Source: a phage. Taken from it: a stretch of DNA of 41,801 nucleotides. This document shows, piece after piece, positions 1 through 41,801 of the stretch (positions within the stretch are counted from its first letter, which is position 1; every line of letters starts with the position of its first letter). A program made the translations under genes and the position numbers. The stretch lies in sequence record PZ179881.1; one strand, 5' to 3'. The notes under the pieces were generated by a model. That model searched no databases and had not been told where the DNA came from. It worked only from the letters and a program-made list of their open reading frames with translations.

Positions 1-1926
1 ATGACTATTCCATATAACGTTTTGATGGAAACTGAGGAGGAAATGGCAGCACGTCTGGAGGAGGAGGGTAACGCCCTCCCCTACCTCTCGGACGAAGACT
101 TTGCCAATATGAGTGAGCTGGAGCAGGAACGCCGTGTGCGCCTGGAACAGCTCGCCGCTCTACAGATTCACTACAAAGACTTCAAGCGTTTCCTCACCGA
201 CGTTATGGTGGAGTTAGGCTTCTCAGTATCAAAGATTCAGGCCGACATTGCTGACTTCATGGTCAACGGCGGCAAGTACATCATGATTGAGGCACAGCGT
301 TCGCAGGCTAAGACGACCATCGCAGCCGCGTTCTGCGTGTGGCAGCTCATTCATGACCCGAAACACCGTGTGCTGATTATCTCAGCAGGCGGCTCGCAGG
401 CAACTGATATCTCCACCCTGGTCATTCGTATCATCATGAATATGGATGTGCTGGAGTGTATGCGCCCGGATAAAGCGAAGGGCGACCGTGTATCGGTAGA
501 GAAGTTCGACCTGCACTACTCTCTGCGCAAGCTGGATAAATCGGCTTCCGTAAGCTGCTGCGGTATCACCGCTAACTTGCAGGGCCGCCGTGCCGATACC
601 CTGCTGGCGGACGATATCGAGTCCCAGAAGAACTCCCTGACTGCCCTGATGCGTGAACAGCTCCTGGCTAAAACCCTCGACTTCACCTCCATCAACCAGT
701 CCGGTCGAATCATCTACCTGGGTACTCCGCAGTCCTCTGACTCAATCTACAACACCCTGCCGGGCCGTGGCTACAACGTCCGCATCTGGCCGGGGCGATT
801 CCCTACCAAAGAACAGCTCCCGTACTACGGTGAGCACCTGGCTCCGCTGCTGGCGTCCATTATGGAGCGCTACCCGGAAGTGCAGGGCGGTGGTGGTATC
901 AACGGCGACCAGGGAATCCCTATCGAGCCTTCTTTCCTGGGTGAGGAAATCCTCCAGGCTAAGGAGAAAGACCAGGGGCCAGCTTGGTTCCAACTCCAGC
1001 ACATGCTGAACACTAAACTGATGGACGCCGAACGGTATCCATTGAAGACTGACAACTGCCTCACTATGCCGATTCGCGTAGGAGACGAACTACCACTGGA
1101 GATTAAACGTGGCTACGACTACCGCGAAGTGCAAGTCGAAGGCAAGACCTACCGATTCGCTAAGCCTCACACATATTCCGCAGAACTGGCTAAGCCTACA
1201 GGCATCTGCTTCTACATCGACCCCGCAGGTGGGGGTAAAGGTAAAGGCACTCATGGGGGTGACGAAACTGGCTGGGCGTGTACTGCCTTCCTAAACGGTA
1301 ACATCTTCGTGCTGGGCTACGGCGGCATCAAAGGCGGCTATGGCCTGAACGGTTCCGGTGAAACGGATGGCTCTATGGTCAAGCTGGCCGAGCTGGTTAA
1401 ACGCTTCAAGCCCAACGTGGTTAAGATTGAGCAGAACTTCGGCTACGGTGCATTCCGTGCTGTCTTCCTGCCAATCCTGCGCGAGGTCTACCCGGATTGC
1501 TCCGTGGAAGACGACTTCGTTACCGGGCAGAAGGAAGTCCGTATCATCGACATTCTTGAGCCTATCATTGCTCGTGGTTCCCTCATCTTCGCAGAGGACG
1601 CCCTTCTGGGCGAGCGGCAGTCACTCCAGATTCACCCGGACGTGAACCGCATCACCTACTGCATGATGCAGCAGATGAACCACATCACCCGTGACCGTGA
1701 CTCCCTGATTCACGACGACCGACTGGATGCCCTGGCTGGCGCTTGCTACCATTGGGAACAGCAGCTCATCGTTGACCAGCACGAGATTCGGAAACGGATG
1801 CAGGAGGCCGAGGAGAAGAAGTTCTGGGCTGACCCGCTACAGCACAATCGCATTAAGCAGCAGGGCCAAGTGTTCAATCGTGGCACTGGCATGAACATGC
1901 TCGCACACCGTCGCGGTCGCCGTTAG
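1..1926 (+). CDS. terL: Terminase large subunit (T7 gp19-like packaging ATPase/nuclease)
   Basis: 641-aa ORF; its ATG at 1-3 overlaps the stop of the upstream small-terminase ORF across the window boundary (TA + A); size, position and remembered similarity to T7-group large terminases. Confidence 0.85.
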   Translation: MTIPYNVLMETEEEMAARLEEEGNALPYLSDEDFANMSELEQERRVRLEQLAALQIHYKDFKRFLTDVMVELGFSVSKIQADIADFMVNGGKYIMIEAQRSQAKTTIAAAFCVWQLIHDPKHRVLIISAGGSQATDISTLVIRIIMNMDVLECMRPDKAKGDRVSVEKFDLHYSLRKLDKSASVSCCGITANLQGRRADTLLADDIESQKNSLTALMREQLLAKTLDFTSINQSGRIIYLGTPQSSDSIYNTLPGRGYNVRIWPGRFPTKEQLPYYGEHLAPLLASIMERYPEVQGGGGINGDQGIPIEPSFLGEEILQAKEKDQGPAWFQLQHMLNTKLMDAERYPLKTDNCLTMPIRVGDELPLEIKRGYDYREVQVEGKTYRFAKPHTYSAELAKPTGICFYIDPAGGGKGKGTHGGDETGWACTAFLNGNIFVLGYGGIKGGYGLNGSGETDGSMVKLAELVKRFKPNVVKIEQNFGYGAFRAVFLPILREVYPDCSVEDDFVTGQKEVRIIDILEPIIARGSLIFAEDALLGERQSLQIHPDVNRITYCMMQQMNHITRDRDSLIHDDRLDALAGACYHWEQQLIVDQHEIRKRMQEAEEKKFWADPLQHNRIKQQGQVFNRGTGMNMLAHRRGRR

Positions 1927-1972
1927 GCCGCGCACCAAAATTCCTTTTTAAAAATTCTTTGGAGAAATCACT

Positions 1973-2878
1973 ATGTTCGTACATGAAGCCCCATTCCTCG
2001 GCGCAGTATCCGGTGCAGGTCAGCTCCGTCGTGACGCAGTTCGTCTGCAATGCTATGCGGAAGTCAACACTGGCGCTCAGCCGGACGTGCTGGCGTTCTG
2101 GGAATCTCAGAAAGCCCTGGCTGATGTTGACCACGGCCTGCCGTATGATGGCACCTATGTTCCCGGCGTAATCGACCTGCGCCCGGCTTGTTACAAGGTG
2201 CTGTCCCATTACCGTATGTTCAACCCGGAAGGTATCCAGGACTACAAAGACTTCTGCGACTTCTTCATTGAAGCCAACGGAGGCGTTACTGTACCTCTGG
2301 GTTTTAGTAAGAACCTGTCAGGCTCGAACGCATCGGATGCAGAAGGCACCTATGTCCCGGCAGGTTCTACCTACACTAACAGCGTCGAAGTAACAGGCGG
2401 CAAAGCTCCATATACCTACCAGTGGTTCAAGCGTTCTGGTGGTGTAGACCAGCCTGTAGGAACCGATGCACCGGAGTACAGCATCCCTAACTACGCAGCA
2501 GGTAACAACGGTGATTACTTCGTCCGGGTTACTGATGCCAAAGGTACAGTTATTGAGTCTACCCGTGACCGTACCCGTGTTGCAGTGAGCCTGACTACCA
2601 ACCTGCCAACCACGGCTACCTGGACTGAGGGTACTGCGGCAACCCTGCGGGTTTGGGCGGCTAATGGCTTCCATCCATACGCTTACCAGTGGTTCAAAGA
2701 CGGTGTAGCGACGGGCAACACTGGTGCTTCCCTGAACAAATCTTCACCTACTGCTGCTGATGCAGGCGTGTATCATTGTCTCGTTACCAGTGCAAACACC
2801 CGTGCACCTCGGACGGTTGAGTCCGTTAAGTGCACTGTGACTGTCAATCCGGCACCGCCAGTTGAACCAGTGGAATAA
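1973..2878 (+). CDS. Ig-like domain protein (two tandem immunoglobulin-like domains); possible virion decoration/adhesion protein
   Basis: 301-aa ORF with GGAG 8 nt upstream of ATG; two repeats of the Ig I-set-like pattern (YTYQWFKRSGG...GDYFVRVTDAKG and YAYQWFKDGVATGN...DAGVYHCLVTSAN); N-terminal ~110 aa unrecognised. Confidence 0.6.
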   Translation: MFVHEAPFLGAVSGAGQLRRDAVRLQCYAEVNTGAQPDVLAFWESQKALADVDHGLPYDGTYVPGVIDLRPACYKVLSHYRMFNPEGIQDYKDFCDFFIEANGGVTVPLGFSKNLSGSNASDAEGTYVPAGSTYTNSVEVTGGKAPYTYQWFKRSGGVDQPVGTDAPEYSIPNYAAGNNGDYFVRVTDAKGTVIESTRDRTRVAVSLTTNLPTTATWTEGTAATLRVWAANGFHPYAYQWFKDGVATGNTGASLNKSSPTAADAGVYHCLVTSANTRAPRTVESVKCTVTVNPAPPVEPVE

Positions 2879-2886
2879 CAAGGAGG

Positions 2887-2904
2887 GCCGGGTGAAAGCC
2901 CGGC
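2887..2904 (+). promoter_or_regulatory. Hairpin between SD and start codon of the endolysin gene
   Basis: GCCGGG-TGAAAG-CCCGGC (6-bp GC stem) sits between AGGAGG (2881-2886) and ATG 2912; folding would bring the SD to about 7 nt from the start. Confidence 0.4.
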
Positions 2905-2911
2905 ATTTACT

Positions 2912-3484
2912 ATGAGCATCAAACAGAAGGTGGCGCTTGGTTCTATCGCCAGCGTCCTATCAATCATCGCTACTGTATACCCGAATGAGCTGCACACCTC
3001 TGACCGGGGACTACAGCACATAGCCCAATGGGAACAGTATGCTACCCGGACTTACCTGGACAGCGTTGGAGTACCGACCATTGGCCTGGGTGCTACAATC
3101 TGGCTCGACGGGAAGCGCCCTAAAGCGGGCCAGGAGGCCTCGGACTTCCAGGCAGCCCAACTGTTCATCCGTGACATTAAAGTGGCTGAGAAGTGCGTTC
3201 TGGAGCGCCTGGATGGTGCTGCGATGCCTCAGTCGGTATTCGATGCGTCAGTATCCCTGATTCACAATACCGGGTGCGCTGGTGCAACCTACAACCCTAA
3301 GCGTAAGGCTAAGACCAACCTCCGATTACAGGCTGAGGCCCATAACTGGTCACAGGTCTGCTACCGCATGGGTGACTTCATCTACGCTGGTGGCCGGGTA
3401 TCCAAAGGTCTGGTTAACCGCCGCACCGCTGACCAAAGGCTATGCCTGGAGGACTTACCGAATGTTTCCCTCAACCGCCGTTAA
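2912..3484 (+). CDS. SAR-endolysin (T4-lysozyme-type muramidase with N-terminal signal-anchor-release domain)
   Basis: 190 aa; weakly hydrophobic Gly/Ala/Ser-rich N-terminus (VALGSIASVLSIIATVY) followed by E-x8-D-x5-T catalytic spacing (WEQYATRTYLDSVGVPT), as in phiKMV/P21-type SAR lysozymes. Confidence 0.8.
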   Translation: MSIKQKVALGSIASVLSIIATVYPNELHTSDRGLQHIAQWEQYATRTYLDSVGVPTIGLGATIWLDGKRPKAGQEASDFQAAQLFIRDIKVAEKCVLERLDGAAMPQSVFDASVSLIHNTGCAGATYNPKRKAKTNLRLQAEAHNWSQVCYRMGDFIYAGGRVSKGLVNRRTADQRLCLEDLPNVSLNRR

Positions 3485-3833
3485 GAAGGTAGCAGCAGTG
3501 GCCCTGGTTGCCGCTGTGCTGGCCTCTCTGCTGTTCCTGGTACACTTCTATAAGGATAAGGCTGATACGGCCACAGAGCGGCTCCAGGGCGTTACTACGG
3601 AGCTTACTGAGACTCGTGATGCCTATGACCGATACGTTAACGAGCAGAGCCTCATCCGGGATATCCTGGCTGCTGGTGCTGCGGCTAAGCAGGCCTCAAA
3701 GGAGAAGACTGATGATGCCATTACGAAACACAAGGCTTCCGGTACTCGTGTCACTGTTAGCGATGCTGACGCTGACCTCCTGTACCAGAGAAGTCGTGAA
3801 GTACGAGAGGGTGCCGCTGGTTCTATCCAGTGA
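3462..3833 (+). CDS. i-spanin (Rz-like)
   Basis: ATG at 3462 (in frame with track ORF 3282-3833), GGAGG ~10 nt upstream; N-terminal TM segment (VAAVALVAAVLASLLFLV) then charged helical periplasmic domain; start overlaps endolysin 3' end. Confidence 0.65.
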   Translation: MFPSTAVKKVAAVALVAAVLASLLFLVHFYKDKADTATERLQGVTTELTETRDAYDRYVNEQSLIRDILAAGAAAKQASKEKTDDAITKHKASGTRVTVSDADADLLYQRSREVREGAAGSIQ

Positions 3834-3999
3834 GGTTACTGACCCGGTTAAGCCTCCGCTGTTCCAGAAGGATACCGACCTGGTTGAGTACGCCTTGCAG
3901 CTCCTGGGTGATATTGAGCAGATGAACCAAGACCGCGCTACTGTGCGGAAAGCTGTGGATACCCACAACGGTGCCTCTGTGACTCACCCTGTGAAGTAA
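3712..3999 (+). CDS. o-spanin (Rz1-like outer-membrane lipoprotein)
   Basis: Internal ATG of track ORF 3508-3999 with GGAG 8 nt upstream; signal peptide ending in lipobox-like LTSC; short Pro-rich mature region; out of frame and overlapping the i-spanin gene. Confidence 0.6.
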   Translation: MMPLRNTRLPVLVSLLAMLTLTSCTREVVKYERVPLVLSSEVTDPVKPPLFQKDTDLVEYALQLLGDIEQMNQDRATVRKAVDTHNGASVTHPVK

Positions 4000-4043
4000 C
4001 CCTGTGCTGGGCCGTCGGTGAGTGTATACCTGCGGCCCAAATA

Positions 4044-4052
4044 TGGTATAAT
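4044..4052 (+). promoter_or_regulatory. Extended -10 element TGgTATAAT (possible host promoter)
   Basis: Perfect TATAAT with upstream TG; no convincing -35; located just after the lysis cassette at the start of the non-coding terminal region. Confidence 0.25.
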
Positions 4053-4149
4053 TATGCGAGACGGTAGCGACCCGGCGCGGAACCCGTACTTCCCCCATAG
4101 GGCACCCGGCGGAACCATCGGAGTGACCATCTGGCCATCTGGACGGCTA

Positions 4150-4190
4150 AACGGGGAGCCTGCCGGATAACCGGGGAGCGAACCGGGGAG
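4150..4190 (+). repeat. Three direct copies of AACsGGGGAG
   Basis: AACGGGGAG (4150-4158), AACCGGGGAG (4169-4178), AACCGGGGAG (4181-4190); flanked by further CCGGGT / GGGTTA-rich repeats to about 4460. Confidence 0.5.
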
Positions 4191-4503
4191 AACCTCGCTT
4201 TAACCTGTGGGTTAGCCGGGTTGCCCTGTGCTTTACTCTGTGCGGTATCCTGTGCGTTAACCGGGTTGTACTCACCACGTCCCGCAGGTTTATCAGAGTC
4301 GCCACGGGTTAGACTCAAGGGTTATCGGTTGGTGAGTTTAGCAGTTACATCACCGGGTAACGAGGGTATCGGGTTAACAGTGGCTATAGTAACAGGGTTA
4401 GCCGGGAGTGTCAACCGGGTTTATTCATTGGGTTACTCATTGGTTTAAATCCGGGTAGACAGGCGGCCTATCTGTATCTTCTGCCATTACCCAGAGAGTA
4501 AAT

Positions 4504-4527
4504 CTGAATTGGCACCCCTATAGTAAC
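4504..4527 (+). promoter_or_regulatory. Phage RNAP promoter (CTGAATTGGCACCCCTATAGTAAC) in terminal/leader region
   Basis: One of four near-identical + strand copies of yTGAwTTGGCACyCCTATAG; resembles the SP6/K11 class of single-subunit RNAP promoters (xxCACTATAG core); predicted +1 at the final G (4523). Confidence 0.65.
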
Positions 4528-4565
4528 AGAACGGTCGAATGCGGCTTGTGTATCTGTTACGGCGG

Positions 4566-4770
4566 TAACCCGGAGGGAAGGGAGGGAGGAGAGAGACACG
4601 GGAGAGAGTAACCCAGAGAGGAGACTACCCGGAGAGACTACCCAGAGCATAGCCCAGAGGTTAGCACCCAGAGAGTAACCCAGAGGAGAGCAACCCGGAT
4701 AAGCTAACCCGGTTAACAGACACGGAGAGCAAGCCAGAGAGTAACCCGGCATAGCATAACCCGGAGAGCT
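4566..4770 (+). repeat. Array of about 13 short purine-rich direct repeats (CCCrGAGAG-type units, period about 12-13 bp)
   Basis: Visible tandem units such as ACCCAGAGAG, CCCGGAGAG, CCCAGAGGAGAG, often followed by TAA or CTA; starts about 40 nt downstream of the phage promoter at 4504. Confidence 0.6.
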
Positions 4771-4805
4771 ACCGCCTATAGTAAACCCGGCTAACCCTGG
4801 TTAAC

Positions 4806-4817
4806 CTGCACTCGCAA
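4806..4817 (+). repeat. Recurring hairpin motif copy 1 (CTGCACTCGCAA)
   Basis: Core GCACTCGCA, potential TGC-ACTC-GCA stem-loop; intergenic, ~30 nt upstream of the sigma70-like promoter. Confidence 0.5.
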
Positions 4818-4848
4818 AGGGTATCTGTAAATAATTTCTAAAAGAGTG

Positions 4849-4878
4849 TTGACACGGGCTAATCAGTATTGCTATAGT
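4849..4878 (+). promoter_or_regulatory. Sigma70-type host promoter candidate (early)
   Basis: TTGACA (4849-4854), 18-bp spacer, TGcTATAGT extended -10 (4870-4878); AT-rich stretch upstream (4826-4846). Confidence 0.5.
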
Positions 4879-4988
4879 TCACATCGTCGAAGGGCAACAC
4901 GGAAACGGATAGCCCAGAGATACCCGGTCAAGCGGGTTAAGTAGACAGCCTGCTCAGTCATACGAACAACAGGCACTTGACAAGATGT

Positions 4989-5029
4989 GATGTAACGTAG
5001 TACCTTAGTAACCGATGTAACGCAGTACC
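4989..5029 (+). repeat. 16-bp direct repeat pair GATGTAACGyAGTACC
   Basis: Copies at 4989-5004 and 5014-5029 differ at one position; between a TTGACA box (4977-4982) and the first early ORF; candidate protein-binding site. Confidence 0.45.
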
Positions 5030-5088
5030 GCTCTTTAACAATCCGGGTAATCTATCAAGTGATGCCGTCTAACAATGAGGGTAACACG

Positions 5089-5400
5089 ATGGAATTAAAG
5101 AAACAGTTGACACGCTATAAACGCAGTGCTAACGTAGAAAAGCTCCACCAGACGCTAAGCGCTGAGGCGATGCAGAAGGATGGGCAAGCGGCACGACGCC
5201 GCAAGAAACAGCTAAGCGAGCGGCTTTACATTCCGCAAGTTATAAGCTCTAATGACTTCTCCGATAAGGGGAACATGCGCAAGACGGCAGCTAGGAGCAA
5301 TCAGGGCAACGTCCGCGCCATCGGCAATAAGACCGATGTTAAGATTAACAGCTATTGGTCAAGTAAACGCGGCGATAACATGCCGAAAGATAAAGGTTGA
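5089..5400 (+). CDS. Hypothetical early protein (very basic, low complexity)
   Basis: ATG at 5089 with GAGGG 7 nt upstream (track ORF 5059 begins at an upstream GTG); first ORF after the terminal promoter region; coding status less certain because composition looks atypical. Confidence 0.45.
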   Translation: MELKKQLTRYKRSANVEKLHQTLSAEAMQKDGQAARRRKKQLSERLYIPQVISSNDFSDKGNMRKTAARSNQGNVRAIGNKTDVKINSYWSSKRGDNMPKDKG

Positions 5401-5453
5401 CAGCTACGGCGTCACCTGATAGATTACCCGGACAGTTAGCCAGTGACCGCAAC

Positions 5454-5465
5454 CCGCACTCGCAA
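5454..5465 (+). repeat. Recurring hairpin motif copy 2 (CCGCACTCGCAA)
   Basis: Core GCACTCGCA flanked by AACCC ... GGGTT, which can extend the stem; in the ORF-free gap. Confidence 0.5.
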
Positions 5466-5936
5466 GGGTTCAAACGGTTGAGTCACTGAGTTAACAAATC
5501 GCTTGACACTAAGCGATAACATGATGTAAAGTGATTACCGAGTTGACACGATGTTGGTGTCCTCCACGGCAGGGCGAGTAAACAGCCAGCCGATGCGCAG
5601 TCCTCCGGCGCGATGAGTCCTACGGGACGGTAGATGGGGAGGCCGAGCTAGGATTTAGGTCACATAAAATAATCCGAAGGGTGTGTGGCGAGCATTACCG
5701 TCTTATAGTCGAAAGGCTCACGGTAGGAATCGCGGCAAAGGTTCTCTTATCCAGTCAGTACAGGGATAACGTCCGATGCCACCAACGAGATAACATCCAG
5801 AGACGCTGGACGGTTGGAACTGAGTACGCTTAACGGTGGAAATGGGAAGGCTTGCGTAGTGATGTTATCTGGTTGGTTAATGTAAGCGTCATTGATGTGA
5901 TGGCGCTGACTTTAACTAACAACTGAGGATATAATC

Positions 5937-6506
5937 ATGGCAACTGCAAAAATCAACTTCGCTAAACTGACCACCACTGAGCAGATGGACGCGGCAATCG
6001 CCAACGTAGCAGAACGCTCTAACCTGCTGCAAGCTGACATTCAGCACGTCGCTGTAGCTATCCTGTGCCACGCCTTCCGTACTGGCGACTACACTCGTGC
6101 TAACACGCTGCACGATGCGCTGGGTGCTGGTGTACGCCGCAAGGGTCTGGTAGCGTGGTTCAGCAAGGGTGGCCTCAAGGTGTCTGAGAAAGAGCAGGCA
6201 TTCGTGGGCTTTGAGCAAGACCTTGATGCCCTGCGTATCAAGGCTGAGAAGGGTGACGACAAGGCTAAGGCTAAGGTCGTGGCTCACCTCGACGCGATGA
6301 AGAAACAGAACTGGTGGGACATGAAGCCGGAGAATAGCTTCGCTGGCTTTGACTTTGAGGCTGAGGTTGCCCGCCTGATTAAACGTGCGCAGAAAGCCAT
6401 TGAGAAGGATGGCGCTACGCCTTCCGATGCTAAGGGTGAGGACTACAAAATGACTGTGACGCCTGAGAAGCTGGCCCAGCTCAAGGCTCTGGTAGGTGCA
6501 GCATGA
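5937..6506 (+). CDS. Hypothetical early protein
   Basis: 189-aa ORF, GAGGA 7-8 nt upstream of ATG; no recognisable motif. Confidence 0.7.
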   Translation: MATAKINFAKLTTTEQMDAAIANVAERSNLLQADIQHVAVAILCHAFRTGDYTRANTLHDALGAGVRRKGLVAWFSKGGLKVSEKEQAFVGFEQDLDALRIKAEKGDDKAKAKVVAHLDAMKKQNWWDMKPENSFAGFDFEAEVARLIKRAQKAIEKDGATPSDAKGEDYKMTVTPEKLAQLKALVGAA

Positions 6507-6781
6507 TTAAGTCTATCAGCGTGGCGGTGCCTGAGCACCGCGCTGTACCCTGCAAGTCAAAGGTGAGCTGGTCGTCACCATTCCATAGCCGCGTGAAGTA
6601 TGAGGAGTACCTCAAGCGCTATGACTATGTGGTGGGTGTCAATGGTGTGGCGTTTATCACCCGCACCTTGAAGCATAACGGCCTCGTGATGATTGCGACG
6701 GTCAAGGTGTACTTTGAGAATGCACCTGTGGTAGAGTTCAGCTATGCGCCAAGTCATGCGCTGCTGGAATCCCTTGCGTAA
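6503..6781 (+). CDS. Hypothetical early protein
   Basis: 92-aa ORF whose ATG overlaps the upstream stop (ATGA), suggesting translational coupling. Confidence 0.6.
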   Translation: MIKSISVAVPEHRAVPCKSKVSWSSPFHSRVKYEEYLKRYDYVVGVNGVAFITRTLKHNGLVMIATVKVYFENAPVVEFSYAPSHALLESLA

Positions 6782-6901
6782 TGTGTTTGGTGTGTGGTGC
6801 TGGTTAACTCCCGGCACCACTGACCACGACAACTACCTCCTGATGTATGGGTGGAATGTCAAGGTGACTCAATGGAGAAGGTGACAGGCCGATGGCTTGC
6901 T

Positions 6902-6912
6902 TGCACTCGCAG
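6902..6912 (+). repeat. Recurring hairpin motif copy 3 (TGCACTCGCAG)
   Basis: Intergenic, ~40 nt upstream of the ORF starting at 6951. Confidence 0.5.
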
Positions 6913-6950
6913 GCCATTATCATGTTCCCTAATGATGTGAGGATGTAACG

Positions 6951-7355
6951 ATGTTTACTGTATTCCTGAGCGCGTTCCGTGGTGAGCGCACGTTTGAGCA
7001 GAACGTACTGAAATCTGCTGAGCTGGCTTCCCTGCTGATTAATCAGGGCTATACGCCGGAAGTGGTGGCGGGATTCTACCCGGAGAACGGCGGCCAGACC
7101 GTGACGTTTGAGCAGTCCTACGCCGTGCGTGTTGAGACGTATGCTGAGTGCGTCAAGTTGGCACAACTGGCGGGCGATGCGTTCCAGCAGGAATGTGTCC
7201 TGGTGGTCGATGTGCTTGACCGCATGGCTGCATCGTACCTGTACCCGGCTGGTGACTCCACGACTGAGGGTTACCTGCGTCGCCAGACTGAGCAGCCAGA
7301 GGGTGCGCGTAGTCAGTGGCGCGGTGCGTGGTGGACTATTGAGGCGACTGCGTGA
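6951..7355 (+). CDS. Hypothetical early protein
   Basis: 134-aa ORF with GAGGA upstream of ATG. Confidence 0.65.
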   Translation: MFTVFLSAFRGERTFEQNVLKSAELASLLINQGYTPEVVAGFYPENGGQTVTFEQSYAVRVETYAECVKLAQLAGDAFQQECVLVVDVLDRMAASYLYPAGDSTTEGYLRRQTEQPEGARSQWRGAWWTIEATA

Positions 7356-7912
7356 TGTGGTGGGATTGTGGATTAGCGATATACGATACGCTCCGGTTTA
7401 TAGAGGATGTGAAGAAGATGGAGAAATTACATGGGGTTATGGCTACTCGCGGTCATTGTGTGGGTAATGGCGGTCTTCGCGGTCATTCGGTTGGTCGCTA
7501 TTTCCCGTGCGTGATTTACATGAAGGGTAACCCGTCACAGCTAACGTGGTGGGTGCGCCAGCCTAATGGCGTGGATGCTGGGCCGCATAAATCCTACGAG
7601 GAGGCGGCTATGACGGCGCACAGCTACAACACCGGGCAGTGTGAGGACACTATCCGGGAAGTGTACCTGATGAAGGTGCAAGTTAACGAGGACAAGGCTA
7701 CCGGGGAAACTGACTGCGTAGCCTACTGCATGGCGGAGGAGATACCCTTCGATGTGTACGGATTGTACGGCGTGACTCCCGAAGGGTTGAGCCTGCATCT
7801 GTGTGATTATGACCGCTACCCGGCAGCACGGAATGAGTTAGCCCGTGCGCAAGGTCTGGTAGCTGGTGGCCCTGTACTGTATCGTGACCTGCTGGAGGCA
7901 CTCAATGACTAA
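7355..7912 (+). CDS. Hypothetical early protein
   Basis: ATG at 7355 overlaps the upstream TGA; an alternative start at ATG 7418 has a better SD (GAGGATG... 7403-7407). Track ORF 7352 starts at GTG. Confidence 0.55.
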   Translation: MWWDCGLAIYDTLRFIEDVKKMEKLHGVMATRGHCVGNGGLRGHSVGRYFPCVIYMKGNPSQLTWWVRQPNGVDAGPHKSYEEAAMTAHSYNTGQCEDTIREVYLMKVQVNEDKATGETDCVAYCMAEEIPFDVYGLYGVTPEGLSLHLCDYDRYPAARNELARAQGLVAGGPVLYRDLLEALND

Positions 7913-8147
7913 GACACAACGCCGTATCAATAAGCGCAACCTGATTCGTAACAGCCGCCGCTACCGTGTGGTAACCGGGGAGGGTAACGGGCATTACTTT
8001 CCGGTCGGCACCATTGTACGCCATGCTGACGCTGAGCATTACGCTGATGTAGGCGGCTCTGAGTCAGAGAATAACTTCCTTGTCGTTGAGACAGGCAAGG
8101 TACGATTCCCACTCAAGCAGTGGGTAAGCCCGCGAGATATCGCATAG
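7905..8147 (+). CDS. Hypothetical early protein
   Basis: ATG 7905 preceded by GGAGG (7895-7899); in frame with track ORF 7866-8147, whose N-terminal extension is rejected. Confidence 0.55.
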   Translation: MTKTQRRINKRNLIRNSRRYRVVTGEGNGHYFPVGTIVRHADAEHYADVGGSESENNFLVVETGKVRFPLKQWVSPRDIA

Positions 8148-8164
8148 TAGGCTGGCCGAAGCGT

Positions 8165-8175
8165 TGCACTCGCAG
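8165..8175 (+). repeat. Recurring hairpin motif copy 4 (TGCACTCGCAG)
   Basis: Intergenic, flanked by AAGCG ... CGCTT, ~50 nt upstream of the ORF starting at 8223. Confidence 0.5.
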
Positions 8176-8222
8176 CGCTTTATCAAGCATACTAACTGAA
8201 TATGATGATGAGGATTTGATGT

Positions 8223-8450
8223 ATGAACCGCGTAGTTTACTCCACCGATGCCGCTCACCCTGCGTACCGCAACCCACTGGTCGAGCAACCTGCTGAATCC
8301 ATGCGGGAGTGGGAAGAACGCCCACGCCGCACAAAGCGCGAGTGCCGCGATGCACATAATGCGCTGAACATTGAGTACCGCCGCCGTGCCGCCGCGTGTG
8401 GCATGACCTTTGAGGGCTACCTTGCCCGCTTCAACATAACCCTGAAATGA
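8223..8450 (+). CDS. Hypothetical early protein
   Basis: 75-aa ORF, GAGGA 8 nt upstream. Confidence 0.6.
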   Translation: MNRVVYSTDAAHPAYRNPLVEQPAESMREWEERPRRTKRECRDAHNALNIEYRRRAAACGMTFEGYLARFNITLK

Positions 8451-8460
8451 GGATGTTAAT

Positions 8461-8988
8461 ATGACCCGCACTATCTACCCAGGCTTGAAAGTCCGCGTCC
8501 GTGATGATGCCGCTGGCGTTAATTCGTGGAACATCGGCAAGGTGGTTACCATCGCGCAGGTGTATGGTAATTGGGCGTTGTACTACTACGACGATAACCC
8601 GACCCGCTACCGCATGACGCTGTTTAACTTCTGGAATCGCTTCGAATCGCTCGAAGTGAAAGGCCCGTTCCCTGACGACGAGCCGCAGGTATTCAACGAT
8701 GTGCGCCAGGCACCGCTGGGTATGGTGCTGCGCTATGACCTCGACGGTGAAGCGCCTTCCCGTGGTGCTAAGTATCCGTATGTCGTCCGCCTGTACTCCG
8801 GGCTGCACGGCTGGTGTCGTAATCGTGGGGCATGGGTGCCGATTCCGGCAGACCACGAGGGCGCATGGCTGTTCAACCTGAAAGACGTGTGGCCTGTACC
8901 AGCGCAGTGGACTGAGGCATTCGAGTACCCGATGCCATCCAATGCAATCCTTTATGTTCAACGTGTAACGGGAGCTGACAATGCTTAA
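8461..8988 (+). CDS. Hypothetical early protein
   Basis: 175-aa ORF, GAGGA upstream; Trp/Tyr-rich, no recognised domain. Confidence 0.65.
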   Translation: MTRTIYPGLKVRVRDDAAGVNSWNIGKVVTIAQVYGNWALYYYDDNPTRYRMTLFNFWNRFESLEVKGPFPDDEPQVFNDVRQAPLGMVLRYDLDGEAPSRGAKYPYVVRLYSGLHGWCRNRGAWVPIPADHEGAWLFNLKDVWPVPAQWTEAFEYPMPSNAILYVQRVTGADNA

Positions 8989-9364
8989 CCGACTGACTTT
9001 AATCATCCGCCCGGCGTCCAGCTATCACGCCCAGATTAAGAAGATACTGACCGACGAACGCTTCGACCACCAGTTCGGCTCGTTGCAGGTAGAGAACGCT
9101 GATACCGGACACACGGAAGACGTGGTGCTGGTGACCTGCGTGGACTTCCACGATGTAGGCGTAGTGATTGAGAAGCTGCGCACCCGTATCAATCCGAGCT
9201 ACTATCTGGTTGATGCGAGCAAGGCGGTGTTCAGCTACCACCATGTTAACCGCAAGCTGACCGCGCTGGGTTATCTGTACCAGTCCGACGTGGTGCTTCA
9301 CACGTATAACCGCCACATCAAAGTAGGCGACACTAACTATTCATTCTGGGAGAGCAAAGCATGA
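8981..9364 (+). CDS. Hypothetical early protein
   Basis: 127-aa ORF, GGGAG upstream, overlaps neighbours by a few nt. Confidence 0.6.
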   Translation: MLNRLTLIIRPASSYHAQIKKILTDERFDHQFGSLQVENADTGHTEDVVLVTCVDFHDVGVVIEKLRTRINPSYYLVDASKAVFSYHHVNRKLTALGYLYQSDVVLHTYNRHIKVGDTNYSFWESKA

Positions 9365-9657
9365 GCAAGAAAGCAGACGCATTGAACGGGGCAAAGGCAC
9401 GTATCGTAACGCTGGAGCGAGCCTACGAAGGGCTTGAGGGTAAGTACGCCCAGCTTCAAGCGCGGGCTGTGGTGGCTGAGCGCCGCTTCGAGTCAGCGCT
9501 GAGTGAGCTGGAGAACAAACACGCAGAGCTGGCTAACTGCCGTGGCCTGAATACCAGCCTGATTAAGAAGCTGGAGACGGCTCGCATCTGGGCTGTGGTC
9601 TTCGGCCTGCTGCTGGTAACCACCATCGGAACAATCGCAGGAGGTGTGTTCGCATGA
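9361..9657 (+). CDS. Hypothetical small membrane protein (coiled-coil N-terminus, C-terminal TM anchor)
   Basis: 98 aa; heptad-like charged helix then C-terminal hydrophobic segment IWAVVFGLLLVTTIGTIAGGVFA; GGGAGAG upstream; ATGA overlap with upstream gene. Confidence 0.6.
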   Translation: MSKKADALNGAKARIVTLERAYEGLEGKYAQLQARAVVAERRFESALSELENKHAELANCRGLNTSLIKKLETARIWAVVFGLLLVTTIGTIAGGVFA

Positions 9658-10082
9658 GCACTGGCACCGCACTGGTTCACCCGGATACCGCCAAGCTAAC
9701 GCCTGATGAGCAGAAGAAGGGCATCTACCACTACACGCCGCCAGAGGTTCTGGCGTTTAACAATGGCGAGCGCCTGACGGAGGACGACCTTGAAATCGTC
9801 AAGAAATTCTACGGTGGAGTTATCCCCAACATTACGCCGCATGACGTACCGGATGCGATACCCGCAGCTCCAGCAAATCCCGCGCCGCGACGTGTCGAAG
9901 CAAGCCCTGCACTCGCAGCACCTTACGGCGGTGCAAAGCGATTAGTGCGGCGGCGCACGGTGCAACCGGGGGCGGTGCCGCTGGTTGATATCACGAAACA
10001 ACTGGCAGCTAACCTGTCAGAAGATGATGCGTGGGCCGTACTGGTCACGCTGGCTCAACGATTCGATTTAGAGGTAGAGTAA
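9654..10082 (+). CDS. Hypothetical early protein (Pro/Ala-rich linker)
   Basis: 142-aa ORF with AGGAGG 9 nt upstream. Confidence 0.6.
   Translation: MSTGTALVHPDTAKLTPDEQKKGIYHYTPPEVLAFNNGERLTEDDLEIVKKFYGGVIPNITPHDVPDAIPAAPANPAPRRVEASPALAAPYGGAKRLVRRRTVQPGAVPLVDITKQLAANLSEDDAWAVLVTLAQRFDLEVE
9907..9918 (+). repeat. Recurring hairpin motif copy 5 (CTGCACTCGCAG)
   Basis: Inside ORF 9654-10082. Confidence 0.45.
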
Positions 10083-10083
10083 C

Positions 10084-10410
10084 ATGGCCAAGACCTTCAA
10101 GATTAACGCAAACTTCACCGCAACCCTGAGCCTGCAAACTGCTGGCGTTGATGAGTATGTCCGCGCCATCCGTGAAGCCGATGAGGTCGGCGAAATGGGT
10201 GAGTTCAGCAAGCGTCTGGTGAGCCTGCTGGACGAAGGCAAGACCGACGAGGCGCTGGTGATGCTGTTCAAGCACGGCATCCGCGCTGGCCTGAAAGACC
10301 TGGGTGACCAGCTCAACAACGAACTGCTGGAAGACCACGGCAAGTTCAAACACGCCCCGGCTACGGTATCCGTAGTCCCTGCAACCCCTCTCAATGTTGA
10401 CGCGGAGTAA
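10084..10410 (+). CDS. Hypothetical early protein (acidic)
   Basis: 108-aa ORF, GAGG upstream. Confidence 0.6.
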   Translation: MAKTFKINANFTATLSLQTAGVDEYVRAIREADEVGEMGEFSKRLVSLLDEGKTDEALVMLFKHGIRAGLKDLGDQLNNELLEDHGKFKHAPATVSVVPATPLNVDAE

Positions 10411-10415
10411 TGACG

Positions 10416-10673
10416 ATGAATGCGATTAAATTCCTGACTAACCTGCTGGTCAAGGCGTACCAGAAAGAAGCTGCCCGCGTACAGGCCGAGGCCGACAAGC
10501 TGGCGCAGGCACAAGCCGCCGAAGCGCTGAATGCAGTAGAGCTGGCGAAGGCTGCCGAGGTAGCCCGCGAGCAATCCGTAGAGCTGGGCCGTCAGAAGAC
10601 CGCCGCAGCCGACCGCGCCGCAGGCATCGCTGCCCGTGGCAAACAAGTTGAAGCCTTCTTCCTGGGAGAGTAA
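10416..10673 (+). CDS. Hypothetical protein (Ala-rich coiled coil)
   Basis: Track ORF 10410-10673; second in-frame ATG at 10416 has better SD spacing (GGAG 10403-10406). Confidence 0.5.
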   Translation: MNAIKFLTNLLVKAYQKEAARVQAEADKLAQAQAAEALNAVELAKAAEVAREQSVELGRQKTAAADRAAGIAARGKQVEAFFLGE

Positions 10674-10677
10674 GCGA

Positions 10678-10902
10678 ATGGAAATCATCAAAGTAGAAAT
10701 CATCTTCAAGCACACGCTGGCTGATAAAGTCAAGAACCTGTTCCGCCCGAAGGCCAAGCGCTTCCCGGCAGTCGCAACCTTCACCGGGTTCGATGCGGCG
10801 AGCCATAGCACTCAGGGTGTGCGGGTACGCTGGGGCCAGAACGCCTACCACTACCCGTGGCATCAGGTGAAACGTCTCAAGCTGACGTACAAGCCGGAGT
10901 AA
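10678..10902 (+). CDS. Hypothetical protein
   Basis: ATG 10678 preceded by GGGAGAG; in frame with track ORF 10636-10902, whose N-terminus would overlap the upstream gene. Confidence 0.5.
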   Translation: MEIIKVEIIFKHTLADKVKNLFRPKAKRFPAVATFTGFDAASHSTQGVRVRWGQNAYHYPWHQVKRLKLTYKPE

Positions 10903-10910
10903 TACAGCTA

Positions 10911-10933
10911 CAGGGTGGCGCTGTGCTGCCCTG
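10911..10933 (+). terminator. Hairpin at the early/replication boundary (possible terminator or processing site)
   Basis: CAGGGTGGC-GCTGT-GCTGCCCTG (9-bp stem with two G-U pairs) followed by a T-containing run TGTCGGTGTT; between the last early ORF and primase. Confidence 0.3.
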
Positions 10934-10962
10934 TGTCGGTGTTAATCCGTGAGGTAATGGTA

Positions 10963-11631
10963 ATGGCTAGACAGATTGAGAAACGGCTCTGGTTGCCGCA
11001 GGCGCGGCTTCTTCCCGTTGGTCATGACGATAAGATAATCCACAAAGGGTGTGGTGATAGACCGTCGCTGTTCATCAAGAACGACGACGATAAGTATTGG
11101 TGCTTCTGCCACCGCTGCCACGGCGGTGACTTCATGCCGAAGACATTGCAGCGAGTCAAGCAGAAGCTGGCACCTAAAACCGGATGGGTGCCGGAGGATA
11201 TCATCCCGCTTATGGATGCGGTGGTGAGTGAGCCTTACAACTTCCGTGAAATCTTCGAACGATATAGGATTAGTCCTTATGTTTCAATTCTTCGGTTTGC
11301 GCGTGATACGAAACGCATATACCTTCCTGATTCATCTGGTTCGCTCATGGGCCTGGATGCTACGGGGCAGGCCATTGCCCGGTTCTATTCCCCGCACAAG
11401 CGAAACCTGGCGGTATTCTATGGTGACAATCCTGGTAGCCTTGTTGTTACTGGAGGCATTGAGGAGTATCTTACTCGTTGCAAGGCTAATGAGTCCGCAA
11501 TCCTGGTGATGAACCGGGCCGCTGAGAAGGCCGCACTTGCAGAGCTTTCGAAGGGTTCGTATACGAATCTGGTCGAAGGCAAGTTTCTTAAAGACGGGTT
11601 CAAGCGTGACCTGCGAATGTTCAAGGAGTAA
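10963..11631 (+). CDS. DNA primase (zinc-ribbon plus primase core)
   Basis: Cys4 zinc-binding motif CGDRPSLF...CFCHRCHGG near N-terminus; lies directly upstream of helicase; start chosen at ATG 10963 (GAGG 8 nt upstream) rather than track GTG 10915, which falls inside a hairpin. Confidence 0.6.
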   Translation: MARQIEKRLWLPQARLLPVGHDDKIIHKGCGDRPSLFIKNDDDKYWCFCHRCHGGDFMPKTLQRVKQKLAPKTGWVPEDIIPLMDAVVSEPYNFREIFERYRISPYVSILRFARDTKRIYLPDSSGSLMGLDATGQAIARFYSPHKRNLAVFYGDNPGSLVVTGGIEEYLTRCKANESAILVMNRAAEKAALAELSKGSYTNLVEGKFLKDGFKRDLRMFKE

Positions 11632-12878
11632 TGATGTTAGATAAACTGCTGGTAGCAACACTGGCTGACCGCACACGATACAAGGCGCTGGCTAAGCAGG
11701 TGCCTCTGGGTGAGCTGGGGACGTCAACCGAGTGGCTCATCAAGTCGTTCGGCACGTTCTTCGACCGTAACCCGGAGGCGAAGCAGGTCGATTATGATGT
11801 GCTCCGCACGATGGCGCGGCTCAAGCTGGAGAATCAGGAGTCTGCCCCGGTGCTGACGCTGATTGACAAGGCGGCGGAGATTAAGGTCACGCCGGAACAA
11901 ATCAACAACACGTCCCTGATGCTGATGGAGCAGGGCTACGCCGGGCGAGTCGCTACACTGGTTAACCGATACCAGGACGGCGAGGAGCTGGACATTAGCC
12001 ACGAGCTTTACAAAGAGACGATGGCGATGCGCAAGCAGATTGGCGCGTCGGCTGAAACCATGTTTGAGGAGCCGGATATCCATGAGATACTTGCTGAGCA
12101 AGCTCGTGACGAAGGCCTTAAATTCCGACAGACTTGTTTGCAGGAGTTCATCAAAGGTCTTATGCCCCCGCTGTCAGTTGCTTTCTGTGCTGGAGTGGAC
12201 TCTGGTAAGACCTCGTTCCTCTGCGACGCCCTCACCTACTTCGCGCCGCAGGCGGAGAAGCTCTGGCCAGGCCGCCCGATACTCTGGTTCAGCAACGAAG
12301 GCGTCGTCCGCGAAATCTGGCCTCGTCTCTACTCCGCTGCCCTCGGAATGGATGGGAAGAAGTTAGCCCACATGCCAGCGCGTGACCTGTATAAGAAGTA
12401 CGAGGATGCGCTGGGCGGCAACCGCCACAAGATTAAGCTGAAAGATGCACACGGCTGGTCACTGGCTCAGGTAGCCGGGGTGGTTGAGGAGATGAATCCA
12501 ATCATCGTCGTGTTCGACATGCTGGCTAACTTCAAGTTACCCGGCGTGGAGAAGCGCCACGAGAAGATGGAGGCGTTGTTCCAGGAGGTGCGTGAGATGG
12601 CAGCGCTGCATGACTTCATCGCTATCAGCACCGTCCAGTTGAGCGCCGAGGGTTACGACATGCTGTACCCGCCAGGCACCGCATTGAAGGATGCGAAGAT
12701 TGGTATTCAGGGTGCGCTGGATATCCAGATTAACATGGGCCGCTTGAACGACCAGGCTTACGAGGCGATTCGCGGGTTCAGCCTGCCGAAGAACAAGCGT
12801 AAGATGGTAGGCAAGTCCAGTAACATGAAGGCTGAGGTGTTGTTCCAGCCTGACTTAGCGAGGTTTATTGACAATTGA
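11631..12878 (+). CDS. Replicative DNA helicase (DnaB/T7 gp4 helicase-domain-like)
   Basis: 415 aa; Walker A-like AGVDSGKTSF; AAGGAG upstream; ATG overlaps primase stop. Confidence 0.75.
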   Translation: MMLDKLLVATLADRTRYKALAKQVPLGELGTSTEWLIKSFGTFFDRNPEAKQVDYDVLRTMARLKLENQESAPVLTLIDKAAEIKVTPEQINNTSLMLMEQGYAGRVATLVNRYQDGEELDISHELYKETMAMRKQIGASAETMFEEPDIHEILAEQARDEGLKFRQTCLQEFIKGLMPPLSVAFCAGVDSGKTSFLCDALTYFAPQAEKLWPGRPILWFSNEGVVREIWPRLYSAALGMDGKKLAHMPARDLYKKYEDALGGNRHKIKLKDAHGWSLAQVAGVVEEMNPIIVVFDMLANFKLPGVEKRHEKMEALFQEVREMAALHDFIAISTVQLSAEGYDMLYPPGTALKDAKIGIQGALDIQINMGRLNDQAYEAIRGFSLPKNKRKMVGKSSNMKAEVLFQPDLARFIDN

Positions 12879-13048
12879 ATCAGGACATAACTATCTGCCA
12901 GTGCAGCCGCATGTACGACGACCTGACAATGCAGGTGATTTATAGAACATGCAAGCGCTGCACAATGCGCAAAGAGGAGGCGGCTAAGGCCGCTGTCCGT
13001 AACGCACCGATTAAACGTCTGCAATTACTGGAGGACATTCATGGTTAA
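12875..13048 (+). CDS. Possible small zinc-ribbon protein (uncertain, non-ATG start)
   Basis: Not in ORF track (<60 aa). Frame open from 12872; TTG 12875 would give 57 aa containing C-x-C...C-x2-C (ICQCS...RTCKRC); an ATG at 12911 would give 45 aa lacking the first Cys pair; weak SD. Confidence 0.25.
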   Translation: MNQDITICQCSRMYDDLTMQVIYRTCKRCTMRKEEAAKAAVRNAPIKRLQLLEDIHG

Positions 13049-13232
13049 TATTCAGCAAGTAGTTGAGATTGCTAAAGAAACCCACGGTGGCAAGGATATG
13101 TTCTTGCATGAGCTGGCTGAGGGTATGTGTGGTGCATTCCGCTGTGAAGGGCTGCATTGTTCGAACTGTCCGTTTAACAACGGGGACGCTCTGAAAGAGC
13201 ACATCATTGAATTGGCGGGAGAACTGGCATGA
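13041..13232 (+). CDS. Small Cys-rich hypothetical protein
   Basis: 63 aa with GGAGGA 6 nt upstream; Cys cluster CGAFRCEGLHCSNCP. Confidence 0.55.
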   Translation: MVNIQQVVEIAKETHGGKDMFLHELAEGMCGAFRCEGLHCSNCPFNNGDALKEHIIELAGELA

Positions 13233-14134
13233 GCAGCTTAACCGTAATGAAGGGCGTGGCGTTCACGCAGAAGCGCCTGCTGCAATGGCTCAAGGAGGAC
13301 GGCAAGGTAGTCGTCCAGACTAAGCGCGACGAGATTCGTTGTGTGGCTAAGGTGGAAGACACTGGCGTAACCTACACCAGCGCCAGCGGCAAGCCCCTCT
13401 ACAACATACACCAGGCGTTCAGCAACCTGTTCACCATGCTGTTTGAAATGACAGGGCTGACGAAGTTCGACATGGGTGTGAGCGTGAACAACTCCTTCGA
13501 CTTGACGAAGCGTGTAGTTCGTGCTAGCAAGAAGCAGTACGACTGCCGTGGCCAGATTGAGTACGAGTTCTGGGACGGCACGAAGAAGAATCCGATTCAC
13601 GTCTACACCGGGCCGCTCACTATGGAGTTCTGGCTGTATGACCTGCCGGAGCTGGGGTGGAAGCCCTACGAAGAACGCCGGAAGATGATGGCTGAGCTGT
13701 GCCGCATGGCAGGTAACAGCCTGTTCTGCCCGGAGACAGAGGTGGTGACCAGCGAGAAGGATGTGTACCAGATACACGACATGCTCATCGGCCTGGGCCA
13801 CGAAGGTACAATGGTCAAGCGCTTCGACCACCGCTACACCGAAGGCCGGACAGTAGACTGGATGAAGTTGAAGCCAGAGGATGAAGTTGATGTGGAAATT
13901 ATCGGCTACACGCCAGGAGAGAACGGCTTCGAAGGAATGGTGGGGTCGCTTATCGGCAGAGCAGAGGACGGCAGCACTGTCAGTTTTAGCGGATTTACGC
14001 TTGAGCTTCGACGGGAACTCACTGATAATTTTGAAGCGTATCGTGGACGCTGGGCCGAGGTTCGCTATATGCAGCGCGATTCTCAAGGCGGCTACCGCCA
14101 CCCGCGCTTCTACCGCTGGCACCCCGATAAGTAA
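13229..14134 (+). CDS. ATP-dependent DNA ligase
   Basis: 301 aa; nucleotidyltransferase-like motifs (LKEDGK / KRDEIR region, EGTMVKR, DWMKLKP, C-terminal RHPRFYRWHPDK); position before DNAP as in phiKMV-type genomes. Motif I is atypical, so moderate confidence. Confidence 0.65.
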   Translation: MSSLTVMKGVAFTQKRLLQWLKEDGKVVVQTKRDEIRCVAKVEDTGVTYTSASGKPLYNIHQAFSNLFTMLFEMTGLTKFDMGVSVNNSFDLTKRVVRASKKQYDCRGQIEYEFWDGTKKNPIHVYTGPLTMEFWLYDLPELGWKPYEERRKMMAELCRMAGNSLFCPETEVVTSEKDVYQIHDMLIGLGHEGTMVKRFDHRYTEGRTVDWMKLKPEDEVDVEIIGYTPGENGFEGMVGSLIGRAEDGSTVSFSGFTLELRRELTDNFEAYRGRWAEVRYMQRDSQGGYRHPRFYRWHPDK

Positions 14135-14199
14135 TCCACGGGAAATACCAGAGGACGCGAAGTTCCCTAAAGACTGGCACTTGACAGGGTGGAATTGAC

Positions 14200-16668
14200 A
14201 TGGCTATGAAATGCCTGATTCACGACTGTGAAACAGAAACTAACCCGTGGTATGGACAGGTGGCATCGCCGTACTGCCCGGATAACTACGTGGTTGAGGA
14301 CGCCTGGGAGACGGTAACCCTGGGCGGTGAGGTGGAGATTAGCCCGCGTACCGACCGCCGCTACAACTCGCTTGAGGAGTGGAAGGGCAACTGGTCTGTG
14401 GACTTCTCCGGGATTGATATCTACGTGGCCCACAATGCTGCGTATGAAATGAGCTGGTTACTGGAGCACGACTATGATAACTTCATGGCGTTTCTCAAAC
14501 GTGGTGGTCGTGTTTATTGTACCGCTTACGCTCACTATCTACTCAGCAACATGCAGGACACTTACCCCGCGCTTAACGACGTTGCACCAATCTACGGCGG
14601 TACGCCAAAGGTGGATGCAGTCAAGGCACTATGGGAAGCTGGCGTTAAAACGTCGGATATTGACCCGGCGCTACTTCGGGAGTATCTGTTCGGGCCTAAC
14701 GGCGATATCGCCAACACCACCAAAGTTTTCCTGGGAACGTGGTCGGAGCTTGTTAGACGTAACATGTTGAAGATGGCGCTGGTGCGCATGGATGGCCTGC
14801 TGTTCTCTGCCATCTGTATGCACCACGGCTTGAAGGTTGACATGGAGGTAGCGGAGCGTGACCGCAGCCGTAACGAGCGGTTGCTGGAAGGCCTGCACTC
14901 GCAGGTGATTCAGTATCTGCCAGCGGATATGCCCGCCGAAGCCCGTGCGCAGTTCACCGGGACACGCTTCCAGTTGTCGGCGTTCATCTTCGGTGGCGCT
15001 ATGAAGTACACGGCGCGAGTACCGCGTGAGGATGCCGACGGCAATCCCATCTACGTGAAGAAGGAAGGGCCGTACTTCAAGAGCATCAAAGGAGCGCTGC
15101 CAGAGAGCGCCTGCATGTTCGACGAGGAGGCAGGTGGCCTTTGGTATTCCCCGGAGCTGAAAGAGCACCAGGCGCGTTACACGGCAGGTAAGAACAAAGG
15201 CCTGCCGAAGTTCGATAAGTATGTGACCGACGAGGTTGATACGAAGAACGGCGACCTGCTGTATCACTTCCCCGGCCTGCTGTCTGAGGAGGTGCAGGAG
15301 AAGCTGAGCCTGGCGATTGAGGGTGAGTGGTCTGGTAGCCAGAAGCTGCAAGACGGCAGCCCGGTAATCAGCACCAGTGGTGACGTGTTGGATGTGCTGG
15401 CGGCGCACGACGTGCCAGTAGCTAAGTTGTTGAAAGATATCGGGAAGATTGATAAAGACCTCGGTGCATTCTACATCAAGCGCACGTTCAACAAAGATGG
15501 CAGCTTGAAGAAAGAAGGCGGCATGTTGCAGTACGTGCAGCCGGACGGCTTCATTCACCACACGCTGAACCACACGAGCACCGTGACGGCGCGACTCAGC
15601 TCGAACAAGCCGAACCTCCAGCAGTTACCACGAGCGGAGGAAGCGCGGGACGAGAACGAGTTCAAGTCCACGGTTAAGGAAATGTTCGTGAGTCGCTTCG
15701 GTGACGACGGCGGCATCCTCCAGGAGGACTACAGCGCACTGGAGACGGTTGGTTTGCAGGTGTTGACCCGCGACGTTAACCTCAAGGCTGCGCTGCTCAA
15801 AGGCCTGGACATGCACTCTATGCGCCTCGCGGCGATGGAGAACCAGACCTATGAGTACGTGGTGGCGCGTACCAAAGACGACACGCACCCTGAACACGCT
15901 GAGTGGGACGTGAAGCGTACAGGCGTTAAGCCAGTTGCATTCCAGTATCAGTATGGTGCGACGGCTTACGGCATGGCGATGAGCACTGGTAAATCCCAGG
16001 ACTTCTGCCAGGCGTTCATTGACGCGGAGAAGAAGGCGTTCCCCGGCGTTGAGGACTGGTACGACAACACGGTGTACCCGACGGTGGAAGCGACGGCAGC
16101 GCAGAACAAGCCTATCCGTGTGCAGCTCGACGACGGGCGTTACGTTATGTTCGGCTGGGGTACGTTCACTACCCACGACGGCACGACGTATCAGTTCCGC
16201 CAGCAGAGCAAGCAGCGTTGGAATCCGGTGACTAAGAAGCGTGAGGAAGTCAAGGAGTTCACGGTGCCGCAGATGCGTAACTACCCGATTCAGGGCGCAT
16301 CCGGTTTCTTCGTGCAGCTCGCTTGCGGTATGCTGATTCGTCACTTCATCGCCAACGACTTCTACGGTGGCAAGTGCCTGCCGATTAACACGGTTCACGA
16401 TGCGTGTTACTTCGACACTCACAAAGACGTAGTGTACCAGGCAGCGTATGAGGTGGAGGCCATCATGGAATCCATCCCGGAAATGCTGAATGCACTGTGG
16501 CCTGCGTATCAGTGTGAGGTGCCGTTCCCGGTGGCAGGTGGCTTCGGTAAGAACATGGCCGAGGAGCACCACGTTTACGACAAGGATAGCAAAGACCTGT
16601 TCAAACAGCAGAAAGCGAACTTCAAGAAAGAGTTCCTTGCTAAGAAGGGTATCGCGGTTCAATTCTGA
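14200..16668 (+). CDS. DNA polymerase (family A, with 3'-5' exonuclease domain)
   Basis: 822 aa; exo-like HDCETETNPWYG near N-terminus; pol I-type motifs (SSNKPNLQQLPR, NYPIQGASG, VHDACYFD). Confidence 0.9.
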   Translation: MAMKCLIHDCETETNPWYGQVASPYCPDNYVVEDAWETVTLGGEVEISPRTDRRYNSLEEWKGNWSVDFSGIDIYVAHNAAYEMSWLLEHDYDNFMAFLKRGGRVYCTAYAHYLLSNMQDTYPALNDVAPIYGGTPKVDAVKALWEAGVKTSDIDPALLREYLFGPNGDIANTTKVFLGTWSELVRRNMLKMALVRMDGLLFSAICMHHGLKVDMEVAERDRSRNERLLEGLHSQVIQYLPADMPAEARAQFTGTRFQLSAFIFGGAMKYTARVPREDADGNPIYVKKEGPYFKSIKGALPESACMFDEEAGGLWYSPELKEHQARYTAGKNKGLPKFDKYVTDEVDTKNGDLLYHFPGLLSEEVQEKLSLAIEGEWSGSQKLQDGSPVISTSGDVLDVLAAHDVPVAKLLKDIGKIDKDLGAFYIKRTFNKDGSLKKEGGMLQYVQPDGFIHHTLNHTSTVTARLSSNKPNLQQLPRAEEARDENEFKSTVKEMFVSRFGDDGGILQEDYSALETVGLQVLTRDVNLKAALLKGLDMHSMRLAAMENQTYEYVVARTKDDTHPEHAEWDVKRTGVKPVAFQYQYGATAYGMAMSTGKSQDFCQAFIDAEKKAFPGVEDWYDNTVYPTVEATAAQNKPIRVQLDDGRYVMFGWGTFTTHDGTTYQFRQQSKQRWNPVTKKREEVKEFTVPQMRNYPIQGASGFFVQLACGMLIRHFIANDFYGGKCLPINTVHDACYFDTHKDVVYQAAYEVEAIMESIPEMLNALWPAYQCEVPFPVAGGFGKNMAEEHHVYDKDSKDLFKQQKANFKKEFLAKKGIAVQF
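14892..14905 (+). repeat. Recurring hairpin motif copy 6 (CCTGCACTCGCAGG)
   Basis: Perfect 5-bp stem CCTGC/GCAGG with ACTC loop, inside the DNA polymerase gene. Confidence 0.45.
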
Positions 16669-16684
16669 ATTGACACCCCTATAC
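16665..16684 (+). promoter_or_regulatory. Degenerate promoter-like element (CTGAATTGACACCCCTATAC)
   Basis: Two mismatches to consensus, including the predicted +1 (G to C); overlaps the DNAP stop; followed by CCCAGAGTAACC, which matches the terminal-region repeat unit. Confidence 0.25.
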
Positions 16685-16735
16685 CCAGAGTAACCAAATC
16701 AGTACACAAAGTAACCTAACTGGAGAGTAACCTAT

Positions 16736-17554
16736 ATGACTACTATGCAAGAACGTTTAGCAGCCCGCGCAGAAGCAGCCAAAGCCCGCCAGGGTTCCAT
16801 GAATGATGTTGAGAAGGGTGGCGACGGCAGCGGTAAGAAGTTCAAGACCGCGCCGGAAGGCAAGTTCAAAGCGCGTCTGGTTGGCTATGTCGAAATCGGT
16901 AGCCACGAGAACAAGTTCGACCCGTCGAAAGACCCGGCACCGATGTTCGTTCTGCGCTTCGCCCTGTTCGGTAAGGACTGCCAGGAAGAAGACGGTACGC
17001 CGATTACCATCGACAGCCGTGAAATCAAGATGAGCAAGTTTGAACGTGCGAATGCCGTCAAGCTGTTCCGTCAGATGTGTCCGAAGAAGGATGCCGATCA
17101 CTTCATGGAGCTGCTCGACCGTGTGTTCTGGGTTGAAATCTGGCACAACAAGCAGCAGAAGGGCGATAAAGAAGTCGTGTACGCTAACCTGAAACAGGAG
17201 TCAATCGTACCGGGTGTGCGTGAAGTGCTGGACGACGACGACAACATCATCGGCTACAAGGCGATTGCATGTGACCCGGCACCGGAGAGCATGTTCAACA
17301 TCTTCGAATGGGATAACCCGTCCGTCGAAGACTTCAAGACCTTGAAGCCGTGGGACAAGGACAAGATTCGCAAGGCTGTGAACTTCCCTGGCTCCCACGT
17401 TGAGCAGCTCGTCGGTAAGGGCGAAGATAAGCCTGCCAACACCAACAACGGTGCGGCGACCAACGAGCCGGACGGCGAAGACGACGAGCCGAAACAGACT
17501 GTGGATACTCCGAAGGATATCCCGGTTGAAGGCGCTGACCTGCCGATGCTGTAA
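16736..17554 (+). CDS. Hypothetical protein with strongly acidic C-terminal tail (possible DNA-binding accessory protein)
   Basis: 272 aa; basic N-terminal region, C-terminal ~40 aa rich in D/E (NEPDGEDDEPKQTVDTPKDIPVEGADLPML); GGAGAG upstream. Confidence 0.65.
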   Translation: MTTMQERLAARAEAAKARQGSMNDVEKGGDGSGKKFKTAPEGKFKARLVGYVEIGSHENKFDPSKDPAPMFVLRFALFGKDCQEEDGTPITIDSREIKMSKFERANAVKLFRQMCPKKDADHFMELLDRVFWVEIWHNKQQKGDKEVVYANLKQESIVPGVREVLDDDDNIIGYKAIACDPAPESMFNIFEWDNPSVEDFKTLKPWDKDKIRKAVNFPGSHVEQLVGKGEDKPANTNNGAATNEPDGEDDEPKQTVDTPKDIPVEGADLPML

Positions 17555-18516
17555 TGAGTATCCCGGCTAACTTGCGGGAGCGAATCGCCAAAGTCGCTCC
17601 GCAGTTCCACCGGACTGAGGAGGCGTCTACCCTGGAGGTGGACGCTGACTCCCTCATCTACAAGGTGGCGGCGACCACGAAGAACCTGGAGACAGCTAAG
17701 CGTCGCCTGGTTTCTGAGGCATTAACCCTACACTTCCTGGCTGATACGCAGATTAGCCGCCTGCACCTAACCCCGAAGCACTGCCGCAAAGCTGGACGGT
17801 TCAATGTAATAGCGACCAAGCCCTACCAGGGCAACCGCTCCAAAGGCAAGAAGCCTGAGCTGGTCGAGCCGCTGCGGTACGTTGTGGGGCGCGAACAGTT
17901 GAAGCTGCCACCTGAGTTGCAGATTATCTTCAACGACGTGTACGAGGCTGACGATTCGGTAGTGATGGCATGTACCGCCGACCCGAAGGCCATTTATTAC
18001 TCCGAGGATAAAGACCTCGACTGTTTAAGGAACCGGAAATTATGCCAACACGAGCTACGAGTGCTCCCCACGGTCAGTGGCCTGGGCTGGCTGGCAATGA
18101 AGGAGTTAGCCAGCGGCAAGAAAGTTATCGGACGCGGGCCAGTGTTCTTCTGGGCGCAGATGCTGATGGGCGATGGGGCGGACAACATCAAGGGGATAAC
18201 GAAGGCGAACGGGAAACTGTGTGGCCCGGCTGCGACGTTCGAGTTACTGCGCGGGTTTCTGATTCCGCAGTCGGATTCGCTGACGCCGCATCCCGTAATT
18301 CCGACGATTACTGAGCAGGACGTGGCGCGGTACGTGCTGCGCCTCTACATGGAGAACGGTCAGAATCCCTGGCCGGAAGCCTGGCTCCTGTGGCTGTACC
18401 CGGCTGATGGTTATAACTTCCATCGCCACCTGCATAACCTGGGCTTGCTGGACGACAGCGACCTGGGTGTGTGGCTGAAACAACAACTCTCTCTTAAATG
18501 GTTCAATAAGGATTGA
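17554..18516 (+). CDS. 5'-3' exonuclease (T7 gp6/FEN-like)
   Basis: 320 aa; helix-3-turn-helix motif GDGADNIKGI typical of 5' nucleases; TAATG overlap with upstream gene. Confidence 0.7.
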   Translation: MSIPANLRERIAKVAPQFHRTEEASTLEVDADSLIYKVAATTKNLETAKRRLVSEALTLHFLADTQISRLHLTPKHCRKAGRFNVIATKPYQGNRSKGKKPELVEPLRYVVGREQLKLPPELQIIFNDVYEADDSVVMACTADPKAIYYSEDKDLDCLRNRKLCQHELRVLPTVSGLGWLAMKELASGKKVIGRGPVFFWAQMLMGDGADNIKGITKANGKLCGPAATFELLRGFLIPQSDSLTPHPVIPTITEQDVARYVLRLYMENGQNPWPEAWLLWLYPADGYNFHRHLHNLGLLDDSDLGVWLKQQLSLKWFNKD

Positions 18517-18520
18517 CATT

Positions 18521-18934
18521 ATGAAAAACATCATCGACGTAAACGAGTTCACCCGCGCTTATCATGCAGCCGAGCTGGGTGACCTGGTGCAACGTGGCCT
18601 GTACAAGCAGGTTGGCCAGATTCGTACTGAATACTTCACCATGAATGGCGCGGCGCGTCAGGTGGTTCGTCGTGAGAGCCTGGCGGTTATCCACGACCTG
18701 CACTTGCAGAAGTTCTACGCTGTAGAGCAGTACAAGGGCATCGCCATCCGCGCAGAGATTCGTGATGAAGAAATGCTGGCGGCCATCATCGAAACCCTGC
18801 CGACCCTGGAGCCGGACGAAGGCTTCGTGTACGACCAGACCATTGAGCTGTCCGCTGAGGAAGTTCGCCGTGAGCTGGTAGTCGCGCCGGAAGGCGTAGA
18901 GGTCAACGACGGTACGGAAGGCCTGGATGCGTAA
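18521..18934 (+). CDS. Hypothetical protein
   Basis: 137-aa ORF, AAGGA upstream; acidic C-terminus. Confidence 0.6.
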   Translation: MKNIIDVNEFTRAYHAAELGDLVQRGLYKQVGQIRTEYFTMNGAARQVVRRESLAVIHDLHLQKFYAVEQYKGIAIRAEIRDEEMLAAIIETLPTLEPDEGFVYDQTIELSAEEVRRELVVAPEGVEVNDGTEGLDA

Positions 18935-19391
18935 ATTAACCCGTTCACAAGCCGCTGTACTGGCGGCTAAAATGGTTCGTGAGTCTGCTGGCTGCCCGCT
19001 GTGCCAGCGCTCATGGGCGGAGGTACAGAAGGATGCAGAGGACAAGGCTGCTGCTAAAGGCAAGAAGTTACGGCAGGCACCGTATGTGCTCGACCACGAC
19101 CATAACTCAGGGCGTTGCCGAGGCGTTCTCTGTCGCGGCTGCAACGGTGCTGAGGGAAAGGTTGCCAACGCTGTCTCGGCCTGGGGCAAGACGGGAAAGG
19201 AGTACGCCGCTATTCTTGGGTGGCTACAGCGCATGGTGGCGTATCTCCAGCAAGAACCTACGGAGTATATCTACCCGACACACGTAATGGCTGACGAGAA
19301 GAAAGCGAGCGCGGCTCAGCTACGTCGCCAGGCAGCACAAAAGAAGGTGCGCGAGCGCCGCAAACAGATTGCAGATAAACGAGGTAAGTAA
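18927..19391 (+). CDS. Endonuclease VII-like Holliday-junction resolvase
   Basis: 154 aa; CPLC ... DHDH ... GRCRGVLCRGCN arrangement characteristic of T4 endoVII-type nucleases. Confidence 0.7.
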   Translation: MRKLTRSQAAVLAAKMVRESAGCPLCQRSWAEVQKDAEDKAAAKGKKLRQAPYVLDHDHNSGRCRGVLCRGCNGAEGKVANAVSAWGKTGKEYAAILGWLQRMVAYLQQEPTEYIYPTHVMADEKKASAAQLRRQAAQKKVRERRKQIADKRGK

Positions 19392-20434
19392 TGGCAAAGG
19401 TATCCCTAATCAATCTCTTTACCAAAGAGCAGCACATCGCGGTACTGAGCAAGTTCAAGTCGAATGCCGACGCAGCTCTGGCCTATAACATCGCCCTGGC
19501 CTACGGCGAGTCTGCCGACAAGATTGGCGAGGGTGACCTCAAAGAGTTCGGCCCGGCGCTGAGCGTCGGCGAGCACGAAGTAATCAGCCGTCAGTTGGTT
19601 CGCTACTGGCGTAACATCTTCATCGACCACGAAGGCAAGAAAGGAGCCACCAATGCAGGACTCAAAGAAGCGCGTAAACTCATCTCTCCATCGCCTACTG
19701 ACGATATCGGTAACACTCAAGTGCCTAGCATGTGTCGCCGTATTCTTGTCGTTGGTGACCTACACGCTCCTTACACACACCCCGACGCGTTAGACTTCCT
19801 GCGCCACGTTCGTGACAGCTACGGCCCGGACATGGTGATTCAGGTGGGCGACGAGACGGACGGACACGCAATCAGCTTCCACGACAGCGACCCTAACCTG
19901 GACAGCGCTGGTGTTGAGCTGGAGAAGGCTAAACTGGTACTGGAGAAGCTGCATGAACTGTTCCCGAACCTGCTTGTGTGTGACTCGAATCACGGCAGTC
20001 TGGTGTATCGCCGCGCTAAGGCTCACGGTTTACCAGTACAGTTCATCAAGAAGTATCGAGACATTCTGTTCCCGGAACATGGTGCGCCAGCGTGGTCGTG
20101 GGCAGATGCCTGGGTGCTTAACACCCCTCTCGGCCCTGTACGTTTCCAGCACCAGGTTAGTGGTGACTTCATGCTCAACGCTTCCCACGAACGCACAAGC
20201 CTCGTCCTCGGTCATGAGCATGGGCGCTTCGAGGTTCAATATGCGGCATCCAGCACCGCTCTTTACTTTGGCGCATACGCCGGGTGCCTGATTGACCGCA
20301 AGAGCATGGCATTCGCCTACGGCAAGCTGACCCGTAAGAAGCCTATCCTGGGCTGCATGGTAATCACCGATGGTTGCCCGCAGCTTATCCCAATGCTGAT
20401 GAACGAGGAGGGCCGCTGGGTTGGCGCGGAATAA
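19391..20434 (+). CDS. Calcineurin-like metallophosphoesterase with extra N-terminal domain
   Basis: 347 aa; MPP signature blocks VVGDLHAPYTHPD, GDETDGH, NHGS and GHEHG; ~110-aa N-terminal extension unrecognised. Confidence 0.65.
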   Translation: MAKVSLINLFTKEQHIAVLSKFKSNADAALAYNIALAYGESADKIGEGDLKEFGPALSVGEHEVISRQLVRYWRNIFIDHEGKKGATNAGLKEARKLISPSPTDDIGNTQVPSMCRRILVVGDLHAPYTHPDALDFLRHVRDSYGPDMVIQVGDETDGHAISFHDSDPNLDSAGVELEKAKLVLEKLHELFPNLLVCDSNHGSLVYRRAKAHGLPVQFIKKYRDILFPEHGAPAWSWADAWVLNTPLGPVRFQHQVSGDFMLNASHERTSLVLGHEHGRFEVQYAASSTALYFGAYAGCLIDRKSMAFAYGKLTRKKPILGCMVITDGCPQLIPMLMNEEGRWVGAE

Positions 20435-20762
20435 GCGTAAGTGGCGGCAGTTCTTCTATGAAGACGGGACACCCAGGCGGTGTCCTCACTGCATATCGCC
20501 TGACCTGAAAGAGATTGTACGCGACTCGATTGACGTGGGTGTCGGCGGTGGCGGCATCCCATGCGAGATAGAGACTCGCTGCAATAAGTGCAACTCCATG
20601 CTGGGCTATTGGGCCTACGGGAGTTATGACCCTTGTTTCCTCATGGAGTTCGTAGGTTATGACGATGAAGCTAGTGATTGTGGAAAGCCCGTATGCGGGT
20701 GCGGTACAGCAGAATGTCCACTATGCCCGGCTGTGCCTGGCGGACTGTCTGAAACGTGGTGA
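20421..20762 (+). CDS. Possible Cys-rich zinc-ribbon protein (TTG start)
   Basis: Track ORF begins at TTG 20421, 8 nt after GAGGAGGG; protein contains CPHC...CNKC and CGKPVCGCGTAECPLC clusters; 3' third overlaps the next gene by ~100 nt. Confidence 0.35.
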   Translation: MARNKRKWRQFFYEDGTPRRCPHCISPDLKEIVRDSIDVGVGGGGIPCEIETRCNKCNSMLGYWAYGSYDPCFLMEFVGYDDEASDCGKPVCGCGTAECPLCPAVPGGLSETW

Positions 20763-20988
20763 GGCACCGATTGCCAGCCATCTGTTATACACGCAGCCCA
20801 ACGTGCTCAACGACGATATCCCGGAAGAACGTGCTCTGGGTATTGCCGCAGGGTTAGCGTGGCGCAGCGTGGCGGAGAAGGCCATATTCTACGTTGACCG
20901 TGGCTGGTCTTCCGGCATGACGGCGGCACTTGAGCTGTACGACCGTGAAGGCTTCCCATATGAATTTCGTAAACTGGAGGGTTACTAA
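20659..20988 (+). CDS. Hypothetical protein (possible Rossmann-like nucleoside deoxyribosyltransferase-like fold)
   Basis: 109 aa; N-terminal MKLVIVESPYAG resembles the beta-strand/P-loop start of NDT-like phage proteins; weak, from memory only. Confidence 0.5.
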   Translation: MTMKLVIVESPYAGAVQQNVHYARLCLADCLKRGEAPIASHLLYTQPNVLNDDIPEERALGIAAGLAWRSVAEKAIFYVDRGWSSGMTAALELYDREGFPYEFRKLEGY

Positions 20989-21296
20989 TGAGCGCAGTTG
21001 GTACTGGATTGAAGTTTGACGGCGATAAGCCACGTATGGATTTACTGCTGGACGGTTGCCCGCTGGCGCTGCTGCGTATCAGCGACGTGCTAACCTTCGG
21101 CGCGAAGAAGTATGAAGCGCATAGCTGGCACACGGTAGCCGAGGGCAAGACGCGCTACAAGGCGGCGCTGCTGCGGCACCTGACGGCTCACGCCCAGGGC
21201 GAAGTGAATGACCCGGAGAGTGGCCTGCCGCACCTGGCACATGCCGCTTGTTGCTCACTGTTTATCCTGGAGCTGGAACAACGTGACTCCGAGTAG
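20988..21296 (+). CDS. DUF5664-like protein (putative dATP/dGTP pyrophosphohydrolase-type domain)
   Basis: 102 aa; N-terminal KFDGDKPRMDLLL...LLRISDVLTFGAKKYEAHSWH matches my recollection of the K-x-D-x-x-K-P-R-x-D-L-L / VLxFGAxKY signature; GGAGGG upstream. Confidence 0.5.
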   Translation: MSAVGTGLKFDGDKPRMDLLLDGCPLALLRISDVLTFGAKKYEAHSWHTVAEGKTRYKAALLRHLTAHAQGEVNDPESGLPHLAHAACCSLFILELEQRDSE

Positions 21297-21377
21297 CTGG
21301 TGCTTTAGACAATGGGTGTCCACGGGTAACGTGGACTACCTGCAATTATATCATGAGTGGAAGGGCAGAGGATACTG

Positions 21378-23828
21378 ATGGCAACACTGGAACAACAGTT
21401 GGAGTGGGAGCGTAAGCACCGTGAGCTAGGCCAGGCTAAGATGGCTGCGCAGCTACAGGCTGCAAAGGAAGACGGACGCATAACCGATACTCCCCTGGGT
21501 TCCGTTGTGCTTCGCCGTTACCTGCTCTGGCTGTCTCGTAAGATAGCGAAGGACGTAACCACTGACCTGGACGAGCCGGGGCGCAGCAAGGCGTATAGCC
21601 CTCTGCTGTTCTCCCTGGACATGGACGCGGTGGCACTGCTGGCAATCTCTGAGGCGTTGAAGCTGTGTGTGGCTGGCCCGGTGCAGGCGACTACCCTGGG
21701 CTTCGCCATCGGCAAGGTGCTGTATGGTGAGCTTGCTCTCGCAGCATTCCGCGACATGAACGCGAATCTGTATGAGGTGCTGACCGAAGACCTCCAGCGC
21801 AAGATGAGTAAAGACCTGCGCCACCGCATGACTATCTTCCGTATGCAGGCCCAGAAGAACGGCATTGAGCTGCCGGAGTGGACGCCGACGCAGAAGCTCC
21901 AGGTGGGTATGTACGTCATGGGCCTCATGAGTACGCCGAACGAAGACGGTGAGGTACTGCTGGAGAACACGCTCAAGAGCTACGGCAAGAAGACCAAGTA
22001 CATGGTTGACCTCGCGCCGGAAATCCACAAGCTCATGCAGGGTATTGAGGGCAGCATCATCGGTCGTTCCGGGTTCGCGGCACCGTGTCTGATTCCTCCG
22101 CAGGACTGGACGGGTGAAGAAGGTGTCGGCGGGTTCCACGGCGACCTCAAGATTCGCGCTGTACGTTTCTTCAAAGGTTCTACCTATCAATGGGAGGTTA
22201 TGAATAGCGAGGGCCATAATCCAGAGGTCACCCTGGCTATGCTCAACGCTCACCAGAAGGTAGCTTGGAAGGTAAATCCTTTCATTCTCGACTTATTGAA
22301 AGGTATGCGCTATCACGGATACGGTATCCGTAAGAAGGTCGAGTTCAGCAGCGCACACGAGAAGATTAAACCTGAGCGCCTGGAGTGGCTCGACACGGTT
22401 AAGGAAGGAGACTTCACAGATGTGCAGCAGTACAACTTCGAGACGTGGAAGCGGAAGATGCGCGACTGGCACACTGAGGCCAAACGCATTGGTCGTGTTG
22501 AACTGCGGTGCAACATGGCGATTAGTGCGGCTCAGGAAGTCAGCACGTTAGACCGATTTTACTATGTATATCAAGTAGATAACCGTGGTCGCATGTATCC
22601 GGTATCCGGGCTGCTTAACCCGCAGGGCAGTGACGTGCAGAAGGCGTTGCTCCACGCAGCGGACGGCGAGCCGATTGATACGCCGGAGGCACTCTGGTGG
22701 TTCAAGATGGGTATCGCCAGCAAGTTCGGCATAGATAAACTGGCCCCGGAAGACTGCGTTAAATGGGTGGACGACAACCATGCAAACATCATCCGGGCCG
22801 CTGACGACCCACTTGACCGAGACGCTTTTAACTGGTGGACTGGCGCTGATAAACCCTTGCAATTCATCGCCTTGTGTGATGAGTATCGCAGATATCACGA
22901 GTCACCAACCACCTTCGTCTCCCGCATCGCCGTCGCAATGGACGGAACCTGTAACGGCCTCCAGAACTATTCCGCCATGCTGCGAGATAGCGTGGGTGGA
23001 CGAGCTACAAACCTCATTAGCGCAGATAATGGCATACCTAACGATATCTATGGAGACGTCGCCAAAGCGTCATTTAAGCGACTTGGCAGAATGGAGGCGT
23101 CAAATCTGCGAACCGATTGGGTCAACTACGGCTTCGACCGTAGCCTTACTAAGAAGTCTGTAATGACCCAGGTGTACGGCTCCACCTTCGGTACTTGCCG
23201 AAAGTCAATCATTGAATACTGCTACGATAAACAAATCTTCGAAGGCTCGGAGTATGACCACGCTGATTATGCAGCGCGTCTGGTCTGGGACGGCATCGGG
23301 GATGTGGTTGTCAAGGCGAAGGAAGCGATGGACTGGCTGCGCAAGAGCGCCGGGGCGGTGATGAAGGAGGGTGCTGAGTACATTACCTGGCTGGCACCGA
23401 CCGGGTTCCGAGTCGTGCAGGTTTACAACAAGCACAAGACCATGCAGGTTCGTGCGCATATCGGCAAGAACGTGCGGCTGCGCGTACCTGACCCGGAGAA
23501 CATCGACGGGCCGGACAAGATGCGCCACCGTAACGCACTGCCGCCGAACTTCATTCACAGCATCGACAGTAGCCACATGGCGTTCGTATCGGTGCGCCTG
23601 GCGGCAGAGCTAGACGGGATGTTCATGCACTTCATCCACGACGACTTCGGGGTGCTGCCGAAACATGCGGCGCTGCTCTCGCGGGTAATTCGTGAGGAGT
23701 TCGTGAAGATGCACGAGAACTACAGCCTGGAGGACTTCAAGGCCGGGTATGAGTTCCTTGATGAGCCACCTGCAAAGGGTGACTTAGATATTAACTGTGT
23801 ATTAACCAGTGTTAACTTCTTTAGGTAA
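21378..23828 (+). CDS. Single-subunit DNA-dependent RNA polymerase (T7-like)
   Basis: 816 aa from ATG 21378 (AGAGGA upstream; track ORF starts at GTG 21357); conserved blocks MDGTCNGLQNYSAMLRDSVGGRATNL, PPNFIHSIDSSHM and FMHFIHDDFG align with T7 RNAP motifs. Confidence 0.9.
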   Translation: MATLEQQLEWERKHRELGQAKMAAQLQAAKEDGRITDTPLGSVVLRRYLLWLSRKIAKDVTTDLDEPGRSKAYSPLLFSLDMDAVALLAISEALKLCVAGPVQATTLGFAIGKVLYGELALAAFRDMNANLYEVLTEDLQRKMSKDLRHRMTIFRMQAQKNGIELPEWTPTQKLQVGMYVMGLMSTPNEDGEVLLENTLKSYGKKTKYMVDLAPEIHKLMQGIEGSIIGRSGFAAPCLIPPQDWTGEEGVGGFHGDLKIRAVRFFKGSTYQWEVMNSEGHNPEVTLAMLNAHQKVAWKVNPFILDLLKGMRYHGYGIRKKVEFSSAHEKIKPERLEWLDTVKEGDFTDVQQYNFETWKRKMRDWHTEAKRIGRVELRCNMAISAAQEVSTLDRFYYVYQVDNRGRMYPVSGLLNPQGSDVQKALLHAADGEPIDTPEALWWFKMGIASKFGIDKLAPEDCVKWVDDNHANIIRAADDPLDRDAFNWWTGADKPLQFIALCDEYRRYHESPTTFVSRIAVAMDGTCNGLQNYSAMLRDSVGGRATNLISADNGIPNDIYGDVAKASFKRLGRMEASNLRTDWVNYGFDRSLTKKSVMTQVYGSTFGTCRKSIIEYCYDKQIFEGSEYDHADYAARLVWDGIGDVVVKAKEAMDWLRKSAGAVMKEGAEYITWLAPTGFRVVQVYNKHKTMQVRAHIGKNVRLRVPDPENIDGPDKMRHRNALPPNFIHSIDSSHMAFVSVRLAAELDGMFMHFIHDDFGVLPKHAALLSRVIREEFVKMHENYSLEDFKAGYEFLDEPPAKGDLDINCVLTSVNFFR

Positions 23829-23854
23829 TAACAGTAAGATAACCTGGGTTAACC

Positions 23855-23874
23855 CTATAGCGGTGCCAATTCAG
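23855..23874 (-). promoter_or_regulatory. Inverted promoter-like copy (minus strand reads CTGAATTGGCACCGCTATAG then GGTTAACC)
   Basis: Reverse complement of + strand 23855-23874 matches the promoter consensus with one mismatch; points leftwards into the 3' end of the RNAP gene; back-to-back with the + strand promoter at 23911. Confidence 0.45.
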
Positions 23875-23910
23875 CGAAAGCTATCAGTTAACAGTGATTG
23901 ATAGGTGAAC

Positions 23911-23934
23911 CTGATTTGGCACTCCTATAGCAAC
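23911..23934 (+). promoter_or_regulatory. Phage RNAP promoter upstream of the structural module
   Basis: CTGATTTGGCACTCCTATAGCAAC, two mismatches to the other copies; followed by AACTAAACGG and a small ORF with a good SD. Confidence 0.65.
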
Positions 23935-23949
23935 TAAACGGAGATAAAC

Positions 23950-24129
23950 ATGGCTGAACAGAAGCAAGAAGTCCAAGTAATCGCCCGGCTGTCACCTGCT
24001 GCCTACTTGCAGTTGGAGAAAGCGTTGCCATCCGCAGCCGTACCCAAAGACGGTACAGCAGCGGCTTACCACCTCGGCATCCAGTACGTGCTAAGCGTCC
24101 TGCGTAATGGGTTTGTTAGCAATGCGTGA
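23950..24129 (+). CDS. Small hypothetical protein (59 aa)
   Basis: Not in ORF track; ATG 23950 with GGAG 7 nt upstream, ~20 nt downstream of a phage promoter start; strand-helix-helix-like pattern is only a guess. Confidence 0.4.
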   Translation: MAEQKQEVQVIARLSPAAYLQLEKALPSAAVPKDGTAAAYHLGIQYVLSVLRNGFVSNA

Positions 24130-24550
24130 GTTCGTTATCCGGCGACGGAAGGACGAGCCACCGTTCAACAAGCAAGCGGCAGAGGAACTAATCGAAGATA
24201 ACTGGTGGGCTGACCACGACCGACTGCAACCCGCGTTCGGTACGTCATTCCACTACGAGTGCGCTGTGTACAGCTTCCTGGCTGCGCAGCGGGTAGAAGG
24301 TTATCTTTGGGACGACGCAGGCCATATCATCGGCTGCGCTGTCTACGTTCGCCTGTACGATATCCATCACGGCTTGATAGCTTCCCCCATCACGGTGATA
24401 GTTAAGACTGAACACCGTGGAGACTTGAAAGTGACACGGAGGATGCAGAGGTTGATACGGCGGGTGGCTTCGGAAACCGGGGCTTCCCGGTTCTACCAGG
24501 TCACCCATGTGAACGATAAGGTTCAAATCCACAAACTGAGGAAAGTATAA
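24107..24550 (+). CDS. Hypothetical protein
   Basis: 147-aa ORF; start uncertain (ATG 24107 or 24122), overlaps the preceding small ORF. Confidence 0.55.
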   Translation: MGLLAMREFVIRRRKDEPPFNKQAAEELIEDNWWADHDRLQPAFGTSFHYECAVYSFLAAQRVEGYLWDDAGHIIGCAVYVRLYDIHHGLIASPITVIVKTEHRGDLKVTRRMQRLIRRVASETGASRFYQVTHVNDKVQIHKLRKV

Positions 24551-24969
24551 TGGGTGCAGTCAAGAAGGTATTCAAAGGCGCAGCTAAGGTAGTCAGTAAG
24601 GGTATCGGTGCAATCACTGGTTCCAATGCGGCTAAGAAGGCTGCTGAGCAGCAGGCTCAACAGATGAAGAACCAGACCAAGCAGATGCAGGAGCAGGCTA
24701 AGCAGGAGAGCATGACGGCGCTGCGCAATATCCAGGACACTGGTGCTCAGGTGTCGGCACAGCAGTCAATGCAGGAGTCGGCCCTGGAGCGTGACAAGGC
24801 GCGAGACGCGGCTGAGGAGAAACGTCGTAAAGCCCAGGAGGGCAGCGGTGAGTCTCTGGATGTTGCTATCGGCGGCACGGGCCAGGAGAGCGACGAGGAG
24901 AACATCCGACGCAACAACGTCCGTAACAGCTTCTTCTCTGGTGGCGGTTCAAGCGGCCTGCGTCTGTAA
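24550..24969 (+). CDS. Hypothetical protein, probably virion-associated
   Basis: 139 aa, Gln/Ala/Lys-rich, GAGGA upstream; sits immediately before the portal gene, a slot that holds small virion proteins in T7-group genomes. Confidence 0.5.
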   Translation: MGAVKKVFKGAAKVVSKGIGAITGSNAAKKAAEQQAQQMKNQTKQMQEQAKQESMTALRNIQDTGAQVSAQQSMQESALERDKARDAAEEKRRKAQEGSGESLDVAIGGTGQESDEENIRRNNVRNSFFSGGGSSGLRL

Positions 24970-24984
24970 TCAACGGGAGGTAAG

Positions 24985-26505
24985 ATGCGCACTAACGAAA
25001 CGGCTCAAAGCCGCTGGCAGAAACTGGACGCTAAGCGCCAGGGTATGCTGACGCGGTGTGAGCGGTACGCCGCTCTTACCTTACCCAGCGTGTGTCCCGA
25101 AGACAGTTACGACGAGGGTACTGACGAGTTAAGTCAGTCCCTCAACTCTATCGGCGCACAGGCGGTCAACAGCTTGACGAACAAGATGATGCTGGCAATG
25201 TTCGCACCATCCCGACCGTTCATGAAGTTTGACCTCCCGGTGGGTGAGAAGAATAAAATCCTCAAGGCGCTGGGCCTGGACGACGCGGCGTTCCGTGAGG
25301 AAATGGCAGTAGCCGAGAAGGAGGCAATTCGCTTCCTGGACAGCACGGGCAGTCGGCCTAAGCTGTATGACCTGTTCAACCACTTAATCATCACGGGTAA
25401 CGCTCTCAAGCTCAACGAGAACGACACCATGCGAATCATCGGCATCAAGGACTTCGTTAGCCGCCGAAACGTGCAGGGTCGTGTGATTGAGATTATCTTC
25501 CGCGAATGCGTGGACGTGGACGAGCTGCCGGAAGACCTCCAGCAATTCGCCTACACGTTGAAGCACACGGACGATAAGCAGGTGCATTACTACCGCTGGT
25601 GGGTGTGGGACGGCAAGAAGTACATTGAGCGTCAGTATCTGGACGATACGCACATCACCCTGCCGAAGTACAACGGGCAGTACAAGCCGGAGGACATGCC
25701 TGCACAGCACCATGTGTGGCGCATCGCTGACAAGCGTAATTACGGCATTGGCCACGTTGAGGACTACATCGGTGACTTCGAAGGGCTTGACCAGCTCACT
25801 GAGGCTGAGGTCAACGGCGCTATCCTGGCGTCTGAGTTCCGCTGGCTGGCCAACCCCGGCGGCATGACCCGACCGGAAGACATTCAGCGCTCCCGCAACG
25901 GTGACGTTGTGCCTGGCCAGGATGGTGACCTGTCACTGATTAACGCCGGGCAGGTAGCTGGTGCATTGCAGGTTGTGTCGGCATCCGCTGACAAGTACAT
26001 CCGCCGCATCGGGCAGGGCTTCCTGCTAACCTCCGCAGTACAGCGCGACGCTGAGCGTGTCACCGCTGAGGAGATTCGACTGCTGGCGAATGAGCTGGAG
26101 ACTGGCCTGGGTGGTATCTACTCCCGCCTGGCGATTGACCTCCAGCTACCGATTGCGCACTGGCTGATGAAGAACGTCGATAACGGCATCTTCAAGGGCA
26201 GCGACTTCCAGCCTGTTATCGTGACTGGCCTGGATGCGCTATCCCGTAACGGCGACCTGGAGAACATGCAGTTGTTCCTGGGTGACGTGGCGCAAATCAC
26301 CTCAATGCCGCCAGAGGTACAGCAGTATCTCAAACTGGACACCATCTTCTCTGCACTTGCAGCAGGTCGCGGACTTCGTTCCTCCGACTTCATCAACAAA
26401 CAGAGTGAGGTTGACCAGCGAAACGCTGAGGCGCAAGCCCAGATGCAACAGCAACAACTCGAAGCAGCAGGTGTTGACGCTGCGCTCAAGAAACAAGCTA
26501 AGTAA
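24985..26505 (+). CDS. Portal (head-tail connector) protein
   Basis: 506 aa; GGGAGG upstream; first large gene of the structural module, followed by scaffold and capsid. Confidence 0.8.
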   Translation: MRTNETAQSRWQKLDAKRQGMLTRCERYAALTLPSVCPEDSYDEGTDELSQSLNSIGAQAVNSLTNKMMLAMFAPSRPFMKFDLPVGEKNKILKALGLDDAAFREEMAVAEKEAIRFLDSTGSRPKLYDLFNHLIITGNALKLNENDTMRIIGIKDFVSRRNVQGRVIEIIFRECVDVDELPEDLQQFAYTLKHTDDKQVHYYRWWVWDGKKYIERQYLDDTHITLPKYNGQYKPEDMPAQHHVWRIADKRNYGIGHVEDYIGDFEGLDQLTEAEVNGAILASEFRWLANPGGMTRPEDIQRSRNGDVVPGQDGDLSLINAGQVAGALQVVSASADKYIRRIGQGFLLTSAVQRDAERVTAEEIRLLANELETGLGGIYSRLAIDLQLPIAHWLMKNVDNGIFKGSDFQPVIVTGLDALSRNGDLENMQLFLGDVAQITSMPPEVQQYLKLDTIFSALAAGRGLRSSDFINKQSEVDQRNAEAQAQMQQQQLEAAGVDAALKKQAK

Positions 26506-26516
26506 GAGGACATAAC

Positions 26517-27353
26517 ATGCTTTTCATGAACATTGCACGTAAATTCGGCTCCGTATTCATGGACGTTGAAACTGGTGGTGAGGGCGCTGCCGCTGGCGGT
26601 GCCGAGGCTGGTGCCGAAGCGGGTGCGGAGGTTGAGAAGGCTGGCAAGGTAACGCTGGGCGACCCTGCTAAGCCGGAAGTCAAGCCGGAGGTTACTCCTG
26701 AGAAGGTGACCGAGGAGCCTGGCGCGGTTGAAGACAACGGGATGCAGCAGTACATTGACCAGTACCAGGAGGAGAATCCTGCTCTGGGCCTGGCGCTGGG
26801 CTTCCTGCGCGACGCTGGCATTAGCCCGACCGACCCGGCATTCCAACTGGCAGAGGTCGAGGGCGACTTCGAGCTGCTGAAAGCTACCCTGGCGGCTAAG
26901 GCGCTGCCCGGCACCGACGCAATGGTTGCCATCCTGGAGAAGGCGGTCGCAAGCCACTTCGAAGCGGTGGAGAAGGCTGAGGCTGAAACCACGGCACTGG
27001 TGACGGAAATCCTGGGCGAGCAGAAGGACGAGGTGCTGGAATGGGCGCGTTCTACTGCGAGCGACGAGGAGAAGACGGCATTCAACGATATGCTGGAAGC
27101 GGGCGGTGTATATGCTCGTGCGGCGGCTGTGCTGCTGCGTGAGGCGTTCCAGGGTTCTGGCAACACCATCCCGGCGAAACATGCGGTTGAGACGGCGACA
27201 CCTGGCGCAGTAGCCAACGGCCCGCTGACCGCCCGTGAGTTCGCGGCTGAGACTGAGAAGCTGGCGCGTAAGCTGGGCGGTGACCCGCGTGGTTCCGCAG
27301 AGTATGCGCAGATTCAGCGCCGTCGTGAAGCAGGCCGTAAGCGCGGCATCTAA
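26517..27353 (+). CDS. Scaffolding protein
   Basis: 278 aa, highly acidic, Ala/Glu-rich helical; between portal and capsid. Confidence 0.65.
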   Translation: MLFMNIARKFGSVFMDVETGGEGAAAGGAEAGAEAGAEVEKAGKVTLGDPAKPEVKPEVTPEKVTEEPGAVEDNGMQQYIDQYQEENPALGLALGFLRDAGISPTDPAFQLAEVEGDFELLKATLAAKALPGTDAMVAILEKAVASHFEAVEKAEAETTALVTEILGEQKDEVLEWARSTASDEEKTAFNDMLEAGGVYARAAAVLLREAFQGSGNTIPAKHAVETATPGAVANGPLTAREFAAETEKLARKLGGDPRGSAEYAQIQRRREAGRKRGI

Positions 27354-27361
27354 GCCAAAAG

Positions 27362-27385
27362 TTGAATTGGCACCCCTATAGCAAC
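27362..27385 (+). promoter_or_regulatory. Phage RNAP promoter upstream of major capsid gene
   Basis: TTGAATTGGCACCCCTATAGCAAC followed by the conserved AACTAAACGA and a hairpin; ~60 nt before the capsid start. Confidence 0.7.
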
Positions 27386-27396
27386 TAAACGATTCG

Positions 27397-27414
27397 ACGG
27401 GCTTCGCGGCCCGT
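27397..27414 (+). promoter_or_regulatory. 5' UTR hairpin of the capsid transcript
   Basis: ACGGGC-TTCGCG-GCCCGT about 16 nt downstream of the predicted +1 of the capsid promoter; comparable to the 5' stem-loop of T7 late transcripts. Confidence 0.4.
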
Positions 27415-27440
27415 TCTACTTCTCATGAGGAAAGTGAAAT

Positions 27441-28460
27441 ATGTCTATTTTTGACGGTCAGACCCCATCCTACGACGTAACCCGCCCGAACCAGCGCCAC
27501 GGCGCAGGCGACCCGCTGGCTGACGTAACCGAGCAGTTCACTGGTACTGTGGAAGGCACCATCAAGCGCCGCTCCATCATGGCTGGTTTCGTTCCGGTAC
27601 GTTCCGTTCGCGGTACTTCCACGATTTCTAACCGTGGTATCTCCAAAGCCAAGCTCCAGAAGATTGCGCCGGGTACTACCCCACCGCCGTCTACTGAGCC
27701 GCACACCTCCAAAATCTTCCTGAAAATCGACACGGTAATCATCGCTCGAAACGCTGAGCCGATGCTGGATGAGTTCCAGACCGACTTCGATTACCAGGGC
27801 GAAGTGGCGCGTGAGCAGGGCCAGGAAATCGCCAACATGTACGATGAAACCTTCTTCATCATGGCGGCTAAAGCAGCTCTGGCGACCGACTCCGTGTACG
27901 GCACCGCAGCTCAGATGCCTGGTCACTCCGGTGGTAACATCGTGACCCTGGCAGGCGCTAACGACTACAAAGACCCGGCTAAGCTGTACGCAGCTATCGC
28001 GTCTCTGGTCGAGAAGTTCCTGGAGAAGGACGTTCGCCCGAACGAAGAAGACATGATTCTGGTTCTGCCTCCGGCTGCGTTCACCGCGCTGATGCAGGCT
28101 GAGCACATCACTAACGGTGAGTACGTTACCTCCGCTGGTGAGACTCTGAACACCAAATACATGTTCGCTGCTTTCGGCGTTCCGGTAATCACCTCCAACA
28201 ACGCAGTATTCGGTAAGACCATTACCGACCACCTGCTGTCCAACGCCAACAACGAGAAAGCCTACGACGGTGACTTCAAAGATATCGTCGCTCAGATGTT
28301 CTCTCCGAAGGCGCTGCTGGCTGGTTCTACCATCCCGGTAACCTCCAAAATCTTCTTCGACGACCTCTCTAAACTGTGGTTCATCGACTCCTGGCTGGCA
28401 TTCGGCGTGACCATCAACCGTACTGAGTACGCTGGTGTTATCAAGCTGCCTGCTGCCTAA
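27441..28460 (+). CDS. Major capsid protein
   Basis: 339 aa; preceded by a phage promoter and 5' hairpin, followed by a strong terminator; size and position as T7 gp10A. Confidence 0.8.
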   Translation: MSIFDGQTPSYDVTRPNQRHGAGDPLADVTEQFTGTVEGTIKRRSIMAGFVPVRSVRGTSTISNRGISKAKLQKIAPGTTPPPSTEPHTSKIFLKIDTVIIARNAEPMLDEFQTDFDYQGEVAREQGQEIANMYDETFFIMAAKAALATDSVYGTAAQMPGHSGGNIVTLAGANDYKDPAKLYAAIASLVEKFLEKDVRPNEEDMILVLPPAAFTALMQAEHITNGEYVTSAGETLNTKYMFAAFGVPVITSNNAVFGKTITDHLLSNANNEKAYDGDFKDIVAQMFSPKALLAGSTIPVTSKIFFDDLSKLWFIDSWLAFGVTINRTEYAGVIKLPAA

Positions 28461-28465
28461 TTAGT

Positions 28466-28499
28466 AGTGGCCCTTCGGGGCCGCTTCTTCTTTCTCCTG
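28466..28499 (+). terminator. Stem-loop terminator after major capsid gene (T7 Tphi-like position)
   Basis: GTGGCCC-TTCG-GGGCCGC hairpin (7-bp stem with one G-U pair, tetraloop) followed by a pyrimidine-rich run CTTCTTCTTTCTCC, 6 nt after the capsid stop. Confidence 0.6.
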
Positions 28500-28534
28500 T
28501 ATCCGCTTTGGGTGCAGAATAAAGAGGAGGCTTA

Positions 28535-29140
28535 ATGTTTACTGAACTTGACGTGGTTAACGCCTGTCTCGCCACCCTGGGTGAGCTGCCGCTGGTCGAA
28601 CTGACCGACGAGCATCCTATGGTCGCAGCAGCGCGAGTCAACCTCACGGAAGCAATCGTATCAGAAATGCACCGCCAATGGTGGTTCAATACTGATTACG
28701 TTCATTTAGCAGCAACGGAAGAAGGGTACATTTACGCACCCGCAGATGCCGTAGCTGTGAAAGTTGCCAATTGCTCAAATCTTACCCTACGTGGACGCAG
28801 ACTGTACGACCGCTACAACAGCACGTATGTTCTGGGCTACGACGTGGACGCCGTGGTTATCCGCAACATCCCATTCGAAGACCTGCCCGGTATGGCGCAG
28901 ATTCTGGTGAAGGATGCGGCGGTGCTGCAATTCCAGATTAACTACGACGCCGACAGCACGAAGACGCAGCAGCTACAGTCCAAGTACGCCAACTCGTACC
29001 GACTGCTTAACGCTGAACACACCCGCCAGATTGCAGCTAACCAGCTTGAGAATCCGGGCGTGGCGGTGGCACGTATGAACGCTGGTGTTCGTCCTCGCCG
29101 CAATCGTCCGTATGGCGCTAACACAATTCGCACGAGGTAA
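28535..29140 (+). CDS. Tail tubular protein A
   Basis: 201 aa, AGGAGG upstream; position and size as T7 gp11. Confidence 0.7.
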   Translation: MFTELDVVNACLATLGELPLVELTDEHPMVAAARVNLTEAIVSEMHRQWWFNTDYVHLAATEEGYIYAPADAVAVKVANCSNLTLRGRRLYDRYNSTYVLGYDVDAVVIRNIPFEDLPGMAQILVKDAAVLQFQINYDADSTKTQQLQSKYANSYRLLNAEHTRQIAANQLENPGVAVARMNAGVRPRRNRPYGANTIRTR

Positions 29141-29142
29141 CA

Positions 29143-31776
29143 ATGGCTAAAGTTGGCGGAAGCTACGACTCAGTTGTGCTCGGCGTGAGCCAGCAGACCC
29201 CGCAAGACCGCCGCTCTGGTCAGATGTGGGAGCAAGTTAACATGGTGTCTGACCCGGTACAGGGATTGACTCGCCGACACGGTTCCGTGTTTGAAGCGAA
29301 GCAAGACCTCAAGGCAGGCACCGTCAACACTAACTGGCTGCGGGAAGCGGCGGTTAAATTCAAGGTGCGCCCGTTCTCTATCGGCGGCATCGACTACGAC
29401 TTGATTTACTCAAACGAGTACGTCCGTGGCAACATCACCGAGGTTCTCCCGGTGTACTGCTATGACAAGACGAACAAGAAGTTCCTGCCTGTCAGAGGCT
29501 CTGGCGACGTGTGGGGTGCTCTGGTGGCGAACGGCGCTTCGGCAGTGGTCAACATCGGCTCGTACCTGTTCCTGTCTGCGAAGGGCTACGTCCCGCAGTA
29601 CACGACCACCACGAAGTATACGCCGGACAATGAGCGCAAGGCGATTGCCATCTGGGTGCGTAACGGCGACTACAGCCGCGACTACAACTTCCGATTCACC
29701 ACTACGGCAGGCACCACCTTCCTGGCAGCGGTTCGCACACCAGCGAGCACCTACCCTGGCAAGCTGGACACCTCCGGCATCCCTGTTCCGGTCATTAACA
29801 TGGCAGGCATCGGCGACAGTGGCAGCGCGGAAGACACCATGAAGTTGAACAAAGCTATCGCAGACTTCAACTCCAAGATGGCGCAGTACAACAAACAGAT
29901 TGCCGACTCAACCAACGGGTACAACTCGGCGGTGACGCAGTGGCTCGGAACGGCATCGGCGGCTATCCAGCCTGAGCAGATTGCCATCCAGCTCACTGAC
30001 CAGATTCGCTCGAAGGCGGGCCTGACGGCGCAGCAGGTTCAGCGAGACGGCTCATACATCTTCATCACGGATGCAGCCAACGTTAAAACGGGTGAGTGTG
30101 TTGCCGTGTCGGACTCCTACCTGAAAGCAGTGGTTAACGACGTGGCTAAGCCCGACGACCTCATCCCTAAGCACTTCTTCGGGAAGACGGTCAAGGTGCG
30201 CTCGCAGAAGGCCACTGGTAAGGATGCTTATTACCTGGTGGCGGAAGCGAAGGATGGGCAGAGCGGGCTGTACGGTGACGTTATCTGGCGTGAGACGGCA
30301 GGTATCCAGACGACTCCCACGAAGGTGTTCTGCGTAGGCACCATAGCCAACGGCACGTTATACATCGCATCTGACCCGGCATCGCTGGAGTCGGCGGCGG
30401 GCATCACTGGTGTACCGCGATTCGTGGGTAGTCAGGTCGGTGACCAGATTTCCATCCCGGTGCCGAACTTCCTCAAGAAAGGCATCAGCTACATGGGCGT
30501 GTTCCAGGACAGGCTCCTGATTGGCACAGGCTCCACGGTGTTCGCCAGCCGACCCGGTGACTACTTCAACTGGTTCCGCCAGTCGGTGCTGAGCGTATCC
30601 GACAACGACCCGGTGGAAATGTACGCCCTCGGCTCCGAAGACGATACGATTTATTGGGACACCACGTTTGACCGTAACCACGTTATGTTCGGACGAAAGT
30701 ACCAGTACATCATCAGTGGCCGCTCGCTGCTTACTCCTAACAACCCCAACATCCAGATTATGTCTGCGGTGGAGGATGCTGTTCAGGCAGAGCCGCAGGC
30801 CTCTGGTAACCTCGTCTTCTATGGCAAGGACATTATCAGCAAAGGCTCTCTGCACCAGATGCAGGTGGGCGCTACGACGGACTCTGCGGAATCGTATGAG
30901 TGCTCGCAGCAGCTCGACCGCTACATCAAGGGCAAGCCGTGCCAAATCCTGTGTAACCAGTCACCTTACGTCGTGCTACTCCGCACCACGGAGAAGTATA
31001 ACGGGTTCTACGTCTACACCTACCTGGACTCAATGCAGGGCGGTCAGCGTATGTTCGATAGCTGGTCAACGTGGGAGTGGGACGAGAAGCTGGGCTACTG
31101 TGCTGGCATTTCCAAGTACCAGGGTGAGATTCTCTGCTACACGCTGCGTACTCACAATAGCTGGATGGGTATGGTCTGCGACCGCTTTACCTTCGACACT
31201 GAACTGAGCGATTATCCTTATCTGGATTCGTGGCGACCCATGAAAGACTGGCGAGCCAACAATCAAGACCTGGTGCCTTCGCAGTTCCCGAAACGGTTGA
31301 GCGTGGCGTACACTGCGTCGCATACCTATTACTTCATGGGTTCGCCATACGAGAATCTGGACAACAATATGCCGGGCTGGGAAGCGGATATCAACAGCCT
31401 CATCATCGGGGTTAACTATCCGGCATACTTCACGCCAACGTCGCCTTACCTCCGGGATAAGAACGACAAGGCAATCCTGAATGGACGTCTGACGATTAGC
31501 CGCCTCAACGTCGCCGTGAGTGACACCGGGGCGCTGGATGGTCAGCTCGACCTGGGCGACCGACAGGTTGACCTGCCTGGGTTCAGTGGACGTATCCTGA
31601 CCCGTCTGGGTAACTTCGTAGGCCGTCAGCCGATTGTGGAAACGTCGGTAATCATGCCGATTTACAAGGAGATTCGGGAATACAAACTTAAACTAATGGC
31701 GCGAGATTGGCTACCGCTGACCGTAACAGGTCTGGAATGGGTAGGCCAATGGTTCAGCCGTGTACGGAGGGTTTAA
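29143..31776 (+). CDS. Tail tubular protein B
   Basis: 877 aa; position and size as T7 gp12. Confidence 0.75.
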   Translation: MAKVGGSYDSVVLGVSQQTPQDRRSGQMWEQVNMVSDPVQGLTRRHGSVFEAKQDLKAGTVNTNWLREAAVKFKVRPFSIGGIDYDLIYSNEYVRGNITEVLPVYCYDKTNKKFLPVRGSGDVWGALVANGASAVVNIGSYLFLSAKGYVPQYTTTTKYTPDNERKAIAIWVRNGDYSRDYNFRFTTTAGTTFLAAVRTPASTYPGKLDTSGIPVPVINMAGIGDSGSAEDTMKLNKAIADFNSKMAQYNKQIADSTNGYNSAVTQWLGTASAAIQPEQIAIQLTDQIRSKAGLTAQQVQRDGSYIFITDAANVKTGECVAVSDSYLKAVVNDVAKPDDLIPKHFFGKTVKVRSQKATGKDAYYLVAEAKDGQSGLYGDVIWRETAGIQTTPTKVFCVGTIANGTLYIASDPASLESAAGITGVPRFVGSQVGDQISIPVPNFLKKGISYMGVFQDRLLIGTGSTVFASRPGDYFNWFRQSVLSVSDNDPVEMYALGSEDDTIYWDTTFDRNHVMFGRKYQYIISGRSLLTPNNPNIQIMSAVEDAVQAEPQASGNLVFYGKDIISKGSLHQMQVGATTDSAESYECSQQLDRYIKGKPCQILCNQSPYVVLLRTTEKYNGFYVYTYLDSMQGGQRMFDSWSTWEWDEKLGYCAGISKYQGEILCYTLRTHNSWMGMVCDRFTFDTELSDYPYLDSWRPMKDWRANNQDLVPSQFPKRLSVAYTASHTYYFMGSPYENLDNNMPGWEADINSLIIGVNYPAYFTPTSPYLRDKNDKAILNGRLTISRLNVAVSDTGALDGQLDLGDRQVDLPGFSGRILTRLGNFVGRQPIVETSVIMPIYKEIREYKLKLMARDWLPLTVTGLEWVGQWFSRVRRV

Positions 31777-31779
31777 CCT

Positions 31780-32574
31780 ATGTGGGCGCAAATCGCTATG
31801 GCGGCGGTTAACGTTATCGAAGGCTACAGCATGTCTGGAGTCAAGCGTAAGGTTGCCAAAGCGCAGTATGGCCTTGAGAAGGCTCAGGACGAGCTGAACA
31901 AAGTACGCGGTCGCAATGCGGATTTGGCTGTAGTCGGCAATAACATGCTGGCTATGGCCAACGCCTCCGAGCAGGACTTCCAACGTCGCCGGGCAAATAA
32001 GCAAGCGCTTAAAGCCTATGGCGAGGCAGTCAGCCAGGAGGCATGGAACTCCGCGAAGCAGGCCGACGCCATGAACTCTCAGAAGTTCGAGCAGCAGCTA
32101 TCCAATGCAGGACGCCTCGGCAGTATCGCGGCGTCGGCAGCGGCGGCAGGTGTAGGTGGCTCAAGTGTTGACGCGGTGTACAATACCGAGTTGATGCGCC
32201 AAGACCGCCAGGAGCAGGCCGCAAGTCAGCAGATGGACGACTGGCAGTACGCCCGTAACCTGAACCAGATTTCAATGATGGACAACATCTACAACAATCT
32301 GGACTTCGGTGTTAGCTTCGCAGACCTTACCTATAAGGCTAACGAGCTGGTACTTGACCAGGCACAGGATAATAGCTGGCAGCATAAGTACAGCATCGGC
32401 AAGGCTGCTATGGACGGCATGAATGGGTTCATGGGTAACATGAACAACATCGGAATTAACCTGCAAGACTTTGGCTATAAAGGCAAGAACATCTTCGGCG
32501 GTGGTGGCGGCTCTGGCAGCGCTACTGGCGGGATGAACAAAGGCTTAGGCAAAGGTGGCGCAGTACGTCTATAA
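31780..32574 (+). CDS. Internal virion protein A
   Basis: 264 aa, Gly-rich C-terminus; position between tail tube B and the large internal core proteins. Confidence 0.55.
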   Translation: MWAQIAMAAVNVIEGYSMSGVKRKVAKAQYGLEKAQDELNKVRGRNADLAVVGNNMLAMANASEQDFQRRRANKQALKAYGEAVSQEAWNSAKQADAMNSQKFEQQLSNAGRLGSIAASAAAAGVGGSSVDAVYNTELMRQDRQEQAASQQMDDWQYARNLNQISMMDNIYNNLDFGVSFADLTYKANELVLDQAQDNSWQHKYSIGKAAMDGMNGFMGNMNNIGINLQDFGYKGKNIFGGGGGSGSATGGMNKGLGKGGAVRL

Positions 32575-32583
32575 GGAGACAAC

Positions 32584-34836
32584 ATGGCAGAGGGCAGCAT
32601 CCTCCCAACGGTGCCTAATGCTGCAATTGAGCGCGGGCAGCCTATCCAGGTCAACGCGCCAATGGCTCAGCAGCAGGCTCGACAGGCATTCGTCCCGTCA
32701 CGCACTCAGTACGTTCAGGCGTCCGGGCAGGCGCGGGTACAGGAATCATTACTCGGTGAAGTCAACAACCGTAACATTGAGGCGCTGTCCCGCCTGTCCG
32801 CAAGTCTGGGCCAGAAGTTCCAGGAGGCCCAGGAAGACAAGTTCGCTGAGGGTTACCTGCGGCACATGCAGGGTGAGGCCGTAGCGGATATCGCAGAGGA
32901 GAATCCCTTCTGGGGTATCTTCGGCGACGGCGCAGCGGTTCGCGGTGCTCGTGCAGCCCAGGTGCAGAACGCAGGCACCAGTGTACTCTCGTGGGTGCAG
33001 GCCAACCAGGGTAGCCTGATTGGTATGCCTGCGGACGCCCAGCGTAAGGCTGTGGCTGACTATGTGCAGACACTCAACACAGGTGACCCGCAAGCGGATA
33101 TGCTCATTGCGCAAAGTGCGATGAAGATTATCCCTGCGGTTATGGACAACCTCACCCGCGCCAGTGAAAGCGAGAATCAGCGCCAGGCAGCTCTGGCTCA
33201 GGCAGATGTGCTGGAACAACATGCACAGGGCTTGAACTATGCGGCTGACCAGGTGGCTAAAGGCCAGATGGCACCGGAGCATTACGATGCTCTCAAGGCT
33301 CAATTCCTACAGGCAGCAATGCCGATGCCGGGACAATCACCGGAATCATATCGGGCATCAATGCAAGGCAACGTGCTCTCGCTCGTGCGGAACGGTCAGT
33401 TCGAACTGGCTAACTCCGTGCGCAGCCAAGTGCTCGACCCCATGCTGACGCCGGATGAAAGATTCCAGCTTGACCAGCAGATGAAGCAGGCTAACGCTAC
33501 CTGGCTCAAAGATAACCCGGTATCTCGTGACTACACCGAGTTCACCGGAACACTGCCATCCCAGATTAACGCTGGTCGTTACTCTACGGAAGAACAGCTC
33601 CTCGCTGACATTGACCGCACCAACGCGGACTTCAAGGCTCAGACAGGCGCTCTCAATCCGATGATTAACAACGAGGAGCGAGCGCAGTATCTCGCCCGTT
33701 GGCAGGCGTGGAAACAGCAGCAGGACGAGGCAAACGCAAAGGCAGAAGCCAAGCAGAATGATGAGGAAGTTAAACGCACCATCTTCATGCAGGGTTTCGC
33801 CCACGGCTCGCCGTCCATCATGACCGCATCTGGTCTGGATGCACGGCAGAAGGCGGCGTTTGAGCAGACTGAGGCGGCGAAGTTCCTGACGGAGCCTGGC
33901 CTGCAATCAGCAAGCAACCTCGGCAAACTGGCAGTGAATGGCTACACCTTAGCACCCCTTAAAGAGAAGCTCTCTGGTACGTTGGGCGTTCTCAAGGGCG
34001 GCGGTATTCCCCGTGAGGAAGATATGCAGGCATTGCAGGCATCCTTCCAGAAGTTCCAGAACACCCCTTATGGGCTGGGAGCAGCGGAGGCGTACTTCGG
34101 TGAAGACCTTCCGCTGGTTATGGAAATGGCAGGACTCGACATGAGCGATAAGGCCAACCAGCAGTATTTCCGTGAACGTGCTCAAGCTCAGCGCAATGTG
34201 TTGAAGCCGGGGCCGGACACAATCAAGAAGGCTAACGACCTGGTTGATTCGGAAATGACCAACAAGGGCATCGGCTCCTGGTGGGCGCGTACCTTCAACG
34301 ACGCCCAGGCTATCGGGATTGGTTATGAGTCGGCACTCAAGGAAGATATGAAGCGCCACACGGCAGAGGTCATGGCGCAGTACCCGAACCTCGACGAGGA
34401 GCAGGTATTGAAGATTGCAGGGCAGCGAAGCATGAAGGGCAAACAAGTCCTGGGGAATATGCTGGTCGCAGGGCCGGGAGCTGACAAGCTCTTTCGGAAC
34501 CTTAATAGCCACCTGGATATTCCAATGCAGACGCCGGGCGATACCCGGTTCAACGTTGCAATCAATGACCAGATTCGTACCAAAGTAGATAAACGCTACG
34601 ACTTTACTGTGGGTTCAATCAACGCGTTCCAGAACGGCCAGATGTATGTTACTGTCACCCGTGACGACGGGGTACAGCAGAACATCGTCATGAGCGCCGA
34701 ACAGGTTGCGCAGTCGATTAACGCCAGCAAAGCCAAAGCAACCGCTGACAACAAGGAACGACGTAAGACCTACCAGCTCGAAACGGGCATGAGAGAGGCT
34801 TACCGCGTATCCGAAGCAAATAGAGGTAAGATGTAA
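32584..34836 (+). CDS. Internal virion (core) protein B
   Basis: 750 aa, Gln/Ala-rich helical; position and size as T7 gp15. Confidence 0.65.
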   Translation: MAEGSILPTVPNAAIERGQPIQVNAPMAQQQARQAFVPSRTQYVQASGQARVQESLLGEVNNRNIEALSRLSASLGQKFQEAQEDKFAEGYLRHMQGEAVADIAEENPFWGIFGDGAAVRGARAAQVQNAGTSVLSWVQANQGSLIGMPADAQRKAVADYVQTLNTGDPQADMLIAQSAMKIIPAVMDNLTRASESENQRQAALAQADVLEQHAQGLNYAADQVAKGQMAPEHYDALKAQFLQAAMPMPGQSPESYRASMQGNVLSLVRNGQFELANSVRSQVLDPMLTPDERFQLDQQMKQANATWLKDNPVSRDYTEFTGTLPSQINAGRYSTEEQLLADIDRTNADFKAQTGALNPMINNEERAQYLARWQAWKQQQDEANAKAEAKQNDEEVKRTIFMQGFAHGSPSIMTASGLDARQKAAFEQTEAAKFLTEPGLQSASNLGKLAVNGYTLAPLKEKLSGTLGVLKGGGIPREEDMQALQASFQKFQNTPYGLGAAEAYFGEDLPLVMEMAGLDMSDKANQQYFRERAQAQRNVLKPGPDTIKKANDLVDSEMTNKGIGSWWARTFNDAQAIGIGYESALKEDMKRHTAEVMAQYPNLDEEQVLKIAGQRSMKGKQVLGNMLVAGPGADKLFRNLNSHLDIPMQTPGDTRFNVAINDQIRTKVDKRYDFTVGSINAFQNGQMYVTVTRDDGVQQNIVMSAEQVAQSINASKAKATADNKERRKTYQLETGMREAYRVSEANRGKM

Positions 34837-34838
34837 CA

Positions 34839-37800
34839 ATGGCTAAATTCCGCGTAGACATAAACAAACCAACCGAGTATGACGGCCTGGCTAAGAAGAC
34901 AGAGGAGGCTTATGGTCTACCGGAAGGCCTGACTAAACTGGTACTGATGATTGAGAACCGCAACAACCCGCGCCGGGATGCAGTATCTCCGGCAGGGGCG
35001 GAAGGCCCAATGCAAATCATGCCAGCCAACAAGAAAGCCCTCGGAATCACCGATAGCTTCGACCCGGAGCAGGCATTCATGGGAGCAGGTAAGCTGCTCT
35101 CTGACGCCTTGAAACGCTACGACGGTAACATCGGAGCTGCCCTGGCGGACTATAATGGTGGCCCGAAGGCCGCAGAACGTTACCTGGCAGGTGAAGCGCT
35201 GCATCCAGAGACGAAGCAGTACCTGGATTTCGCGCAGGAGTATCTCCAGTCTGCCAACCCTACAACCAGTTATGGCGATACGGTCATTAACGCAGGTATC
35301 AACCAGGTGGAAGCGCAGGCTCCATCTGACCTGTACCAGGACGAAGAACAGCCGCTGTCCGCGTTTGTCACCGGGCTGGACGAGGAAGCAGAGCGCCGCT
35401 TGCAGGACGAAGCGAAGTTCTACGACCTCAGCCTGAATGACGCTGTGAAGTTCGGCTTTAAAGACACACTGACCTCCGCCATTTCCCATGCGTTTGAACG
35501 CGAGGAGGATGAAAATTATGTGCTTGGCGATGAGCAGTTTAATCAGATTAAGCAACAGTTTCCGCAAGGACTCAGTGAAGCCCAAGAAGCCCGAATCAGA
35601 AACAGCCGCAGTCAAGCGGACTTCGAATACAACGTTGAGCGCGTTCGTCAAGAGAATGACTTCGGGCAGCGCATGGCGACACAAATGGGCTGGAATGCTG
35701 CTGGTGCCTATGCTGGCGTCATGGCAGGTGGCCTATTCGACCCCGTTGCATTACCGCTTGGAACCTTTGGTGCTGCTGGACGCCTCATCAAGGGAAGCAG
35801 CGCTCTCGCTTCTGCTGGGCGTATGGCTGCTGAGGGTGCTGCTGCTACAGCTATCATCAGTCCCGTCGTTCAACAGATTGATAAAGGCAGCGTAGACGCA
35901 GGCCTGGTGTTGCAGCACATGGGTACGGCAGCGGTATTCGGCGGCGGACTCGGCCTGGTGTTCCGCTCTCCTGCGGTTCGCCCATTCGACGAGGTGACCC
36001 GTGAATCTGCACAGGGACGTGTGGACGGTAACCCGGTGTATCAGGATGTGTTGCCGCAGACTGGCGACGACGGTATCGTTGTTAACTTCAATGACGCTCA
36101 CGATACGTCAGTTGGCCCGGCTGGTGAAATCATCGGTGTAGGCCCGACTGCTGTGCTGCGCCACGCTGAGCGCTTCGACGAGAGCTACGGCTCCAAAGCT
36201 GCGGACGACGTGCGCAACCTCCGCGTCAAGTGGTACAATTGGGAAACCCGTAACAAGCTGTTCGGCTGGGCGGACTCTGAGGGCGTACAGCTCGCTAAGT
36301 CAAAGAGCAAGGTAGCCCGCTGGGTTGGCGCTATGTGGTCTGGTGACCAGGCTGGCCTCGGTCGTCAGCAGACGCGCACCGCCGCTGTCCTCAAGGAGCA
36401 GATGAAAGACCAGATGCTGTTCGATTACGTGCCGCAGATGAAGTCTGCCCTGGAATCGTACATGACCCCAGGTGAGAAGATGAACTACATGGCAGGCGGC
36501 GCTGCTGACATACAGGCGCGATTCTCCCGTGAAGTTCAGCTTGAGCGCTACCGCCACCGCGAGTACCGCGCTGCCAACGGCGGAGAGTCCACTGGCTATG
36601 TGTCTGAGGCTCCGGCCTCGGTGCAGCAGGCAGCTAAGGCGCTTGACGACCTGATGGCGAAGACGAAGAAGATGCACCTGGACGCTGATACCGAACACGC
36701 CAGCATCCTCAAGGATATGGACAGTGTGGGTTACATCGAGCAGCGCCCAGACTTCATCCGAATCAACCGCGCAACGCCGGAGGAGCGCAAGGCGTTCCTG
36801 GACATGGTTAAGGACGACTACCACGCTGAGGCGACCGCCAAGATTAACAAGATGCGCAAGGAGCGCACCGAGTGGATTGAGGCGACGTACAAACGTGCGG
36901 AGCAGGCGCTGGATGGCGAGGGTAAGAAGGAGTGGGTTGACGACTTCCTGAAAGACCCGGAGCGCTACTTCGACAAGCACATTGAGTTGCTGTCCAAGAA
37001 GATTCACAGCGAAATGGATAAACGCGCAAGTCACTGGTGGGAGAACGCCCTGCGTAACCCGGAGGAACGCTACCAGAACAGCGAGGCGTCCCTGCTGACC
37101 CTGGCCCGCGAAATGAGTGATGAGTGGTTTACTGGCCGTGAAGTAGACGCCGACATGGTGAAGGACTTCCAGAAAGCCCTGACCTCCAAGTGGGCAGACA
37201 CCTCCCGCCGTGAGCTGCAAATGACCAACAAGCGCGTAGTCAACGGTCAAGACCTGTACCTTCTGGATATGTTCCAGCACGACGTGTTCGCATCGACTGT
37301 CTCCACTGTCAACAACACAGCAGGCCGTGTCGCAATGGCTAAGCTGGGCTGGAAGACGGAACAGGACATTCAGGACACACTGACCGCCATGTACCACGGT
37401 GGTGCGACGACTCGTGAAGTTGAAGCGGCTAAGCACATCAGCGACATTATCCTCAACCGTGCTCGCGGCCTGGATGATGCTCCTCTGGTGCAGTCCCTCA
37501 GCAACATGACTCACGCTACCATGATGGGTAAGCTGGGCCAGGCTATTCTGGCTGACCTGCCTATGGCTATCGGTAACATCGGCATCGGCGGCATGTTCGA
37601 CGCGCTGGGTAAGATGGCTGAGAAGGTGATGGACGGCTCCATGTTCGTCCGCAACGGTCGCCTGACTGATGTGGGTTCTGACCTGGATTCGCTGTCTAAA
37701 GGGATGCTGGGCCACGACAACGAGCTGTGGATTCCTCAGCAGACCAACGCTGACGGGTTCGCAATGGAGGTAGGCGGCTCACTTCTCCGCCGTACTGCCG

Positions 37801-38636
37801 CAGGCGCTCGTATTACCAACACACTGTCCGGCGCTAACGCAATGGCTAAGCTGGTAGGCACTGGTGTTACCCGTGCGAGCAACAAGAAGATGCACACCTT
37901 CTTCCGTACCGGGAAGGGTATCTCCGAAGCTCGCCTGGCGGACGTTGGCTTAACCAAGAAGGAAATCACCCGCATAAAGAAACAGTTCGGCCAGTTCTCC
38001 GACAAGGATAACTTCGGCCTGGACAAGTGGACTGACCCGCTGGCTAAAGAAGACCTGATTGCCGCAGCTAACCGCTTCTCGCAGCAGGGCATGATGAGCA
38101 AGTCCTATGCAGGTGACCTGCCGCAGTGGACGCGCAACACCGTCCTGGGTTACATCTACTCACGCTTCCGTGCTATCGGCATCAAGGCGCAGGAGAAGGT
38201 GCTGGTTCGTAACCTGACACTCGCAGACAGCAACACCGTAGCCATGCTGACCTCGGCGGTAGCCTTCGCTACCTTCCTGAGCTATGCCCGTATCTACGCA
38301 GATGCAGCAACCAGCAAAGACGGTAAGAAGGTGCTGAAAGACCGACTCACTCCGGTTGGCATTGCTGACCAGGTGATGAGGTTCACTTCGGTAATGGGCC
38401 TGGGTTCTGAGTTCACCAACATCCTGAACCTGCTGATTGGCGGTGGCGTACAGGGCGGTAGCGATACCCCGCTGACTGCTTACCCGTCAAACGTAGGTAA
38501 GGCGATTGGTGCCGCAGGCAAGGCTGTTACTGGCGACGGCTCTGTGGGTAATGCTGTGGCTGCTGGTACTAAGCTGCTCCCTGGTGCGAACACCTACCAG
38601 ATGCTGCTGCTGCGCCAGGCGCTGCAAGACGACTAA
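34839..38636 (+). CDS. Internal virion protein C with N-terminal lytic transglycosylase domain
   Basis: 1265 aa; N-terminal LVLMIENRNNPRRDAVSPAGAEGPMQIMPAN matches the SLT catalytic motif; size and position as T7 gp16. Confidence 0.8.
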   Translation: MAKFRVDINKPTEYDGLAKKTEEAYGLPEGLTKLVLMIENRNNPRRDAVSPAGAEGPMQIMPANKKALGITDSFDPEQAFMGAGKLLSDALKRYDGNIGAALADYNGGPKAAERYLAGEALHPETKQYLDFAQEYLQSANPTTSYGDTVINAGINQVEAQAPSDLYQDEEQPLSAFVTGLDEEAERRLQDEAKFYDLSLNDAVKFGFKDTLTSAISHAFEREEDENYVLGDEQFNQIKQQFPQGLSEAQEARIRNSRSQADFEYNVERVRQENDFGQRMATQMGWNAAGAYAGVMAGGLFDPVALPLGTFGAAGRLIKGSSALASAGRMAAEGAAATAIISPVVQQIDKGSVDAGLVLQHMGTAAVFGGGLGLVFRSPAVRPFDEVTRESAQGRVDGNPVYQDVLPQTGDDGIVVNFNDAHDTSVGPAGEIIGVGPTAVLRHAERFDESYGSKAADDVRNLRVKWYNWETRNKLFGWADSEGVQLAKSKSKVARWVGAMWSGDQAGLGRQQTRTAAVLKEQMKDQMLFDYVPQMKSALESYMTPGEKMNYMAGGAADIQARFSREVQLERYRHREYRAANGGESTGYVSEAPASVQQAAKALDDLMAKTKKMHLDADTEHASILKDMDSVGYIEQRPDFIRINRATPEERKAFLDMVKDDYHAEATAKINKMRKERTEWIEATYKRAEQALDGEGKKEWVDDFLKDPERYFDKHIELLSKKIHSEMDKRASHWWENALRNPEERYQNSEASLLTLAREMSDEWFTGREVDADMVKDFQKALTSKWADTSRRELQMTNKRVVNGQDLYLLDMFQHDVFASTVSTVNNTAGRVAMAKLGWKTEQDIQDTLTAMYHGGATTREVEAAKHISDIILNRARGLDDAPLVQSLSNMTHATMMGKLGQAILADLPMAIGNIGIGGMFDALGKMAEKVMDGSMFVRNGRLTDVGSDLDSLSKGMLGHDNELWIPQQTNADGFAMEVGGSLLRRTAAGARITNTLSGANAMAKLVGTGVTRASNKKMHTFFRTGKGISEARLADVGLTKKEITRIKKQFGQFSDKDNFGLDKWTDPLAKEDLIAAANRFSQQGMMSKSYAGDLPQWTRNTVLGYIYSRFRAIGIKAQEKVLVRNLTLADSNTVAMLTSAVAFATFLSYARIYADAATSKDGKKVLKDRLTPVGIADQVMRFTSVMGLGSEFTNILNLLIGGGVQGGSDTPLTAYPSNVGKAIGAAGKAVTGDGSVGNAVAAGTKLLPGANTYQMLLLRQALQDD

Positions 38637-38663
38637 CCGAACGGGGTGTACAATTCGTGTACG

Positions 38664-38687
38664 TTGAATTGGCACCCCTATAGTAAC
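38664..38687 (+). promoter_or_regulatory. Phage RNAP promoter upstream of tail fibre gene
   Basis: TTGAATTGGCACCCCTATAGTAAC followed by TAAACGAGGG; ~25 nt before the tail fibre ATG. Confidence 0.7.
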
Positions 38688-38707
38688 TAAACGAGGGAAT
38701 AGGCTTT

Positions 38708-41284
38708 ATGACCACTTCAACCTGGCAACCATTTGCTATAGGTGATGGCGACTATAACACCATGCACACCTGGGCTGGTGATGGTAATGCTGCTCGTGCA
38801 TTTGAGCTTAACTTCAAGGGCGGGTACATTAGCCAGGCTGACGTTAAGGCGTTTATGATTAAGCGCGGTACGAACCAGCAAGTTGACCTCACTGTTAAAT
38901 TTACCAATACGAACACCGTCACTCTGAGCCAGGCCGTACCGGAAGGCTGGGACGTGACTATCTACCGTGACACGCCAAAGGATAAGCCGACGGCATCCTT
39001 CGTGGACGGTGCGCTGATTACCGCAGCTAACCTTGACCGTAACGCACGGCAGGCTATCTTCGGTGTGGCTGAGCTGGCTGACCGGATGGATATCTCACAA
39101 GATACCTCCAACAATGCCCTGGCGACTGCACAGGCTGCTGTGGCGGGTGTGGCTGCTACCCAGGACACCGCCGACCACGCGGTAGGTATCGCCAATGACG
39201 CGGTAACCACTGCCAGAGGCGCAATGACCAAATCCAACCAGGCGCTTGCCCGTGTTGACCAGGCATCCAGCCGCTCGCTGGACGCACTCAACGTGGCTAA
39301 CGAAGCCCTGGACGTCGCTAACTCCCATGTTGACGACAGCAAGAACATTAGCCGCGTTGTCCGTGCTCCGGCAGGTGAAACCCTGGCAGAACTCCCGGCG
39401 CGTGAGCTGCGTAAAGGCAAAGGCCTCTCCTTCGACGTTAACGGCGATATTGTCGCTGTTACCCCGGTTGAAGGTTCTGCCGAAGCCGTGCTACAATCAC
39501 TCCGCCAGCCTAACGGACTGTCCCACATCGGTAACGCCTATGGCACCGCTGGACTGGACACCGCCATCAAGTACCTGACTTTTGAAATGTTCGGTGCTAA
39601 AGCTGGAACCACTACTGACCAGACTGCTGCTATTCAGGCAACGGTCGAAGCAGCCGCCAATACTGGCCTGCCTATCTGGTCTACTGGTGCCTACTTCATG
39701 AACGGTATAGTAACCCTTGATAAAGACGTCAAGATTACTGGTGCTAAGTTCATTGGCCCAGCATCGTCCACTTCTCAGAAGTTCGCGGTGCAGGCTGACG
39801 TTACCTTTGAGTGGTGCTCCTTTGACAAGGTGTACATTCACCACACTGACGGTAACCTGAAAGTTATCAACTTCAACATTGAGAACACCCGCTCCACCGC
39901 TGCAATCTTCTCTGAGAAGGTTGAGTCGAGAGTGACTGTAGAGCTGCGCTATGGCACGTTCCGTAACTGCTACTTCGGTTATCTCCGTCAGGGCGGCTCT
40001 GGCATGGGCCTTCGTGCGAACGTTATGCGCGGACTCCAGTTCTTTGACATGCAGGGTGACTGCATTGAAATGAACCTGTGCATCAACGATGAGTACACTC
40101 TGGTTGAAGACGTAGTAATCGACGTGGTTGACCACCTCGGCACCCAGCCCAATTGGGGCATCGCTATGGGCTTTGCTGGTAAGGGTGACTACGGACTGAC
40201 CGAGGACTACACCAACTACTTCAAGAACCTGACGCTGCGCAACTGCCGTGTGTATGCCGCTCGCCAATGTATCCACATTGAGAAGGGCTACAACTGCCTG
40301 ATTGAGAACGTCGAGCTGTACCCGGATAACAACCGCTCTACCAATGCTGGTATCGAAGCCGCAGGCCTCGTCCTGTATGGCTGCTCCAGCATTTCTGTTG
40401 ACGGTGTTACTGGTTCGCCGATTACTGGTCAGCGTATGCTCTGGGTTACCTGGGGTATCACTGGTGGTCAGTACAAGTCAGCAGGCCGGGATATCTCCTT
40501 CCGCAACGTCAACATCGGCGGTACGGTTGAGATTCACATGGCGGCTACCGACACCTACCCAGCGTTCCTGGAAATCGACCACCTGAATGCAGACAGGCTG
40601 ACCATCATCGGCCACGCCTCTGAGTACAATGTGGCTAACGTCCGGGCTAAGGCTATCGAAATGGAGTTCCACCGCGTTAACAACGACGGTCGTGACTCTG
40701 TACGTCGCCCTTCCCGCTGTGTGGCTAACTTCCGTAACGTCCGCGCCAATCTCATTGCGAACACTGGCGTAACCCTGGGCCGTATGGCCGTGGATGAAAT
40801 GTCCGTATCTGATACGAACTTCCCTCTGCGCAAAACAGCCAGCTCGGTTACCAACCGTGGTACGCCACTGACCAAGATTGACGGCACCTTCTTCCACGAA
40901 GGTAACGGGTTCCCGTGGGGCTACTGGTTCCTGCCAGGCGACCGCATCGTGAACGCACAGGGTACTACCTACACCATCCTGACGGAAGGTTGTCAGTTCA
41001 AGTCCTCTGGCGACACTGTGGTGCGGGCAGCATCCGCTGGAGCTACCCTGCTCCAGGGTAACACCACTGAGAACTGGACTACGGTTTACTGGAAGACGGC
41101 TGGTTGTAAGGTTGTCATTCCGAAAGGTGGTGCAGGCGGCTCTGACCTCCACACTACTATCATCCGCTCTGCCTACATCGGCGGCGGCATCTACACCATC
41201 GGCATCGCTGACCCGCTTGGCGCGGATATCCCTGCGGGGACTGTTATCACGCCGGAAGCGATTTGCACCTATGTAACTAAATAA
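38708..41284 (+). CDS. Tail fibre/tailspike protein with probable beta-helical polysaccharide depolymerase domain
   Basis: 858 aa; preceded by a phage promoter; central/C-terminal region has repetitive Gly/Asn/Thr-rich segments typical of beta-helix tailspikes (domain call from composition, not a search). Confidence 0.7.
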   Translation: MTTSTWQPFAIGDGDYNTMHTWAGDGNAARAFELNFKGGYISQADVKAFMIKRGTNQQVDLTVKFTNTNTVTLSQAVPEGWDVTIYRDTPKDKPTASFVDGALITAANLDRNARQAIFGVAELADRMDISQDTSNNALATAQAAVAGVAATQDTADHAVGIANDAVTTARGAMTKSNQALARVDQASSRSLDALNVANEALDVANSHVDDSKNISRVVRAPAGETLAELPARELRKGKGLSFDVNGDIVAVTPVEGSAEAVLQSLRQPNGLSHIGNAYGTAGLDTAIKYLTFEMFGAKAGTTTDQTAAIQATVEAAANTGLPIWSTGAYFMNGIVTLDKDVKITGAKFIGPASSTSQKFAVQADVTFEWCSFDKVYIHHTDGNLKVINFNIENTRSTAAIFSEKVESRVTVELRYGTFRNCYFGYLRQGGSGMGLRANVMRGLQFFDMQGDCIEMNLCINDEYTLVEDVVIDVVDHLGTQPNWGIAMGFAGKGDYGLTEDYTNYFKNLTLRNCRVYAARQCIHIEKGYNCLIENVELYPDNNRSTNAGIEAAGLVLYGCSSISVDGVTGSPITGQRMLWVTWGITGGQYKSAGRDISFRNVNIGGTVEIHMAATDTYPAFLEIDHLNADRLTIIGHASEYNVANVRAKAIEMEFHRVNNDGRDSVRRPSRCVANFRNVRANLIANTGVTLGRMAVDEMSVSDTNFPLRKTASSVTNRGTPLTKIDGTFFHEGNGFPWGYWFLPGDRIVNAQGTTYTILTEGCQFKSSGDTVVRAASAGATLLQGNTTENWTTVYWKTAGCKVVIPKGGAGGSDLHTTIIRSAYIGGGIYTIGIADPLGADIPAGTVITPEAICTYVTK

Positions 41285-41294
41285 GGAGAATATC

Positions 41295-41483
41295 ATGTGG
41301 CTAGTGGACACCGTAGAGAAGGCGGCTCCCGGTGTCCCGCCCGTCGTAGTGACGGGCCTCACCTTCGCTGGAGTCAGTCTACAGGATTGGGTATACCTAC
41401 TCACCATTGTGTACCTAATCGTGATGATTGGGAAAGGAATTAAGCAACTGTTCTGGGGAGATAAAGATGGCAGAACTAACTGA
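41295..41483 (+). CDS. Holin-like small membrane protein (possible pinholin)
   Basis: 62 aa; two hydrophobic segments (PPVVVTGLTFAGVSL, WVYLLTIVYLIVMIG) and charged C-terminus; AGGAG upstream; sits at the T7 gp17.5 position between tail fibre and terS. Confidence 0.5.
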   Translation: MWLVDTVEKAAPGVPPVVVTGLTFAGVSLQDWVYLLTIVYLIVMIGKGIKQLFWGDKDGRTN

Positions 41484-41801
41484 CGACGAGAAACTCGAAG
41501 TATTCAAGCAGATGCTCGCCGAAATGGACAACGAGAAGCTGGCTAAGCTGCTGCTCAATAAGTCCCTGCAAAAGCTGGCTCTGCTGCTGGAAGAAGACAT
41601 GGCTACCGCTGCCGACTTCAACGTTATCCGGGCAATCCTGAAAGACAACAACATCGGTATCGTGCCGACCCGTGAGAACGCTATGGGTAAACTCCAGGAG
41701 AAGCTCAAAGAGCGCTCCCAGGAAGCGGACAAAGGCAACAACATTATCCCTGTGGACGAACTCACGCAGGTTGATATTGGCGACTTTATTATGAGGCACT
41801 A
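41467..41801 (+). CDS. terS: Terminase small subunit (3' end completed by base 1 of the window)
   Basis: ORF from ATG 41467 (GGGGAG upstream) runs to the last base without a stop; final TA plus window base 1 (A) gives TAA overlapping the terL ATG; helical, charged 111-aa product; called by position. Confidence 0.55.
   Translation, partial: MAELTDDEKLEVFKQMLAEMDNEKLAKLLLNKSLQKLALLLEEDMATAADFNVIRAILKDNNIGIVPTRENAMGKLQEKLKERSQEADKGNNIIPVDELTQVDIGDFIMRH

Follow-up and report, generated by a model that had tools for sequence, protein, structure and literature searches.

The phage sequence record PZ179881.1 opens with the first base of a large terminase gene (terL) and ends, 41,801 nucleotides later, inside a small terminase gene (terS) that has not reached a stop codon. 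This raises the question of whether the record, hereafter the window (the whole stretch of 41,801 nucleotides that we analyzed), stems from a molecule that truly ends between these two genes or is a rotated map of a complete genome and, in the latter case, where the physical ends lie. Our analysis indicates with high confidence that the window is a complete, non-redundant Cronosvirus genome (Autographiviridae, Melnykvirinae), circularly permuted in the record so as to begin with the first base of terL, and that the virion DNA would be linear with a terminal repeat of about 404 bp. Cronosvirus is a genus of phiKMV-like, T7-supergroup podophages of Cronobacter and related Enterobacteriaceae. The layout of the window itself is a record-keeping artefact, a circle cut open at terL, which is ordinary and already explained.

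The terS-terL junction

The terS open reading frame (41467-41801, + strand) starts with an ATG at 41467, with the nearest in-frame stop upstream at 41425, and comprises 111 codons plus two leftover bases, TA. Base 1 of the window is an A, so that the circular junction reads ACTAATGA, in which TAA overlaps the ATG of terL by one base; reading the frame across the junction thereby confirmed the original observation that terS is stopless at the last base and is completed by base 1. The 111-residue product, a T7 gp18-like small terminase, matches Pfam family PF11123 (T7 gp18-type DNA packaging protein) and, from residue 2 to 111, the profile phrog_9441 with an E-value of 3.6e-56. Because the latter match runs to the end of the profile (position 119/119), the protein is complete, with its stop exactly at the junction. 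On the other side, terL (1-1926, +) encodes a T7 gp19-like large terminase, assigned by phrog_17672, phrog_38 and PF22530 (Terminase-T7 RNaseH-like).

An 80-mer made up of the last 40 and the first 40 bases of the window is found, exact and internal, in the Cronobacter phages GAP227, EspYZU05 and GY3, in Kosakonia phage Kc318, and in an independent read-archive contig, Logan SRR29937353_5082, which encodes an identical terL protein with terS directly upstream. The two genes are annotated or called with a one-base overlap in all of these relatives and in the contig, and the terS counterpart GAP227_42 carries the annotation terminase small subunit. terS and terL were thus shown to be one translationally coupled pair sharing TAATG, with the cut of the record falling inside the stop codon.

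The reading in which the source molecule truly ends at the window coordinates, whether as a linear genome opening between terS and terL or as a truncated or incomplete one, has as its sole support that the window begins and ends there. It would, however, leave terS without a stop codon, whereas five related sequences run uninterrupted across the junction; moreover, the relatives hold no content that the window lacks except variable early ORFs, and a cut exactly at a start codon suggests deliberate reorientation. We regard this reading as scarcely credible. Instead, the record begins, in forward orientation, with base one of terL, and its end runs without a break into its start, as in reoriented circularised assemblies; a start at the terL ATG fits reorientation tools such as Dnaapler (PMC11783317). 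In practice, the record must be treated as circular in annotation, as terS is otherwise lost or called truncated.

Similar stop-start overlaps had been listed for several internal junctions. TAATG is indeed present at 17552-17556 and 20986-20990, but 7353-7357 reads TGATG, which keeps the one-base overlap geometry, or gives GTGA if a GTG start is used. Such junctions between long ORFs are commoner than had been listed, with further TAATG sites at 10408, 11629, 19389 and 24548, and ATGA sites at 6504, 9362, 9655 and 13230.

Genome content and relatives

Profile matches (PHROG, Pfam) bear out the expectation that each module of a T7-supergroup podophage occurs once and in order. All assigned genes lie on the + strand, and the genes follow a phiKMV-like order that runs from early genes through DNA metabolism, RNA polymerase (RNAP), structural genes and holin-terS-terL to lysis. 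The early or host-takeover genes (5089-10902), which are the most variable part among the relatives, are followed by the DNA metabolism genes (10915-20434), encoding primase, helicase, ligase, DNA polymerase, exonuclease, endonuclease VII and phosphoesterase. The genome encodes its own single-subunit RNAP (21357-23828; PF00940, E-value 1.7e-89), which, in a phiKMV-like arrangement, stands after DNA metabolism and adjoins the structural region. The structural region (24985-41284), which begins with the portal gene at 24985, further comprises the scaffold, the major capsid protein, tail tube proteins A and B, three internal virion proteins and a tail fibre/depolymerase. It is followed by a holin gene (41295-41483; phrog_920) that overlaps the start of terS. 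Beyond terL lie the genes for an Ig-like or Hoc-like head decoration protein (1973-2878; phrog_2973), an endolysin (2912-3484; phrog_7), an Rz-like i-spanin with an N-terminal membrane helix (3462-3833; phrog_214 and its translation, with coordinates after GY3 ORF02) and, overlapping Rz, an Rz1-like o-spanin (3712-3999; phrog_456, phrog_3001). The last of these, which is also the last late gene, has a signal peptide with the lipobox LTSC (MMPLRNTRLPVLVSLLAMLTLTSC...). No tRNA genes were found in the window.

At the nucleotide level, the window is about 96-98% identical to GAP227, EspYZU05, GY3 and Kc318 over most of the genome and 77-87% identical to Dev-CD-23823. Members of one genus share, by the ICTV threshold, roughly 70% or more genome-wide nucleotide identity, and the high genome-wide identity places the window within Cronosvirus. 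After rotation, its colinearity with five complete Cronosvirus records (41.6-41.9 kb, against 41.8 kb for the window) extends from end to end; because of this colinearity, we consider the window complete and rotated, as had originally been proposed, and the terminase junction that is internal in the relatives agrees with this. Gene order, the TAATG overlap of terS and terL, and the boundary motifs described below are the same in GAP227 (NC_020078, vB_CskP_GAP227; Cronosvirus GAP227), GY3, EspYZU05 and Kc318, but these four records open in a non-coding region, whereas the window opens at terL. In addition, window segments at about 5790-6880 (early) and about 12880-13240 are unmatched in GAP227, and the endolysin has 190 residues in the window, GY3 and Kc318 but 182 in GAP227.

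Predicted genome ends

Repeat families with copies longer than 59 nt are absent from the window. Because the window holds no long repeat, any terminal repeat must have been collapsed to one copy. As references for its boundaries we used five relatives whose records contain both copies, namely phi80-18, Arno160, fHe-Yen3-01, phiR8-01 and Klebsiella phage GP-4; the repeat of phi80-18 (325 bp) was mapped by ligation-PCR (PMC7316996) and that of Arno160 (443 bp) comes from read mapping (PMC7246868). In all five, the repeat starts with GCGACC directly after TATGCGAGACGGTA, and it ends with GGCGGNNTA, with TCTNTNTC following across the boundary. The window contains one copy each of the left- and right-boundary motifs; they are spaced 404 bp apart and lie within its single long stretch of non-coding DNA. 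Both motifs also occur in 8/8 cronosvirus sequences examined, with a spacing of 332-419 bp. A search for the left-boundary motif among IMG/VR viral contigs returned only the same five isolates known from GenBank and no new repeat-bearing cronosvirus.

By homology to the five repeat-bearing relatives, we predict a direct terminal repeat of 404 bp at 4067-4470 (+), present here in one copy, with the left genome end at 4067 (GCGACCCGG...) and the right genome end at 4470 (...GGCGGCCTA), and hence a packaged genome of 42,205 bp, about 404 bp longer than the record. This prediction supports and narrows the earlier placement of the termini inside 4000-5090. Within the predicted repeat, TTCCCCCATAGGG lies at +24, counted from the left end, and there are several short AACCGGGTT-type repeats. 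A close parallel is phi80-18 (HE956710; Pokrovskaiavirus, Melnykvirinae), which has the same module order, both boundary sequences and, a short way to the right of the repeat, a phage promoter, but has a shorter repeat (325 bp versus the predicted 404 bp), carries both copies in its record and shows little nucleotide similarity to the window beyond conserved genes. The annotated repeat boundary of phiR8-01 is off by one base, which counts against the prediction.

Several sequence elements, all on the + strand, surround the two boundaries. Immediately left of the predicted left-end cut lies the block CAAATATGGTATAATTATGCGAGACGGTA (4038-4066), which is kept in Melnykvirinae and is preceded by an inverted repeat (4008-4039); taken alone, the fold of the latter is not significant (z = -0.93), and we do not claim a functional hairpin. 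A terminator scan of 3900-6000 found none. At the right boundary is ATCTGTATC (4470-4478), and 35 bp right of the repeat stands a sequence match to a phage-RNAP promoter, the first such site (CTGAATTGGCACCCCTATAGTAAC..., 4504-4534). Six promoter sites of this kind were seen against 0.77 expected; the one at 4504-4534 aligns with the phi80-18 promoter at 351-375 and resembles that of Dev-CD-23823, which has been tested (PMC12272871). Further right are an array of short imperfect repeats (ACCCAGAGAGTAA, AACCCGG; 4560-4800), in part reverse-complementary to motifs within the predicted repeat, and an early sigma-70 promoter region (4849-5050; TTGACA-18-TATAGT, 11/12) like the A1-A3 region of T7. 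The latter region matches several T7-like records within their initial few hundred bases (about 300-800), and others, which are probably rotated, at deeper positions.

The genome could also be rotated and complete and yet end elsewhere in 4000-5090, as the records of close relatives might suggest. Those of GAP227, Kc318 and EspYZU05 all open at the equivalent of window position 4612 and run round to 4611, and that of GY3 runs from 4350 round to 4470, its two ends sharing an identical 121 bp that map to 4350-4470. The 4611/4612 boundary, however, falls within the short-repeat array, and nothing at the mapped ends of phi80-18, Arno160 or T7 corresponds to it. Moreover, the three records that open there lack any terminal repeat, so that their ends are probably conventional. 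With no conserved motif, a position within the repeat array and a repeat-less record, we rejected the start of GAP227 as a true end; the starts of Kc318 and EspYZU05 may have been copied from it. Literature searches did not reveal the basis on which the ends of GAP227, EspYZU05, Kc318 or GY3 had been set, and the paper on Ahp1 does not mention termini. As for GY3, its record ends exactly at the equivalent of 4470, the predicted right end, but 4350 has no conserved motif, whereas GY3 does retain the left-end motif GCGACC, accompanied by TTCCCCCATAGGG at +24, 405 bp from the end of its record, and on this ground the 121-bp overlap was rejected as a true repeat. An overlap of this length would be expected if a k=121 graph loop had been opened at the k-mer whose last base is 4470, and a break at the right terminus is what a graph break at a pile-up of read ends would give. 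We think, then, that the overlap arose in assembly and is fixed in place by the real right end, and we consider ends at 4611/4612 or a 121-bp repeat at 4350-4470 unlikely.

Packaging and comparison with T7

The predicted ends presuppose T7-type packaging, which is indicated by the gp18/gp19-type terminases and by the boundary sequences of relatives with mapped ends. Headful packaging of a circularly permuted genome without fixed ends, for which the circular map would be correct, is in keeping with the circular behaviour of the record and with its lack of a repeat. The terminases are nevertheless of T7 gp19/gp18 type, terL having a T7-type nuclease domain and not being of the P22, T4 or Mu type; exact terminal repeats exist in relatives from four genera of the subfamily, two of these repeats having been established from DNA ends or reads; and the cut-site motifs are kept in the window. 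We judge headful packaging to be very improbable.

Under the preferred reading, of linear virion DNA bounded by a direct terminal repeat of about 404 bp, replication would yield head-to-tail concatemers in which each junction contains a single copy of the repeat, as in T7. The conserved sequences on either side of this copy would be the cleavage sites of the gp18/gp19-type terminase, and the repeat would be duplicated during maturation. Short-read assembly would then collapse the two copies, so that the contig looks circular, and a later step would rotate this contig to the start of terL. If this is correct, the boundary motifs offer a cheap way of placing the true ends in many rotated, repeat-less Melnykvirinae records, and correct ends matter for genome engineering, for rebooting from synthetic DNA and for consistent taxonomic comparisons.

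The junction of T7 (NC_001604) resembles that of the window in several respects. T7 likewise carries TTCCCCCATAGGG at +24 relative to its left end, and a related AAATAT...TA block stands before the cut; the sequence preceding its right repeat matches the 29-base block at 4038-4066 at 19/29 positions (ungapped hand count). The pause signal ATCTGTT, the T7 concatemer-junction signal (10.1101/2021.01.11.426313; 10.64898/2026.02.12.705533), lies directly after the T7 repeat and at the same site in T3; the corresponding element of the window, within ATCTGTATC, resembles this class II RNAP pause/termination signal but reads ATCTGTA. In both genomes, too, arrays of short repeats lie next to the terminal repeat, early sigma-70 promoters follow it, and the terminase is of gp18/gp19 type. 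They differ in that the T7 repeat measures 160 bp, compared with the predicted 404 bp in the window, and in that the RNAP gene is early in T7 but follows DNA metabolism in the window. The right repeat boundary of phiKMV, when compared, was found to be without an ATCTGT-like motif.

By analogy with T7, ATCTGTA at the right boundary might, speculatively, be a phage-RNAP pause site tied to junction processing. Against this, T7 RNAP responds to the class II signal with strict sequence specificity (10.1101/2021.01.11.426313), so that ATCTGTA or ATCTATT may not work for a different RNAP. We tentatively raise the possibility, which we hold to be rather doubtful, that T7 and T3 (Studiervirinae) share with Melnykvirinae one cut-site signature at the junction, consisting of an AAATAT...GGTA block ending at the cut, TTCCCCCATAGGG at +24 and an ATCTGT-type element at the right boundary. 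If true, sequence alone would suffice to locate the repeat boundaries in the many collapsed or rotated records of the subfamily, and the right-boundary element would be a pause signal for the phiKMV-like RNAP that couples transcription to junction processing, as proposed for T7. The resemblance to T7, taken as a lead only, hints that transcription-coupled maturation extends to phiKMV-like phages.

The terminase junction and completeness of the genome

The terS ORF runs from the ATG at 41467 to the last base of the window, where two bases (TA) are left over, and window base 1 is an A. When the sequence is circularized, the junction reads ...CAC TAA, with the terL ATG beginning on the same A (ACTAATGA), and the original prediction that base 1 completes the terS stop is thereby borne out. 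The 111-residue product is the small terminase: residues 2-111 align with phrog_9441 (E 3.6e-56) up to the last profile position, and Pfam PF11123 (T7 gp18-type packaging protein) is matched as well. Because the profile is matched to its end, the protein is complete if, and only if, base 1 provides the stop. The ORF at 1-1926 was identified by family scans as a T7 gp19-type large terminase.

The 80-mer that joins the final 40 bases to the first 40 has exact, internal matches in all four records of GAP227, Kc318, EspYZU05, and GY3, each of which annotates terS and terL with a one-base overlap (for example, 36860..37195 and 37195..39120 in GAP227). An independent Logan assembly of run SRR29937353 gave a 41.5-kb contig with a TerL identical to that of the window, in which the 80-mer is again internal and terS lies immediately upstream of terL. 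A GAGG motif is located within terS, 5 nt upstream of the terL ATG, and the TAATG overlap suggests that the two genes are translationally coupled. Similar junctions had been proposed inside the genome; those at 17552-17556 and 20986-20990 are indeed TAATG, but 7353-7357 is TGATG, albeit with the same one-base geometry. Scanning the circular sequence revealed further junctions between long ORFs, both TAATG (10408, 11629, 19389, and 24548) and ATGA (6504, 9362, 9655, and 13230), so that the wrap-around junction fits the general pattern of this genome.

A megablast search against GenBank phages gave 96-98% identity to the Cronobacter phages GAP227, EspYZU05, and GY3 and to Kosakonia virus Kc318, which are classified as Autographiviridae, Melnykvirinae, Cronosvirus. 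Their records are 41.6-41.9 kb long, compared to 41,801 nt for the window, and pairwise BLAST showed the rotated window to be colinear with each of them; those of GAP227, Kc318, and EspYZU05 span window 4612 round to 4611, and that of GY3 (reverse strand) spans 4350 round to 4470. As anticipated, every expected module is present once and in order. Family scans found single copies of primase, helicase, ligase, family-A DNA polymerase, exonuclease, endonuclease VII, and phosphoesterase, of the single-subunit RNA polymerase (RNAP; 21357-23828, + strand), of portal, scaffold, major capsid, tail tube A and B, three internal virion proteins, and tail fibre/depolymerase, and of holin, terS, terL, Ig-like decoration protein, endolysin, and overlapping Rz/Rz1 spanins, all on the + strand in phiKMV-like order. 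No tRNAs were found in the window. A repeat search of the window returned no family with copies longer than 59 nt, the repeated families being mainly phage promoters; the ends of the record thus have no residual overlap, and any terminal repeat is present in no more than one copy.

Two segments, 5790-6880 (containing ORFs 5937-6506, phrog_1448 of unknown function, and 6503-6781) and 12880-13240, have no or only weak (~70%) nucleotide matches in the otherwise 96-98% identical relatives, and are apparent mosaic swaps of small early genes. The o-spanin (Rz1, 3712-3999) would acquire a signal peptide and lipobox (MMPLRNTRLPVLVSLLAMLTLTSC) by starting at ATG 3712, and is probably 95 residues long, whereas GAP227, EspYZU05, and GY3 annotate only a 60-67-residue ORF without this N-terminus.

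Predicted physical termini

The sole long non-coding stretch (4000-5088) separates the Rz1 stop from the first early gene. Five relatives with direct terminal repeats were compared: phi80-18, Pectobacterium phage Arno160, whose 443-bp repeats were identified by read mapping (PMC7246868), and phiR8-01 (385 bp), fHe-Yen3-01 (368 bp), and Klebsiella GP-4 (584 bp), whose records likewise contain both copies. In all five, the repeat starts with GCGACC, right after ...TATGCGAGACGGTA (...GTATGACCGGA in GP-4), and ends with GGCGGNNTA, followed by TCTNTNTC; the annotated end in phiR8-01 is displaced by one base. The left-boundary motif (GACGGTA/GCGACC...TCCCCCATAGG, with the slash marking the boundary) occurs once in the window, at 4060-4101 (chance expectation 0), as does the right-boundary motif (GGCGGCCTA/TCTGTATC), at 4462-4478 (chance expectation 0.07). 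These single occurrences place the predicted left end at 4067 and the right end at 4470, both within the 4000-5090 interval originally proposed, and correspond to a predicted terminal repeat of 404 bp and a packaged genome of 42,205 bp. Both motifs are present in all eight cronosvirus sequences examined, 332-419 bp apart.

The GY3 record (LC779549) has identical 121-bp ends (1-121 and 41505-41625), equivalent to window 4350-4470. One end of the record thus falls on the very base that comparison with other phages predicts as the right terminus, which supports 4470. The identical ends probably represent overlap that was left untrimmed in assembly and is anchored at the physical end of the genome; we infer a k-mer overlap, arising where a graph loop was opened at the k-mer ending there. 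If so, the record exceeds the circular genome by 121 bp and falls ~284 bp short of the linear, repeat-bearing genome.

The left-boundary block is also kept in many Melnykvirinae-like records deposited in rotated form (Aeromonas, Klebsiella, Vibrio, Proteus, and Salmonella phages), where it lies mid-record, for example, at ~21.6 kb in Atoyac phages and ~13.4 kb in phiAS7. The true ends of such records could be reassigned from sequence.

Promoters and inverted repeats

The promoter pattern has six matches in the window, five on the + strand and one on the - strand. The + strand match at 4504-4534 is similar to the Dev-CD-23823 promoter, which has been tested experimentally (PMC12272871). A promoter-like sequence on the - strand, 23851-23874 (CTGAATTGGCACCGCTATAGGGTT), lies just past the RNAP stop (23828), facing back into the gene, and 37 nt upstream of the + strand promoter (23911-23934) from which the structural genes are transcribed; it may be an antisense promoter or no more than an inverted-repeat arm.

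A 33-nt inverted repeat (arms 5036-5068 and 5406-5438, 88% complementary) flanks the entire first early gene (5089-5400). When the 416-nt stretch was folded as RNA, the arms paired (z = -5.55, with no shuffle equally stable), and the element may serve in processing or stability. The sequence ahead of T7 gene 0.3 (...CTCTTTAACAATC.GG.TAA...), where T7 has an RNase III site, is similar to its left arm.

The short motifs GTTAACCGGGTT and GGGTTAGCCGGG, which lie in the predicted terminal repeat (4150-4470), recur as reverse complements (AACCCGGTTAAC and CCCGGCTAACCC) in the 4560-4800 array, and the two regions share many inverted pairs of 12-17 nt, 280-560 nt apart.

Comparison with T7-type packaging

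In T7, each concatemer junction contains a single repeat and is cut by the gp18/gp19 terminase, and the second copy of the repeat is made in the course of maturation. The window encodes a terminase of this type, retains the conserved sequences of the junction, and carries the predicted repeat in a single copy. With genome ends at 4067 and 4470, assembly would have collapsed the terminal repeat into an apparent circle, and a reorientation step would have set the record origin at the terL ATG, in the manner in which Dnaapler places origins (PMC11783317). The original prediction was right in both observation and interpretation, save for the small correction at 7353.

In the 160-bp T7 repeat, TTCCCCCATAGGG starts at +24 from the left end, and the window has the same offset counted from 4067; T3 and phiKMV carry close variants at a nearly equal offset. 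The 29 bases preceding the predicted left cut are identical to those before the T7 left cut at 19 positions (ungapped, counted by hand). Directly after the repeat, T7 and T3 have ATCTGTT, the class II T7 RNAP pause/termination signal, which published work places in the concatemer junction (10.1101/2021.01.11.426313; 10.64898/2026.02.12.705533). In the window, ATCTGTA begins on the last base of the predicted repeat, and relatives have ATCTGTA or ATCTATT at this site; phiKMV has no similar right-boundary motif. A junction signature common to T7-like and Melnykvirinae phages is a modest lead. To the right of the predicted repeat lie the phage promoter at 4504-4534, short-repeat arrays, and early sigma-70 promoters that resemble the A1-A3 region of T7, and the inverted short motifs recall the arrays next to the T7 repeat; these features are arranged as at a T7-type left end. 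The case is ordinary in that the phage species group, the type of assembly and record artefact, and the packaging type are all known; what is added here is a prediction of the termini at base level.

Follow-up and report, generated by a model that had tools for sequence, protein, structure and literature searches.

Between the large terminase gene (terL) and the lysis genes of a Cronobacter phage lies a reading frame whose 301-residue product ends in two immunoglobulin-like (Ig) domains. Its position raises the question of whether the protein belongs on the surface of the virion and, if so, which part of the chain would hold it there, or whether it serves DNA packaging or lysis instead. We considered the gene in the context of the whole stretch of 41,801 nucleotides to which it belongs (record PZ179881.1, here called the window), following up an earlier note that had read it as a stand-alone tandem Ig protein in an unusual slot, possibly a detachable capsid decoration or adhesion accessory.

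Genomic context of the Ig gene

With its 41.8 kb, the window represents the whole genome of a Cronobacter podovirus of the GAP227 type (Autographiviridae, Melnykvirinae, Cronosvirus); the sequence is given in a circular permutation with terL at its beginning. Position 1 of the GAP227 genome corresponds to window position 4612, and megablast of window 1-25000 gave 96.7-97.4% identity to the Cronobacter phages GAP227, EspYZU05 and GY3. The late region runs from portal (24985-26505) and scaffold through the major capsid protein (MCP, 27441-28460), tail tubular proteins A (28535-29140) and B and the internal virion proteins to the tail spike, an order that is usual for T7/phiKMV-like phages, and in related records this block is followed by holin, terS, terL, the Ig gene, endolysin and spanins. 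No second Ig copy was found elsewhere in the window, the frame at 1973-2878 being the only Ig-bearing gene of the genome. The features of the locus are collected in Table 1.

The earlier note had placed a frame of 301 codons between terL and the lysis genes, and both the exact ORF and the Pfam matches of its neighbours confirm this. Frameshifting or read-through from terL is ruled out by the terL stop codon (TAG, 1924-1926), the different frame, a 46-nt spacer and the gene's own Shine-Dalgarno (SD) sequence. The frame might also be a chance or decaying one without function, and its exact sequence is indeed absent from a 15-billion-protein collection; against this stand 64 homologues at E <= 1e-5, many of them on phage contigs of 41-42 kb, together with a confident AlphaFold2 (AF2) model, a good SD, a conserved position and domain-wise purifying conservation. 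We give that explanation hardly any probability and regard it as effectively refuted: 1973-2878 is a real, well-folded and conserved gene.

Table 1. Features of the terL-endolysin region, in window coordinates
Feature	Position	Strand	Basis
terL	1..1926	+	Pfam Terminase-T7_RNaseH-like 6.5e-31; phrog_38/17672
Shine-Dalgarno GGAG, 8 nt 5' of start codon	1961..1964	+	read from sequence
Whole CDS, 301 aa + stop	1973..2878	+	ORF list; ATG start; stop TAA 2876-2878
N-terminal four-helix domain, aa 1-108 (proposed virion anchor)	1973..2296	+	AF2
Ig-like domain 1 (Ig1), aa 109-204	2297..2584	+	AF2 beta-sandwich 110-203; Pfam Ig_3
Ig-like domain 2 (Ig2), aa 205-293, distal, most variable module	2585..2851	+	AF2 beta-sandwich 206-292
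Short Pro/Glu-rich C-terminal tail, PAPPVEPVE	2852..2875	+	sequence; pLDDT lower, 62-81
GC-rich hairpin, 7 bp, GAAA loop, directly 3' of gene	2887..2904	+	terminator-like match
Lysozyme (endolysin)	2912..3484	+	Pfam Phage_lysozyme 1.8e-22

The 18-nt hairpin behind the gene folds as RNA with -14.9 kcal/mol (z = -1.9); it closes the structural and packaging gene block and lies between the SD and the ATG of the endolysin gene. This SD (AAGGAGG, 2880-2886) stands 25 nt from the ATG at 2912, a spacing that the folded hairpin shortens to about 7 nt. An equivalent stem-loop is annotated in GAP227 and is also present in phi80-18 and KYP. The SD-hairpin-AUG layout recurs with differing stem sequences in GAP227, phi80-18 and the Klebsiella phage KYP, and is absent from Vibrio G1 and Ahp1. 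The hairpin could be a terminator or attenuator that ends the late block, a structure-bridged ribosome-binding site, or both.

Overlapping Rz/Rz1-like spanin genes lie downstream of the lysozyme (Pfam, PHROGs). Analogy with GY3 ORF02 places the i-spanin (phrog_214) at 3462-3833, and the o-spanin lies at about 3796-3999 (Pfam LysC/Rz1-like; phrog_13582); they overlap by about 38 nt in different frames and are not embedded. The endolysin opens with a weakly hydrophobic segment rich in Gly, Ala and Ser, KVALGSIASVLSIIATVY, and a start of this kind is typical of signal-anchor-release (R21-type) endolysins. For its phi80-18 orthologue, HHpred gave a match to 'endolysin R21' (PMC7316996 Table S2). 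The holin gene lies upstream of terS, outside the lysis cassette. On the plus strand, window 4000-5900 holds no long ORF; given that the left end of the GAP227 genome falls at 4612, the terminal repeat and the early promoter region are to be expected here, and a strong sigma-70-like promoter match (TTGACA-18-TATAGT) is located at 4849-4878.

Domain architecture and fold

Structure prediction with AF2 on 36 homologues produced a confident model (mean pLDDT 94.1, pTM 0.76). The N-terminal domain (N-domain) consists of helices 15-31, 33-49, 70-83 and 85/87-101 (pLDDT 92-94), its best-conserved stretch being the loop HGLPYDGTYVPGVIDLR (aa 54-70). In agreement with the earlier note, which had described some 110 unrecognised residues at this end of the chain, the N-domain gave no Pfam or NCBIfam match. 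Its two helix-hairpin halves were compared to test for an internal duplication, which would link the domain to the dimeric alpha-claw decorations; hhalign returned an E of 0.015 at a probability of 2.9%, the reversed control giving an E of 0.49. No signal peptide or transmembrane segment was found in the 301-residue sequence.

The remainder of the chain forms two Greek-key beta-sandwiches, both modelled with pLDDT above 95. The Ig signature motifs quoted in the earlier note are present in both repeats, as GGKAPYTYQWFK and GDYFVRVTD in Ig1 (APYTYQWFK ... NNGDYFVRVTD) and as HPYAYQWFK ... DAGVYHCLVTSAN in Ig2, and the Ig-like beta-sandwich that it had predicted is borne out by AF2, Foldseek and Pfam alike. 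The sequence passes the Pfam gathering scores of Ig_3 (43.1 bits, cut-off 30) and Ig_2 (31.7 bits, cut-off 27), the best Ig_3 stretch being residues 212-272 within Ig2, and a Pfam SprB-repeat motif is found at residues 137-151 within Ig1. Against the PDB, Foldseek retrieved tandem Ig proteins, namely Dscam (1e-12), titin, JAM and RB49 Hoc (3shs, 4e-10). Ig1 and Ig2 resemble each other only weakly (the BLASTP alignment spans 23 residues around PYxYQWFK, E 5e-5), which makes them distinct modules and not the outcome of a recent tandem duplication. Tails or linkers rich in Pro and Glu, like the one that ends the window protein, occur in homologues and in phi80-18 g54.

A lineage-specific N-terminal domain in a fixed position

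A tblastn search with residues 1-117 located the N-domain in 64 phage records, every match lying directly after terL and often abutting it, among phages of Cronobacter, Kosakonia, Pectobacterium, Yersinia, Serratia, Salmonella, Proteus, Klebsiella, Escherichia, Aeromonas and Vibrio. Just 35 clusters with this domain came out of an exhaustive HMMER scan over 1.84 billion representatives; it occupies residues 1 to about 110 in all 35 representatives, their total length ranging from 111 to 382 aa. Across Melnykvirinae and Youngvirus the gene order is fixed as tail fibre, holin, terS, terL, Ig gene and endolysin. The synteny at the end of the late block was seen in seven genomes of five genera (GAP227, GY3, EspYZU13, phi80-18, KYP, Vibrio G1 and Ahp1), and the placement between terL and endolysin is also found in the window. 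Position and form are thus canonical in the subfamily, so that two points of the earlier note fail: the slot is not unusual, and neither is an independent gene, since Hoc, T5 pb10 and Sf14 gp20 are all free-standing.

An alignment of 42 sequences identified F42, D59, G60, R70 and R81 as invariant throughout the family and F42, G55, P57, D59, G60, D68, R70, Y74, R81 and F94 as the most conserved residues, and the window protein carries the family pattern F42, G55-x-P57-x-D59-G60, D68-x-R70, Y74, R81 and F94. These residues are concentrated within or near the long loop that joins the two helix hairpins, a candidate binding surface. Residues 1-108 match phrog_10357 (E 2.7e-16) and phrog_38617 (E 5.9e-16). 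In the BFVD, Foldseek matched the N-domain only to members of its own family (fHe-Yen3-01, phiAS7 and 25AhydR2PP, TM 0.83-0.84), and the phmmer matches of the protein in the PDB are confined to its Ig part. The four-helix N-domain is a conserved, lineage-specific family core, unrelated to the anchors of Hoc and pb10 as far as detectable.

What follows the N-domain differs between members: nothing but a Pro/Glu-rich tail, one to three I-set-type Ig domains, Big_2, or an unrecognised beta-rich region of 100-250 aa. In many genera the helical domain stands alone, as in phi80-18 g54, a distant orthologue of 135 aa (tblastn E 3e-10) that is made up of the N-domain only. Two much longer proteins, P0076 (2371 aa) and P0088 (1316 aa), gave matches to the N-domain at several places; both are repetitive (Big_9/cadherin-like and mixed repeats), and their matches were therefore treated as spurious. 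A C-terminal peptide, (G)[KT]NG[VI]xx, is present in 18 of the 29 non-Cronosvirus members with an N-domain, whatever the intervening region, and in 0 of 47 Cronosvirus-like members, the window protein included. The set in which this peptide was followed comprised homologues P0067-P0095 and the loci L006 2501-2908, L008 3001-3972 and L009 2992-3414, and its codons are AAGAACGG in the three genomes checked.

Variation and exchange of the Ig modules

The Ig domain of T5 pb10 (5lxk/8zvi) shares 38% identity over 93 aa with Ig2 (E 2e-13) and 34% with Ig1, and sequence matches to solved structures were obtained with Sf14 gp20 (9c2d_S, E 3e-12) and T5 pb10 (5lxk/8zvi, E about 1e-9). Among homologues that combine the N-domain with two Ig domains, mean pairwise identity is 58% for Ig2, 75% for Ig1 and 69% for the N-domain. 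One homologue (P0030) has 47% identity in the N-domain and 81% and 84% in the Ig domains, and two others (P0005 and P0007) have 89% in the N-domain and 50-52% in Ig2. Nucleotide identity to GAP227 falls to 57-63% in Ig2, compared with 97-99% for the backbone. Recombination has made window 2100-3600 a mosaic centred on Ig2, with the distal Ig domain as its hot spot.

Along the sequence, the patch that diverges from GAP227 starts within the Ig gene and takes in the 5' half of the endolysin gene (window 2100-3600), with 57-68% identity at 2550-3150 and a return to 100% at about 3600. In the comparison with EspYZU13 the identity trough covers only 2400-2850, that is, the end of Ig1 and Ig2.

The same pair of Ig domains, at about 50% identity, is found on an unrelated short N-domain of about 70 aa in a protein of 253 aa (P0047; relatives P0048-P0053). 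The presence of the pair on a different N-domain in an unrelated phage suggests horizontal transfer of the Ig cassette between lineages. The locus (L004 6001-6762; ENA ERZ28018331 contig k119_81777, 42.8 kb) belongs to a phage of unrelated type with divergent gene orientation, where the gene again adjoins lysis genes (DUF2514 spanin, holin). The independent recombination of the modules fits an exposed, exchangeable display part mounted on a lineage-specific socket.

Orthologues and their annotation

The whole protein falls into phrog_2973 (E 7e-100, with residues 1-299 aligned to positions 1-290 of the 310-position profile), whose family name, "Hoc-like head decoration", is an annotation label. 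Its orthologues include GAP227_44, GY3 ORF04, Dev-CD-23823 gp45 (phrog_2973) and Arno160 ORF45. Orthologues share the slot and the N-domain with the window protein, at 88-97% identity within Cronosvirus and 58-59% in Pectobacterium phages; those of GAP227 and Dev-CD-23823 differ in the Ig2 cassette (blastn matches the first 625-633 nt only), and that of Arno160 has one Ig domain where the window protein has two. GY3 ORF04 (97% nucleotide identity) is annotated as a Hoc-like head decoration, and RefSeq gives the same name to GAP227_44 and Dev-CD-23823 gp45. The authors of the Arno160 study describe ORF45 as an "outer capsid protein", note its Ig-like domain at the C-terminus and the conservation of orthologues in the group, and state that they could not determine its role (PMC7246868). 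With orthologues labelled in this way and the Arno160 proposal at hand, the idea put forward in the earlier note is a standing hypothesis for the gene family and not a new one, the RefSeq and PHROGs label and the "outer capsid protein" (PMC7246868) having preceded it. The gene itself adds a new allele to a family that had already been catalogued.

Other names given to orthologues are "major tail subunit" (EspYZU05), "tail assembly protein" (KYP), "putative outer capsid protein", "recombinase" and "hypothetical". The variable C-terminal part leads PHROGs to split one family into phrog_10357 ("recombinase"), phrog_38617 (unknown) and phrog_2973, and in NC_019911, NC_047866, NC_047941, NC_070758 and other RefSeq records orthologues with the N-domain only, or with the N-domain and an unknown region, are named 'recombinase' through phrog_10357. 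No recombinase domain was recognisable by Pfam, NCBIfam or fold comparison, and the name is probably a propagated mis-annotation. The labels "major tail subunit" and "tail assembly protein" are unsupported, and "Hoc-like" derives from the Ig domains only. Papers on Ahp1, Kc318, PP2, Bolek/Lolek/Tola, Ahy-Yong1 and Csp-D17 yielded no proteomic or structural data on the gene.

Comparison with known decoration proteins

T5 pb10 is a proven capsid decoration, and in its family a conserved helical N-terminal domain (NTD) binds the capsid, the divergent C-terminal part consists of one or two extra domains, and distant relatives have the NTD only (PMC5292684). Like the window protein, pb10 (PDB 5LXK/5LXL, 8ZVI) joins a helical NTD through a short Pro-containing junction to an outward I-set-type Ig domain. 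The two anchors are nevertheless different: hhalign detects no relation between the pb10 NTD and the N-domain family profile (probability 0.2%), the pb10 motif F-G-x2-L-P-x4-5-F-F is absent from the window protein, and four long helices in about 105 aa face five short ones in about 65 aa. The window protein also has two Ig domains where pb10 has one, and its virus is a T7-like podovirus (MCP 339 aa), that of pb10 a T5-like siphovirus.

Sf14 gp20 (PDB 9C2D chain S), a Hoc-like decoration that binds the capsid through its N-terminal domain and has three Ig domains (PMC11821841), likewise places a non-Ig domain ahead of its Ig-like domains, and the number of the latter varies in both cases, from two to three among gp20 relatives and from one to three in the family of the window protein. 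The similarity is restricted to the Ig repeats, the alignment covering residues 207-297 of the window protein, and Sf14 is a T=9 myovirus with a beta-tulip cement protein, unlike the window phage. In all these Ig decorations except T4 Hoc the capsid-binding domain is N-terminal (PMC11821841).

T4/RB49 Hoc resembles the window protein as a tandem string of Ig-like domains and as a free-standing, presumably non-essential protein. Typical of the T4 Hoc family are binding at capsid hexamer centres and dispensability. In Hoc, three Ig domains are followed by a C-terminal capsid-binding domain (PDB 3SHS; PMC10385173), whereas the non-Ig domain of the window protein is N-terminal and helical and the chain ends 8 residues after Ig2, so that the polarity is reversed; as there is no C-terminal domain, an anchor of the Hoc type is not possible. 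Small helical capsid decorations are also found in the Autographiviridae PhiM1 and HRP29 (alpha-claw and alpha-paw, the latter with an extra outward C-terminal extension; PMC11440229); there, a dimer of helix-turn-helix units makes up a four-helix bundle that is superficially like the two helix hairpins of the window protein. In layout the window protein resembles pb10 or Sf14 gp20, but it is a member of neither family.

Location of the protein and its probable role

On balance, we consider it probable that the gene encodes a virion-surface decoration with an N-terminal anchor, most likely seated on the capsid, in a pb10-style arrangement of anchor plus display; as a decoration it is probably dispensable. 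This reading draws on the homology of the Ig modules to the proven capsid decorations T5 pb10 and Sf14 gp20, on an evolutionary pattern that matches that of pb10 (a conserved helical N-domain with variable or absent C-terminal Ig domains), on the independent recombination of the modules, on the detection of phi80-18 g54 in particles and on the absence of an Ig domain from every other gene of the window. The decoration or adhesion accessory of the earlier note is accordingly upheld as the best reading of the Ig homology, the pb10-like layout and the particle-associated g54, the capsid location within it being one that we infer. The published descriptions of relatives that were consulted contain no report of capsid fibres.

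The Yersinia phi80-18 protein g54 is listed as phage-particle-associated by LC-MS/MS (PMC7316996 Table S2), in a supplement that gives no peptide or coverage numbers for it. The same particle proteome held helicase, ligase, DNA polymerase, exonuclease and both terminase subunits (PMC7316996), and with replication enzymes in the preparation the presence of g54 counts as weak evidence for a structural role. One could accordingly take the N-domain for a non-structural protein, either a DNA-packaging accessory or a lysis regulator, with g54 carried over into the particles along with enzymes that are clearly non-structural and with the Ig domains acquired secondarily. The constant place of the gene between terL and the endolysin gene, where it abuts or overlaps terL in several genera, would suit this, as would the occurrence of the helical domain in many genera without a display module and the PHROGs label 'recombinase' on the form reduced to the N-domain (phrog_10357). 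Repeated independent gain of extracellular-type domains (I-set Ig, Big_2, other beta domains) nonetheless fits a cytoplasmic role poorly, and no signal peptide or transmembrane segment suggests lysis; the 'recombinase' label finds no support in Pfam or NCBIfam, and decoration proteins reduced to the NTD exist in the pb10 family (PMC5292684). We hold a non-structural role to be quite improbable.

A position on the virion but off the capsid shell has also to be weighed. The N-domain would then dock at the portal, adaptor or tail, in the manner of a collar or whisker, and the Ig domains would aid host contact near the tail spikes. The Ig family does occur on tail tube proteins, as at the C-terminus of Sf11 gp24 (9occ_A, E 2e-6), and Ig-related PHROGs carry tail, major tail or tail tubular labels (phrog_3995, phrog_158, phrog_853, phrog_9239), so that Ig homology alone does not indicate the capsid; annotators have chosen tail names for the EspYZU05 and KYP orthologues, and the gene comes after those for tail fibre, holin and terminase and not after that for the capsid. 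These tail names, however, derive from Ig similarity only, and in all the tail examples the Ig domain is fused to the tail protein itself, with no separate anchor protein. The free-standing anchor-plus-Ig proteins of known location, namely pb10, Sf14 gp20 and Hoc, are capsid decorations (PMC5292684, PMC11821841), and no tail-binding domain is recognisable in residues 1-108. We judge the portal or tail an unlikely seat.

On a capsid decoration of the preferred kind, the gene would be transcribed together with the late structural and packaging genes, and the four-helix N-domain (aa 1-108) would act as the anchor, docking on the assembled particle with the capsid shell as the most plausible site. 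From there the two Ig domains (aa 109-293) would project roughly 8 nm outward and end in the Pro/Glu tail. Thus exposed, they may bind carbohydrate, in the form of weak, multivalent contacts with glycans on host envelopes, capsule or environmental surfaces, and such binding would raise encounter rates. An increase in encounter rate through surface binding is what has been proposed for Hoc-type proteins.

More tentatively, the N-domain may represent a new virion-docking fold of Melnykvirinae and Youngvirus, which would bind through the G-x-P-x-DG...D-x-R loop and serve as a socket for swapped display modules; we see this as a possibility to entertain rather than to expect. The C-terminal (G)KNG(V/I) peptide of other genera could be a second contact.

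Implications

The yield for basic biology is small and consists mainly of annotation hygiene. If the reading of the N-domain is true, the four-helix socket would be a third, independent capsid anchor for Ig fibres, beside the C-terminal domain of Hoc and the NTD of pb10, and a potential display platform for T7-like phages. If its grip on the capsid equalled that of the pb10 NTD, the N-domain could become a self-anchoring tag for display on phages of the GAP227 type and on other Melnykvirinae used in the biocontrol of Cronobacter, Yersinia, Aeromonas and Klebsiella. For the phages themselves, the hypervariable distal Ig domain could affect adsorption or environmental retention.

Follow-up and report, generated by a model that had tools for sequence, protein, structure and literature searches.

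Introduction

Few natural split ribosome-binding sites are known; reviews name T4 genes 38 and 25, thrS and rpmE. In T4 gene 38, folding of the mRNA cuts the spacing between the Shine-Dalgarno sequence (SD) and the AUG from 22 to 5 nt, in gene 25 it cuts the spacing from 27 to 11 nt, and at these T4 split sites mutations that destabilise the stem reduce translation (PMC3014915). The T4 arrangement is found in close T-even phages and is missing from more distant relatives (PMC3014915). Sites of this kind are termed noncontiguous or split, and the mRNA track of the ribosome tolerates long stable stem-loops (PMC7297116); the split ribosome-binding site of thrS bears an operator hairpin (PMC7297116; PMC3936740). 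The work on genes 38 and 25 (Gold 1988; Nivinskas et al. 1999; Malys and Nivinskas 2009) is summarised in PMC3014915 and PMC7297116.

The endolysin start described here shares several properties with T4 genes 38 and 25. Its SD lies linearly too far from the start codon (25 nt, compared with 22 and 27 nt in T4), a hairpin shrinks the effective spacing to 5–11 nt (a predicted 7 nt in our case), and the site occupies an intercistronic junction just past the upstream stop codon. As with gene 25, one group of related phages has the arrangement while more distant relatives have a contiguous site. The differences are equally clear. The gene is an endolysin of the Autographiviridae (Melnykvirinae) rather than a baseplate or tail-fibre assembly gene of a T4-like myovirus, the SD is a full AAGGAGG instead of the GAGG of T4, and several unrelated stem sequences are found across genera. 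Function in T4 was tested by mutation and probing, whereas the endolysin site is known from its sequence and predicted folds. As at E. coli thrS and rpmE, the ribosome would tolerate a long stable hairpin between the parts of its binding site and leave it folded. Unlike the endolysin hairpin, those of thrS and rpmE are operators for their own gene product and have conserved bulges or loops; the endolysin loops and stems vary freely and do not indicate an autoregulatory protein.

Results and discussion

The endolysin gene and its surroundings

The 41.8-kb stretch of DNA analysed here in its entirety (the window) is a circularly permuted Cronosvirus genome (Autographiviridae, Melnykvirinae). Its segment 1900–4100 shares 97.7% identity with Cronobacter phage GY3 and 88–94% with Kc318, EspYZU13, Dev-CD-23823, EspYZU05 and GAP227; the features of this region are collected in Table 1. 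Cronobacter is the host named for the endolysin-bearing phage. Homologues of the gene preceding the endolysin are labelled 'Hoc-like head decoration' in the RefSeq records of GY3 and GAP227.

Table 1. Features around the endolysin start, in window coordinates
Feature	Position	Strand	Basis or remark
Large terminase	1–1926		
Ig-domain Hoc-like head-decoration gene	1973..2878	+	ORF list; Pfam Ig_3/Ig_2 matches
TAA stop of the Hoc-like gene	2876–2878	+	sequence; 1 nt before AAGGAGG
Shine-Dalgarno AAGGAGG	2880..2886	+	7-nt match to the 3' end of 16S rRNA
Stem-loop	2887..2904	+	5' arm GCCGGGU 2887–2893, GAAA tetraloop 2894–2897, 3' arm GCCCGGC 2898–2904
A/U-rich 7-nt spacer AUUUACU (DNA ATTTACT)	2905..2911	+	hairpin base to start codon
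Endolysin start codon ATG	2912–2914	+	sequence
Endolysin gene	2912..3484	+	lysozyme-family muramidase; Pfam Phage_lysozyme
Rz	3462–3833		
Rz1	about 3712–3999		

The endolysin is 100% identical to that of GY3. It matches Pfam Phage_lysozyme over residues 39–173 (E = 1.8e-22), and its N-terminus carries a hydrophobic segment resembling a signal-anchor-release sequence. The initial annotation had placed the start at ATG 2912, and this assignment is secure because an in-frame TAA stands upstream and the protein can be aligned from Met1 with 13 homologues. Two other starts were considered and set aside. An in-frame start upstream of ATG 2912 is ruled out by the TAA at 2876–2878, which lies in the endolysin frame, and the GTG at codon 7 was rejected, as it is not conserved and lacks a properly spaced SD.

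Spacing between SD and start is ordinary in the neighbouring genes, at 8 nt for the Hoc-like gene, 9 nt for Rz and 7 nt for Rz1. Phage-promoter-like 16-mers occur in the window at 23924, 27375 and 38677. Allowing up to three mismatches, we found no match to the promoter-like 16-mer from 38677 to the endolysin, and since the motif has no match in this interval the lysis genes are probably the tail of the last late operon.

Comparison with Kc318, DevCD and EspYZU05 places a mosaic breakpoint at about the upstream stop codon (2876), where alignability with the window ends; on the 3' side of the breakpoint identity to the window is 98% for Kc318, 82% for DevCD and 77% for EspYZU05. With the breakpoint at the stop codon and the downstream side alignable, the SD and hairpin are inherited as part of the endolysin module and not together with the gene before it.

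A stable hairpin fills the gap between SD and start codon

Direct reading of the sequence bore out the layout reported in the initial annotation, namely an AGGAGG core at 2881–2886, 25 nt upstream of the endolysin ATG in linear distance, and a 6-bp GC stem (GCCGGG 2887–2892 paired with CCCGGC 2899–2904) filling the gap between them. The match to the ribosomal RNA in fact extends to AAGGAGG, and RNAfold lengthens the stem by U2893:G2898 to 7 bp, closing the GAAA tetraloop. The hairpin begins 8 nt past the upstream stop codon. With it looped out, the effective SD-to-ATG distance is 7 nt, the length of the spacer and the value that had been estimated from the letters. No second SD-like motif is present at a working distance in the spacer ATTTACT or in the 3' arm GCCCGGC. 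Elsewhere on the + strand AAGGAGG occurs at 13292, 23364 and 25318, all within long ORFs, and the copy at 2880–2886 is the only one outside such ORFs.

The predicted free energy of the hairpin is about -15 kcal/mol (RNAfold), and its stem pairs have predicted probabilities of 0.95–0.997 in contexts of 120, 260 and 420 nt. The SD is only about 30–70% unpaired in partition-function folds of the window sequence, pairing partially with the spacer. When 22-nt local folds are ranked by stability along the + strand of the entire window, the hairpin comes third, after a helix in a coding region at 26583 and the capsid terminator at 28465. Of 3000 dinucleotide shuffles made from the SD-to-ATG segment, only 13 folded as well. 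We also surveyed SD spacing in 48 + strand ORFs, a set picked mechanically in which some ORFs are not genes: SD-like motifs, where found, mostly lie 2–12 nt from the start, and the endolysin is the only one of the 48 with a strong SD more than 15 nt upstream and a stable hairpin filling the gap. A direct pattern scan found this layout at no second ORF start in the window. The hairpin is thus unlikely to be a chance feature. A search of Rfam 15 gave no match at the gathering score of any family, the region 2600–3200 returning only chance-level scores (E above 2).

The same layout recurs in relatives with different stems

The homologous junction was compared in 32 genomes and contigs, 22 with the hairpin and 10 without. 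The 22 share one order of elements: the upstream stop, 0–7 nt, GGAG(G), the stem-loop, 5–8 unpaired nt and the ATG. GGAG(G) is present at the same site in all of them, the stem starts within -1 to +1 nt of the point where the GGAG core ends, and the distance from GGAG to AUG is always 22–29 nt. The hairpin-bearing phages include Cronosvirus, Wanjuvirus (PP2, Arno160), a Panjvirus-like group (Spp16, PM1, BCPSty_004), Pokrovskaiavirus (phi80-18, fHe-Yen3-01), the metagenome contig JACCDR011942343, and the Klebsiella and Escherichia phages Kpn1-P3, Ptacy1537, K59PH2, GP-4 and Y10. Among them we distinguish six stem variants (Table 2).

Table 2. Stem variants of the hairpin-bearing relatives
Phages	Stem arms (5' / 3')	Loop
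Most Cronosvirus and Wanjuvirus	GCCGGG / CCCGGC	GAAA, GUAACA or GUAG
GAP227 and EspYZU05	extended 9–10 bp stem, outer six pairs GCCGGG / CCCGGU	GCAA
Spp16, PM1, BCPSty_004	GAGAGGCC / GGCCUCUU	GUUACA
phi80-18, fHe-Yen3-01	GCUCCC / GGGAGC	UACG
Klebsiella and Escherichia phages	GCCCGG / CCGGGC	UACG, UCCG or CGUA
Metagenome contig JACCDR011942343	GCCCGC / GCGGGC	UUCG

The 5' arms differ between lineages (GCCGGG, GCCCGG, GCCCGC, GCUCCC and GAGAGG). Most of the hairpins are capped by a tetraloop (GAAA, GCAA, GUAG, UACG, UCCG, UUCG or CGUA), and Cronosvirus alone has three loops (GAAA, GUAACA, GCAA). The variety of the loops, most of them tetraloops, argues for selection for stability and not for sequence, and so many tetraloops suggest that selection has favoured an element that stays folded permanently.

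For covariation we used a loop-trimmed alignment anchored on GGAG; an alignment of the junctions made with MAFFT was out of structural register and was excluded. In the former, which was registered by hand from the predicted stems, so that full pairing is partly by construction, 36 of 36 cells pair and five of the six outer pairs have changed on both sides. None of 500 shuffles reached the covariation score observed in this hand-registered alignment, and pairing falls to 25–57% when the 3' arm is shifted by one, two or three columns. Independent of how the alignment is registered, every lineage has a hairpin in the same place (16–24 nt, with a predicted free energy of -12.6 to -18.1 kcal/mol), and dinucleotide shuffles made for each lineage folded as well in 0 to 122 of 3000 cases (p 0 to 0.04). 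The element is therefore conserved across genera, with compensatory changes in its stem.

Two lineages depart in detail. In Pokrovskaiavirus the 3' arm itself includes, 9 nt from the ATG, a GGAG that the record of phi80-18 marks as the RBS; for this lineage a reading in which the hairpin sequesters an SD is also possible. GAP227 and EspYZU05 have a weaker SD, AAGGAGA, whose last bases can enter the extended stem.

To see how specific the layout is, we scanned both strands of 352 kb of fetched loci for GGAG, a hairpin, 4–10 nt and the start codon of an ORF that has 80 or more codons. The scan returned these endolysin starts and five weaker sites (-10.4 to -11.3 kcal/mol), two of which are a single ZPAH7 site covered by overlapping loci; long ORFs enclose at least two of the weaker matches (the ZPAH7 site and position 36779 of the window). 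The pattern scan found no such layout in roughly 80 distant lysozyme loci. Searches of viral contigs, made with a single protein and with an alignment, and of metagenome contigs added only the close relatives L054, L055, L039, L040 and L056.

Hairpin-less relatives have the spacing that remains after the hairpin

The ten relatives without the hairpin, which serve as the most informative control, are phiR8-01, Atoyac13, Ahp1, ISAO8, Kaonashi, VpaP_G1, ZPAH7, L039, L040 and L056, the last three being uncultivated contigs. They carry A/GAGGAG 5–9 nt (mode 7) before the homologous ATG. This distance is equivalent to the 5–8 nt that follow the hairpin in the hairpin-bearing phages, and the beginning of the spacer, UAAU, is often common to both kinds of site. 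The two can be compared in ISAO8, without the hairpin (AAGGAG-UAAUUCU-AUG), and phi80-18, with it (AGGAG[GCUCCCUACGGGGAGC]UAAUACCU-AUG). The hairpin thus resembles a precise insertion that separates the SD from a spacer of normal length. Because the spacer after it equals the SD spacing of the hairpin-less relatives, it can be regarded as a looped-out insertion in a working initiation region, and such a pattern would be expected of a ribosome that reads the site while the hairpin is looped out. Since hairpin-less relatives exist, the hairpin is also dispensable for endolysin expression in general: bridging accounts for its being tolerated, not for its purpose.

Proposed initiation across the folded hairpin

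We consider it probable that the endolysin gene has in this element a split (noncontiguous) translation initiation region. In the proposed mechanism the 30S subunit would pair with AAGGAGG (2880–2886), the 18-nt hairpin directly 3' of the SD would remain folded and bulge from the mRNA track, and the effective distance from the SD to ATG 2912 would then be 7 nt, to which the helix base adds its width, and so would fall in the working range. The hairpin would act as a constitutive, very stable structural spacer and not as a switch. From T4 genes 38 and 25 we infer both that initiation occurs across the folded hairpin and that the fold is needed for it. Points that weigh against this reading are the partial pairing of the SD in the window, the GGAG in the 3' arm of Pokrovskaiavirus, the weaker SD of GAP227 and EspYZU05, and the annotation of the GAP227 homologue from a terminator finder.

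The endolysin start has the features of sequence and predicted fold by which split regions are recognised. Its SD lies more than about 15 nt from the start (25 nt), and a stable stem-loop fills the gap and leaves a spacing of about 5–11 nt (7 nt here, 5–8 nt in relatives). The start codon is real and there is no alternative SD, with the exception of the Pokrovskaiavirus GGAG in the 3' arm, and the stem has compensatory changes among relatives in the hand-registered alignment. The initial annotation had suggested that endolysin translation may depend on RNA structure, through timing or temperature control. The bridging part of this idea is strongly supported by the comparison with relatives, because the stem is conserved by compensation, the SD abuts it and the spacer matches that of the hairpin-less phages; the temperature part fails, as discussed below, and none of the observations favours timing control.

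Other possible roles for the hairpin

If bridging explains how the hairpin is tolerated, its main role might lie elsewhere. It could be chiefly an RNA 3'-end element of the upstream structural-gene message, with the endolysin initiation region doing no more than making room for it. It would either terminate the phage RNA polymerase in part or, once the A/U-rich spacer has been cleaved, hold back 3'-to-5' exonucleases. Structural proteins would in this way be kept at a high ratio to lysis proteins, and the role is compatible with bridging on read-through transcripts. We regard it as unlikely to be the main role, but several observations speak for it. The hairpin stands between a virion gene and low-copy lysis genes, with the nearest phage-promoter motif at 38677, and like the T7-like late intrinsic terminators (for example that after the capsid gene at 28467–28495) it has a GC-rich stem and a tetraloop just past the stop codon of a virion gene. 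A lenient terminator scan selects the site, as a 7-bp stem followed by ATTTACTATG; the terminator finder ARNold selected the homologue in GAP227, whose authors annotated the stem-loop from it. Furthermore, the junction of Atoyac13 holds another, long hairpin of different sequence placed before an ordinary SD, which suggests that the junction attracts structure for reasons besides SD bridging.

A conserved intrinsic terminator is nevertheless unlikely: the AUUUACU and GAP227 tails pass lenient finders only, and the tails of the other lineages are not U-runs (AAUAA, UAAUACC, GCUAUCUG, AUAGCUU, ACUAUU). The U-tract is not conserved, whereas the clear terminator of this genome, after the capsid gene, has the U-rich tail UUCUUCUUUCU. 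Unlike intrinsic terminators, the endolysin hairpin also has a strong SD directly before it and a start codon 5–8 nt after it, and essential lysis genes follow it with no matching phage-promoter motif between. More generally, a 3'-end element could just as well precede the SD, yet all six stem lineages place the hairpin between the SD and a normal spacer and keep GGAG(G) against it. Its inheritance with the endolysin module instead of the upstream gene likewise speaks against a primary role in the upstream message. The stability or attenuation function that the initial annotation had offered as an alternative may still be an additional role of the hairpin, as a protective 3' stem or a weak attenuator.

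A related idea, rather unlikely in our judgement, is that the hairpin is a dual device that bridges SD and AUG on read-through RNA and at the same time, as a stem-loop, protects the 3' end of the structural-gene message or weakly terminates it. Were this so, a cut or termination within the 5–8 nt spacer would stabilise the virion-gene mRNA and sever the endolysin start from its SD, and a single 18-nt element would fix how much virion protein is made relative to lysis protein. The presence or absence of the hairpin among genera would then amount to gain and loss of ratio control.

It is doubtful that the hairpin hinders initiation instead of helping it. As a throttle it would deliberately lower endolysin initiation through the long linear spacing, steric hindrance or transient occlusion of the SD, keeping a potentially dangerous, membrane-released endolysin low. 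In T4, the fold raises translation relative to unfolded mutants (PMC3014915), and a throttle would need neither the strongest SD flush with the stem nor a 5–8 nt spacer in every lineage. Consistent with it are the signal-anchor-release-like segment at the N-terminus of the endolysin, the partial pairing of the SD with the spacer in ensemble folds and the GGAG sequestered by the 3' arm of the Yersinia phages; the contiguous SD of the hairpin-less relatives also means that the hairpin adds something besides the basic function.

Recognition of the hairpin by a protein or a nuclease is very improbable. T7-like phages use RNase III sites between T7 genes, but RNase III requires roughly 20 bp and the stem, at only 6–10 bp, is too short. 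An operator of the thrS, MS2 or RegA type has a parallel in the operator hairpin of the split thrS site (PMC7297116; PMC3936740). Stem and loop sequences differ even within Cronosvirus, however, with no bulge or conserved loop base; over all lineages the loops span GAAA, GUAACA, GCAA, GUAG, GUUACA, UACG, UCCG, CGUA and UUCG, and the lack of an Rfam family match weighs against operator and RNase III site alike.

Finally, an RNA thermometer or other conditional switch timing endolysin translation, which has in its favour only the general position of a structure within the initiation region, is scarcely credible: the central stem pair keeps a predicted probability of at least 0.99 up to 80 °C, which contradicts the temperature control first proposed, SD and ATG lie outside the stem and not in a marginal helix melting at 30–45 °C as in thermometers of the ROSE or fourU type, stability-enhancing tetraloops cap the stems, and a conserved alternative pairing partner is absent.

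Prior descriptions and implications

No earlier description of the element was found in the genome papers of phi80-18 and Ahp1, in the paper comparing GAP227-like phages or in a targeted full-text literature search. Existing records give it as a stem-loop from a terminator finder (GAP227), mark the GGAG of its 3' arm as the RBS (phi80-18) or ignore it, and gene finders and annotators have thus misread the endolysin junction. The class of mechanism is already known; what is new is a different virus family and gene, a rich set of natural stem variants and the hairpin-less controls. The finding overturns nothing, but it corrects the annotation of these junctions and provides a clean system for studying how the 30S subunit accommodates structure between SD and start codon. 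More than 20 phage genomes, with six stems at one insertion point, can be set against ten contiguous relatives as a natural experiment, and swaps among them would give access to the rules for the hairpin size tolerated by the 30S platform, the abutment of SD helix and hairpin, and the length of the spacer. When these endolysins or their lysis cassettes are expressed or engineered, the hairpin should be kept or removed deliberately.

History of the hairpin

In a neighbour-joining tree of the endolysins the hairpin appears in three places. One is a clade of Cronosvirus, Wanjuvirus, the JACCDR contig and the Panjvirus-like phages; the others are the Pokrovskaiavirus branch and the Klebsiella/Escherichia lineage, which is nested among hairpin-less phages. 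This distribution, taken from a neighbour-joining tree of the endolysin only, points either to an old origin followed by at least two losses or to gain on at least two or three occasions.

A mosaic junction upstream of the endolysin gene

A mosaic breakpoint lies at about position 2876 of the window, at the stop codon of the Hoc-like decoration gene. Three Cronosvirus relatives, Kc318, DevCD (Dev-CD-23823) and EspYZU05, can be aligned with the window only from about this point on (98%, 82% and 77% identity downstream, respectively), and the C-terminal part of their upstream decoration gene is unrelated to that of the window. Genes of differing length (135–301 aa) take the place of the decoration gene in other genera. 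Aeromonas phage Atoyac13 carries a long imperfect hairpin (fetched locus L022, 1127–1190; 85-nt fold, -30.2 kcal/mol, z -3.1) that lies after the upstream stop codon and before an ordinary SD of the endolysin gene: it is a structure at the same junction, outside the initiation region. Public annotations of the junction differ: in the record of the Pokrovskaiavirus phi80-18 the annotated RBS is the GGAG within the 3' arm of the hairpin (locus L013, 1182–1185), whereas in the GAP227 record the hairpin is entered as a stem_loop feature "discovered using ARNold" (locus L001, 2492–2509).

Organization of the lysis genes

The window-type endolysin has 190 aa compared with 182 aa in GAP227 and DevCD, the extra 8 aa being C-terminal, and its gene overlaps that of Rz by 23 nt (3462–3484). 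The end of Rz (3462–3833) is in turn overlapped by the o-spanin gene Rz1, which extends beyond it. For Rz1, ATG 3712 is the most likely start codon (gene 3712–3999); AAGGAG is found 7 nt ahead of this codon, and the product encoded from it carries a signal peptide with the lipobox LTSC at its end. In the GY3 record, the homologous gene begins at the equivalent of window position 3796 (3796–3999), a start that would truncate the signal peptide.

Transcription signals and probable genome ends

The 16-mer CCTATAGCAACTAAAC has four matches in the window against 0.18 expected, one of them weaker than the others, and is probably the promoter consensus for the phage RNA polymerase. With up to 3 mismatches allowed, no match was found in the window beyond 38677 as far as the lysis genes. 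The window is a permutation beginning at the terminase gene. Its 4000–5900 segment contains no long ORFs, and several sigma-70-like promoters were seen in this region; the segment probably holds the genome ends or a terminal repeat together with an early promoter region for the host polymerase. The major capsid gene, flanked by signals of its own, appears to be a separate expression unit.

Transcription-related features of the window and the major capsid gene
Feature	Position	Remark
Match to CCTATAGCAACTAAAC	4517	weaker
Match to CCTATAGCAACTAAAC	23924	
Match to CCTATAGCAACTAAAC, phage-promoter-like	27375	ahead of major capsid gene
Match to CCTATAGCAACTAAAC	38677	
Sigma-70-like promoter	4849–4878	11/12 matches
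Sigma-70-like promoter	5397	
Sigma-70-like promoter	5503	
Sigma-70-like promoter	5906	
Stable hairpin, UUCG loop	27396–27415	immediately before SD of major capsid gene
Major capsid gene	27441–28460	
Canonical terminator GUGGCCC-UUCG-GGGCCGC, then UUCUUCUUUCU	28467–28495	directly 3' of capsid stop codon

Follow-up and report, generated by a model that had tools for sequence, protein, structure and literature searches.

In T7, lysis genes are interleaved with packaging genes in a right-end operon of the order phi17 - 17 - 17.5 (holin) - 18 - 18.5/18.7 (spanins) - 19 - phiOR. One phage promoter stands before the tail-fibre gene and another one after terL. The gene for the T7 endolysin, the cytoplasmic amidase gp3.5, is far upstream of this operon, and the spanin genes lie between terS and terL, with Rz1 fully embedded. 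The cassette of phiKMV is summarised as the pinholin gp44, the SAR endolysin gp45, and Rz/Rz1 after terL (Briers et al. 2011, cited in PMC4640515); it follows terL at the right genome end, with the pinholin gene directly upstream of the endolysin gene and the spanin genes behind them. In the SP6-like E. coli phage KBNP1315, the holin, a SAR-type endolysin, Rz and Rz1 are encoded at separated positions; the endolysin is SecA-dependent and is enhanced by the holin, and its release by signal peptidase was inferred by the authors (PMC4640515). Structures are available for P1 Lyz (PDB 1XJT/1XJU) and R21 (3HDE), both of which have the GH24 fold and an N-terminal SAR-like domain. A literature search found no dedicated study of spanins or SAR endolysins in Cronosvirus or in Melnykvirinae.

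The window, by which we mean the whole analysed stretch of 41,801 nucleotides, represents the genome of a Cronosvirus (Autographiviridae, Melnykvirinae) in circularly permuted form. Over the region its nucleotide identity is 98% to Cronobacter phage GY3 (LC779549) and 92.5% to vB_CskP_GAP227 (NC_020078). The junction between the two ends of the window is real, because the terS stop codon TAA is split over it (bases 41800-41801 and base 1) and the genes are contiguous in the relatives where the window has its ends. All four lysis genes, encoding a holin, an endolysin and the spanins Rz and Rz1, are confirmed with independent profile support. They very probably constitute the standard three-step lysis system of Cronosvirus, i.e. 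of GAP227-like podoviruses of the T7 supergroup. Gene order is identical in GY3 and GAP227, and the holin and the endolysin are already annotated in both records. In contrast, Rz is 'hypothetical' there, and Rz1 is cut to an ORF of 60-62 aa without the signal peptide and the lipobox.

Three other genes on the plus strand complete the context of the lysis genes. The small terminase subunit gene terS (41467-41801) was read from the sequence, and its position matches the annotated terS in GAP227 and GY3. The large terminase subunit gene terL (1-1926), which is annotated in all relatives, is located between the holin and endolysin genes. It is followed by a gene for an Ig-like, Hoc-like head decoration protein (1973-2878), assigned by matches to Pfam Ig_3 and Ig_2 and to PHROG 2973 (E = 7e-100).

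The holin gene (41295-41483, plus strand) encodes a 62-aa protein of the T7 gp17.5 family. The protein scores 29.2 bits against Pfam PF10746 (T7 holin; gathering score 25.4), matches the PHROG 920 holin family with E = 3e-19, has 40% identity to T7 gp17.5 in BLASTP (E = 3e-8), and shows 100% identity to the holins annotated in GAP227 and GY3. These matches bear out the assignment of this ORF as a holin in the original prediction. By hydropathy, weakly hydrophobic uncharged residues 10-29 are followed by a strong transmembrane segment at about residues 32-46 and a basic C-terminal tail with four basic and two acidic residues. The gene lies between the tail-fibre gene and terS, which is the position of T7 gene 17.5, and overlaps the terS start by 17 nt. 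The holin of KBNP1315, a phage of the same family Autographiviridae but of a different subfamily, does not match it at E < 1e-3.

It had been supposed that the SAR endolysin would normally be paired with a pinholin. The supposition is not supported here, as the holin is homologous to T7 gp17.5 and unrelated to the phiKMV pinholin gp44, and large-hole holins work too: it does not align with gp44, and its family matches in Pfam and PHROG are to the T7 holin family only. A preprint on phage N4 states that SAR endolysins are released by either type of hole. The first hydrophobic segment of the holin (TMD1) is SAR-like, with a mean hydropathy of 1.43 by hand calculation, and pinholin-type behaviour of a T7-family holin may be compatible with such a segment. 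As for a different holin elsewhere in the genome, a possibility that the original prediction had named, every ORF of 30 aa or more on either strand was scanned for hydrophobic segments and the list was then narrowed to plausible genes, and no better candidate than 41295-41483 is apparent among them. Only one further coding-strand protein, of 98 aa, is predicted to be membrane-bound; it is encoded outside the cassette at 9361-9657 (plus strand).

The endolysin gene (2912-3484, plus strand) encodes a predicted SAR-type GH24 enzyme of 190 aa. It matches the Pfam Phage_lysozyme family PF00959 with E = 1.8e-22 (80.4 bits, cut-off 22.3) and the PHROG 7 endolysin family with E = 2e-44. A regular-expression search identified the catalytic triad E41-QYATRTYL-D50-SVGVP-T56, which fits the pattern E-x8-D/C-x5-T. 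The residues E41 (codon at 3032-3034) and T56 (codon at 3077-3079) are invariant in 24 homologues. At the N-terminus, the n-region MSIKQK, with a charge of +2 from its two lysines, is followed by uncharged residues 7-25, whose hydrophobic core VALGSIASVLSIIATVY comprises residues 7-23 (codons at 2930-2980) and has a Kyte-Doolittle value of 2.02 over 17 residues. Gly, Ala, Ser and Thr account for 42% of residues 7-25. Their mean hydropathy is 1.54 versus 2.6-2.9 for the transmembrane segment of Rz, and the insertion-energy sums are +5.2 and about -1 to -3, respectively; all these values are crude sums, valid for comparison only.

The best match of the endolysin sequence among solved structures is P1 Lyz (1XJT, E = 4e-16). 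The alignment starts at residue 9 and therefore includes the SAR domain. The AlphaFold model of the endolysin has a pLDDT of 89.5, with residues 11-30 above 90, and its top Foldseek matches are all GH24 endolysins. It fits best to active P1 Lyz (TM 0.81/0.86, RMSD 2.5 A over 181 columns), with helix 12-22 packed into the fold in the same way, whereas the fit to the secreted inactive form (1XJU) is poor (TM 0.51). The sequence and the model thus support the predicted SAR type, and the SAR domain and E-x8-D-x5-T endolysin of the original prediction are upheld by the GH24 profile, the motif, the weakly hydrophobic N-terminus and the match to P1 Lyz.

Compared with the characterised enzymes, the endolysin combines features of P1 Lyz and R21, with both of which it shares the fold, the triad spacing and the N-terminal domain. 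Its overall identity is higher with P1 Lyz (30%) than with R21 (about 19%), and it has the four conserved non-regulatory cysteines of P1 Lyz, whereas the Asp at the second triad position is as in R21. The regulatory cysteines of P1 (the SAR Cys, Cys44 and the catalytic Cys51) are missing. Also missing are the three regulatory cysteines of GAP227-type relatives (SAR Cys10, Cys43 and Cys46 in GAP227); these have been lost together, and in their absence the control of the enzyme should be cysteine-independent, as in R21. In 25 SAR-bearing homologues, a Cys in the N-terminal domain and a Cys at position +2 after the catalytic Glu are either both present (17 proteins) or both absent (eight). This perfect co-occurrence argues that the N-terminal domain is kept in the mature enzyme. 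The phiKMV endolysin KMV45 is homologous to the studied one (33% identity, E = 1e-11). The T7 amidase is cytoplasmic, whereas the enzyme described here is a GH24 lysozyme predicted to be secreted.

The i-spanin gene Rz (3462-3833, plus strand) encodes a protein of 123 aa that matches the PHROG 214 family of Rz-like spanins (E = 5.5e-17). A strong transmembrane segment at residues 10-28 (hydropathy 2.86, negative insertion-energy sum) precedes a charged periplasmic domain predicted to be helical. The first 23 nt of the gene are shared with the endolysin gene, and GGAGGA is found 10 nt upstream of its ATG. The mechanically called GTG start at 3282 was rejected in favour of ATG 3462, which has a Shine-Dalgarno sequence and gives a proper N-terminal transmembrane segment.

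The o-spanin gene Rz1 (3712-3999, plus strand) encodes 95 aa and starts at an ATG preceded by AAGGAG. The mechanical ORF begins at TTG 3508; it was rejected as a start because ATG 3712 has a Shine-Dalgarno sequence and a proper signal peptide. The signal peptide contains the lipobox LTSC with the cysteine at position 24 (nt 3772-3783), and the +2 position is occupied by Thr25 and not by Asp. Matches were found to PHROG 456 (E = 2e-7) and to Pfam LysC (E = 2.3e-5; 24.6 bits, below the gathering score of 27). Rz1 is read in the +1 frame of Rz ((3712-3462) mod 3 = 1), overlaps it by 122 nt and ends 166 nt past its stop codon. The original prediction that Rz1 overlaps and extends beyond Rz, without being embedded in it, therefore stands. 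This geometry supports a putative two-component spanin of the overlapped rather than the embedded type, an architecture reportedly described by Summer and co-workers in 2007 (P2 LysB/LysC-like).

An overlapping-frame ORF for an Rz1 lipoprotein with a lipobox is kept in GAP227, Kc318, EspYZU05, Dev-CD-23823, EspYZU13, PP2, phiR8-01 and Ahp1, so that its conservation covers three genera and Ahp1. In pairwise BLASTP, neither Rz nor Rz1 gave a significant match to the spanins of T7 or phiKMV. The ORF at 4221-4448 (75 aa, mildly hydrophobic), directly after Rz1, is not considered to be a gene because stops or frameshifts break the reading frame in GAP227, EspYZU05 and Kc318.

The order holin-terS-terL-X-endolysin-Rz-Rz1 is found in GAP227, GY3, EspYZU13, Kc318, EspYZU05, Dev-CD-23823, PP2, phiR8-01 and Ahp1. 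The four inspected genera of Melnykvirinae are represented by five further Cronosvirus genomes, PP2, phiR8-01 and Ahp1. The split of the cassette, with the holin before terS and the endolysin and spanins after terL, is thus as originally described, but it is no peculiarity of this phage, since the layout is common to all four genera. It is ordinary, being the norm for Melnykvirinae, and every component belongs to a known family. The distance between the holin stop codon and the endolysin ATG, counted across the window junction, is 3,229 nt (3.2 kb) and not 2.6 kb as initially given.

The position of the holin is inherited from the T7 layout. The window shares with T7 a homologous holin, its slot between the tail-fibre gene and terS, and the interleaving of lysis with packaging genes; in about 50 of the 56 phage records matched by the holin, its gene adjoins terS. 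The endolysin and the spanins occupy the post-terL slot that is used by phiKMV, likewise at the right genome end and with the spanins following, whereas the T7 spanins precede terL. Thus the holin has kept the T7 gene 17.5 slot, and the split originates from the use of the phiKMV slot for the other lysis genes. In contrast to phiKMV, the Ig-like gene and a hairpin stand directly upstream of the endolysin gene in place of the pinholin gene.

To describe transcription, we constructed a promoter weight matrix from the phage's own repeat TTGGCACCCCTATAGYAAC; the model rests on five sites and is blind to host-type or unrecognised promoters. The scan yielded only five sites, at 16661, 23907, 27358, 38660 and 4500. 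The one at 38660-38693 (plus strand), a copy of TGAATTGGCACCCCTATAGYAACTAAACG, is a putative phage-RNA-polymerase promoter upstream of the tailspike gene and corresponds to T7 phi17. The copy at 4500-4533 (plus strand) follows the lysis genes close to the right end of the genome, in a position like that of phiOR on the T7 map, and marks the end of the late operon. The weight matrix detects no phage promoter between 38660 and the Rz1 end, the next copy being that at 4500, and no promoter was found in a sigma-70 scan of the plus strand of the terS-terL-Ig region. The sole terminator-like element on the plus strand from 38660 to the Rz1 end is a short hairpin separated from the endolysin ATG by only 7 nt, which leaves no room for a promoter after it. 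Most simply, the holin, terS, terL, the Ig-like gene, the endolysin and the spanins therefore probably form one late operon similar to the phi17 unit of T7. The lysis genes had been thought to be spread over two transcription units, which is at odds with the single promoter ahead of the block and the lack of any within it.

The G+C-rich hairpin (2887-2904, plus strand) has a 7-bp stem and a GAAA loop, and the corresponding stem-loop is annotated by ARNold in GAP227. It is immediately preceded by the Shine-Dalgarno sequence AAGGAGG (2880-2886, plus strand), located 25 nt upstream of the endolysin ATG and represented by AAGGAG, ATGGAG or CGGAGG in relatives. The 35-nt segment from the Shine-Dalgarno sequence to the ATG has a minimum free energy of about -15 kcal/mol (z = -3.1). 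Across Cronosvirus and PP2 the stem is invariant and the loop is variable, with pair 7 being U.G, A-U or U-A. No Rfam family matches the window at the gathering threshold, and a search of viral contigs for the hairpin retrieved, beyond Cronosvirus and Wanjuvirus relatives, only unrelated terminators. The Shine-Dalgarno sequence, the hairpin, the 7-nt spacer and the ATG may form a structural ribosome-binding site of the endolysin gene, in which the Shine-Dalgarno sequence would be in working range only once the 18-nt hairpin is folded. Structural ribosome-binding sites of such type have been described for genes 38 and 25 of T4.

Other interpretations of the locus were considered. The endolysin could carry an ordinary cleavable Sec signal peptide and act as a soluble secreted enzyme, with lysis timed by something other than SAR release, an arrangement that has been proposed for Lys44 of fOg44. 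The n-region MSIKQK and the hydrophobic core of 12-17 residues do resemble a signal peptide, and the (-3,-1) rule permits signal-peptidase I sites inside the hydrophobic stretch, e.g. I18-I19-A20|T21. A SignalP cleavage call is also obtained for the functionally SAR-like endolysin of KBNP1315 (PMC4640515), so such predictors are unable to separate the two classes. However, the N-terminal domain aligns with the uncleaved SAR domain of P1 Lyz, the modelled helix 12-22 belongs to the fold at pLDDT > 90 in a superposition covering 181 of the 190 residues, and the hydrophobic stretch is not followed by a polar A-x-A c-region. The paired cysteines of the homologues would make sense only if the domain were retained. 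Cleavage is therefore regarded as quite improbable.

Even less probable, indeed hardly to be expected, is that lysis is triggered by the product of ORF 9361-9657 and that the T7-type holin is an accessory, although gene 17.5 is non-essential in T7, which in its absence still lyses with a delay. This only other coding-strand membrane protein has a coiled coil and a transmembrane segment at its extreme C-terminus and so resembles in overall design the N4 pinholin gp63, for which the N4 preprint describes a coiled coil and an anchoring transmembrane segment at the C-terminus; in the 98-aa protein, the transmembrane segment and the N-terminus are highly conserved. Nevertheless, the protein is not similar to gp63 (E = 11), has no PHROG or Pfam family, and is encoded in the early region, at a distance of 5.4 kb from the lysis cassette. 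Its family is restricted to the present phage group: tblastn finds it in six phage records (five of Cronobacter and one of Kosakonia), with five protein clusters in all, whereas homologues of the holin occur in 56 phage records that cover eight host genera. The third interpretation, which is unlikely but less so than the other two, treats the hairpin 2887-2904 as an efficient terminator that makes the endolysin and spanins a separate, weakly expressed unit. It accords with the terminator-like hit, the ARNold annotation in GAP227, and the stability and conservation of the hairpin. However, the stem is followed by a run of only three U residues (AUUUACU), a poor context for termination of either the intrinsic or the T7-type class I kind, and the 7 nt before the ATG are too short for a promoter. 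With none downstream until 4500, the lysis genes would be expressed by read-through only. The strong Shine-Dalgarno sequence directly adjoins the stem at its 5' base, and the two are conserved together, which suggests a function in translation and not in termination.

Within the single late operon preferred here, the hairpin could still act as a partial terminator, and the dosage of the endolysin and spanins would then differ from that of the holin despite the shared promoter. By attenuating read-through, it might set the endolysin and spanin output below the holin output. We speculate that the structural ribosome-binding site, the possible attenuation and the SAR-like holin segment belong together; this suggestion is tentative and rather doubtful. 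If true, a holin of the T7 type would have been adjusted in this subfamily to serve as the depolarising trigger of a secreted endolysin.

In the three-step system of Cronosvirus, the endolysin would be exported by the host Sec machinery, and by homology its weakly hydrophobic SAR domain would keep the inactive enzyme in the inner membrane. Following the precedent of P1 Lyz and R21, depolarisation of the membrane would cause the SAR domain to exit the bilayer and become folded into the body of the lysozyme, switching the endolysin on without its passage through the holin. After degradation of the wall, the complex of Rz in the inner membrane and the Rz1 lipoprotein in the outer membrane would fuse both membranes. 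The searchable literature contains no experimental test of any of these steps in the present phage or in any Cronosvirus.

These observations carry little weight for biology at large. Their practical value is in the annotation of spanins and in the use of the endolysin: its SAR type is relevant to cloning and engineering it as an antibacterial, because Sec export will probably render the complete protein toxic and the active fold probably includes the N-terminal domain. Spanins were stated to be absent in the papers on Ahp1 (PMC5014404) and PP2 (PMC5506502); however, overlapped Rz/Rz1 pairs are plainly recognisable in both genomes.

The 41.8-kb window is a complete genome opened at the start codon of terL; the TAA stop codon of terS consists of bases 41800-41801 and base 1. 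Over bases 1-8000 (megablast) it is 98.1% identical to Cronobacter phage GY3 and about 90-95% identical to Kosakonia virus Kc318, EspYZU05, GAP227 and Dev-CD-23823, all of which are Cronosvirus (Autographiviridae, Melnykvirinae). Judged by the reference genomes, whose order is tailspike, holin, terS, terL, Hoc-like gene, endolysin, two small ORFs, right end, the actual linear genome carries holin and endolysin as neighbours on its right arm. The genes between them are terS, terL and an Ig-like gene, as originally predicted, and the distance is 3,229 nt instead of the proposed 2.6 kb. The separation itself is nothing peculiar: the full order holin-terS-terL-X-endolysin-Rz-Rz1 is present in nine genomes representing four genera of Melnykvirinae, and the split is ancestral and ordinary. 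Holin homologues occur in 56 records of phages of Aeromonas, Yersinia, Cronobacter, Pectobacterium, Vibrio, Serratia, Klebsiella and Kosakonia, and the holin adjoins terS in about 50 of them. The arrangement in the window is the holin slot of T7 plus the post-terL endolysin-spanin slot of phiKMV. Experimental work on the SP6-like phage KBNP1315 (PMC4640515) has dealt with lysis genes that are separated and include a Sec-dependent endolysin.

The functional labels first given to the lysis genes are correct, with profile matches for the endolysin, Rz, Rz1 and the holin; the part missing from existing records is the spanin pair. Both spanin genes were over-long in the mechanical ORF list, and their starts were re-set from the sequence. 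Rz (3462-3833, + strand) has its ATG at 3462, with GGAGGA 10 nt before; residues 10-28 of the 123-aa product form a strongly hydrophobic helix near the N-terminus, and PHROG 214 ('Rz-like spanin') is matched at E = 5.5e-17. Rz1 (3712-3999, + strand) has its ATG at 3712, with AAGGAG 7 nt before, and encodes 95 aa starting with MMPLRNTRLPVLVSLLAMLTLTSC; it matches PHROG 456, and a match to Pfam LysC is under threshold. A check for a signal peptidase II site revealed the lipobox LTSC with Cys24, and the threonine at +2 is a predicted outer-membrane sorting signal. Rz1 begins within Rz in the +1 frame, shares 122 nt with it and ends 166 nt past it, in agreement with the 'overlapped' architecture assigned to the pair. 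The endolysin and Rz share 23 nt (3462-3484), suggestive of translational coupling. This overlap exists because eight residues, PNVSLNRR, extend the C-terminus of the window endolysin beyond that of the 182-aa version in GAP227.

Spanins were stated to be absent in the papers on Ahp1 (PMC5014404) and PP2 (PMC5506502). An ORF with a lipobox was found in PP2, phiR8-01 and Ahp1. The Rz1-type lipoprotein ORFs of PP2 (7843-8106) and phiR8-01 (8360-8638) overlap the annotated ORF after the endolysin. In Ahp1 the pair (about 4131-4466 and about 4350-4626) consists of an Rz-type ORF with an N-terminal TMD, which is missing from the annotation, and the lipoprotein ORF that overlaps it. EspYZU13 carries an Rz1-type lipoprotein ORF at about 4900-5192. 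The RefSeq/GenBank records of relatives list Rz as hypothetical and Rz1 truncated; the Rz1-type ORFs of the four phages just named either lack annotation in the records, are truncated there, or form part of a longer, fused 'hypothetical protein'. What the analysis contributes is this improved annotation, together with two minor points of regulation: the probable hairpin bridge at the endolysin start and the concerted loss of three cysteines. The ORF at 4221-4448, just 3' of Rz1, is broken in relatives and was rejected as a gene. The non-coding right end after Rz1 (4120-4770) is crowded with short degenerate repeats with periods of 12-13 and 26 nt, e.g. CCCAGAGAGTAACC, resembling the arrays beside the terminal repeats of T7-like genomes; the GAP227 reference genome ends at about window position 4611.

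The lysis genes had been expected to be spread over two transcription units, which the promoter map does not support. A repeated 30-nt motif, TGAATTGGCACCCCTATAGYAACTAAACG, is present at 4500, 23907, 27358 and 38660; a further, weaker copy, at 16661, diverges after TATA. All five copies, with the core TTGGCACCCCTATAGYAAC, are intergenic and on the + strand; the sites follow the RNA polymerase gene, precede the capsid gene or the tailspike gene, or lie near the right end. By analogy with T7, they are likely to serve the phage RNA polymerase as promoters; the one at 4500, in the non-coding right end, is placed like phiOR of T7. The copy at 38660 is followed by the tailspike, holin, terS, terL, the Ig-like gene, a hairpin, the endolysin, Rz/Rz1 and the next copy at 4500, and the motif scan found no promoter on the + strand between 38660 and 4500. 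The phi17 ... phiOR unit of T7, where the holin and spanins are interleaved with packaging genes, mirrors this order. A weight matrix built from the five copies yielded no further + strand site above background, and scans for sigma-70 promoters and terminators on the + strand from 38700 to 2886 added nothing.

The 62-aa product of the ORF at 41295-41483 (+ strand) is a holin, as predicted: it matches PF10746, the T7 holin family (29.2 bits at a gathering score of 25.4), and PHROG 920 (E = 3e-19), and shares 40% identity with T7 gp17.5 (E = 3e-8). The holin and terS share 17 nt (41467-41483), which suggests translational coupling. The segment A10-L29 is uncharged and Pro/Gly-rich, with a mean hydropathy of about 1.43, not above that of the endolysin SAR domain; it precedes a strong TMD at about residues 32-46 and a net-positive tail. 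By the positive-inside rule the C-terminus would be placed in the cytoplasm, and an N-in/C-in two-pass topology and an N-out single pass are both possible. No feature identifies this protein as a pinholin, and it does not align with the phiKMV pinholin gp44. In T7, its homologue gp17.5 serves a cytoplasmic amidase; gp17.5 is cited as making sudden membrane lesions, and its deletion does no more than delay lysis (PMC8365609). The original prediction took pinholins to be the normal partners of SAR endolysins. Such pairing is a tendency rather than a requirement, because either type of hole suits a SAR endolysin: N4 gp61 gave complementation in both backgrounds (bioRxiv 10.1101/2025.11.12.688109).

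A different holin elsewhere in the genome was sought by a search for hydrophobic segments in every ORF of either strand, followed by construction of a non-overlapping gene map. Besides the four lysis proteins, the single real gene with a membrane segment is the ORF at 9361-9657, whose 98-aa product has a coiled coil and a TMD at the extreme C-terminus (WAVVFGLLLVTTIGTIAGGVFA). The N4 pinholin gp63 is described as having the same gross architecture, which speaks for a holin function; however, the two proteins lack similarity (E = 11), the ORF belongs to no Pfam or PHROG family, it lies among the early genes, and it is conserved only in a narrow phage group (six phage records, five protein clusters). 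It is kept as an improbable alternative to the gp17.5 homologue.

The endolysin (2912-3484, + strand; 190 aa) matches Pfam Phage_lysozyme (E = 1.8e-22) and PHROG 7 (E = 2e-44), and a regular-expression search recovered the predicted catalytic spacing as E41-x8-D50-x5-T56. Four indirect lines of evidence, namely N-terminal hydropathy, sequence match, predicted structure and cysteine co-variation, make it very probable that the enzyme is of the SAR type, as proposed. Residues 7-25 are uncharged, preceded by two lysines, and have a mean hydropathy of 1.54 and 42% Gly/Ala/Ser/Thr; a crude sum of insertion energies is +5.2, compared with -1 to -3 for the Rz TMD of the same cassette, so that the stretch looks marginal rather than stable as a membrane helix. 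The top match among solved structures is P1 Lyz (1XJT, E = 4e-16), aligned from residue 9, within the SAR domain. An AlphaFold model built with 24 homologues (pLDDT 89.5; above 90 for helix 12-22) has as its top PDB match active P1 Lyz (181 columns, TM 0.81/0.86, RMSD 2.5 A), where the SAR domain, once released, forms part of the enzyme fold, and fits the secreted inactive form 1XJU poorly (TM 0.51). KMV45, the SAR endolysin of phiKMV, is 33% identical.

In P1 Lyz, by thiol isomerisation, and in Lyz103, by disulfide caging, the SAR domain acts on the active site. An N-terminal-domain cysteine is present in 17 of the 25 SAR-bearing homologues, all 17 of which also have a cysteine at position +2 from the catalytic Glu (mostly E-x-C-x-x-C, a few with the P1 pattern). 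This coupling argues that the N-terminal domain stays attached and communicates with the active site as in P1 Lyz and Lyz103. The other eight, the window protein included (G10, Y43, R46), lack all of these cysteines; in the alignment of homologues, the endolysins without this set include those of GY3, Kc318, EspYZU13, Dev-CD-23823 and PP2. The window endolysin would fall in a cysteine-independent, R21-like mode. GAP227 and EspYZU05, from the same genus, retain the set. The presence of both types in one genus, with the 5' part of the gene diverging most between them, suggests that thiol-controlled and cysteine-independent activation have been exchanged for one another.

The stop codon of the Ig-like gene (2876-2878) is followed at 2880-2914 by AAGGAGG-GCCGGGU-GAAA-GCCCGGC-AUUUACU-AUG, whose last three bases are the endolysin ATG (2912). 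No Shine-Dalgarno sequence lies nearer to this ATG than the strong one, AAGGAGG, 25 nt away; an 18-nt G+C hairpin with a GAAA loop fills the gap down to 7 nt, so the spacing is 7 nt if the hairpin is folded and 25 nt if it is unfolded. The Shine-Dalgarno sequence, six G-C stem pairs and the 7-nt spacer to the ATG are kept in the window, six other Cronosvirus genomes and the Pectobacterium phage PP2 from another genus (Wanjuvirus). The loop is variable (UGAAAG, GUAACA, GGCAACA-type, GUAG), and pair 7 is U.G, A-U or U-A. The 35-nt segment from the Shine-Dalgarno sequence to the ATG folds with about -15 kcal/mol (z about -3). A plain Shine-Dalgarno sequence without a hairpin is found in phiR8-01, and the 9-nt gap in Ahp1 is too short for one. 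The hairpin is called a terminator in the GAP227 record (ARNold), and just three U residues stand 3' of the stem. It is more likely to function as a structure-bridged ribosome-binding site, perhaps with partial attenuation, than as a terminator.

Follow-up and report, generated by a model that had tools for sequence, protein, structure and literature searches.

The gene-free stretch of ~1.1 kb at positions 4000-5088 is, with high probability, the equivalent of a concatemer junction together with the early leader of a T7-like Cronosvirus podophage, and its sequence places the predicted ends of the genome at 4067 and ~4470. The stretch belongs to a window of 41,801 nt (the whole piece of DNA analyzed here, record PZ179881.1), for which the closest records are those of Cronosvirus phages (Autographiviridae, Melnykvirinae; host genus Cronobacter). 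One of these, EspYZU05, is 97.8% identical to the window across the terminal region. Our interpretation is based on the homology of sequence landmarks and on statistics of motif enrichment, from which we infer where the DNA is cut, that transcription pauses and in which order the DNA enters. A first-pass annotation of the window had proposed that the genome probably ends in this region, and the boundaries of the direct terminal repeats (DTRs) of five relatives and of T7 do align here, at 4066/4067 and 4470/4471. The window also encodes proteins of the T7 type. The open reading frame (ORF) at 1-1926 matches the T7 terminase RNaseH-like domain (PF22530, 6.5e-31) and that at 21357-23828 matches single-subunit RNA polymerase (PF00940, 1.7e-89). 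The assembly is rotated, its first position being that of the large terminase gene.

Boundaries of the predicted terminal repeat

The five relatives with DTRs span four genera and comprise phages phi80-18, fHe-Yen3-01 and phiR8-01 of Yersinia, Arno160 of Pectobacterium and GP-4 of Klebsiella, all with identical boundary sequences on both sides. The ends of phi80-18 were established by ligation-PCR and the repeats of Arno160 by read mapping. On the left, the boundary in the window falls between AAATATGGTATAATTATGCGAGACGGTA and GCGACCC at 4066/4067, and TTATGCGAGACGGTA followed by GCGACC, or a close variant of it, opens the repeat in all five DTR-bearing Melnykvirinae records. The block that ends at this cut (4000-4066, plus strand) is near-invariant in seven Cronosvirus genomes and is presumed to be the terminase recognition sequence. 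Its part from 4022 onward is kept in 14 phages of at least 8 genera and was aligned by eye to T7 positions 39749-39777; the block is the only DNA of the region that BLAST detected across genera. The sequence TGGTATAAT at 4044-4052, which had been annotated as an extended -10 element, is present as described but lies within this conserved junction, and is better read, from its position in the aligned sequences, as part of the packaging junction than as a promoter element. A conserved hairpin left of the cut (GGGCCG...CGGCCC; phi80-18 and phiR8-01 have comparable stems) was considered and rejected, RNAalifold having recovered neither a shared structure nor compensatory pairs across nine genera. 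Within the repeat, the motif TTCCCCCATAGGG (4090-4102, plus strand) is located 24-36 nt from the predicted left end, the same offset that it has in T7 (nt 24-36). The C5 run of this C5AT motif starts at repeat position 25-27 in 15 of 15 phages, T7 included, and 26 nt into the repeat in the window, as in T7.

On the right, the boundary in the window falls between GGCGGCCTA and TCTGTATC at 4470/4471 and involves ATCTGT, the core of the class II signal of T7 RNA polymerase. In each of the six phages whose repeats are known, the context GGCGGSYTA/TCTRT (the slash marks the boundary), with ATCTGT or ATCTAT, is found no more than 1 nt from the end of the DTR. The complete class II core, ATCTGTT, is present at the T7 concatemer junction, and changes to it are reportedly not tolerated by T7 RNA polymerase. 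The TATCTGT at the right edge of the DTR (4469-4475, plus strand) is the putative equivalent of this pause signal. The sequence TATCTGTA at 4469-4476 retains six of the seven core bases in a conserved position and reads ATCTGTA, one base off the strict core.

Because the window carries both shared boundary sequences, a DTR of 404±1 bp is predicted at 4067-4470, with both boundaries homologous to those of the relatives and of T7. The known repeats measure 325 bp in phi80-18, 368 bp in fHe-Yen3-01, 385 bp in phiR8-01, 443 bp in Arno160, 584 bp in GP-4 and 160 bp in T7. No second copy of 4067-4470, and no long internal repeat of any kind, is present in the window; the DTR is single because assembly collapses repeat copies. 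The left physical end is consequently predicted at 4067 and the right one at ~4470, and the virion DNA is predicted to be ~42,205 bp (~42.2 kb) long. In IMG/VR the junction pattern matched five contigs, three of which were the known isolates, and these matches carried no information on the ends.

The signal at the right edge is one of three copies of TATCTGT in the region, where 0.03 would be expected. The second forms part of TATCTGTT (4551-4558, plus strand), a perfect class II core with ATCTGTT at 4552, ~30 nt past the start of the phage promoter discussed below. As GTATCTGTWACGGCGG it is kept in seven Cronosvirus genomes, and phi80-18 and fHe-Yen3-01 have GCGTATCTGTTAA in the same place. 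The third (4822-4828, plus strand) lies directly 5' of a host promoter; it is aligned and identical in five of the six other Cronosvirus genomes and falls in a gap in Dev-CD-23823. If the right boundary were set by the TATCTGT at 4551 or at 4822, the repeat would be ~486 or 757 bp long. This placement draws on the occurrence of three copies, on the fact that only the one at 4552 is a perfect ATCTGTT, and on the length of the relatives' repeats, which ranges from 325 to 584 bp, but we consider it quite unlikely. Of the three copies, only that at 4470 has the GGCGGSCTA context of all known right boundaries, and the post-promoter GCGTATCTGTTAA of phi80-18 and fHe-Yen3-01 falls outside their mapped repeats. 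Likewise, the phage promoter lies outside the repeat in phi80-18, fHe-Yen3-01 and Arno160, the relatives in which it was located. Finally, the record of phage GY3 stops exactly at 4470, a pattern that is suggestive only, since the 121-bp overlap between the two ends of that record could be an assembly artefact.

None of the Cronosvirus records examined carries or annotates a DTR. Those of GAP227, EspYZU05, Kc318 and Dev-CD-23823 were deposited without a terminal repeat and opened at arbitrary points. The openings of GAP227, EspYZU05 and Kc318 at 4611/4612 were rejected as physical ends, given that the record ends abut without a repeat and the break falls within a repeat unit; an opening that splits a unit and is common to three records suggests a copied convention. 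These deposits without repeats, opened elsewhere (e.g., at 4611/4612), are what would be seen if the region were a regulatory leader only and the genome were circularly permuted by headful packaging or ended elsewhere, but with a terminase of T7 type and both boundary sequences conserved with phages of mapped ends, this is highly improbable.

The absence of any credible ORF between the o-spanin stop and the first early gene, claimed from the sequence at first pass, was borne out by PHROG, Rfam and alignment data. The o-spanin gene (3712-3999, plus strand) is the last late gene and encodes a signal peptide, a lipobox (LTLTSC) and a match to PHROG Rz-like spanins. The first early gene (5089-5400, plus strand; 103 aa; phrog_9286, 2e-29) starts with an ATG at 5089 preceded by GAGG at 5078-5081. 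ORFs of 50-94 aa do occur in between, for example at 4221-4448 (75 aa) and on the minus strand at 4468-4752 (94 aa), and the records of EspYZU13, phiAS7, Atoyac10 and phiR8-01 list hypothetical proteins that lie within the equivalent region or overlap it. There is nevertheless hardly any chance that small protein genes are hidden here. The four longest ORFs within 4000-5088 had no PHROG matches, the seven-genome alignment revealed that ORF 4221-4448 is broken by indels of 1-2 nt and that unit-sized indels separate close relatives, the candidate ORFs are built of repeat units, and every other gene is on the plus strand. No Rfam family was found in 3900-5300 at E <= 1.

Promoters and repeat arrays of the leader

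Past the repeat, the landmarks succeed one another in the order phage promoter, ATCTGTT, array, two host promoters, boxA and first gene. The putative phage RNA polymerase promoter noticed at 4504 in the first-pass annotation was confirmed in the sequence. Only three matches to its core exist in the genome, where shuffling predicts none: GCACCCCTATAGTAACAGA at 4512-4530 and two more, located ahead of the capsid and tail-fibre genes. The full element, CTGAATTGGCACCCCTATAGTAACAGAACG (4504-4533, plus strand), is located just past the DTR, as are P1 of phi80-18 and the promoter of Arno160, and by analogy transcription would start near 4523. In Dev-CD-23823, the promoter CTGAATGTATACCCCTATATACACTAAACG of the single-subunit RNA polymerase was validated in vitro (PMC12272871). 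This promoter and window positions 4504-4533 share the frame CTGAAT....ACCCCTATA...AC..AACG, and they differ at about -11 to -8 (GTAT in Dev-CD-23823 and TGGC in the window) and in a few bases around the start.

The sigma-70 promoter recognized earlier at 4849-4878 (plus strand) likewise held up, with 11 of 12 matches in TTGACA-18-TATAGT and a TG, and is the predicted main host early promoter; its -35 hexamer and AGTGTTGACA are invariant in seven genomes. A second candidate host promoter (4977-5006, plus strand) has a TTGACA that is invariant in the same number of genomes and a weak -10, TACCTT; it falls under the scan threshold in the window, and GAP227 has a better -10 (TACAGT). A leftward sigma-70-like promoter (TTGACA-17-TACTAT with a TG) is predicted within the DTR at 4386-4414 on the minus strand.

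Downstream of the host promoters at 4849 and 4977, the early leader contains the boxA-like element CGCTCTTTAACAA (5029-5041, plus strand), invariant in seven Cronosvirus genomes, which matches the rrnB boxA core GCTCTTTAACAA at 5030-5041. Most of the other relatives examined also have it 5' of their first gene, although it was not detected there in phiAS7 or Atoyac10, and T7 has it at nt 813. Since CGCTCTTTAACAA matches the rrnB boxA sequence that served as an A/U-rich translational enhancer in PMC2176067, and the element is close to gene 1, translational enhancement is an alternative role for it. This element and the putative ATCTGT pause signals had escaped notice at first pass.

The region contains three groups of short repeats. 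The three AAC(C)GGGGAG units reported earlier are indeed present at 4150, 4169 and 4181 (4150-4190, plus strand, in the left part of the DTR), one copy lacking a C. They belong to a plus-oriented group in 4067-4199 that also includes ACCCGG at 4070 and 4104 and AACCC at 4081, and that comprises five plus units and no minus unit. The second group had been described as about ten CCGGGT/GGGTTA motifs in 4200-4460. This array is real, but its placement required correction, as it is inside the DTR and not beside it. It comprises 12 GGGTTA/CYGGGT units on the minus strand (4200-4460), with a core that, reverse-complemented, gives that of the downstream array. Between 4200 and 4470 there are 12 minus units of the GGGTT/CYGGGT type as opposed to two plus units, the genome background being ~4 per kb per strand, and GGGTTA occurs seven times in the region against 0.5 expected.

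The third group, first seen as a purine-rich array of ~13 units in 4566-4770, was recovered as 13 plus units and one minus unit over 4566-4810. Its units, (T)AACCCRG(AGAG) or TAACCCRGAGAG, are mostly spaced by 11-16 nt on the plus strand; the array is the counterpart of the T7 SRL array. The segment is 64% purine, the region has 15 copies of ACCCRG where 1.4 would be expected, and copy number differs between relatives by whole units. The inverted pairs I6 and I7 between the two arrays are 14 nt long and 100% complementary. When the two inverted arrays were paired as single-stranded DNA, the minimum free energy was -99 kcal/mol, with a weak z of -2.3 from only 20 shuffles.

Proposed packaging, entry and array function

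The landmarks are consistent with the following course of events. By analogy with T7, late transcription by the phage polymerase would pass the lysis genes into the repeat and pause at the ATCTGT of the right edge. The T7-type terminase would then recognize the conserved sequence spanning the left boundary (4022-4103) and cut both edges of the repeat. The repeat would be duplicated through strand-displacement synthesis, so that both particle ends carry it while concatemers have it once. During infection, the left end would go first, and a promoter-less leader of ~780 nt (repeat, phage promoter and array) would enter without transcription. Host RNA polymerase would start at 4849-4878, and probably also at 4977, and proceed past the putative boxA antitermination element into the early genes. 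The phage promoter at 4504 would be the counterpart of T7 phiOL.

T7 phiOL is a secondary origin, and the segment 4504-4600 (promoter, ATCTGTT and G-run purine tract) could, in addition to the functions above, be a transcription-primed origin of replication. DNA synthesis would be primed from a stable, purine-rich hybrid of the template with a short or paused RNA made by the phage polymerase, and the arrays would be accessory sites. The perfect pause core lies ~30 nt past the promoter start and is followed by GGAGGGAAGGGAGGGAGGAGAGAGA in a G-run purine tract (4571-4596), an arrangement that Cronosvirus phages conserve and that has a parallel in Pokrovskaiavirus, where ATCTGTT is followed by GATAAGAGAGAGAGAGA. 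However, the array motif by itself may account for the purine richness, and we regard this added function as possible but unlikely.

The short-repeat arrays themselves are most likely protein-binding or structural elements for packaging or entry. A more specific proposal, which we put forward as a rather doubtful one, is that they are, instead of passive spacers, putative binding sites for a fast-evolving phage protein (e.g., an early DNA-binding protein or the small terminase) and set the specificity of packaging or replication, acting for example by looping the junction. The pattern behind it is that the motif changes from genus to genus and even within a genus (the window has CCCAGAG and Dev-CD-23823 CATAGAG) while the architecture is kept. 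The predicted right cut site, pause signal and left-end promoter are flanked, in both Cronosvirus and Pokrovskaiavirus, by arrays inverted with respect to each other. To our knowledge, no function has been assigned to the SRL and SRR arrays of T7 since 1983, and our search of the accessible literature on these arrays and on the ends of GAP227 yielded nothing usable. Were the proposal true, it would provide their first function.

Comparison with other Melnykvirinae and with T7

The region is an ordinary T7-style terminal region and reveals no new kind of system; its practical value is in annotation, as it shows where Cronosvirus genomes should be opened. The boundary rule, GCGAGACGGTA/GCGACC on the left and GGCGGSYTA/TCTGT on the right, serves the whole subfamily and beyond, placing ends at nucleotide resolution and correcting genome length. 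The other Melnykvirinae share with the window a purine-rich or short-repeat array followed by boxA and gene 1, and in phi80-18, fHe-Yen3-01 and Arno160 the phage promoter is similarly found within ~40-70 nt past the repeat. They differ in the length of the repeat (325-584 bp) and in the array motifs, which are specific to lineages: ACTAAG in phi80-18, TAAGGGTTA in phiR8-01, CCTATC in GP-4, and CATAGAG in the congeneric Dev-CD-23823. The first-pass annotation had held that absence of the repeats from relatives would speak against its reading; all relatives possess arrays, each lineage with its own motif.

The likeness to the left end of T7 that had been suggested from the sequence stands for the general order of phage promoter, array and host promoters, but not in its details, since in the window the phage promoter comes ahead of the array, which it follows in T7. 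Further differences separate the two phages. The repeat is 404 bp long in the window and 160 bp in T7. While T7 has direct arrays on both sides of its repeat (SRR and SRL), the window has an SRL-like array only, at 4566-4810; its repeat has no SRR-like array to the left, as the spanin gene ends 67 nt short of it. One of the window arrays is inside the repeat and inverted, whereas T7 units are all direct; the T7 SRL unit is CCTAAAG at a 13-nt period, and the window has TAACCCRG instead. No phiOR-like phage promoter is found just left of the window repeat.

The window nevertheless shares with T7 the pre-repeat sequence AAATAT..ATAA..AT..GAG....TA that ends at the left cut, TTCCCCCATAGGG at repeat nt 24-36, and ATCTGT on the right edge of the repeat. 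Both have a phage promoter, a short-repeat array with a period of ~13 nt, rightward host promoters ahead of the first gene, and a leftward host-type promoter near the left end (in T7, the annotated E. coli promoter A0 at nt 224), and GCTCTTTAACAATC is found upstream of the first gene in each. That T7 and a distant subfamily share the junction sequence, the C5ATAGGG motif, the ATCTGT signal and the boxA leader points to conserved steps of packaging and early transcription.

The non-coding gap and its genomic setting

The closest matches of the region were Cronobacter phages of the genus Cronosvirus (Autographiviridae, Melnykvirinae), with identities of 97.8% for EspYZU05, 91.8% for GAP227, and 89.4% for Kosakonia phage Kc318. 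The plus strand carries all genes of the window, in the order large terminase (1-1926), endolysin, spanins, a non-coding gap, early genes, DNA polymerase, single-subunit RNA polymerase (21357-23828), portal, capsid, tail genes, and tail fibre. The T7 type is seen both in the nuclease domain of the terminase and in the polymerase. Since the window opens on the terminase ATG, the sequence is a rotated assembly, which conceals where the physical ends lie.

The gap (4000-5088) separates the o-spanin gene (3712-3999, plus strand; lipobox LTLTSC, Rz-like PHROG) from gene 1, the first early gene (ATG at 5089, plus strand). The four longest ORFs inside it had no PHROG match, an Rfam search of the region returned no RNA family, and an alignment of seven Cronosvirus genomes revealed that its ORFs are interrupted by 1-2-nt and unit-sized indels. 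The region is thus non-coding, as the first-pass annotation had claimed.

Predicted placement of the genome ends

The decisive evidence for the predicted ends comes from relatives with direct terminal repeats (DTRs) in their records: Yersinia phi80-18 (325 bp, by ligation-PCR; PMC7316996), fHe-Yen3-01 (368 bp, an unannotated exact repeat at both record ends), phiR8-01 (385 bp) and Klebsiella GP-4 (584 bp), both annotated in the record, and Pectobacterium Arno160 (443 bp, by BLAST and read mapping; PMC7246868). All five share a left boundary: the unique sequence preceding the repeat ends in ...AAATWTGRTATARTTATGCGAGACGGTA (a close variant in GP-4) and the repeat starts with GCGACC; the window has exactly the same left junction at 4038-4066/4067. 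This junction block, the conserved DNA at the left cut site, was the only DNA of the region matched by BLAST across genera (40 records, with phage hosts ranging from Aeromonas to Vibrio and Proteus). A C5AT/C5GT motif begins 25-27 nt inside the repeat in 15 of the 15 phages examined. The pre-repeat sequences of T7 (AAAATATACCATAAAAATCTGAGTGACTA) and the window (CAAATATGGTATAATTATGCGAGACGGTA) can be aligned by eye, and TTCCCCCATAGGG occupies nt 24-36 of the repeat in both. RNAalifold across 9 genera gave no structure in common and no compensatory pairs to the left of the cut site, and a conserved hairpin there was therefore rejected.

The "extended -10" element noted previously (TGGTATAAT, 4044-4052) is present and sits within the junction block. 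Because its promoter-like quality is not preserved in Aeromonas phages (TGGTACGCT) and in T7 (TACCATAAA), we read it primarily as a putative part of the packaging signal, which may also serve as a promoter.

On the right, every known repeat ends in GGCGGSYTA/TCTRT (the slash marks the edge), and ATCTGT or ATCTAT starts no more than one base from that end. The right edge of the window, CAGGCGGCCTA/TCTGTATC at 4470/4471, is invariant across seven Cronosvirus genomes; that of T7 is CCCT/ATCTGTTAC. ATCTGTT is the class II pause/termination core of T7 RNA polymerase, with the T7 concatemer junction as its natural site (bioRxiv 10.1101/2021.01.11.426313). TATCTGT occurs three times in the region (4469, 4551, and 4822; 0.03 expected) and five times in the whole genome, on the plus strand only; the copy at 4469 lies at the predicted repeat boundary.

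Since both boundaries match the DTR edges of relatives, the predicted repeat is placed at 4067-4470 (404±1 bp), which would give virion DNA of about 42,205 bp. The window contains no second long repeat, and the predicted DTR is present once. The earlier proposal that the genome ends lie here is supported by the homology of both boundary sequences to the DTR edges of the five relatives and T7. The records of GAP227, EspYZU05, and Kc318 share a break at 4611/4612 that might be taken for a physical end; it falls within a repeat unit, and the record ends abut in the window without a repeat, so the break is a convention. The Dev-CD-23823 record was opened about 30 nt past the predicted right end. 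The GY3 record runs in the opposite direction, and its two ends share an exact overlap of 121 bp; one of them falls precisely at 4470, which is unlikely by chance but could be an assembler effect. None of these records matches the predicted physical ends on both sides. The main value of the analysis is a precise placement of the ends in a genus that public records represent without its repeat.

Repeat arrays, promoters and leader elements

The short repeats described at first pass were all recovered: three AAC(C)GGGGAG units at 4150-4190, 12 minus-oriented GGGTT/CYGGGT-type units at 4200-4470, and 13 plus-oriented TAACCCRG units at 4566-4810, spaced mostly 11-16 nt apart. With a background of ~4 array units per kb per strand, the units are enriched and strand-biased (ACCCRG, 15 in the region versus 1.4 expected; GGGTTA, 7 versus 0.5). 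The GGGTTA array lies inside the repeat and is the reverse complement of the downstream array; single-strand pairing of the two showed a weak tendency (z = -2.3, 20 shuffles). Absence of the repeats from relatives, which the first-pass annotation had held would count against its reading, was not observed, since all relatives have arrays, with differing motifs (ACTAAG in phi80-18, TAAGGGTTA in phiR8-01, CCTATC in GP-4, CATAGAG in Dev-CD-23823) and copy numbers that vary by whole units. Within the genus, the unit of Dev-CD-23823 (in DNA equivalent to window 4600-4800) is CATAGAG(TAA) where the window has CCCAGAG(AGTAA), so motif turnover is faster than that of the surrounding architecture.

The proposed left-end phage promoter is present at 4512-4530 (plus strand); its motif matches the genome at only three places, and 100 shuffles yielded no match. 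Its sequence, CTGAATTGGCACCCCTATAGTAACAGAACG, is similar to CTGAATGTATACCCCTATATACACTAAACG, which drives the RNA polymerase of the congeneric Dev-CD-23823 in vitro (PMC12272871). Two further promoters (TTGAATTGGCACCCCTATAGYAACTAAACGA) at 27361-27392 and 38663-38694, 97% identical to each other over 32 nt, directly precede the genes for the major capsid protein and the tail fibre, respectively. In phi80-18, fHe-Yen3-01, and Arno160, the relatives where it was located, the promoter lies just past the repeat, as in the window. The second TATCTGT copy (4551), some 30 nt past the start of the left-end promoter, provides a perfect ATCTGTT followed by a G-run purine tract, GGAGGGAAGGGAGGGAGGAGAGAGA; this arrangement (4551-4596) is kept in Cronosvirus and mirrored in Pokrovskaiavirus. 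The segment might yield a short transcript or R-loop, and so may be an origin. A partial phage-promoter core, CGCCTATAGTAAACCC, at the array end (4775-4785) is shared unchanged by the four closest relatives; it lacks the upstream TGAATTGGCA specificity region and so probably falls short of a full promoter.

The good host sigma-70 promoter annotated at 4849-4878 (plus strand) was found as TTGACA-18-TATAGT with TG. A leftward sigma-70-like site (4386-4414, minus strand; TTGACA-17-TACTAT with TG) lies within the predicted repeat, directed at the left end. The site overlaps CTATAGTAAC (4384-4393), which is part of a phage-promoter core. In T7, an E. coli promoter that also points leftward, A0, is annotated at nt 224. 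A boxA-like element, CGCTCTTTAACAA (5029-5041, plus strand), matches the rrnB boxA core ~50 nt before gene 1. The 7 Cronosvirus genomes keep it unchanged, most of the other relatives examined have it (none was detected in phiAS7 or Atoyac10), and T7 carries it at nt 813; it may act in Nus-dependent antitermination or, as an A/U-rich sequence, enhance translation. Between this element and gene 1, GAP227 (~447-655) and EspYZU05 carry ~170 extra bases (at window 5057/5058), absent from the window and Kc318.

Comparison with T7

T7 concatemers hold a single repeat at each junction, cuts are made at both repeat edges with duplication of the repeat, and the left end leads on entry into the cell. By analogy, each concatemer junction of this phage would likewise hold a single repeat, with the polymerase pausing at its right edge and the terminase cutting both edges while the repeat is copied; on infection the left end would lead, and host polymerase would then take over at 4849/4977. 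The finding is real, its first-pass interpretation is correct, and the region is ordinary for this phage family. Homology is seen for both boundaries, the promoter, the pause core, and boxA, and the array at 4566-4810 parallels the T7 left short-repeat array SRL (CCTAAAG every 13 nt). The layout differs in parts: the repeat is longer than that of T7, no array precedes it, the phage promoter stands before the array, and the GGGTTA array lies within the repeat and is inverted relative to the downstream array, whereas the units of T7 are all direct.

Follow-up and report, generated by a model that had tools for sequence, protein, structure and literature searches.

Directly downstream of a phage promoter in the window, by which we mean the whole 41,801-nucleotide stretch of phage DNA analysed here (PZ179881.1), lies an array of short purine-rich repeats. 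The question raised by this locus is whether the array acts as RNA, through the many SD-like GGAG motifs that a transcript of it would carry, or as DNA. An earlier note made from the sequence had named both options: a DNA-level signal for concatemer processing or packaging, and a structured or ribosome-titrating RNA. The position of the array, the anatomy of its surroundings, its period of about 13 bp and the occurrence of an array in every relative all support the first of these. The array most likely functions as DNA at the genome end or concatemer junction, and we consider it somewhat probable that it is the Cronosvirus positional counterpart of the SRL array of T7 and T3, with the role of a signal at that site.

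Ends of the genome in a permuted assembly

The window is a complete T7-type genome (Autographiviridae) that is circularly permuted and in which the terminal repeat has collapsed to one copy. Its position 1 is the ATG of the large terminase, which carries the T7 terminase RNaseH-like domain, the small terminase makes up its final 111 codons, and a single-subunit RNA polymerase gene is found at 21357–23828. Between 3800 and 5100 the aligned parts are 90–98% identical to the Cronobacter phages EspYZU05, GAP227 and GY3 and to Kosakonia virus Kc318, all members of the genus Cronosvirus (Melnykvirinae); the identity to Cronosvirus phages is 92–98%. The records of GAP227, EspYZU05 and Kc318 end at the base corresponding to window position 4611 and start at 4612. 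They were opened in the middle of the array, and these records are also permuted assemblies. A 24-nt pattern run against IMG/VR for further Cronosvirus junctions returned GAP227 itself as the sole match. It was because the window is a permuted assembly that the adjacency of the array to the physical genome end had been missed in the earlier note.

By homology with the annotated ends of relatives, the terminal repeat is the 404-bp segment listed in Table 1, with both ends predicted. One anchor is Yersinia phage phi80-18 (Pokrovskaiavirus), a member of the same subfamily, for which experimentally determined ends and a direct terminal repeat (DTR) of 325 bp have been published (PMC7316996). The other annotated repeats measure 385 bp (phiR8-01), 443 bp (Arno160) and 584 bp (GP-4). 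All four DTRs start with GCGACC directly after GCGAGACGGTA, the conserved ATGCGAGACGGTA immediately precedes the start in each of these relatives, and all four terminate in GGCGGGCTA followed by TCT(G/A)T(A/T)TC. In addition, the GY3 record was opened exactly at the equivalent of window position 4470, a break point that lends weak support to the repeat boundary. As a separate observation, the 121-bp overlap between the ends of the GY3 record resembles an assembler overlap rather than a full terminal repeat.

Internally, the repeat contains TTCCCCCATAGGG at offset 24 from its left end, the same offset as in T7. Its left part holds three copies of the direct-orientation unit AACCGGGGAG, and its right part holds inverted GGGTTA units (six copies at 4209–4430) with a polarity of 6:0. 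To the left, the last gene ends at 3999, which leaves 67 bp before the repeat start, and most of this interval is taken up by a conserved element (4008–4066) with the arms of a hairpin, a candidate for the left-end cleavage or recognition site. A blastn search with 4000–4130 returned 43 phage records from 10 host genera, in which the conserved part left of the repeat measures 60–85 bp. The window and the GenBank records of GAP227, EspYZU05 and Kc318 need correction of their ends, for which 4067 and 4470 are the predicted positions; with the collapsed repeat counted, the real genome would be about 404 bp longer than the record.

Table 1. Features of the predicted genome end and of the array region, with one related element elsewhere in the window
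Feature	Position	Strand	Sequence or remark
Conserved element left of the repeat start	4008–4066	+	Hairpin arms 4008–4019 and 4028–4039, then AAATATGGTATAATTATGCGAGACGGTA
Predicted direct terminal repeat, 404 bp	4067–4470	+	By homology with the annotated DTRs of four relatives
Second CTATAGTAA-type promoter-core fragment	4384–4395		Inside the terminal repeat
ATCTGTATC at the right edge of the repeat	4470–4478	+	In all relatives; at the position of the ATCTGTT junction signal of T7, T3 and SP6
Stray array unit	4488–4502	+	TACCCAGAGAGTAAA; upstream of P1
Phage RNA-polymerase promoter P1	4504–4530	+	TCTGAATTGGCACCCCTATAGTAACAGA; reads rightward into the array
Hairpin of 38 nt at the 5' end of the P1 transcript	4523–4560	+	GTAACAGA (4523–4530) pairs with TCTGTTAC (4553–4560)
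Homopurine G-rich tract, 25 nt	4572–4596	+	GGAGGGAAGGGAGGGAGGAGAGAGA, with the mirror repeat GGAGGGAAGGGAGG inside
Promoter-core fragment CTATAGTAA	4776–4784	+	Within the last array units
Third ATCTGTA, then AT-rich AATAATTTCTAAAAGAG	4823–4845	+	Directly upstream of the first host-type promoter
Sigma-70-type promoter	4849–4878	+	TTGACA-18-TATAGT with TG; 11/12 matches; homologous to T7 A1
Second TTGACA	4977–4982	+	Aligns with T7 A2
Region corresponding to the R0.3 RNase III site of T7/T3	5028–5046	+	CCGCTCTTTAACAATCCGG; identity with T7 811–830
Degenerate promoter fused to one array-like unit	16663–16695	+	TCTGAATTGACACCCCTATA-CCCAGAGTAACC

Make-up and surroundings of the array

The array is real and non-random. 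Within 4566–4770, the 205 bp to which it had first been assigned, CCCRGAG occurs eight times on the top strand versus 0.06 expected from the remaining genome (Poisson P ~4e-15); this segment is the main portion only, and the full array extends to about 4806. Across the whole window the same core is found 28 times versus 11.9 expected. The array is composed of approximately 13–14 copies of AACCCRGAGAGTARCC in a single orientation with a spacing of 12–16 bp, and going rightward the core CCCRGAG decays toward CCCGGNT. Between 4490 and 4801, 14 units can be listed, with the consensus AACCCAGAGAGTARCC. The polarity is equally clear from TAACCC, which in 4471–4830 is present seven times on the top strand and zero times on the bottom strand. 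One unit lies apart from the others, upstream of P1 (4488–4502); it is present in EspYZU05 and Kc318 and replaced in GAP227 and GY3.

The earlier description of the repeat as a 9-mer did not hold. The lags that came out as significant in autocorrelation were 12, 13 and 15, those at 26 and 39–41 being harmonics, and TRF reported periods of 12, 13 and 26; neither method gave a 9-bp period. The purine-richness described at the same time was confirmed, the purine fraction of 0.69 being the highest of any 200-bp stretch in the window (mean 0.53, sd 0.04). The count of more than ten GGAGAG/GGAGG motifs was a slight overcount: GGAG occurs 10 times (GGAGAG six times and GGAGG three times), which is still about four times the 2.4 predicted by composition. 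Four of these 10 (at 4572, 4581, 4585 and 4588) come from the homopurine tract at the left end of the array.

The array is non-coding, with no top-strand ORF of at least 30 aa and no CDS annotated at this place in the records of relatives. Coding on the minus strand was considered for a 94-aa ORF (4468–4752) and rejected, as Pfam gave no match for this ORF and an 11-bp indel interrupts its frame in relatives; a stretch free of stops is to be expected on a pyrimidine-rich strand. The statement that no ORF lies downstream is correct locally, but transcripts from P1 would pass two host-type promoters and enter the first early gene, the ATG of which is at 5089.

Read rightward, the order of elements is terminal repeat, ATCTGTA, P1, hairpin with ATCTGTT, array, ATCTGTA, A1/A2-like promoters, R0.3-like site and gene 1. 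The phage promoter that had been proposed at 4504 is well founded. It belongs to the GAATTGGCACCCCTATAGTAAC family, which has four copies with at most three mismatches in the window (4506, 23913, 27364 and 38666) and zero in shuffled sequences; it matches the genome's own gene-oriented promoter consensus of about 23 bp; it is invariant among five close relatives; and in phi80-18 a phage promoter is annotated at the equivalent place. If, by analogy with T7, the +1 of P1 is G4523, the array would start at about +44. Six phages retain the stem of the hairpin at the start of this predicted transcript, and in EspYZU13 and Dev-CD an A-U pair of the stem is exchanged for U-A. The 3' arm of the hairpin contains an exact T7 class II core, T-ATCTGTT, at 4551–4558; genome-wide, ATCTGTT has seven copies versus 3.8 expected, a count that is not significant by itself.

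To the right of the array, the element composed of the third ATCTGTA and its AT-rich continuation (4823–4845) is conserved in EspYZU13, Kaonashi, phiAS7, phiR8-01 and Atoyac10. The segment 4842–4990 aligns with T7 471–620, that is from A1 to A2, and approximately 40 nt of it are nearly identical. The R0.3-like site that follows is present in all relatives and annotated in T3. Elsewhere in the window, the hybrid of a degenerate promoter and one array-like unit is 97–99.6% conserved in close relatives. Recurrence of the array unit after this promoter, which the earlier note placed at 16665, proved to be partly right: CCCAGAGTAACC is located only at 16684, and the exact 12-mer is absent from the array, where the unit CCCAGAGAGTAACC is 2 nt longer.

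Counterparts in relatives and in T7, T3 and SP6

An array was observed directly after the P1-type promoter in 11 of the 11 related phages examined, a set composed of EspYZU13, Dev-CD-23823, Arno160, phi80-18, phiR8-01, Kaonashi, Atoyac10, phiAS7, Vibrio phage VpaP_G1 and the close Cronosvirus set. In all 11 arrays the best lag is 11–15 bp, with an observed value that 0 of 300 shuffles attained in each case. The earlier note had suggested that the unit be searched for at the termini of related phages, and the outcome was twofold: an array is at the same place in all relatives, but the sequence of the unit differs by lineage. The lineage-specific units include CCCRGAG, CATAGAG, ATAGAG, CTAAGGG, CACTAGGG, GGTGCTACTTGGTTG and ATAGATAGAAC. 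Even within Cronosvirus the unit is not constant, since that of Dev-CD-23823 is CATAGAGTAAGC, and there too the array persists. Position and period are thus conserved and the GGAG motif is not, its content ranging from 0 to 10; the GGAG counts of equivalent arrays are 10, 10, 6, 2, 3, 0, 5, 4 and 1, and that of T7 is 0.

A close comparison is with phi80-18 and other Melnykvirinae, in which the terminal repeat is likewise followed by TCT(A/G)T, P1, GTATCTGTTA, a purine-rich array, host promoters, CCGCTCTTTAACAAT and g01. The units differ from those of the window, being CTAAGGG and GATAGAG, with GGAG occurring just twice. The published description of phi80-18 covers the repeat and the promoters, and in its available passages the array goes unmentioned (PMC7316996).

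Beyond the subfamily, the order from the terminal repeat to the early promoters is colinear with that of T7, T3 and SP6. In T7 the repeat spans 1–160, ATCTGTT starts at 161 (the terminal repeat being followed by ATCTGTTAC), and CCTAAAG units follow with a lag of 13 (z = 23). The corresponding values for T3 are a repeat at 1–231, ATCTGTT at 232 and CTTAAAG/CCTAAAG units with a lag of 13. In SP6 the repeat ends in GGGCGTGGGCT, ATCTGTT starts at 174, and about 10 CCTTAGT units have a lag of 12. For phiKMV, no ATCTGT was found at the repeat edge, and the lag of its short repeats is about 15.

The array agrees with the SRL of T7 and T3 in position, copy number, orientation, period, non-coding character and the presence of an ATCTGT edge. 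Like the SRL, it is a non-coding series of approximately 12–14 imperfect 7-bp cores in one orientation with a 13-bp period, and it is situated in unique DNA to the right of the left terminal repeat and ATCTGT and to the left of the A1/A2 promoters. The terminal repeat also resembles that of T7 in having direct units on the left and inverse-like units on the right, although it is longer (404 bp versus 160 bp in T7 and 231 bp in T3). Several differences need to be stated. The core is the purine-rich CCCRGAG versus CCTAAAG, and the array is therefore grouped with the SRL on its position and architecture and not on the sequence of its unit. P1 and the hairpin are located between the repeat edge and the array, unlike T7, where phiOL lies downstream of the SRL and is followed by A1–A3; and the array begins 96 bp from the repeat edge versus about 13 bp in T7. 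No SRR-type array was found in the 67 bp outside the other side of the terminal repeat, and the unit-like motifs sit inside the repeat. The left end of SP6 (Molineuxvirinae) is similar as well, having ATCTGTT, a 12-bp-period array, and then a TTGACA promoter and CTCTTTAACAAT; unlike the window, its unit is pyrimidine-rich on the top strand, being the inverse of CTAAGG, and inspection by eye revealed no phage promoter in the interval from the repeat to the array.

The class II signal has been defined as ATCTGTT after A, C or T on the non-template strand (10.64898/2026.02.12.705533; bioRxiv 10.1101/2021.01.11.426313). The T-ATCTGTT at 4551–4558 is an exact copy of the class II signal of the T7 CJ, and ATCTGTA is present both at 4823 and at the repeat edge (4470), the place where T7 has its CJ signal; unlike the T7 CJ, the ATCTGTT copy at 4552 doubles as the 3' arm of a conserved hairpin. 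Recognition of the signal is not universal, as the T7 and Syn5 polymerases respond to it and that of VSW-3 ignores it (PMC9624206). The sequence at 4551–4558 conforms to the motif rule, and pausing or termination 6–8 nt downstream of it by the polymerase of the window phage is putative.

Role of the array and alternative explanations

We propose that the array works at the level of DNA and that it is a track of many sites, all of one polarity, that would be read or bound by the genome-end machinery (terminase or maturation complex) during processing of the concatemer junction. Phage RNA polymerase possibly participates, after being loaded at P1 and then held where it meets the ATCTGT signal. 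Packaging of the T7 type runs from right to left, and because of this direction the array would be the last DNA that the motor crosses before the terminal repeat. A role as a brake or in positioning the final cut may be envisaged, with which the polarity of the array is consistent; the strict orientation of the units, and its reversal in the right half of the terminal repeat, fit a signal that is read directionally. An analogy in mechanism only is offered by lambda cosQ and KOPS, short polar motifs met by a translocating motor before a stop or cut site. There is no homology to either, lambda has a single site versus the periodic array, and for the window such a role is purely inferred. To our knowledge, no function has been demonstrated for the SRL even in T7, the matter was never settled, and the SRL/SRR arrays have gone unexplained since 1983; our literature search on SRL/SRR function found no paper testing it among those accessible.

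Four other explanations were weighed, in descending order of confidence a length-only spacer, an R-loop or origin element, promoter-core decoys and an RNA sponge. The first of these holds that the array has no sequence-specific role and serves as filler, by which a workable distance is maintained from the leading genome end to the early promoters, its repeats being generated by slippage and unequal recombination. Variation among relatives points this way. In five close relatives no other piece of the region varies as much: 24% of the array columns are variable or gapped versus 0% in P1 and 6–7% in the flanks, and whole units have been gained or lost (27-bp and 11-bp indels). Conservation of the 7-mer cores does not exceed that of the spacers in these five genomes (0.10 versus 0.096 substituted columns; Fisher P = 1), and as mentioned above the unit varies between genera and within Cronosvirus. 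Equal conservation of cores and spacers together with high variability fits a weak sequence constraint on the unit. Moreover, about 783 bp separate the predicted left end from the first host-type promoter, which is comparable to the leading stretch of T7 that bears A1–A3. However, slippage alone leaves unexplained why a period of 11–15 bp is seen in 14 arrays with unrelated units from four subfamilies, why the units have a single orientation with the inverse confined to the terminal repeat, and why an array is retained at the same spot in every genome examined. We regard this explanation as unlikely, though as the most probable of the four.

A replication element is less probable still. Here, transcription from P1 into the G-rich non-template tract and the array would produce a stable RNA-DNA hybrid that primes or opens an origin at the left end; T7 phiOL and phiOR are known to function as (secondary) origins. 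In every relative P1 immediately precedes the array, eight of nine related arrays have a purine-rich top strand (0.55–0.70), and the homopurine tract is kept in six aligned Cronosvirus genomes, with a similar G-rich purine tract at its position in Dev-CD-23823 and similar tracts beside ATCTGT in phi80-18 and phiAS7. Nevertheless, the DNA that follows the promoter-origins of T7 is AT-rich, not G-rich; the tract is missing from Arno160, phiR8-01, Kaonashi, Atoyac10 and VpaP_G1; and the top strand is pyrimidine-rich in the SP6 array, with a purine fraction of 0.49 in the T7 SRL. An R-loop would account for the first 30 nt and not for the periodic array.

The units could instead be degenerate promoter cores (compare ACCCAGAGAGTAAC with ACCCCTATAGTAAC) that weakly hold or guide phage RNA polymerase near the junction. 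The unit profile aligned best to the core in four of four promoters (P ~0.02 versus shuffled promoters), core fragments are found inside the array (4776) as well as inside the terminal repeat (4384), and the element at 16663–16695 joins a promoter to a unit. This similarity is statistically weak, the P value being derived from a single comparison; the units are without the upstream recognition half GAATTGGCA, and nothing comparable is recognisable by eye in Kaonashi, phi80-18 or VpaP_G1. We find this explanation very doubtful.

The RNA option with which the question began fares worst. Given that the array starts about 44 nt beyond a bona fide phage promoter and that its GGAG motifs exceed the number expected from composition, an unstructured leader might titrate ribosomes or a CsrA-like protein through GGAG/GGA, and the RNA is indeed predicted to be unstructured, which would leave the motifs accessible; but GGA itself is not enriched (12 versus 8.9 +/- 2.3 expected), GGAG varies from 0 to 10 in the arrays of relatives and is absent from T7, and the SP6 and T7 arrays are without such motifs, and on the grounds that GGA is unenriched beyond composition and GGAG is not conserved we reject a CsrA or ribosome sponge and give the RNA reading as a whole hardly any credence. 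A structured RNA or a member of a known RNA family was rejected as well. Searches of both strands against Rfam returned nothing at E<=1, and folding was not below that of shuffled sequences: z is +0.49 versus dinucleotide shuffles for the transcript 4522–4840 (71 of 100 shuffles at least as good) and +3.1 versus mononucleotide shuffles, and it is zero or positive in 9 of 10 arrays. The one structured part of the P1 transcript is the 38-nt hairpin that precedes the array. The GGAG richness is probably a by-product of the unit sequence of Cronosvirus, and with this a tempting misreading is removed: the SD-like cluster would be a side effect of one genus's repeat unit, not a translational or RNA-sponge element.

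The reading as a DNA-level counterpart of the SRL could be extended to the whole family. A polar array with an 11–15-bp period beside the terminal repeat may be one conserved module across Autographiviridae (Studiervirinae, Molineuxvirinae, Melnykvirinae and Youngvirus), with a unit that co-evolves with a phage protein and that is read directionally by terminase, or by polymerase held at ATCTGT, to stop and to place the final cut when packaging ends. In that case P1, the hairpin and ATCTGTT of Cronosvirus would together serve as a compact cassette for loading the polymerase and parking it before the array. This extension is speculative and we think it rather unlikely; if true, it would provide a mechanism for the SRL/SRR arrays and natural variants of the unit for tests of specificity.

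This type of array is already known as a genome-end feature, to which Cronosvirus adds another member. Repeat, ATCTGT, an array with a period of approximately 13 bp and early promoters make up a family-wide layout in T7-like phages in which the unit turns over fast, and this fast turnover supplies natural variants with which to ask what the role of the array is.

The left end and interior of the terminal repeat

The hairpin and adjoining AAATATGGTATAATTATGCGAGACGGTA that lie directly left of the predicted start of the terminal repeat constitute the non-coding piece with the widest conservation. With blastn, matches were returned in 43 phage records from 10 host genera; the version in phi80-18 has a different stem sequence. 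The element is a likely candidate for the cleavage or recognition site of the left end. Within the repeat, the box TTCCCCCATAGGG is located at the same offset from the predicted left end as in T7, with T-CCCCC-N-TA being invariant across six phages of two subfamilies, and boxes resembling it occur near the genome ends of SP6, T3 and phiKMV. A predicted leftward sigma-70-type promoter is also situated in the terminal repeat and resembles the leftward A0 of T7 and T3.

Features of the terminal-repeat and array region and of a second site (window coordinates)
Feature	Position	Detail
Hairpin and AAATATGGTATAATTATGCGAGACGGTA	4008-4066	Arms 4008-4019 / 4028-4039
TTCCCCCATAGGG box	4090-4102	T7 24-36; offset 24 from predicted left end
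Predicted leftward sigma-70-type promoter	4414-4386	Minus strand; TTGACA-17-TACTAT with TG, 10/12 matches
ATCTGT(A/T), copy one	4470-4476	Non-coding; edge of terminal repeat
P1 transcript hairpin	4523-4560	Conserved; 5' end of transcript; 3' arm ATCTGTTAC
ATCTGT(A/T), copy two	4552-4558	Non-coding; ahead of array
Homopurine tract	4572-4596	25 nt; contains perfect 14-nt mirror repeat GGAGGGAAGGGAGG
ATCTGT(A/T), copy three	4823-4829	Non-coding; past array, just upstream of first host-type promoter
Degenerate phage promoter joined to array-like unit	16663-16740	CACCCCTATA-CCCAGAGTAACC; span includes the two AGTAACC copies and the ATG

Repeat polarity and the signals around the array

The polarity of the short repeats switches between the two blocks: GGGTTA (n = 6) is confined to the terminal repeat, in its right half (4209-4430), while its complement TAACCC (n = 7) is confined to the array (4566-4792). 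Many imperfect inverted repeats of 14-25 nt join these blocks, and the terminal repeat of T7 displays a similar order, with direct units followed by inverse ones. Since copies of ATCTGT(A/T) are found on both sides, the array is bracketed by this motif, and positions one and three are conserved subfamily-wide. The hairpin in the transcript from P1 (the phage promoter reading into the array) differs in EspYZU13 and Dev-CD-23823, where its partner arm is shifted and the two bases of the central pair have changed places (GTTACAG/CTGTAAC); therefore, ATCTGTTAC may form a stem, provide a class II pause/termination signal, or do both.

Conservation and turnover of the array

The homopurine tract is kept in all six aligned Cronosvirus genomes; a similar G-rich purine tract occupies its place in Dev-CD-23823, and one also follows ATCTGT(T/A) in phi80-18 and phiAS7. 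Formation of a triplex, G-quadruplex or R-loop by this tract is possible. At the second site, where conservation among close relatives is 97-99.6%, two further AGTAACC copies follow the hybrid, ahead of an ATG at 16736. Alignment of the array-unit profile to the core of the promoter gave P ~0.02.

Three "complete genome" GenBank records of close relatives, KC107834, MW882933 and MW250276 (loci L001-L004 and L017-L018), were opened inside the array at window 4611/4612 and contain the predicted terminal repeat as one copy; their stated ends probably differ from the physical ends. Dev-CD-23823 (loci L022/L023), a member of the same genus, possesses a CATAGAGTAAGC unit in place of CCCAGAGAGTAAC, yet retains P1, the hairpin, a G-rich tract and the spacing of ~11-13 bp, which shows that the array unit turns over fast inside one genus.
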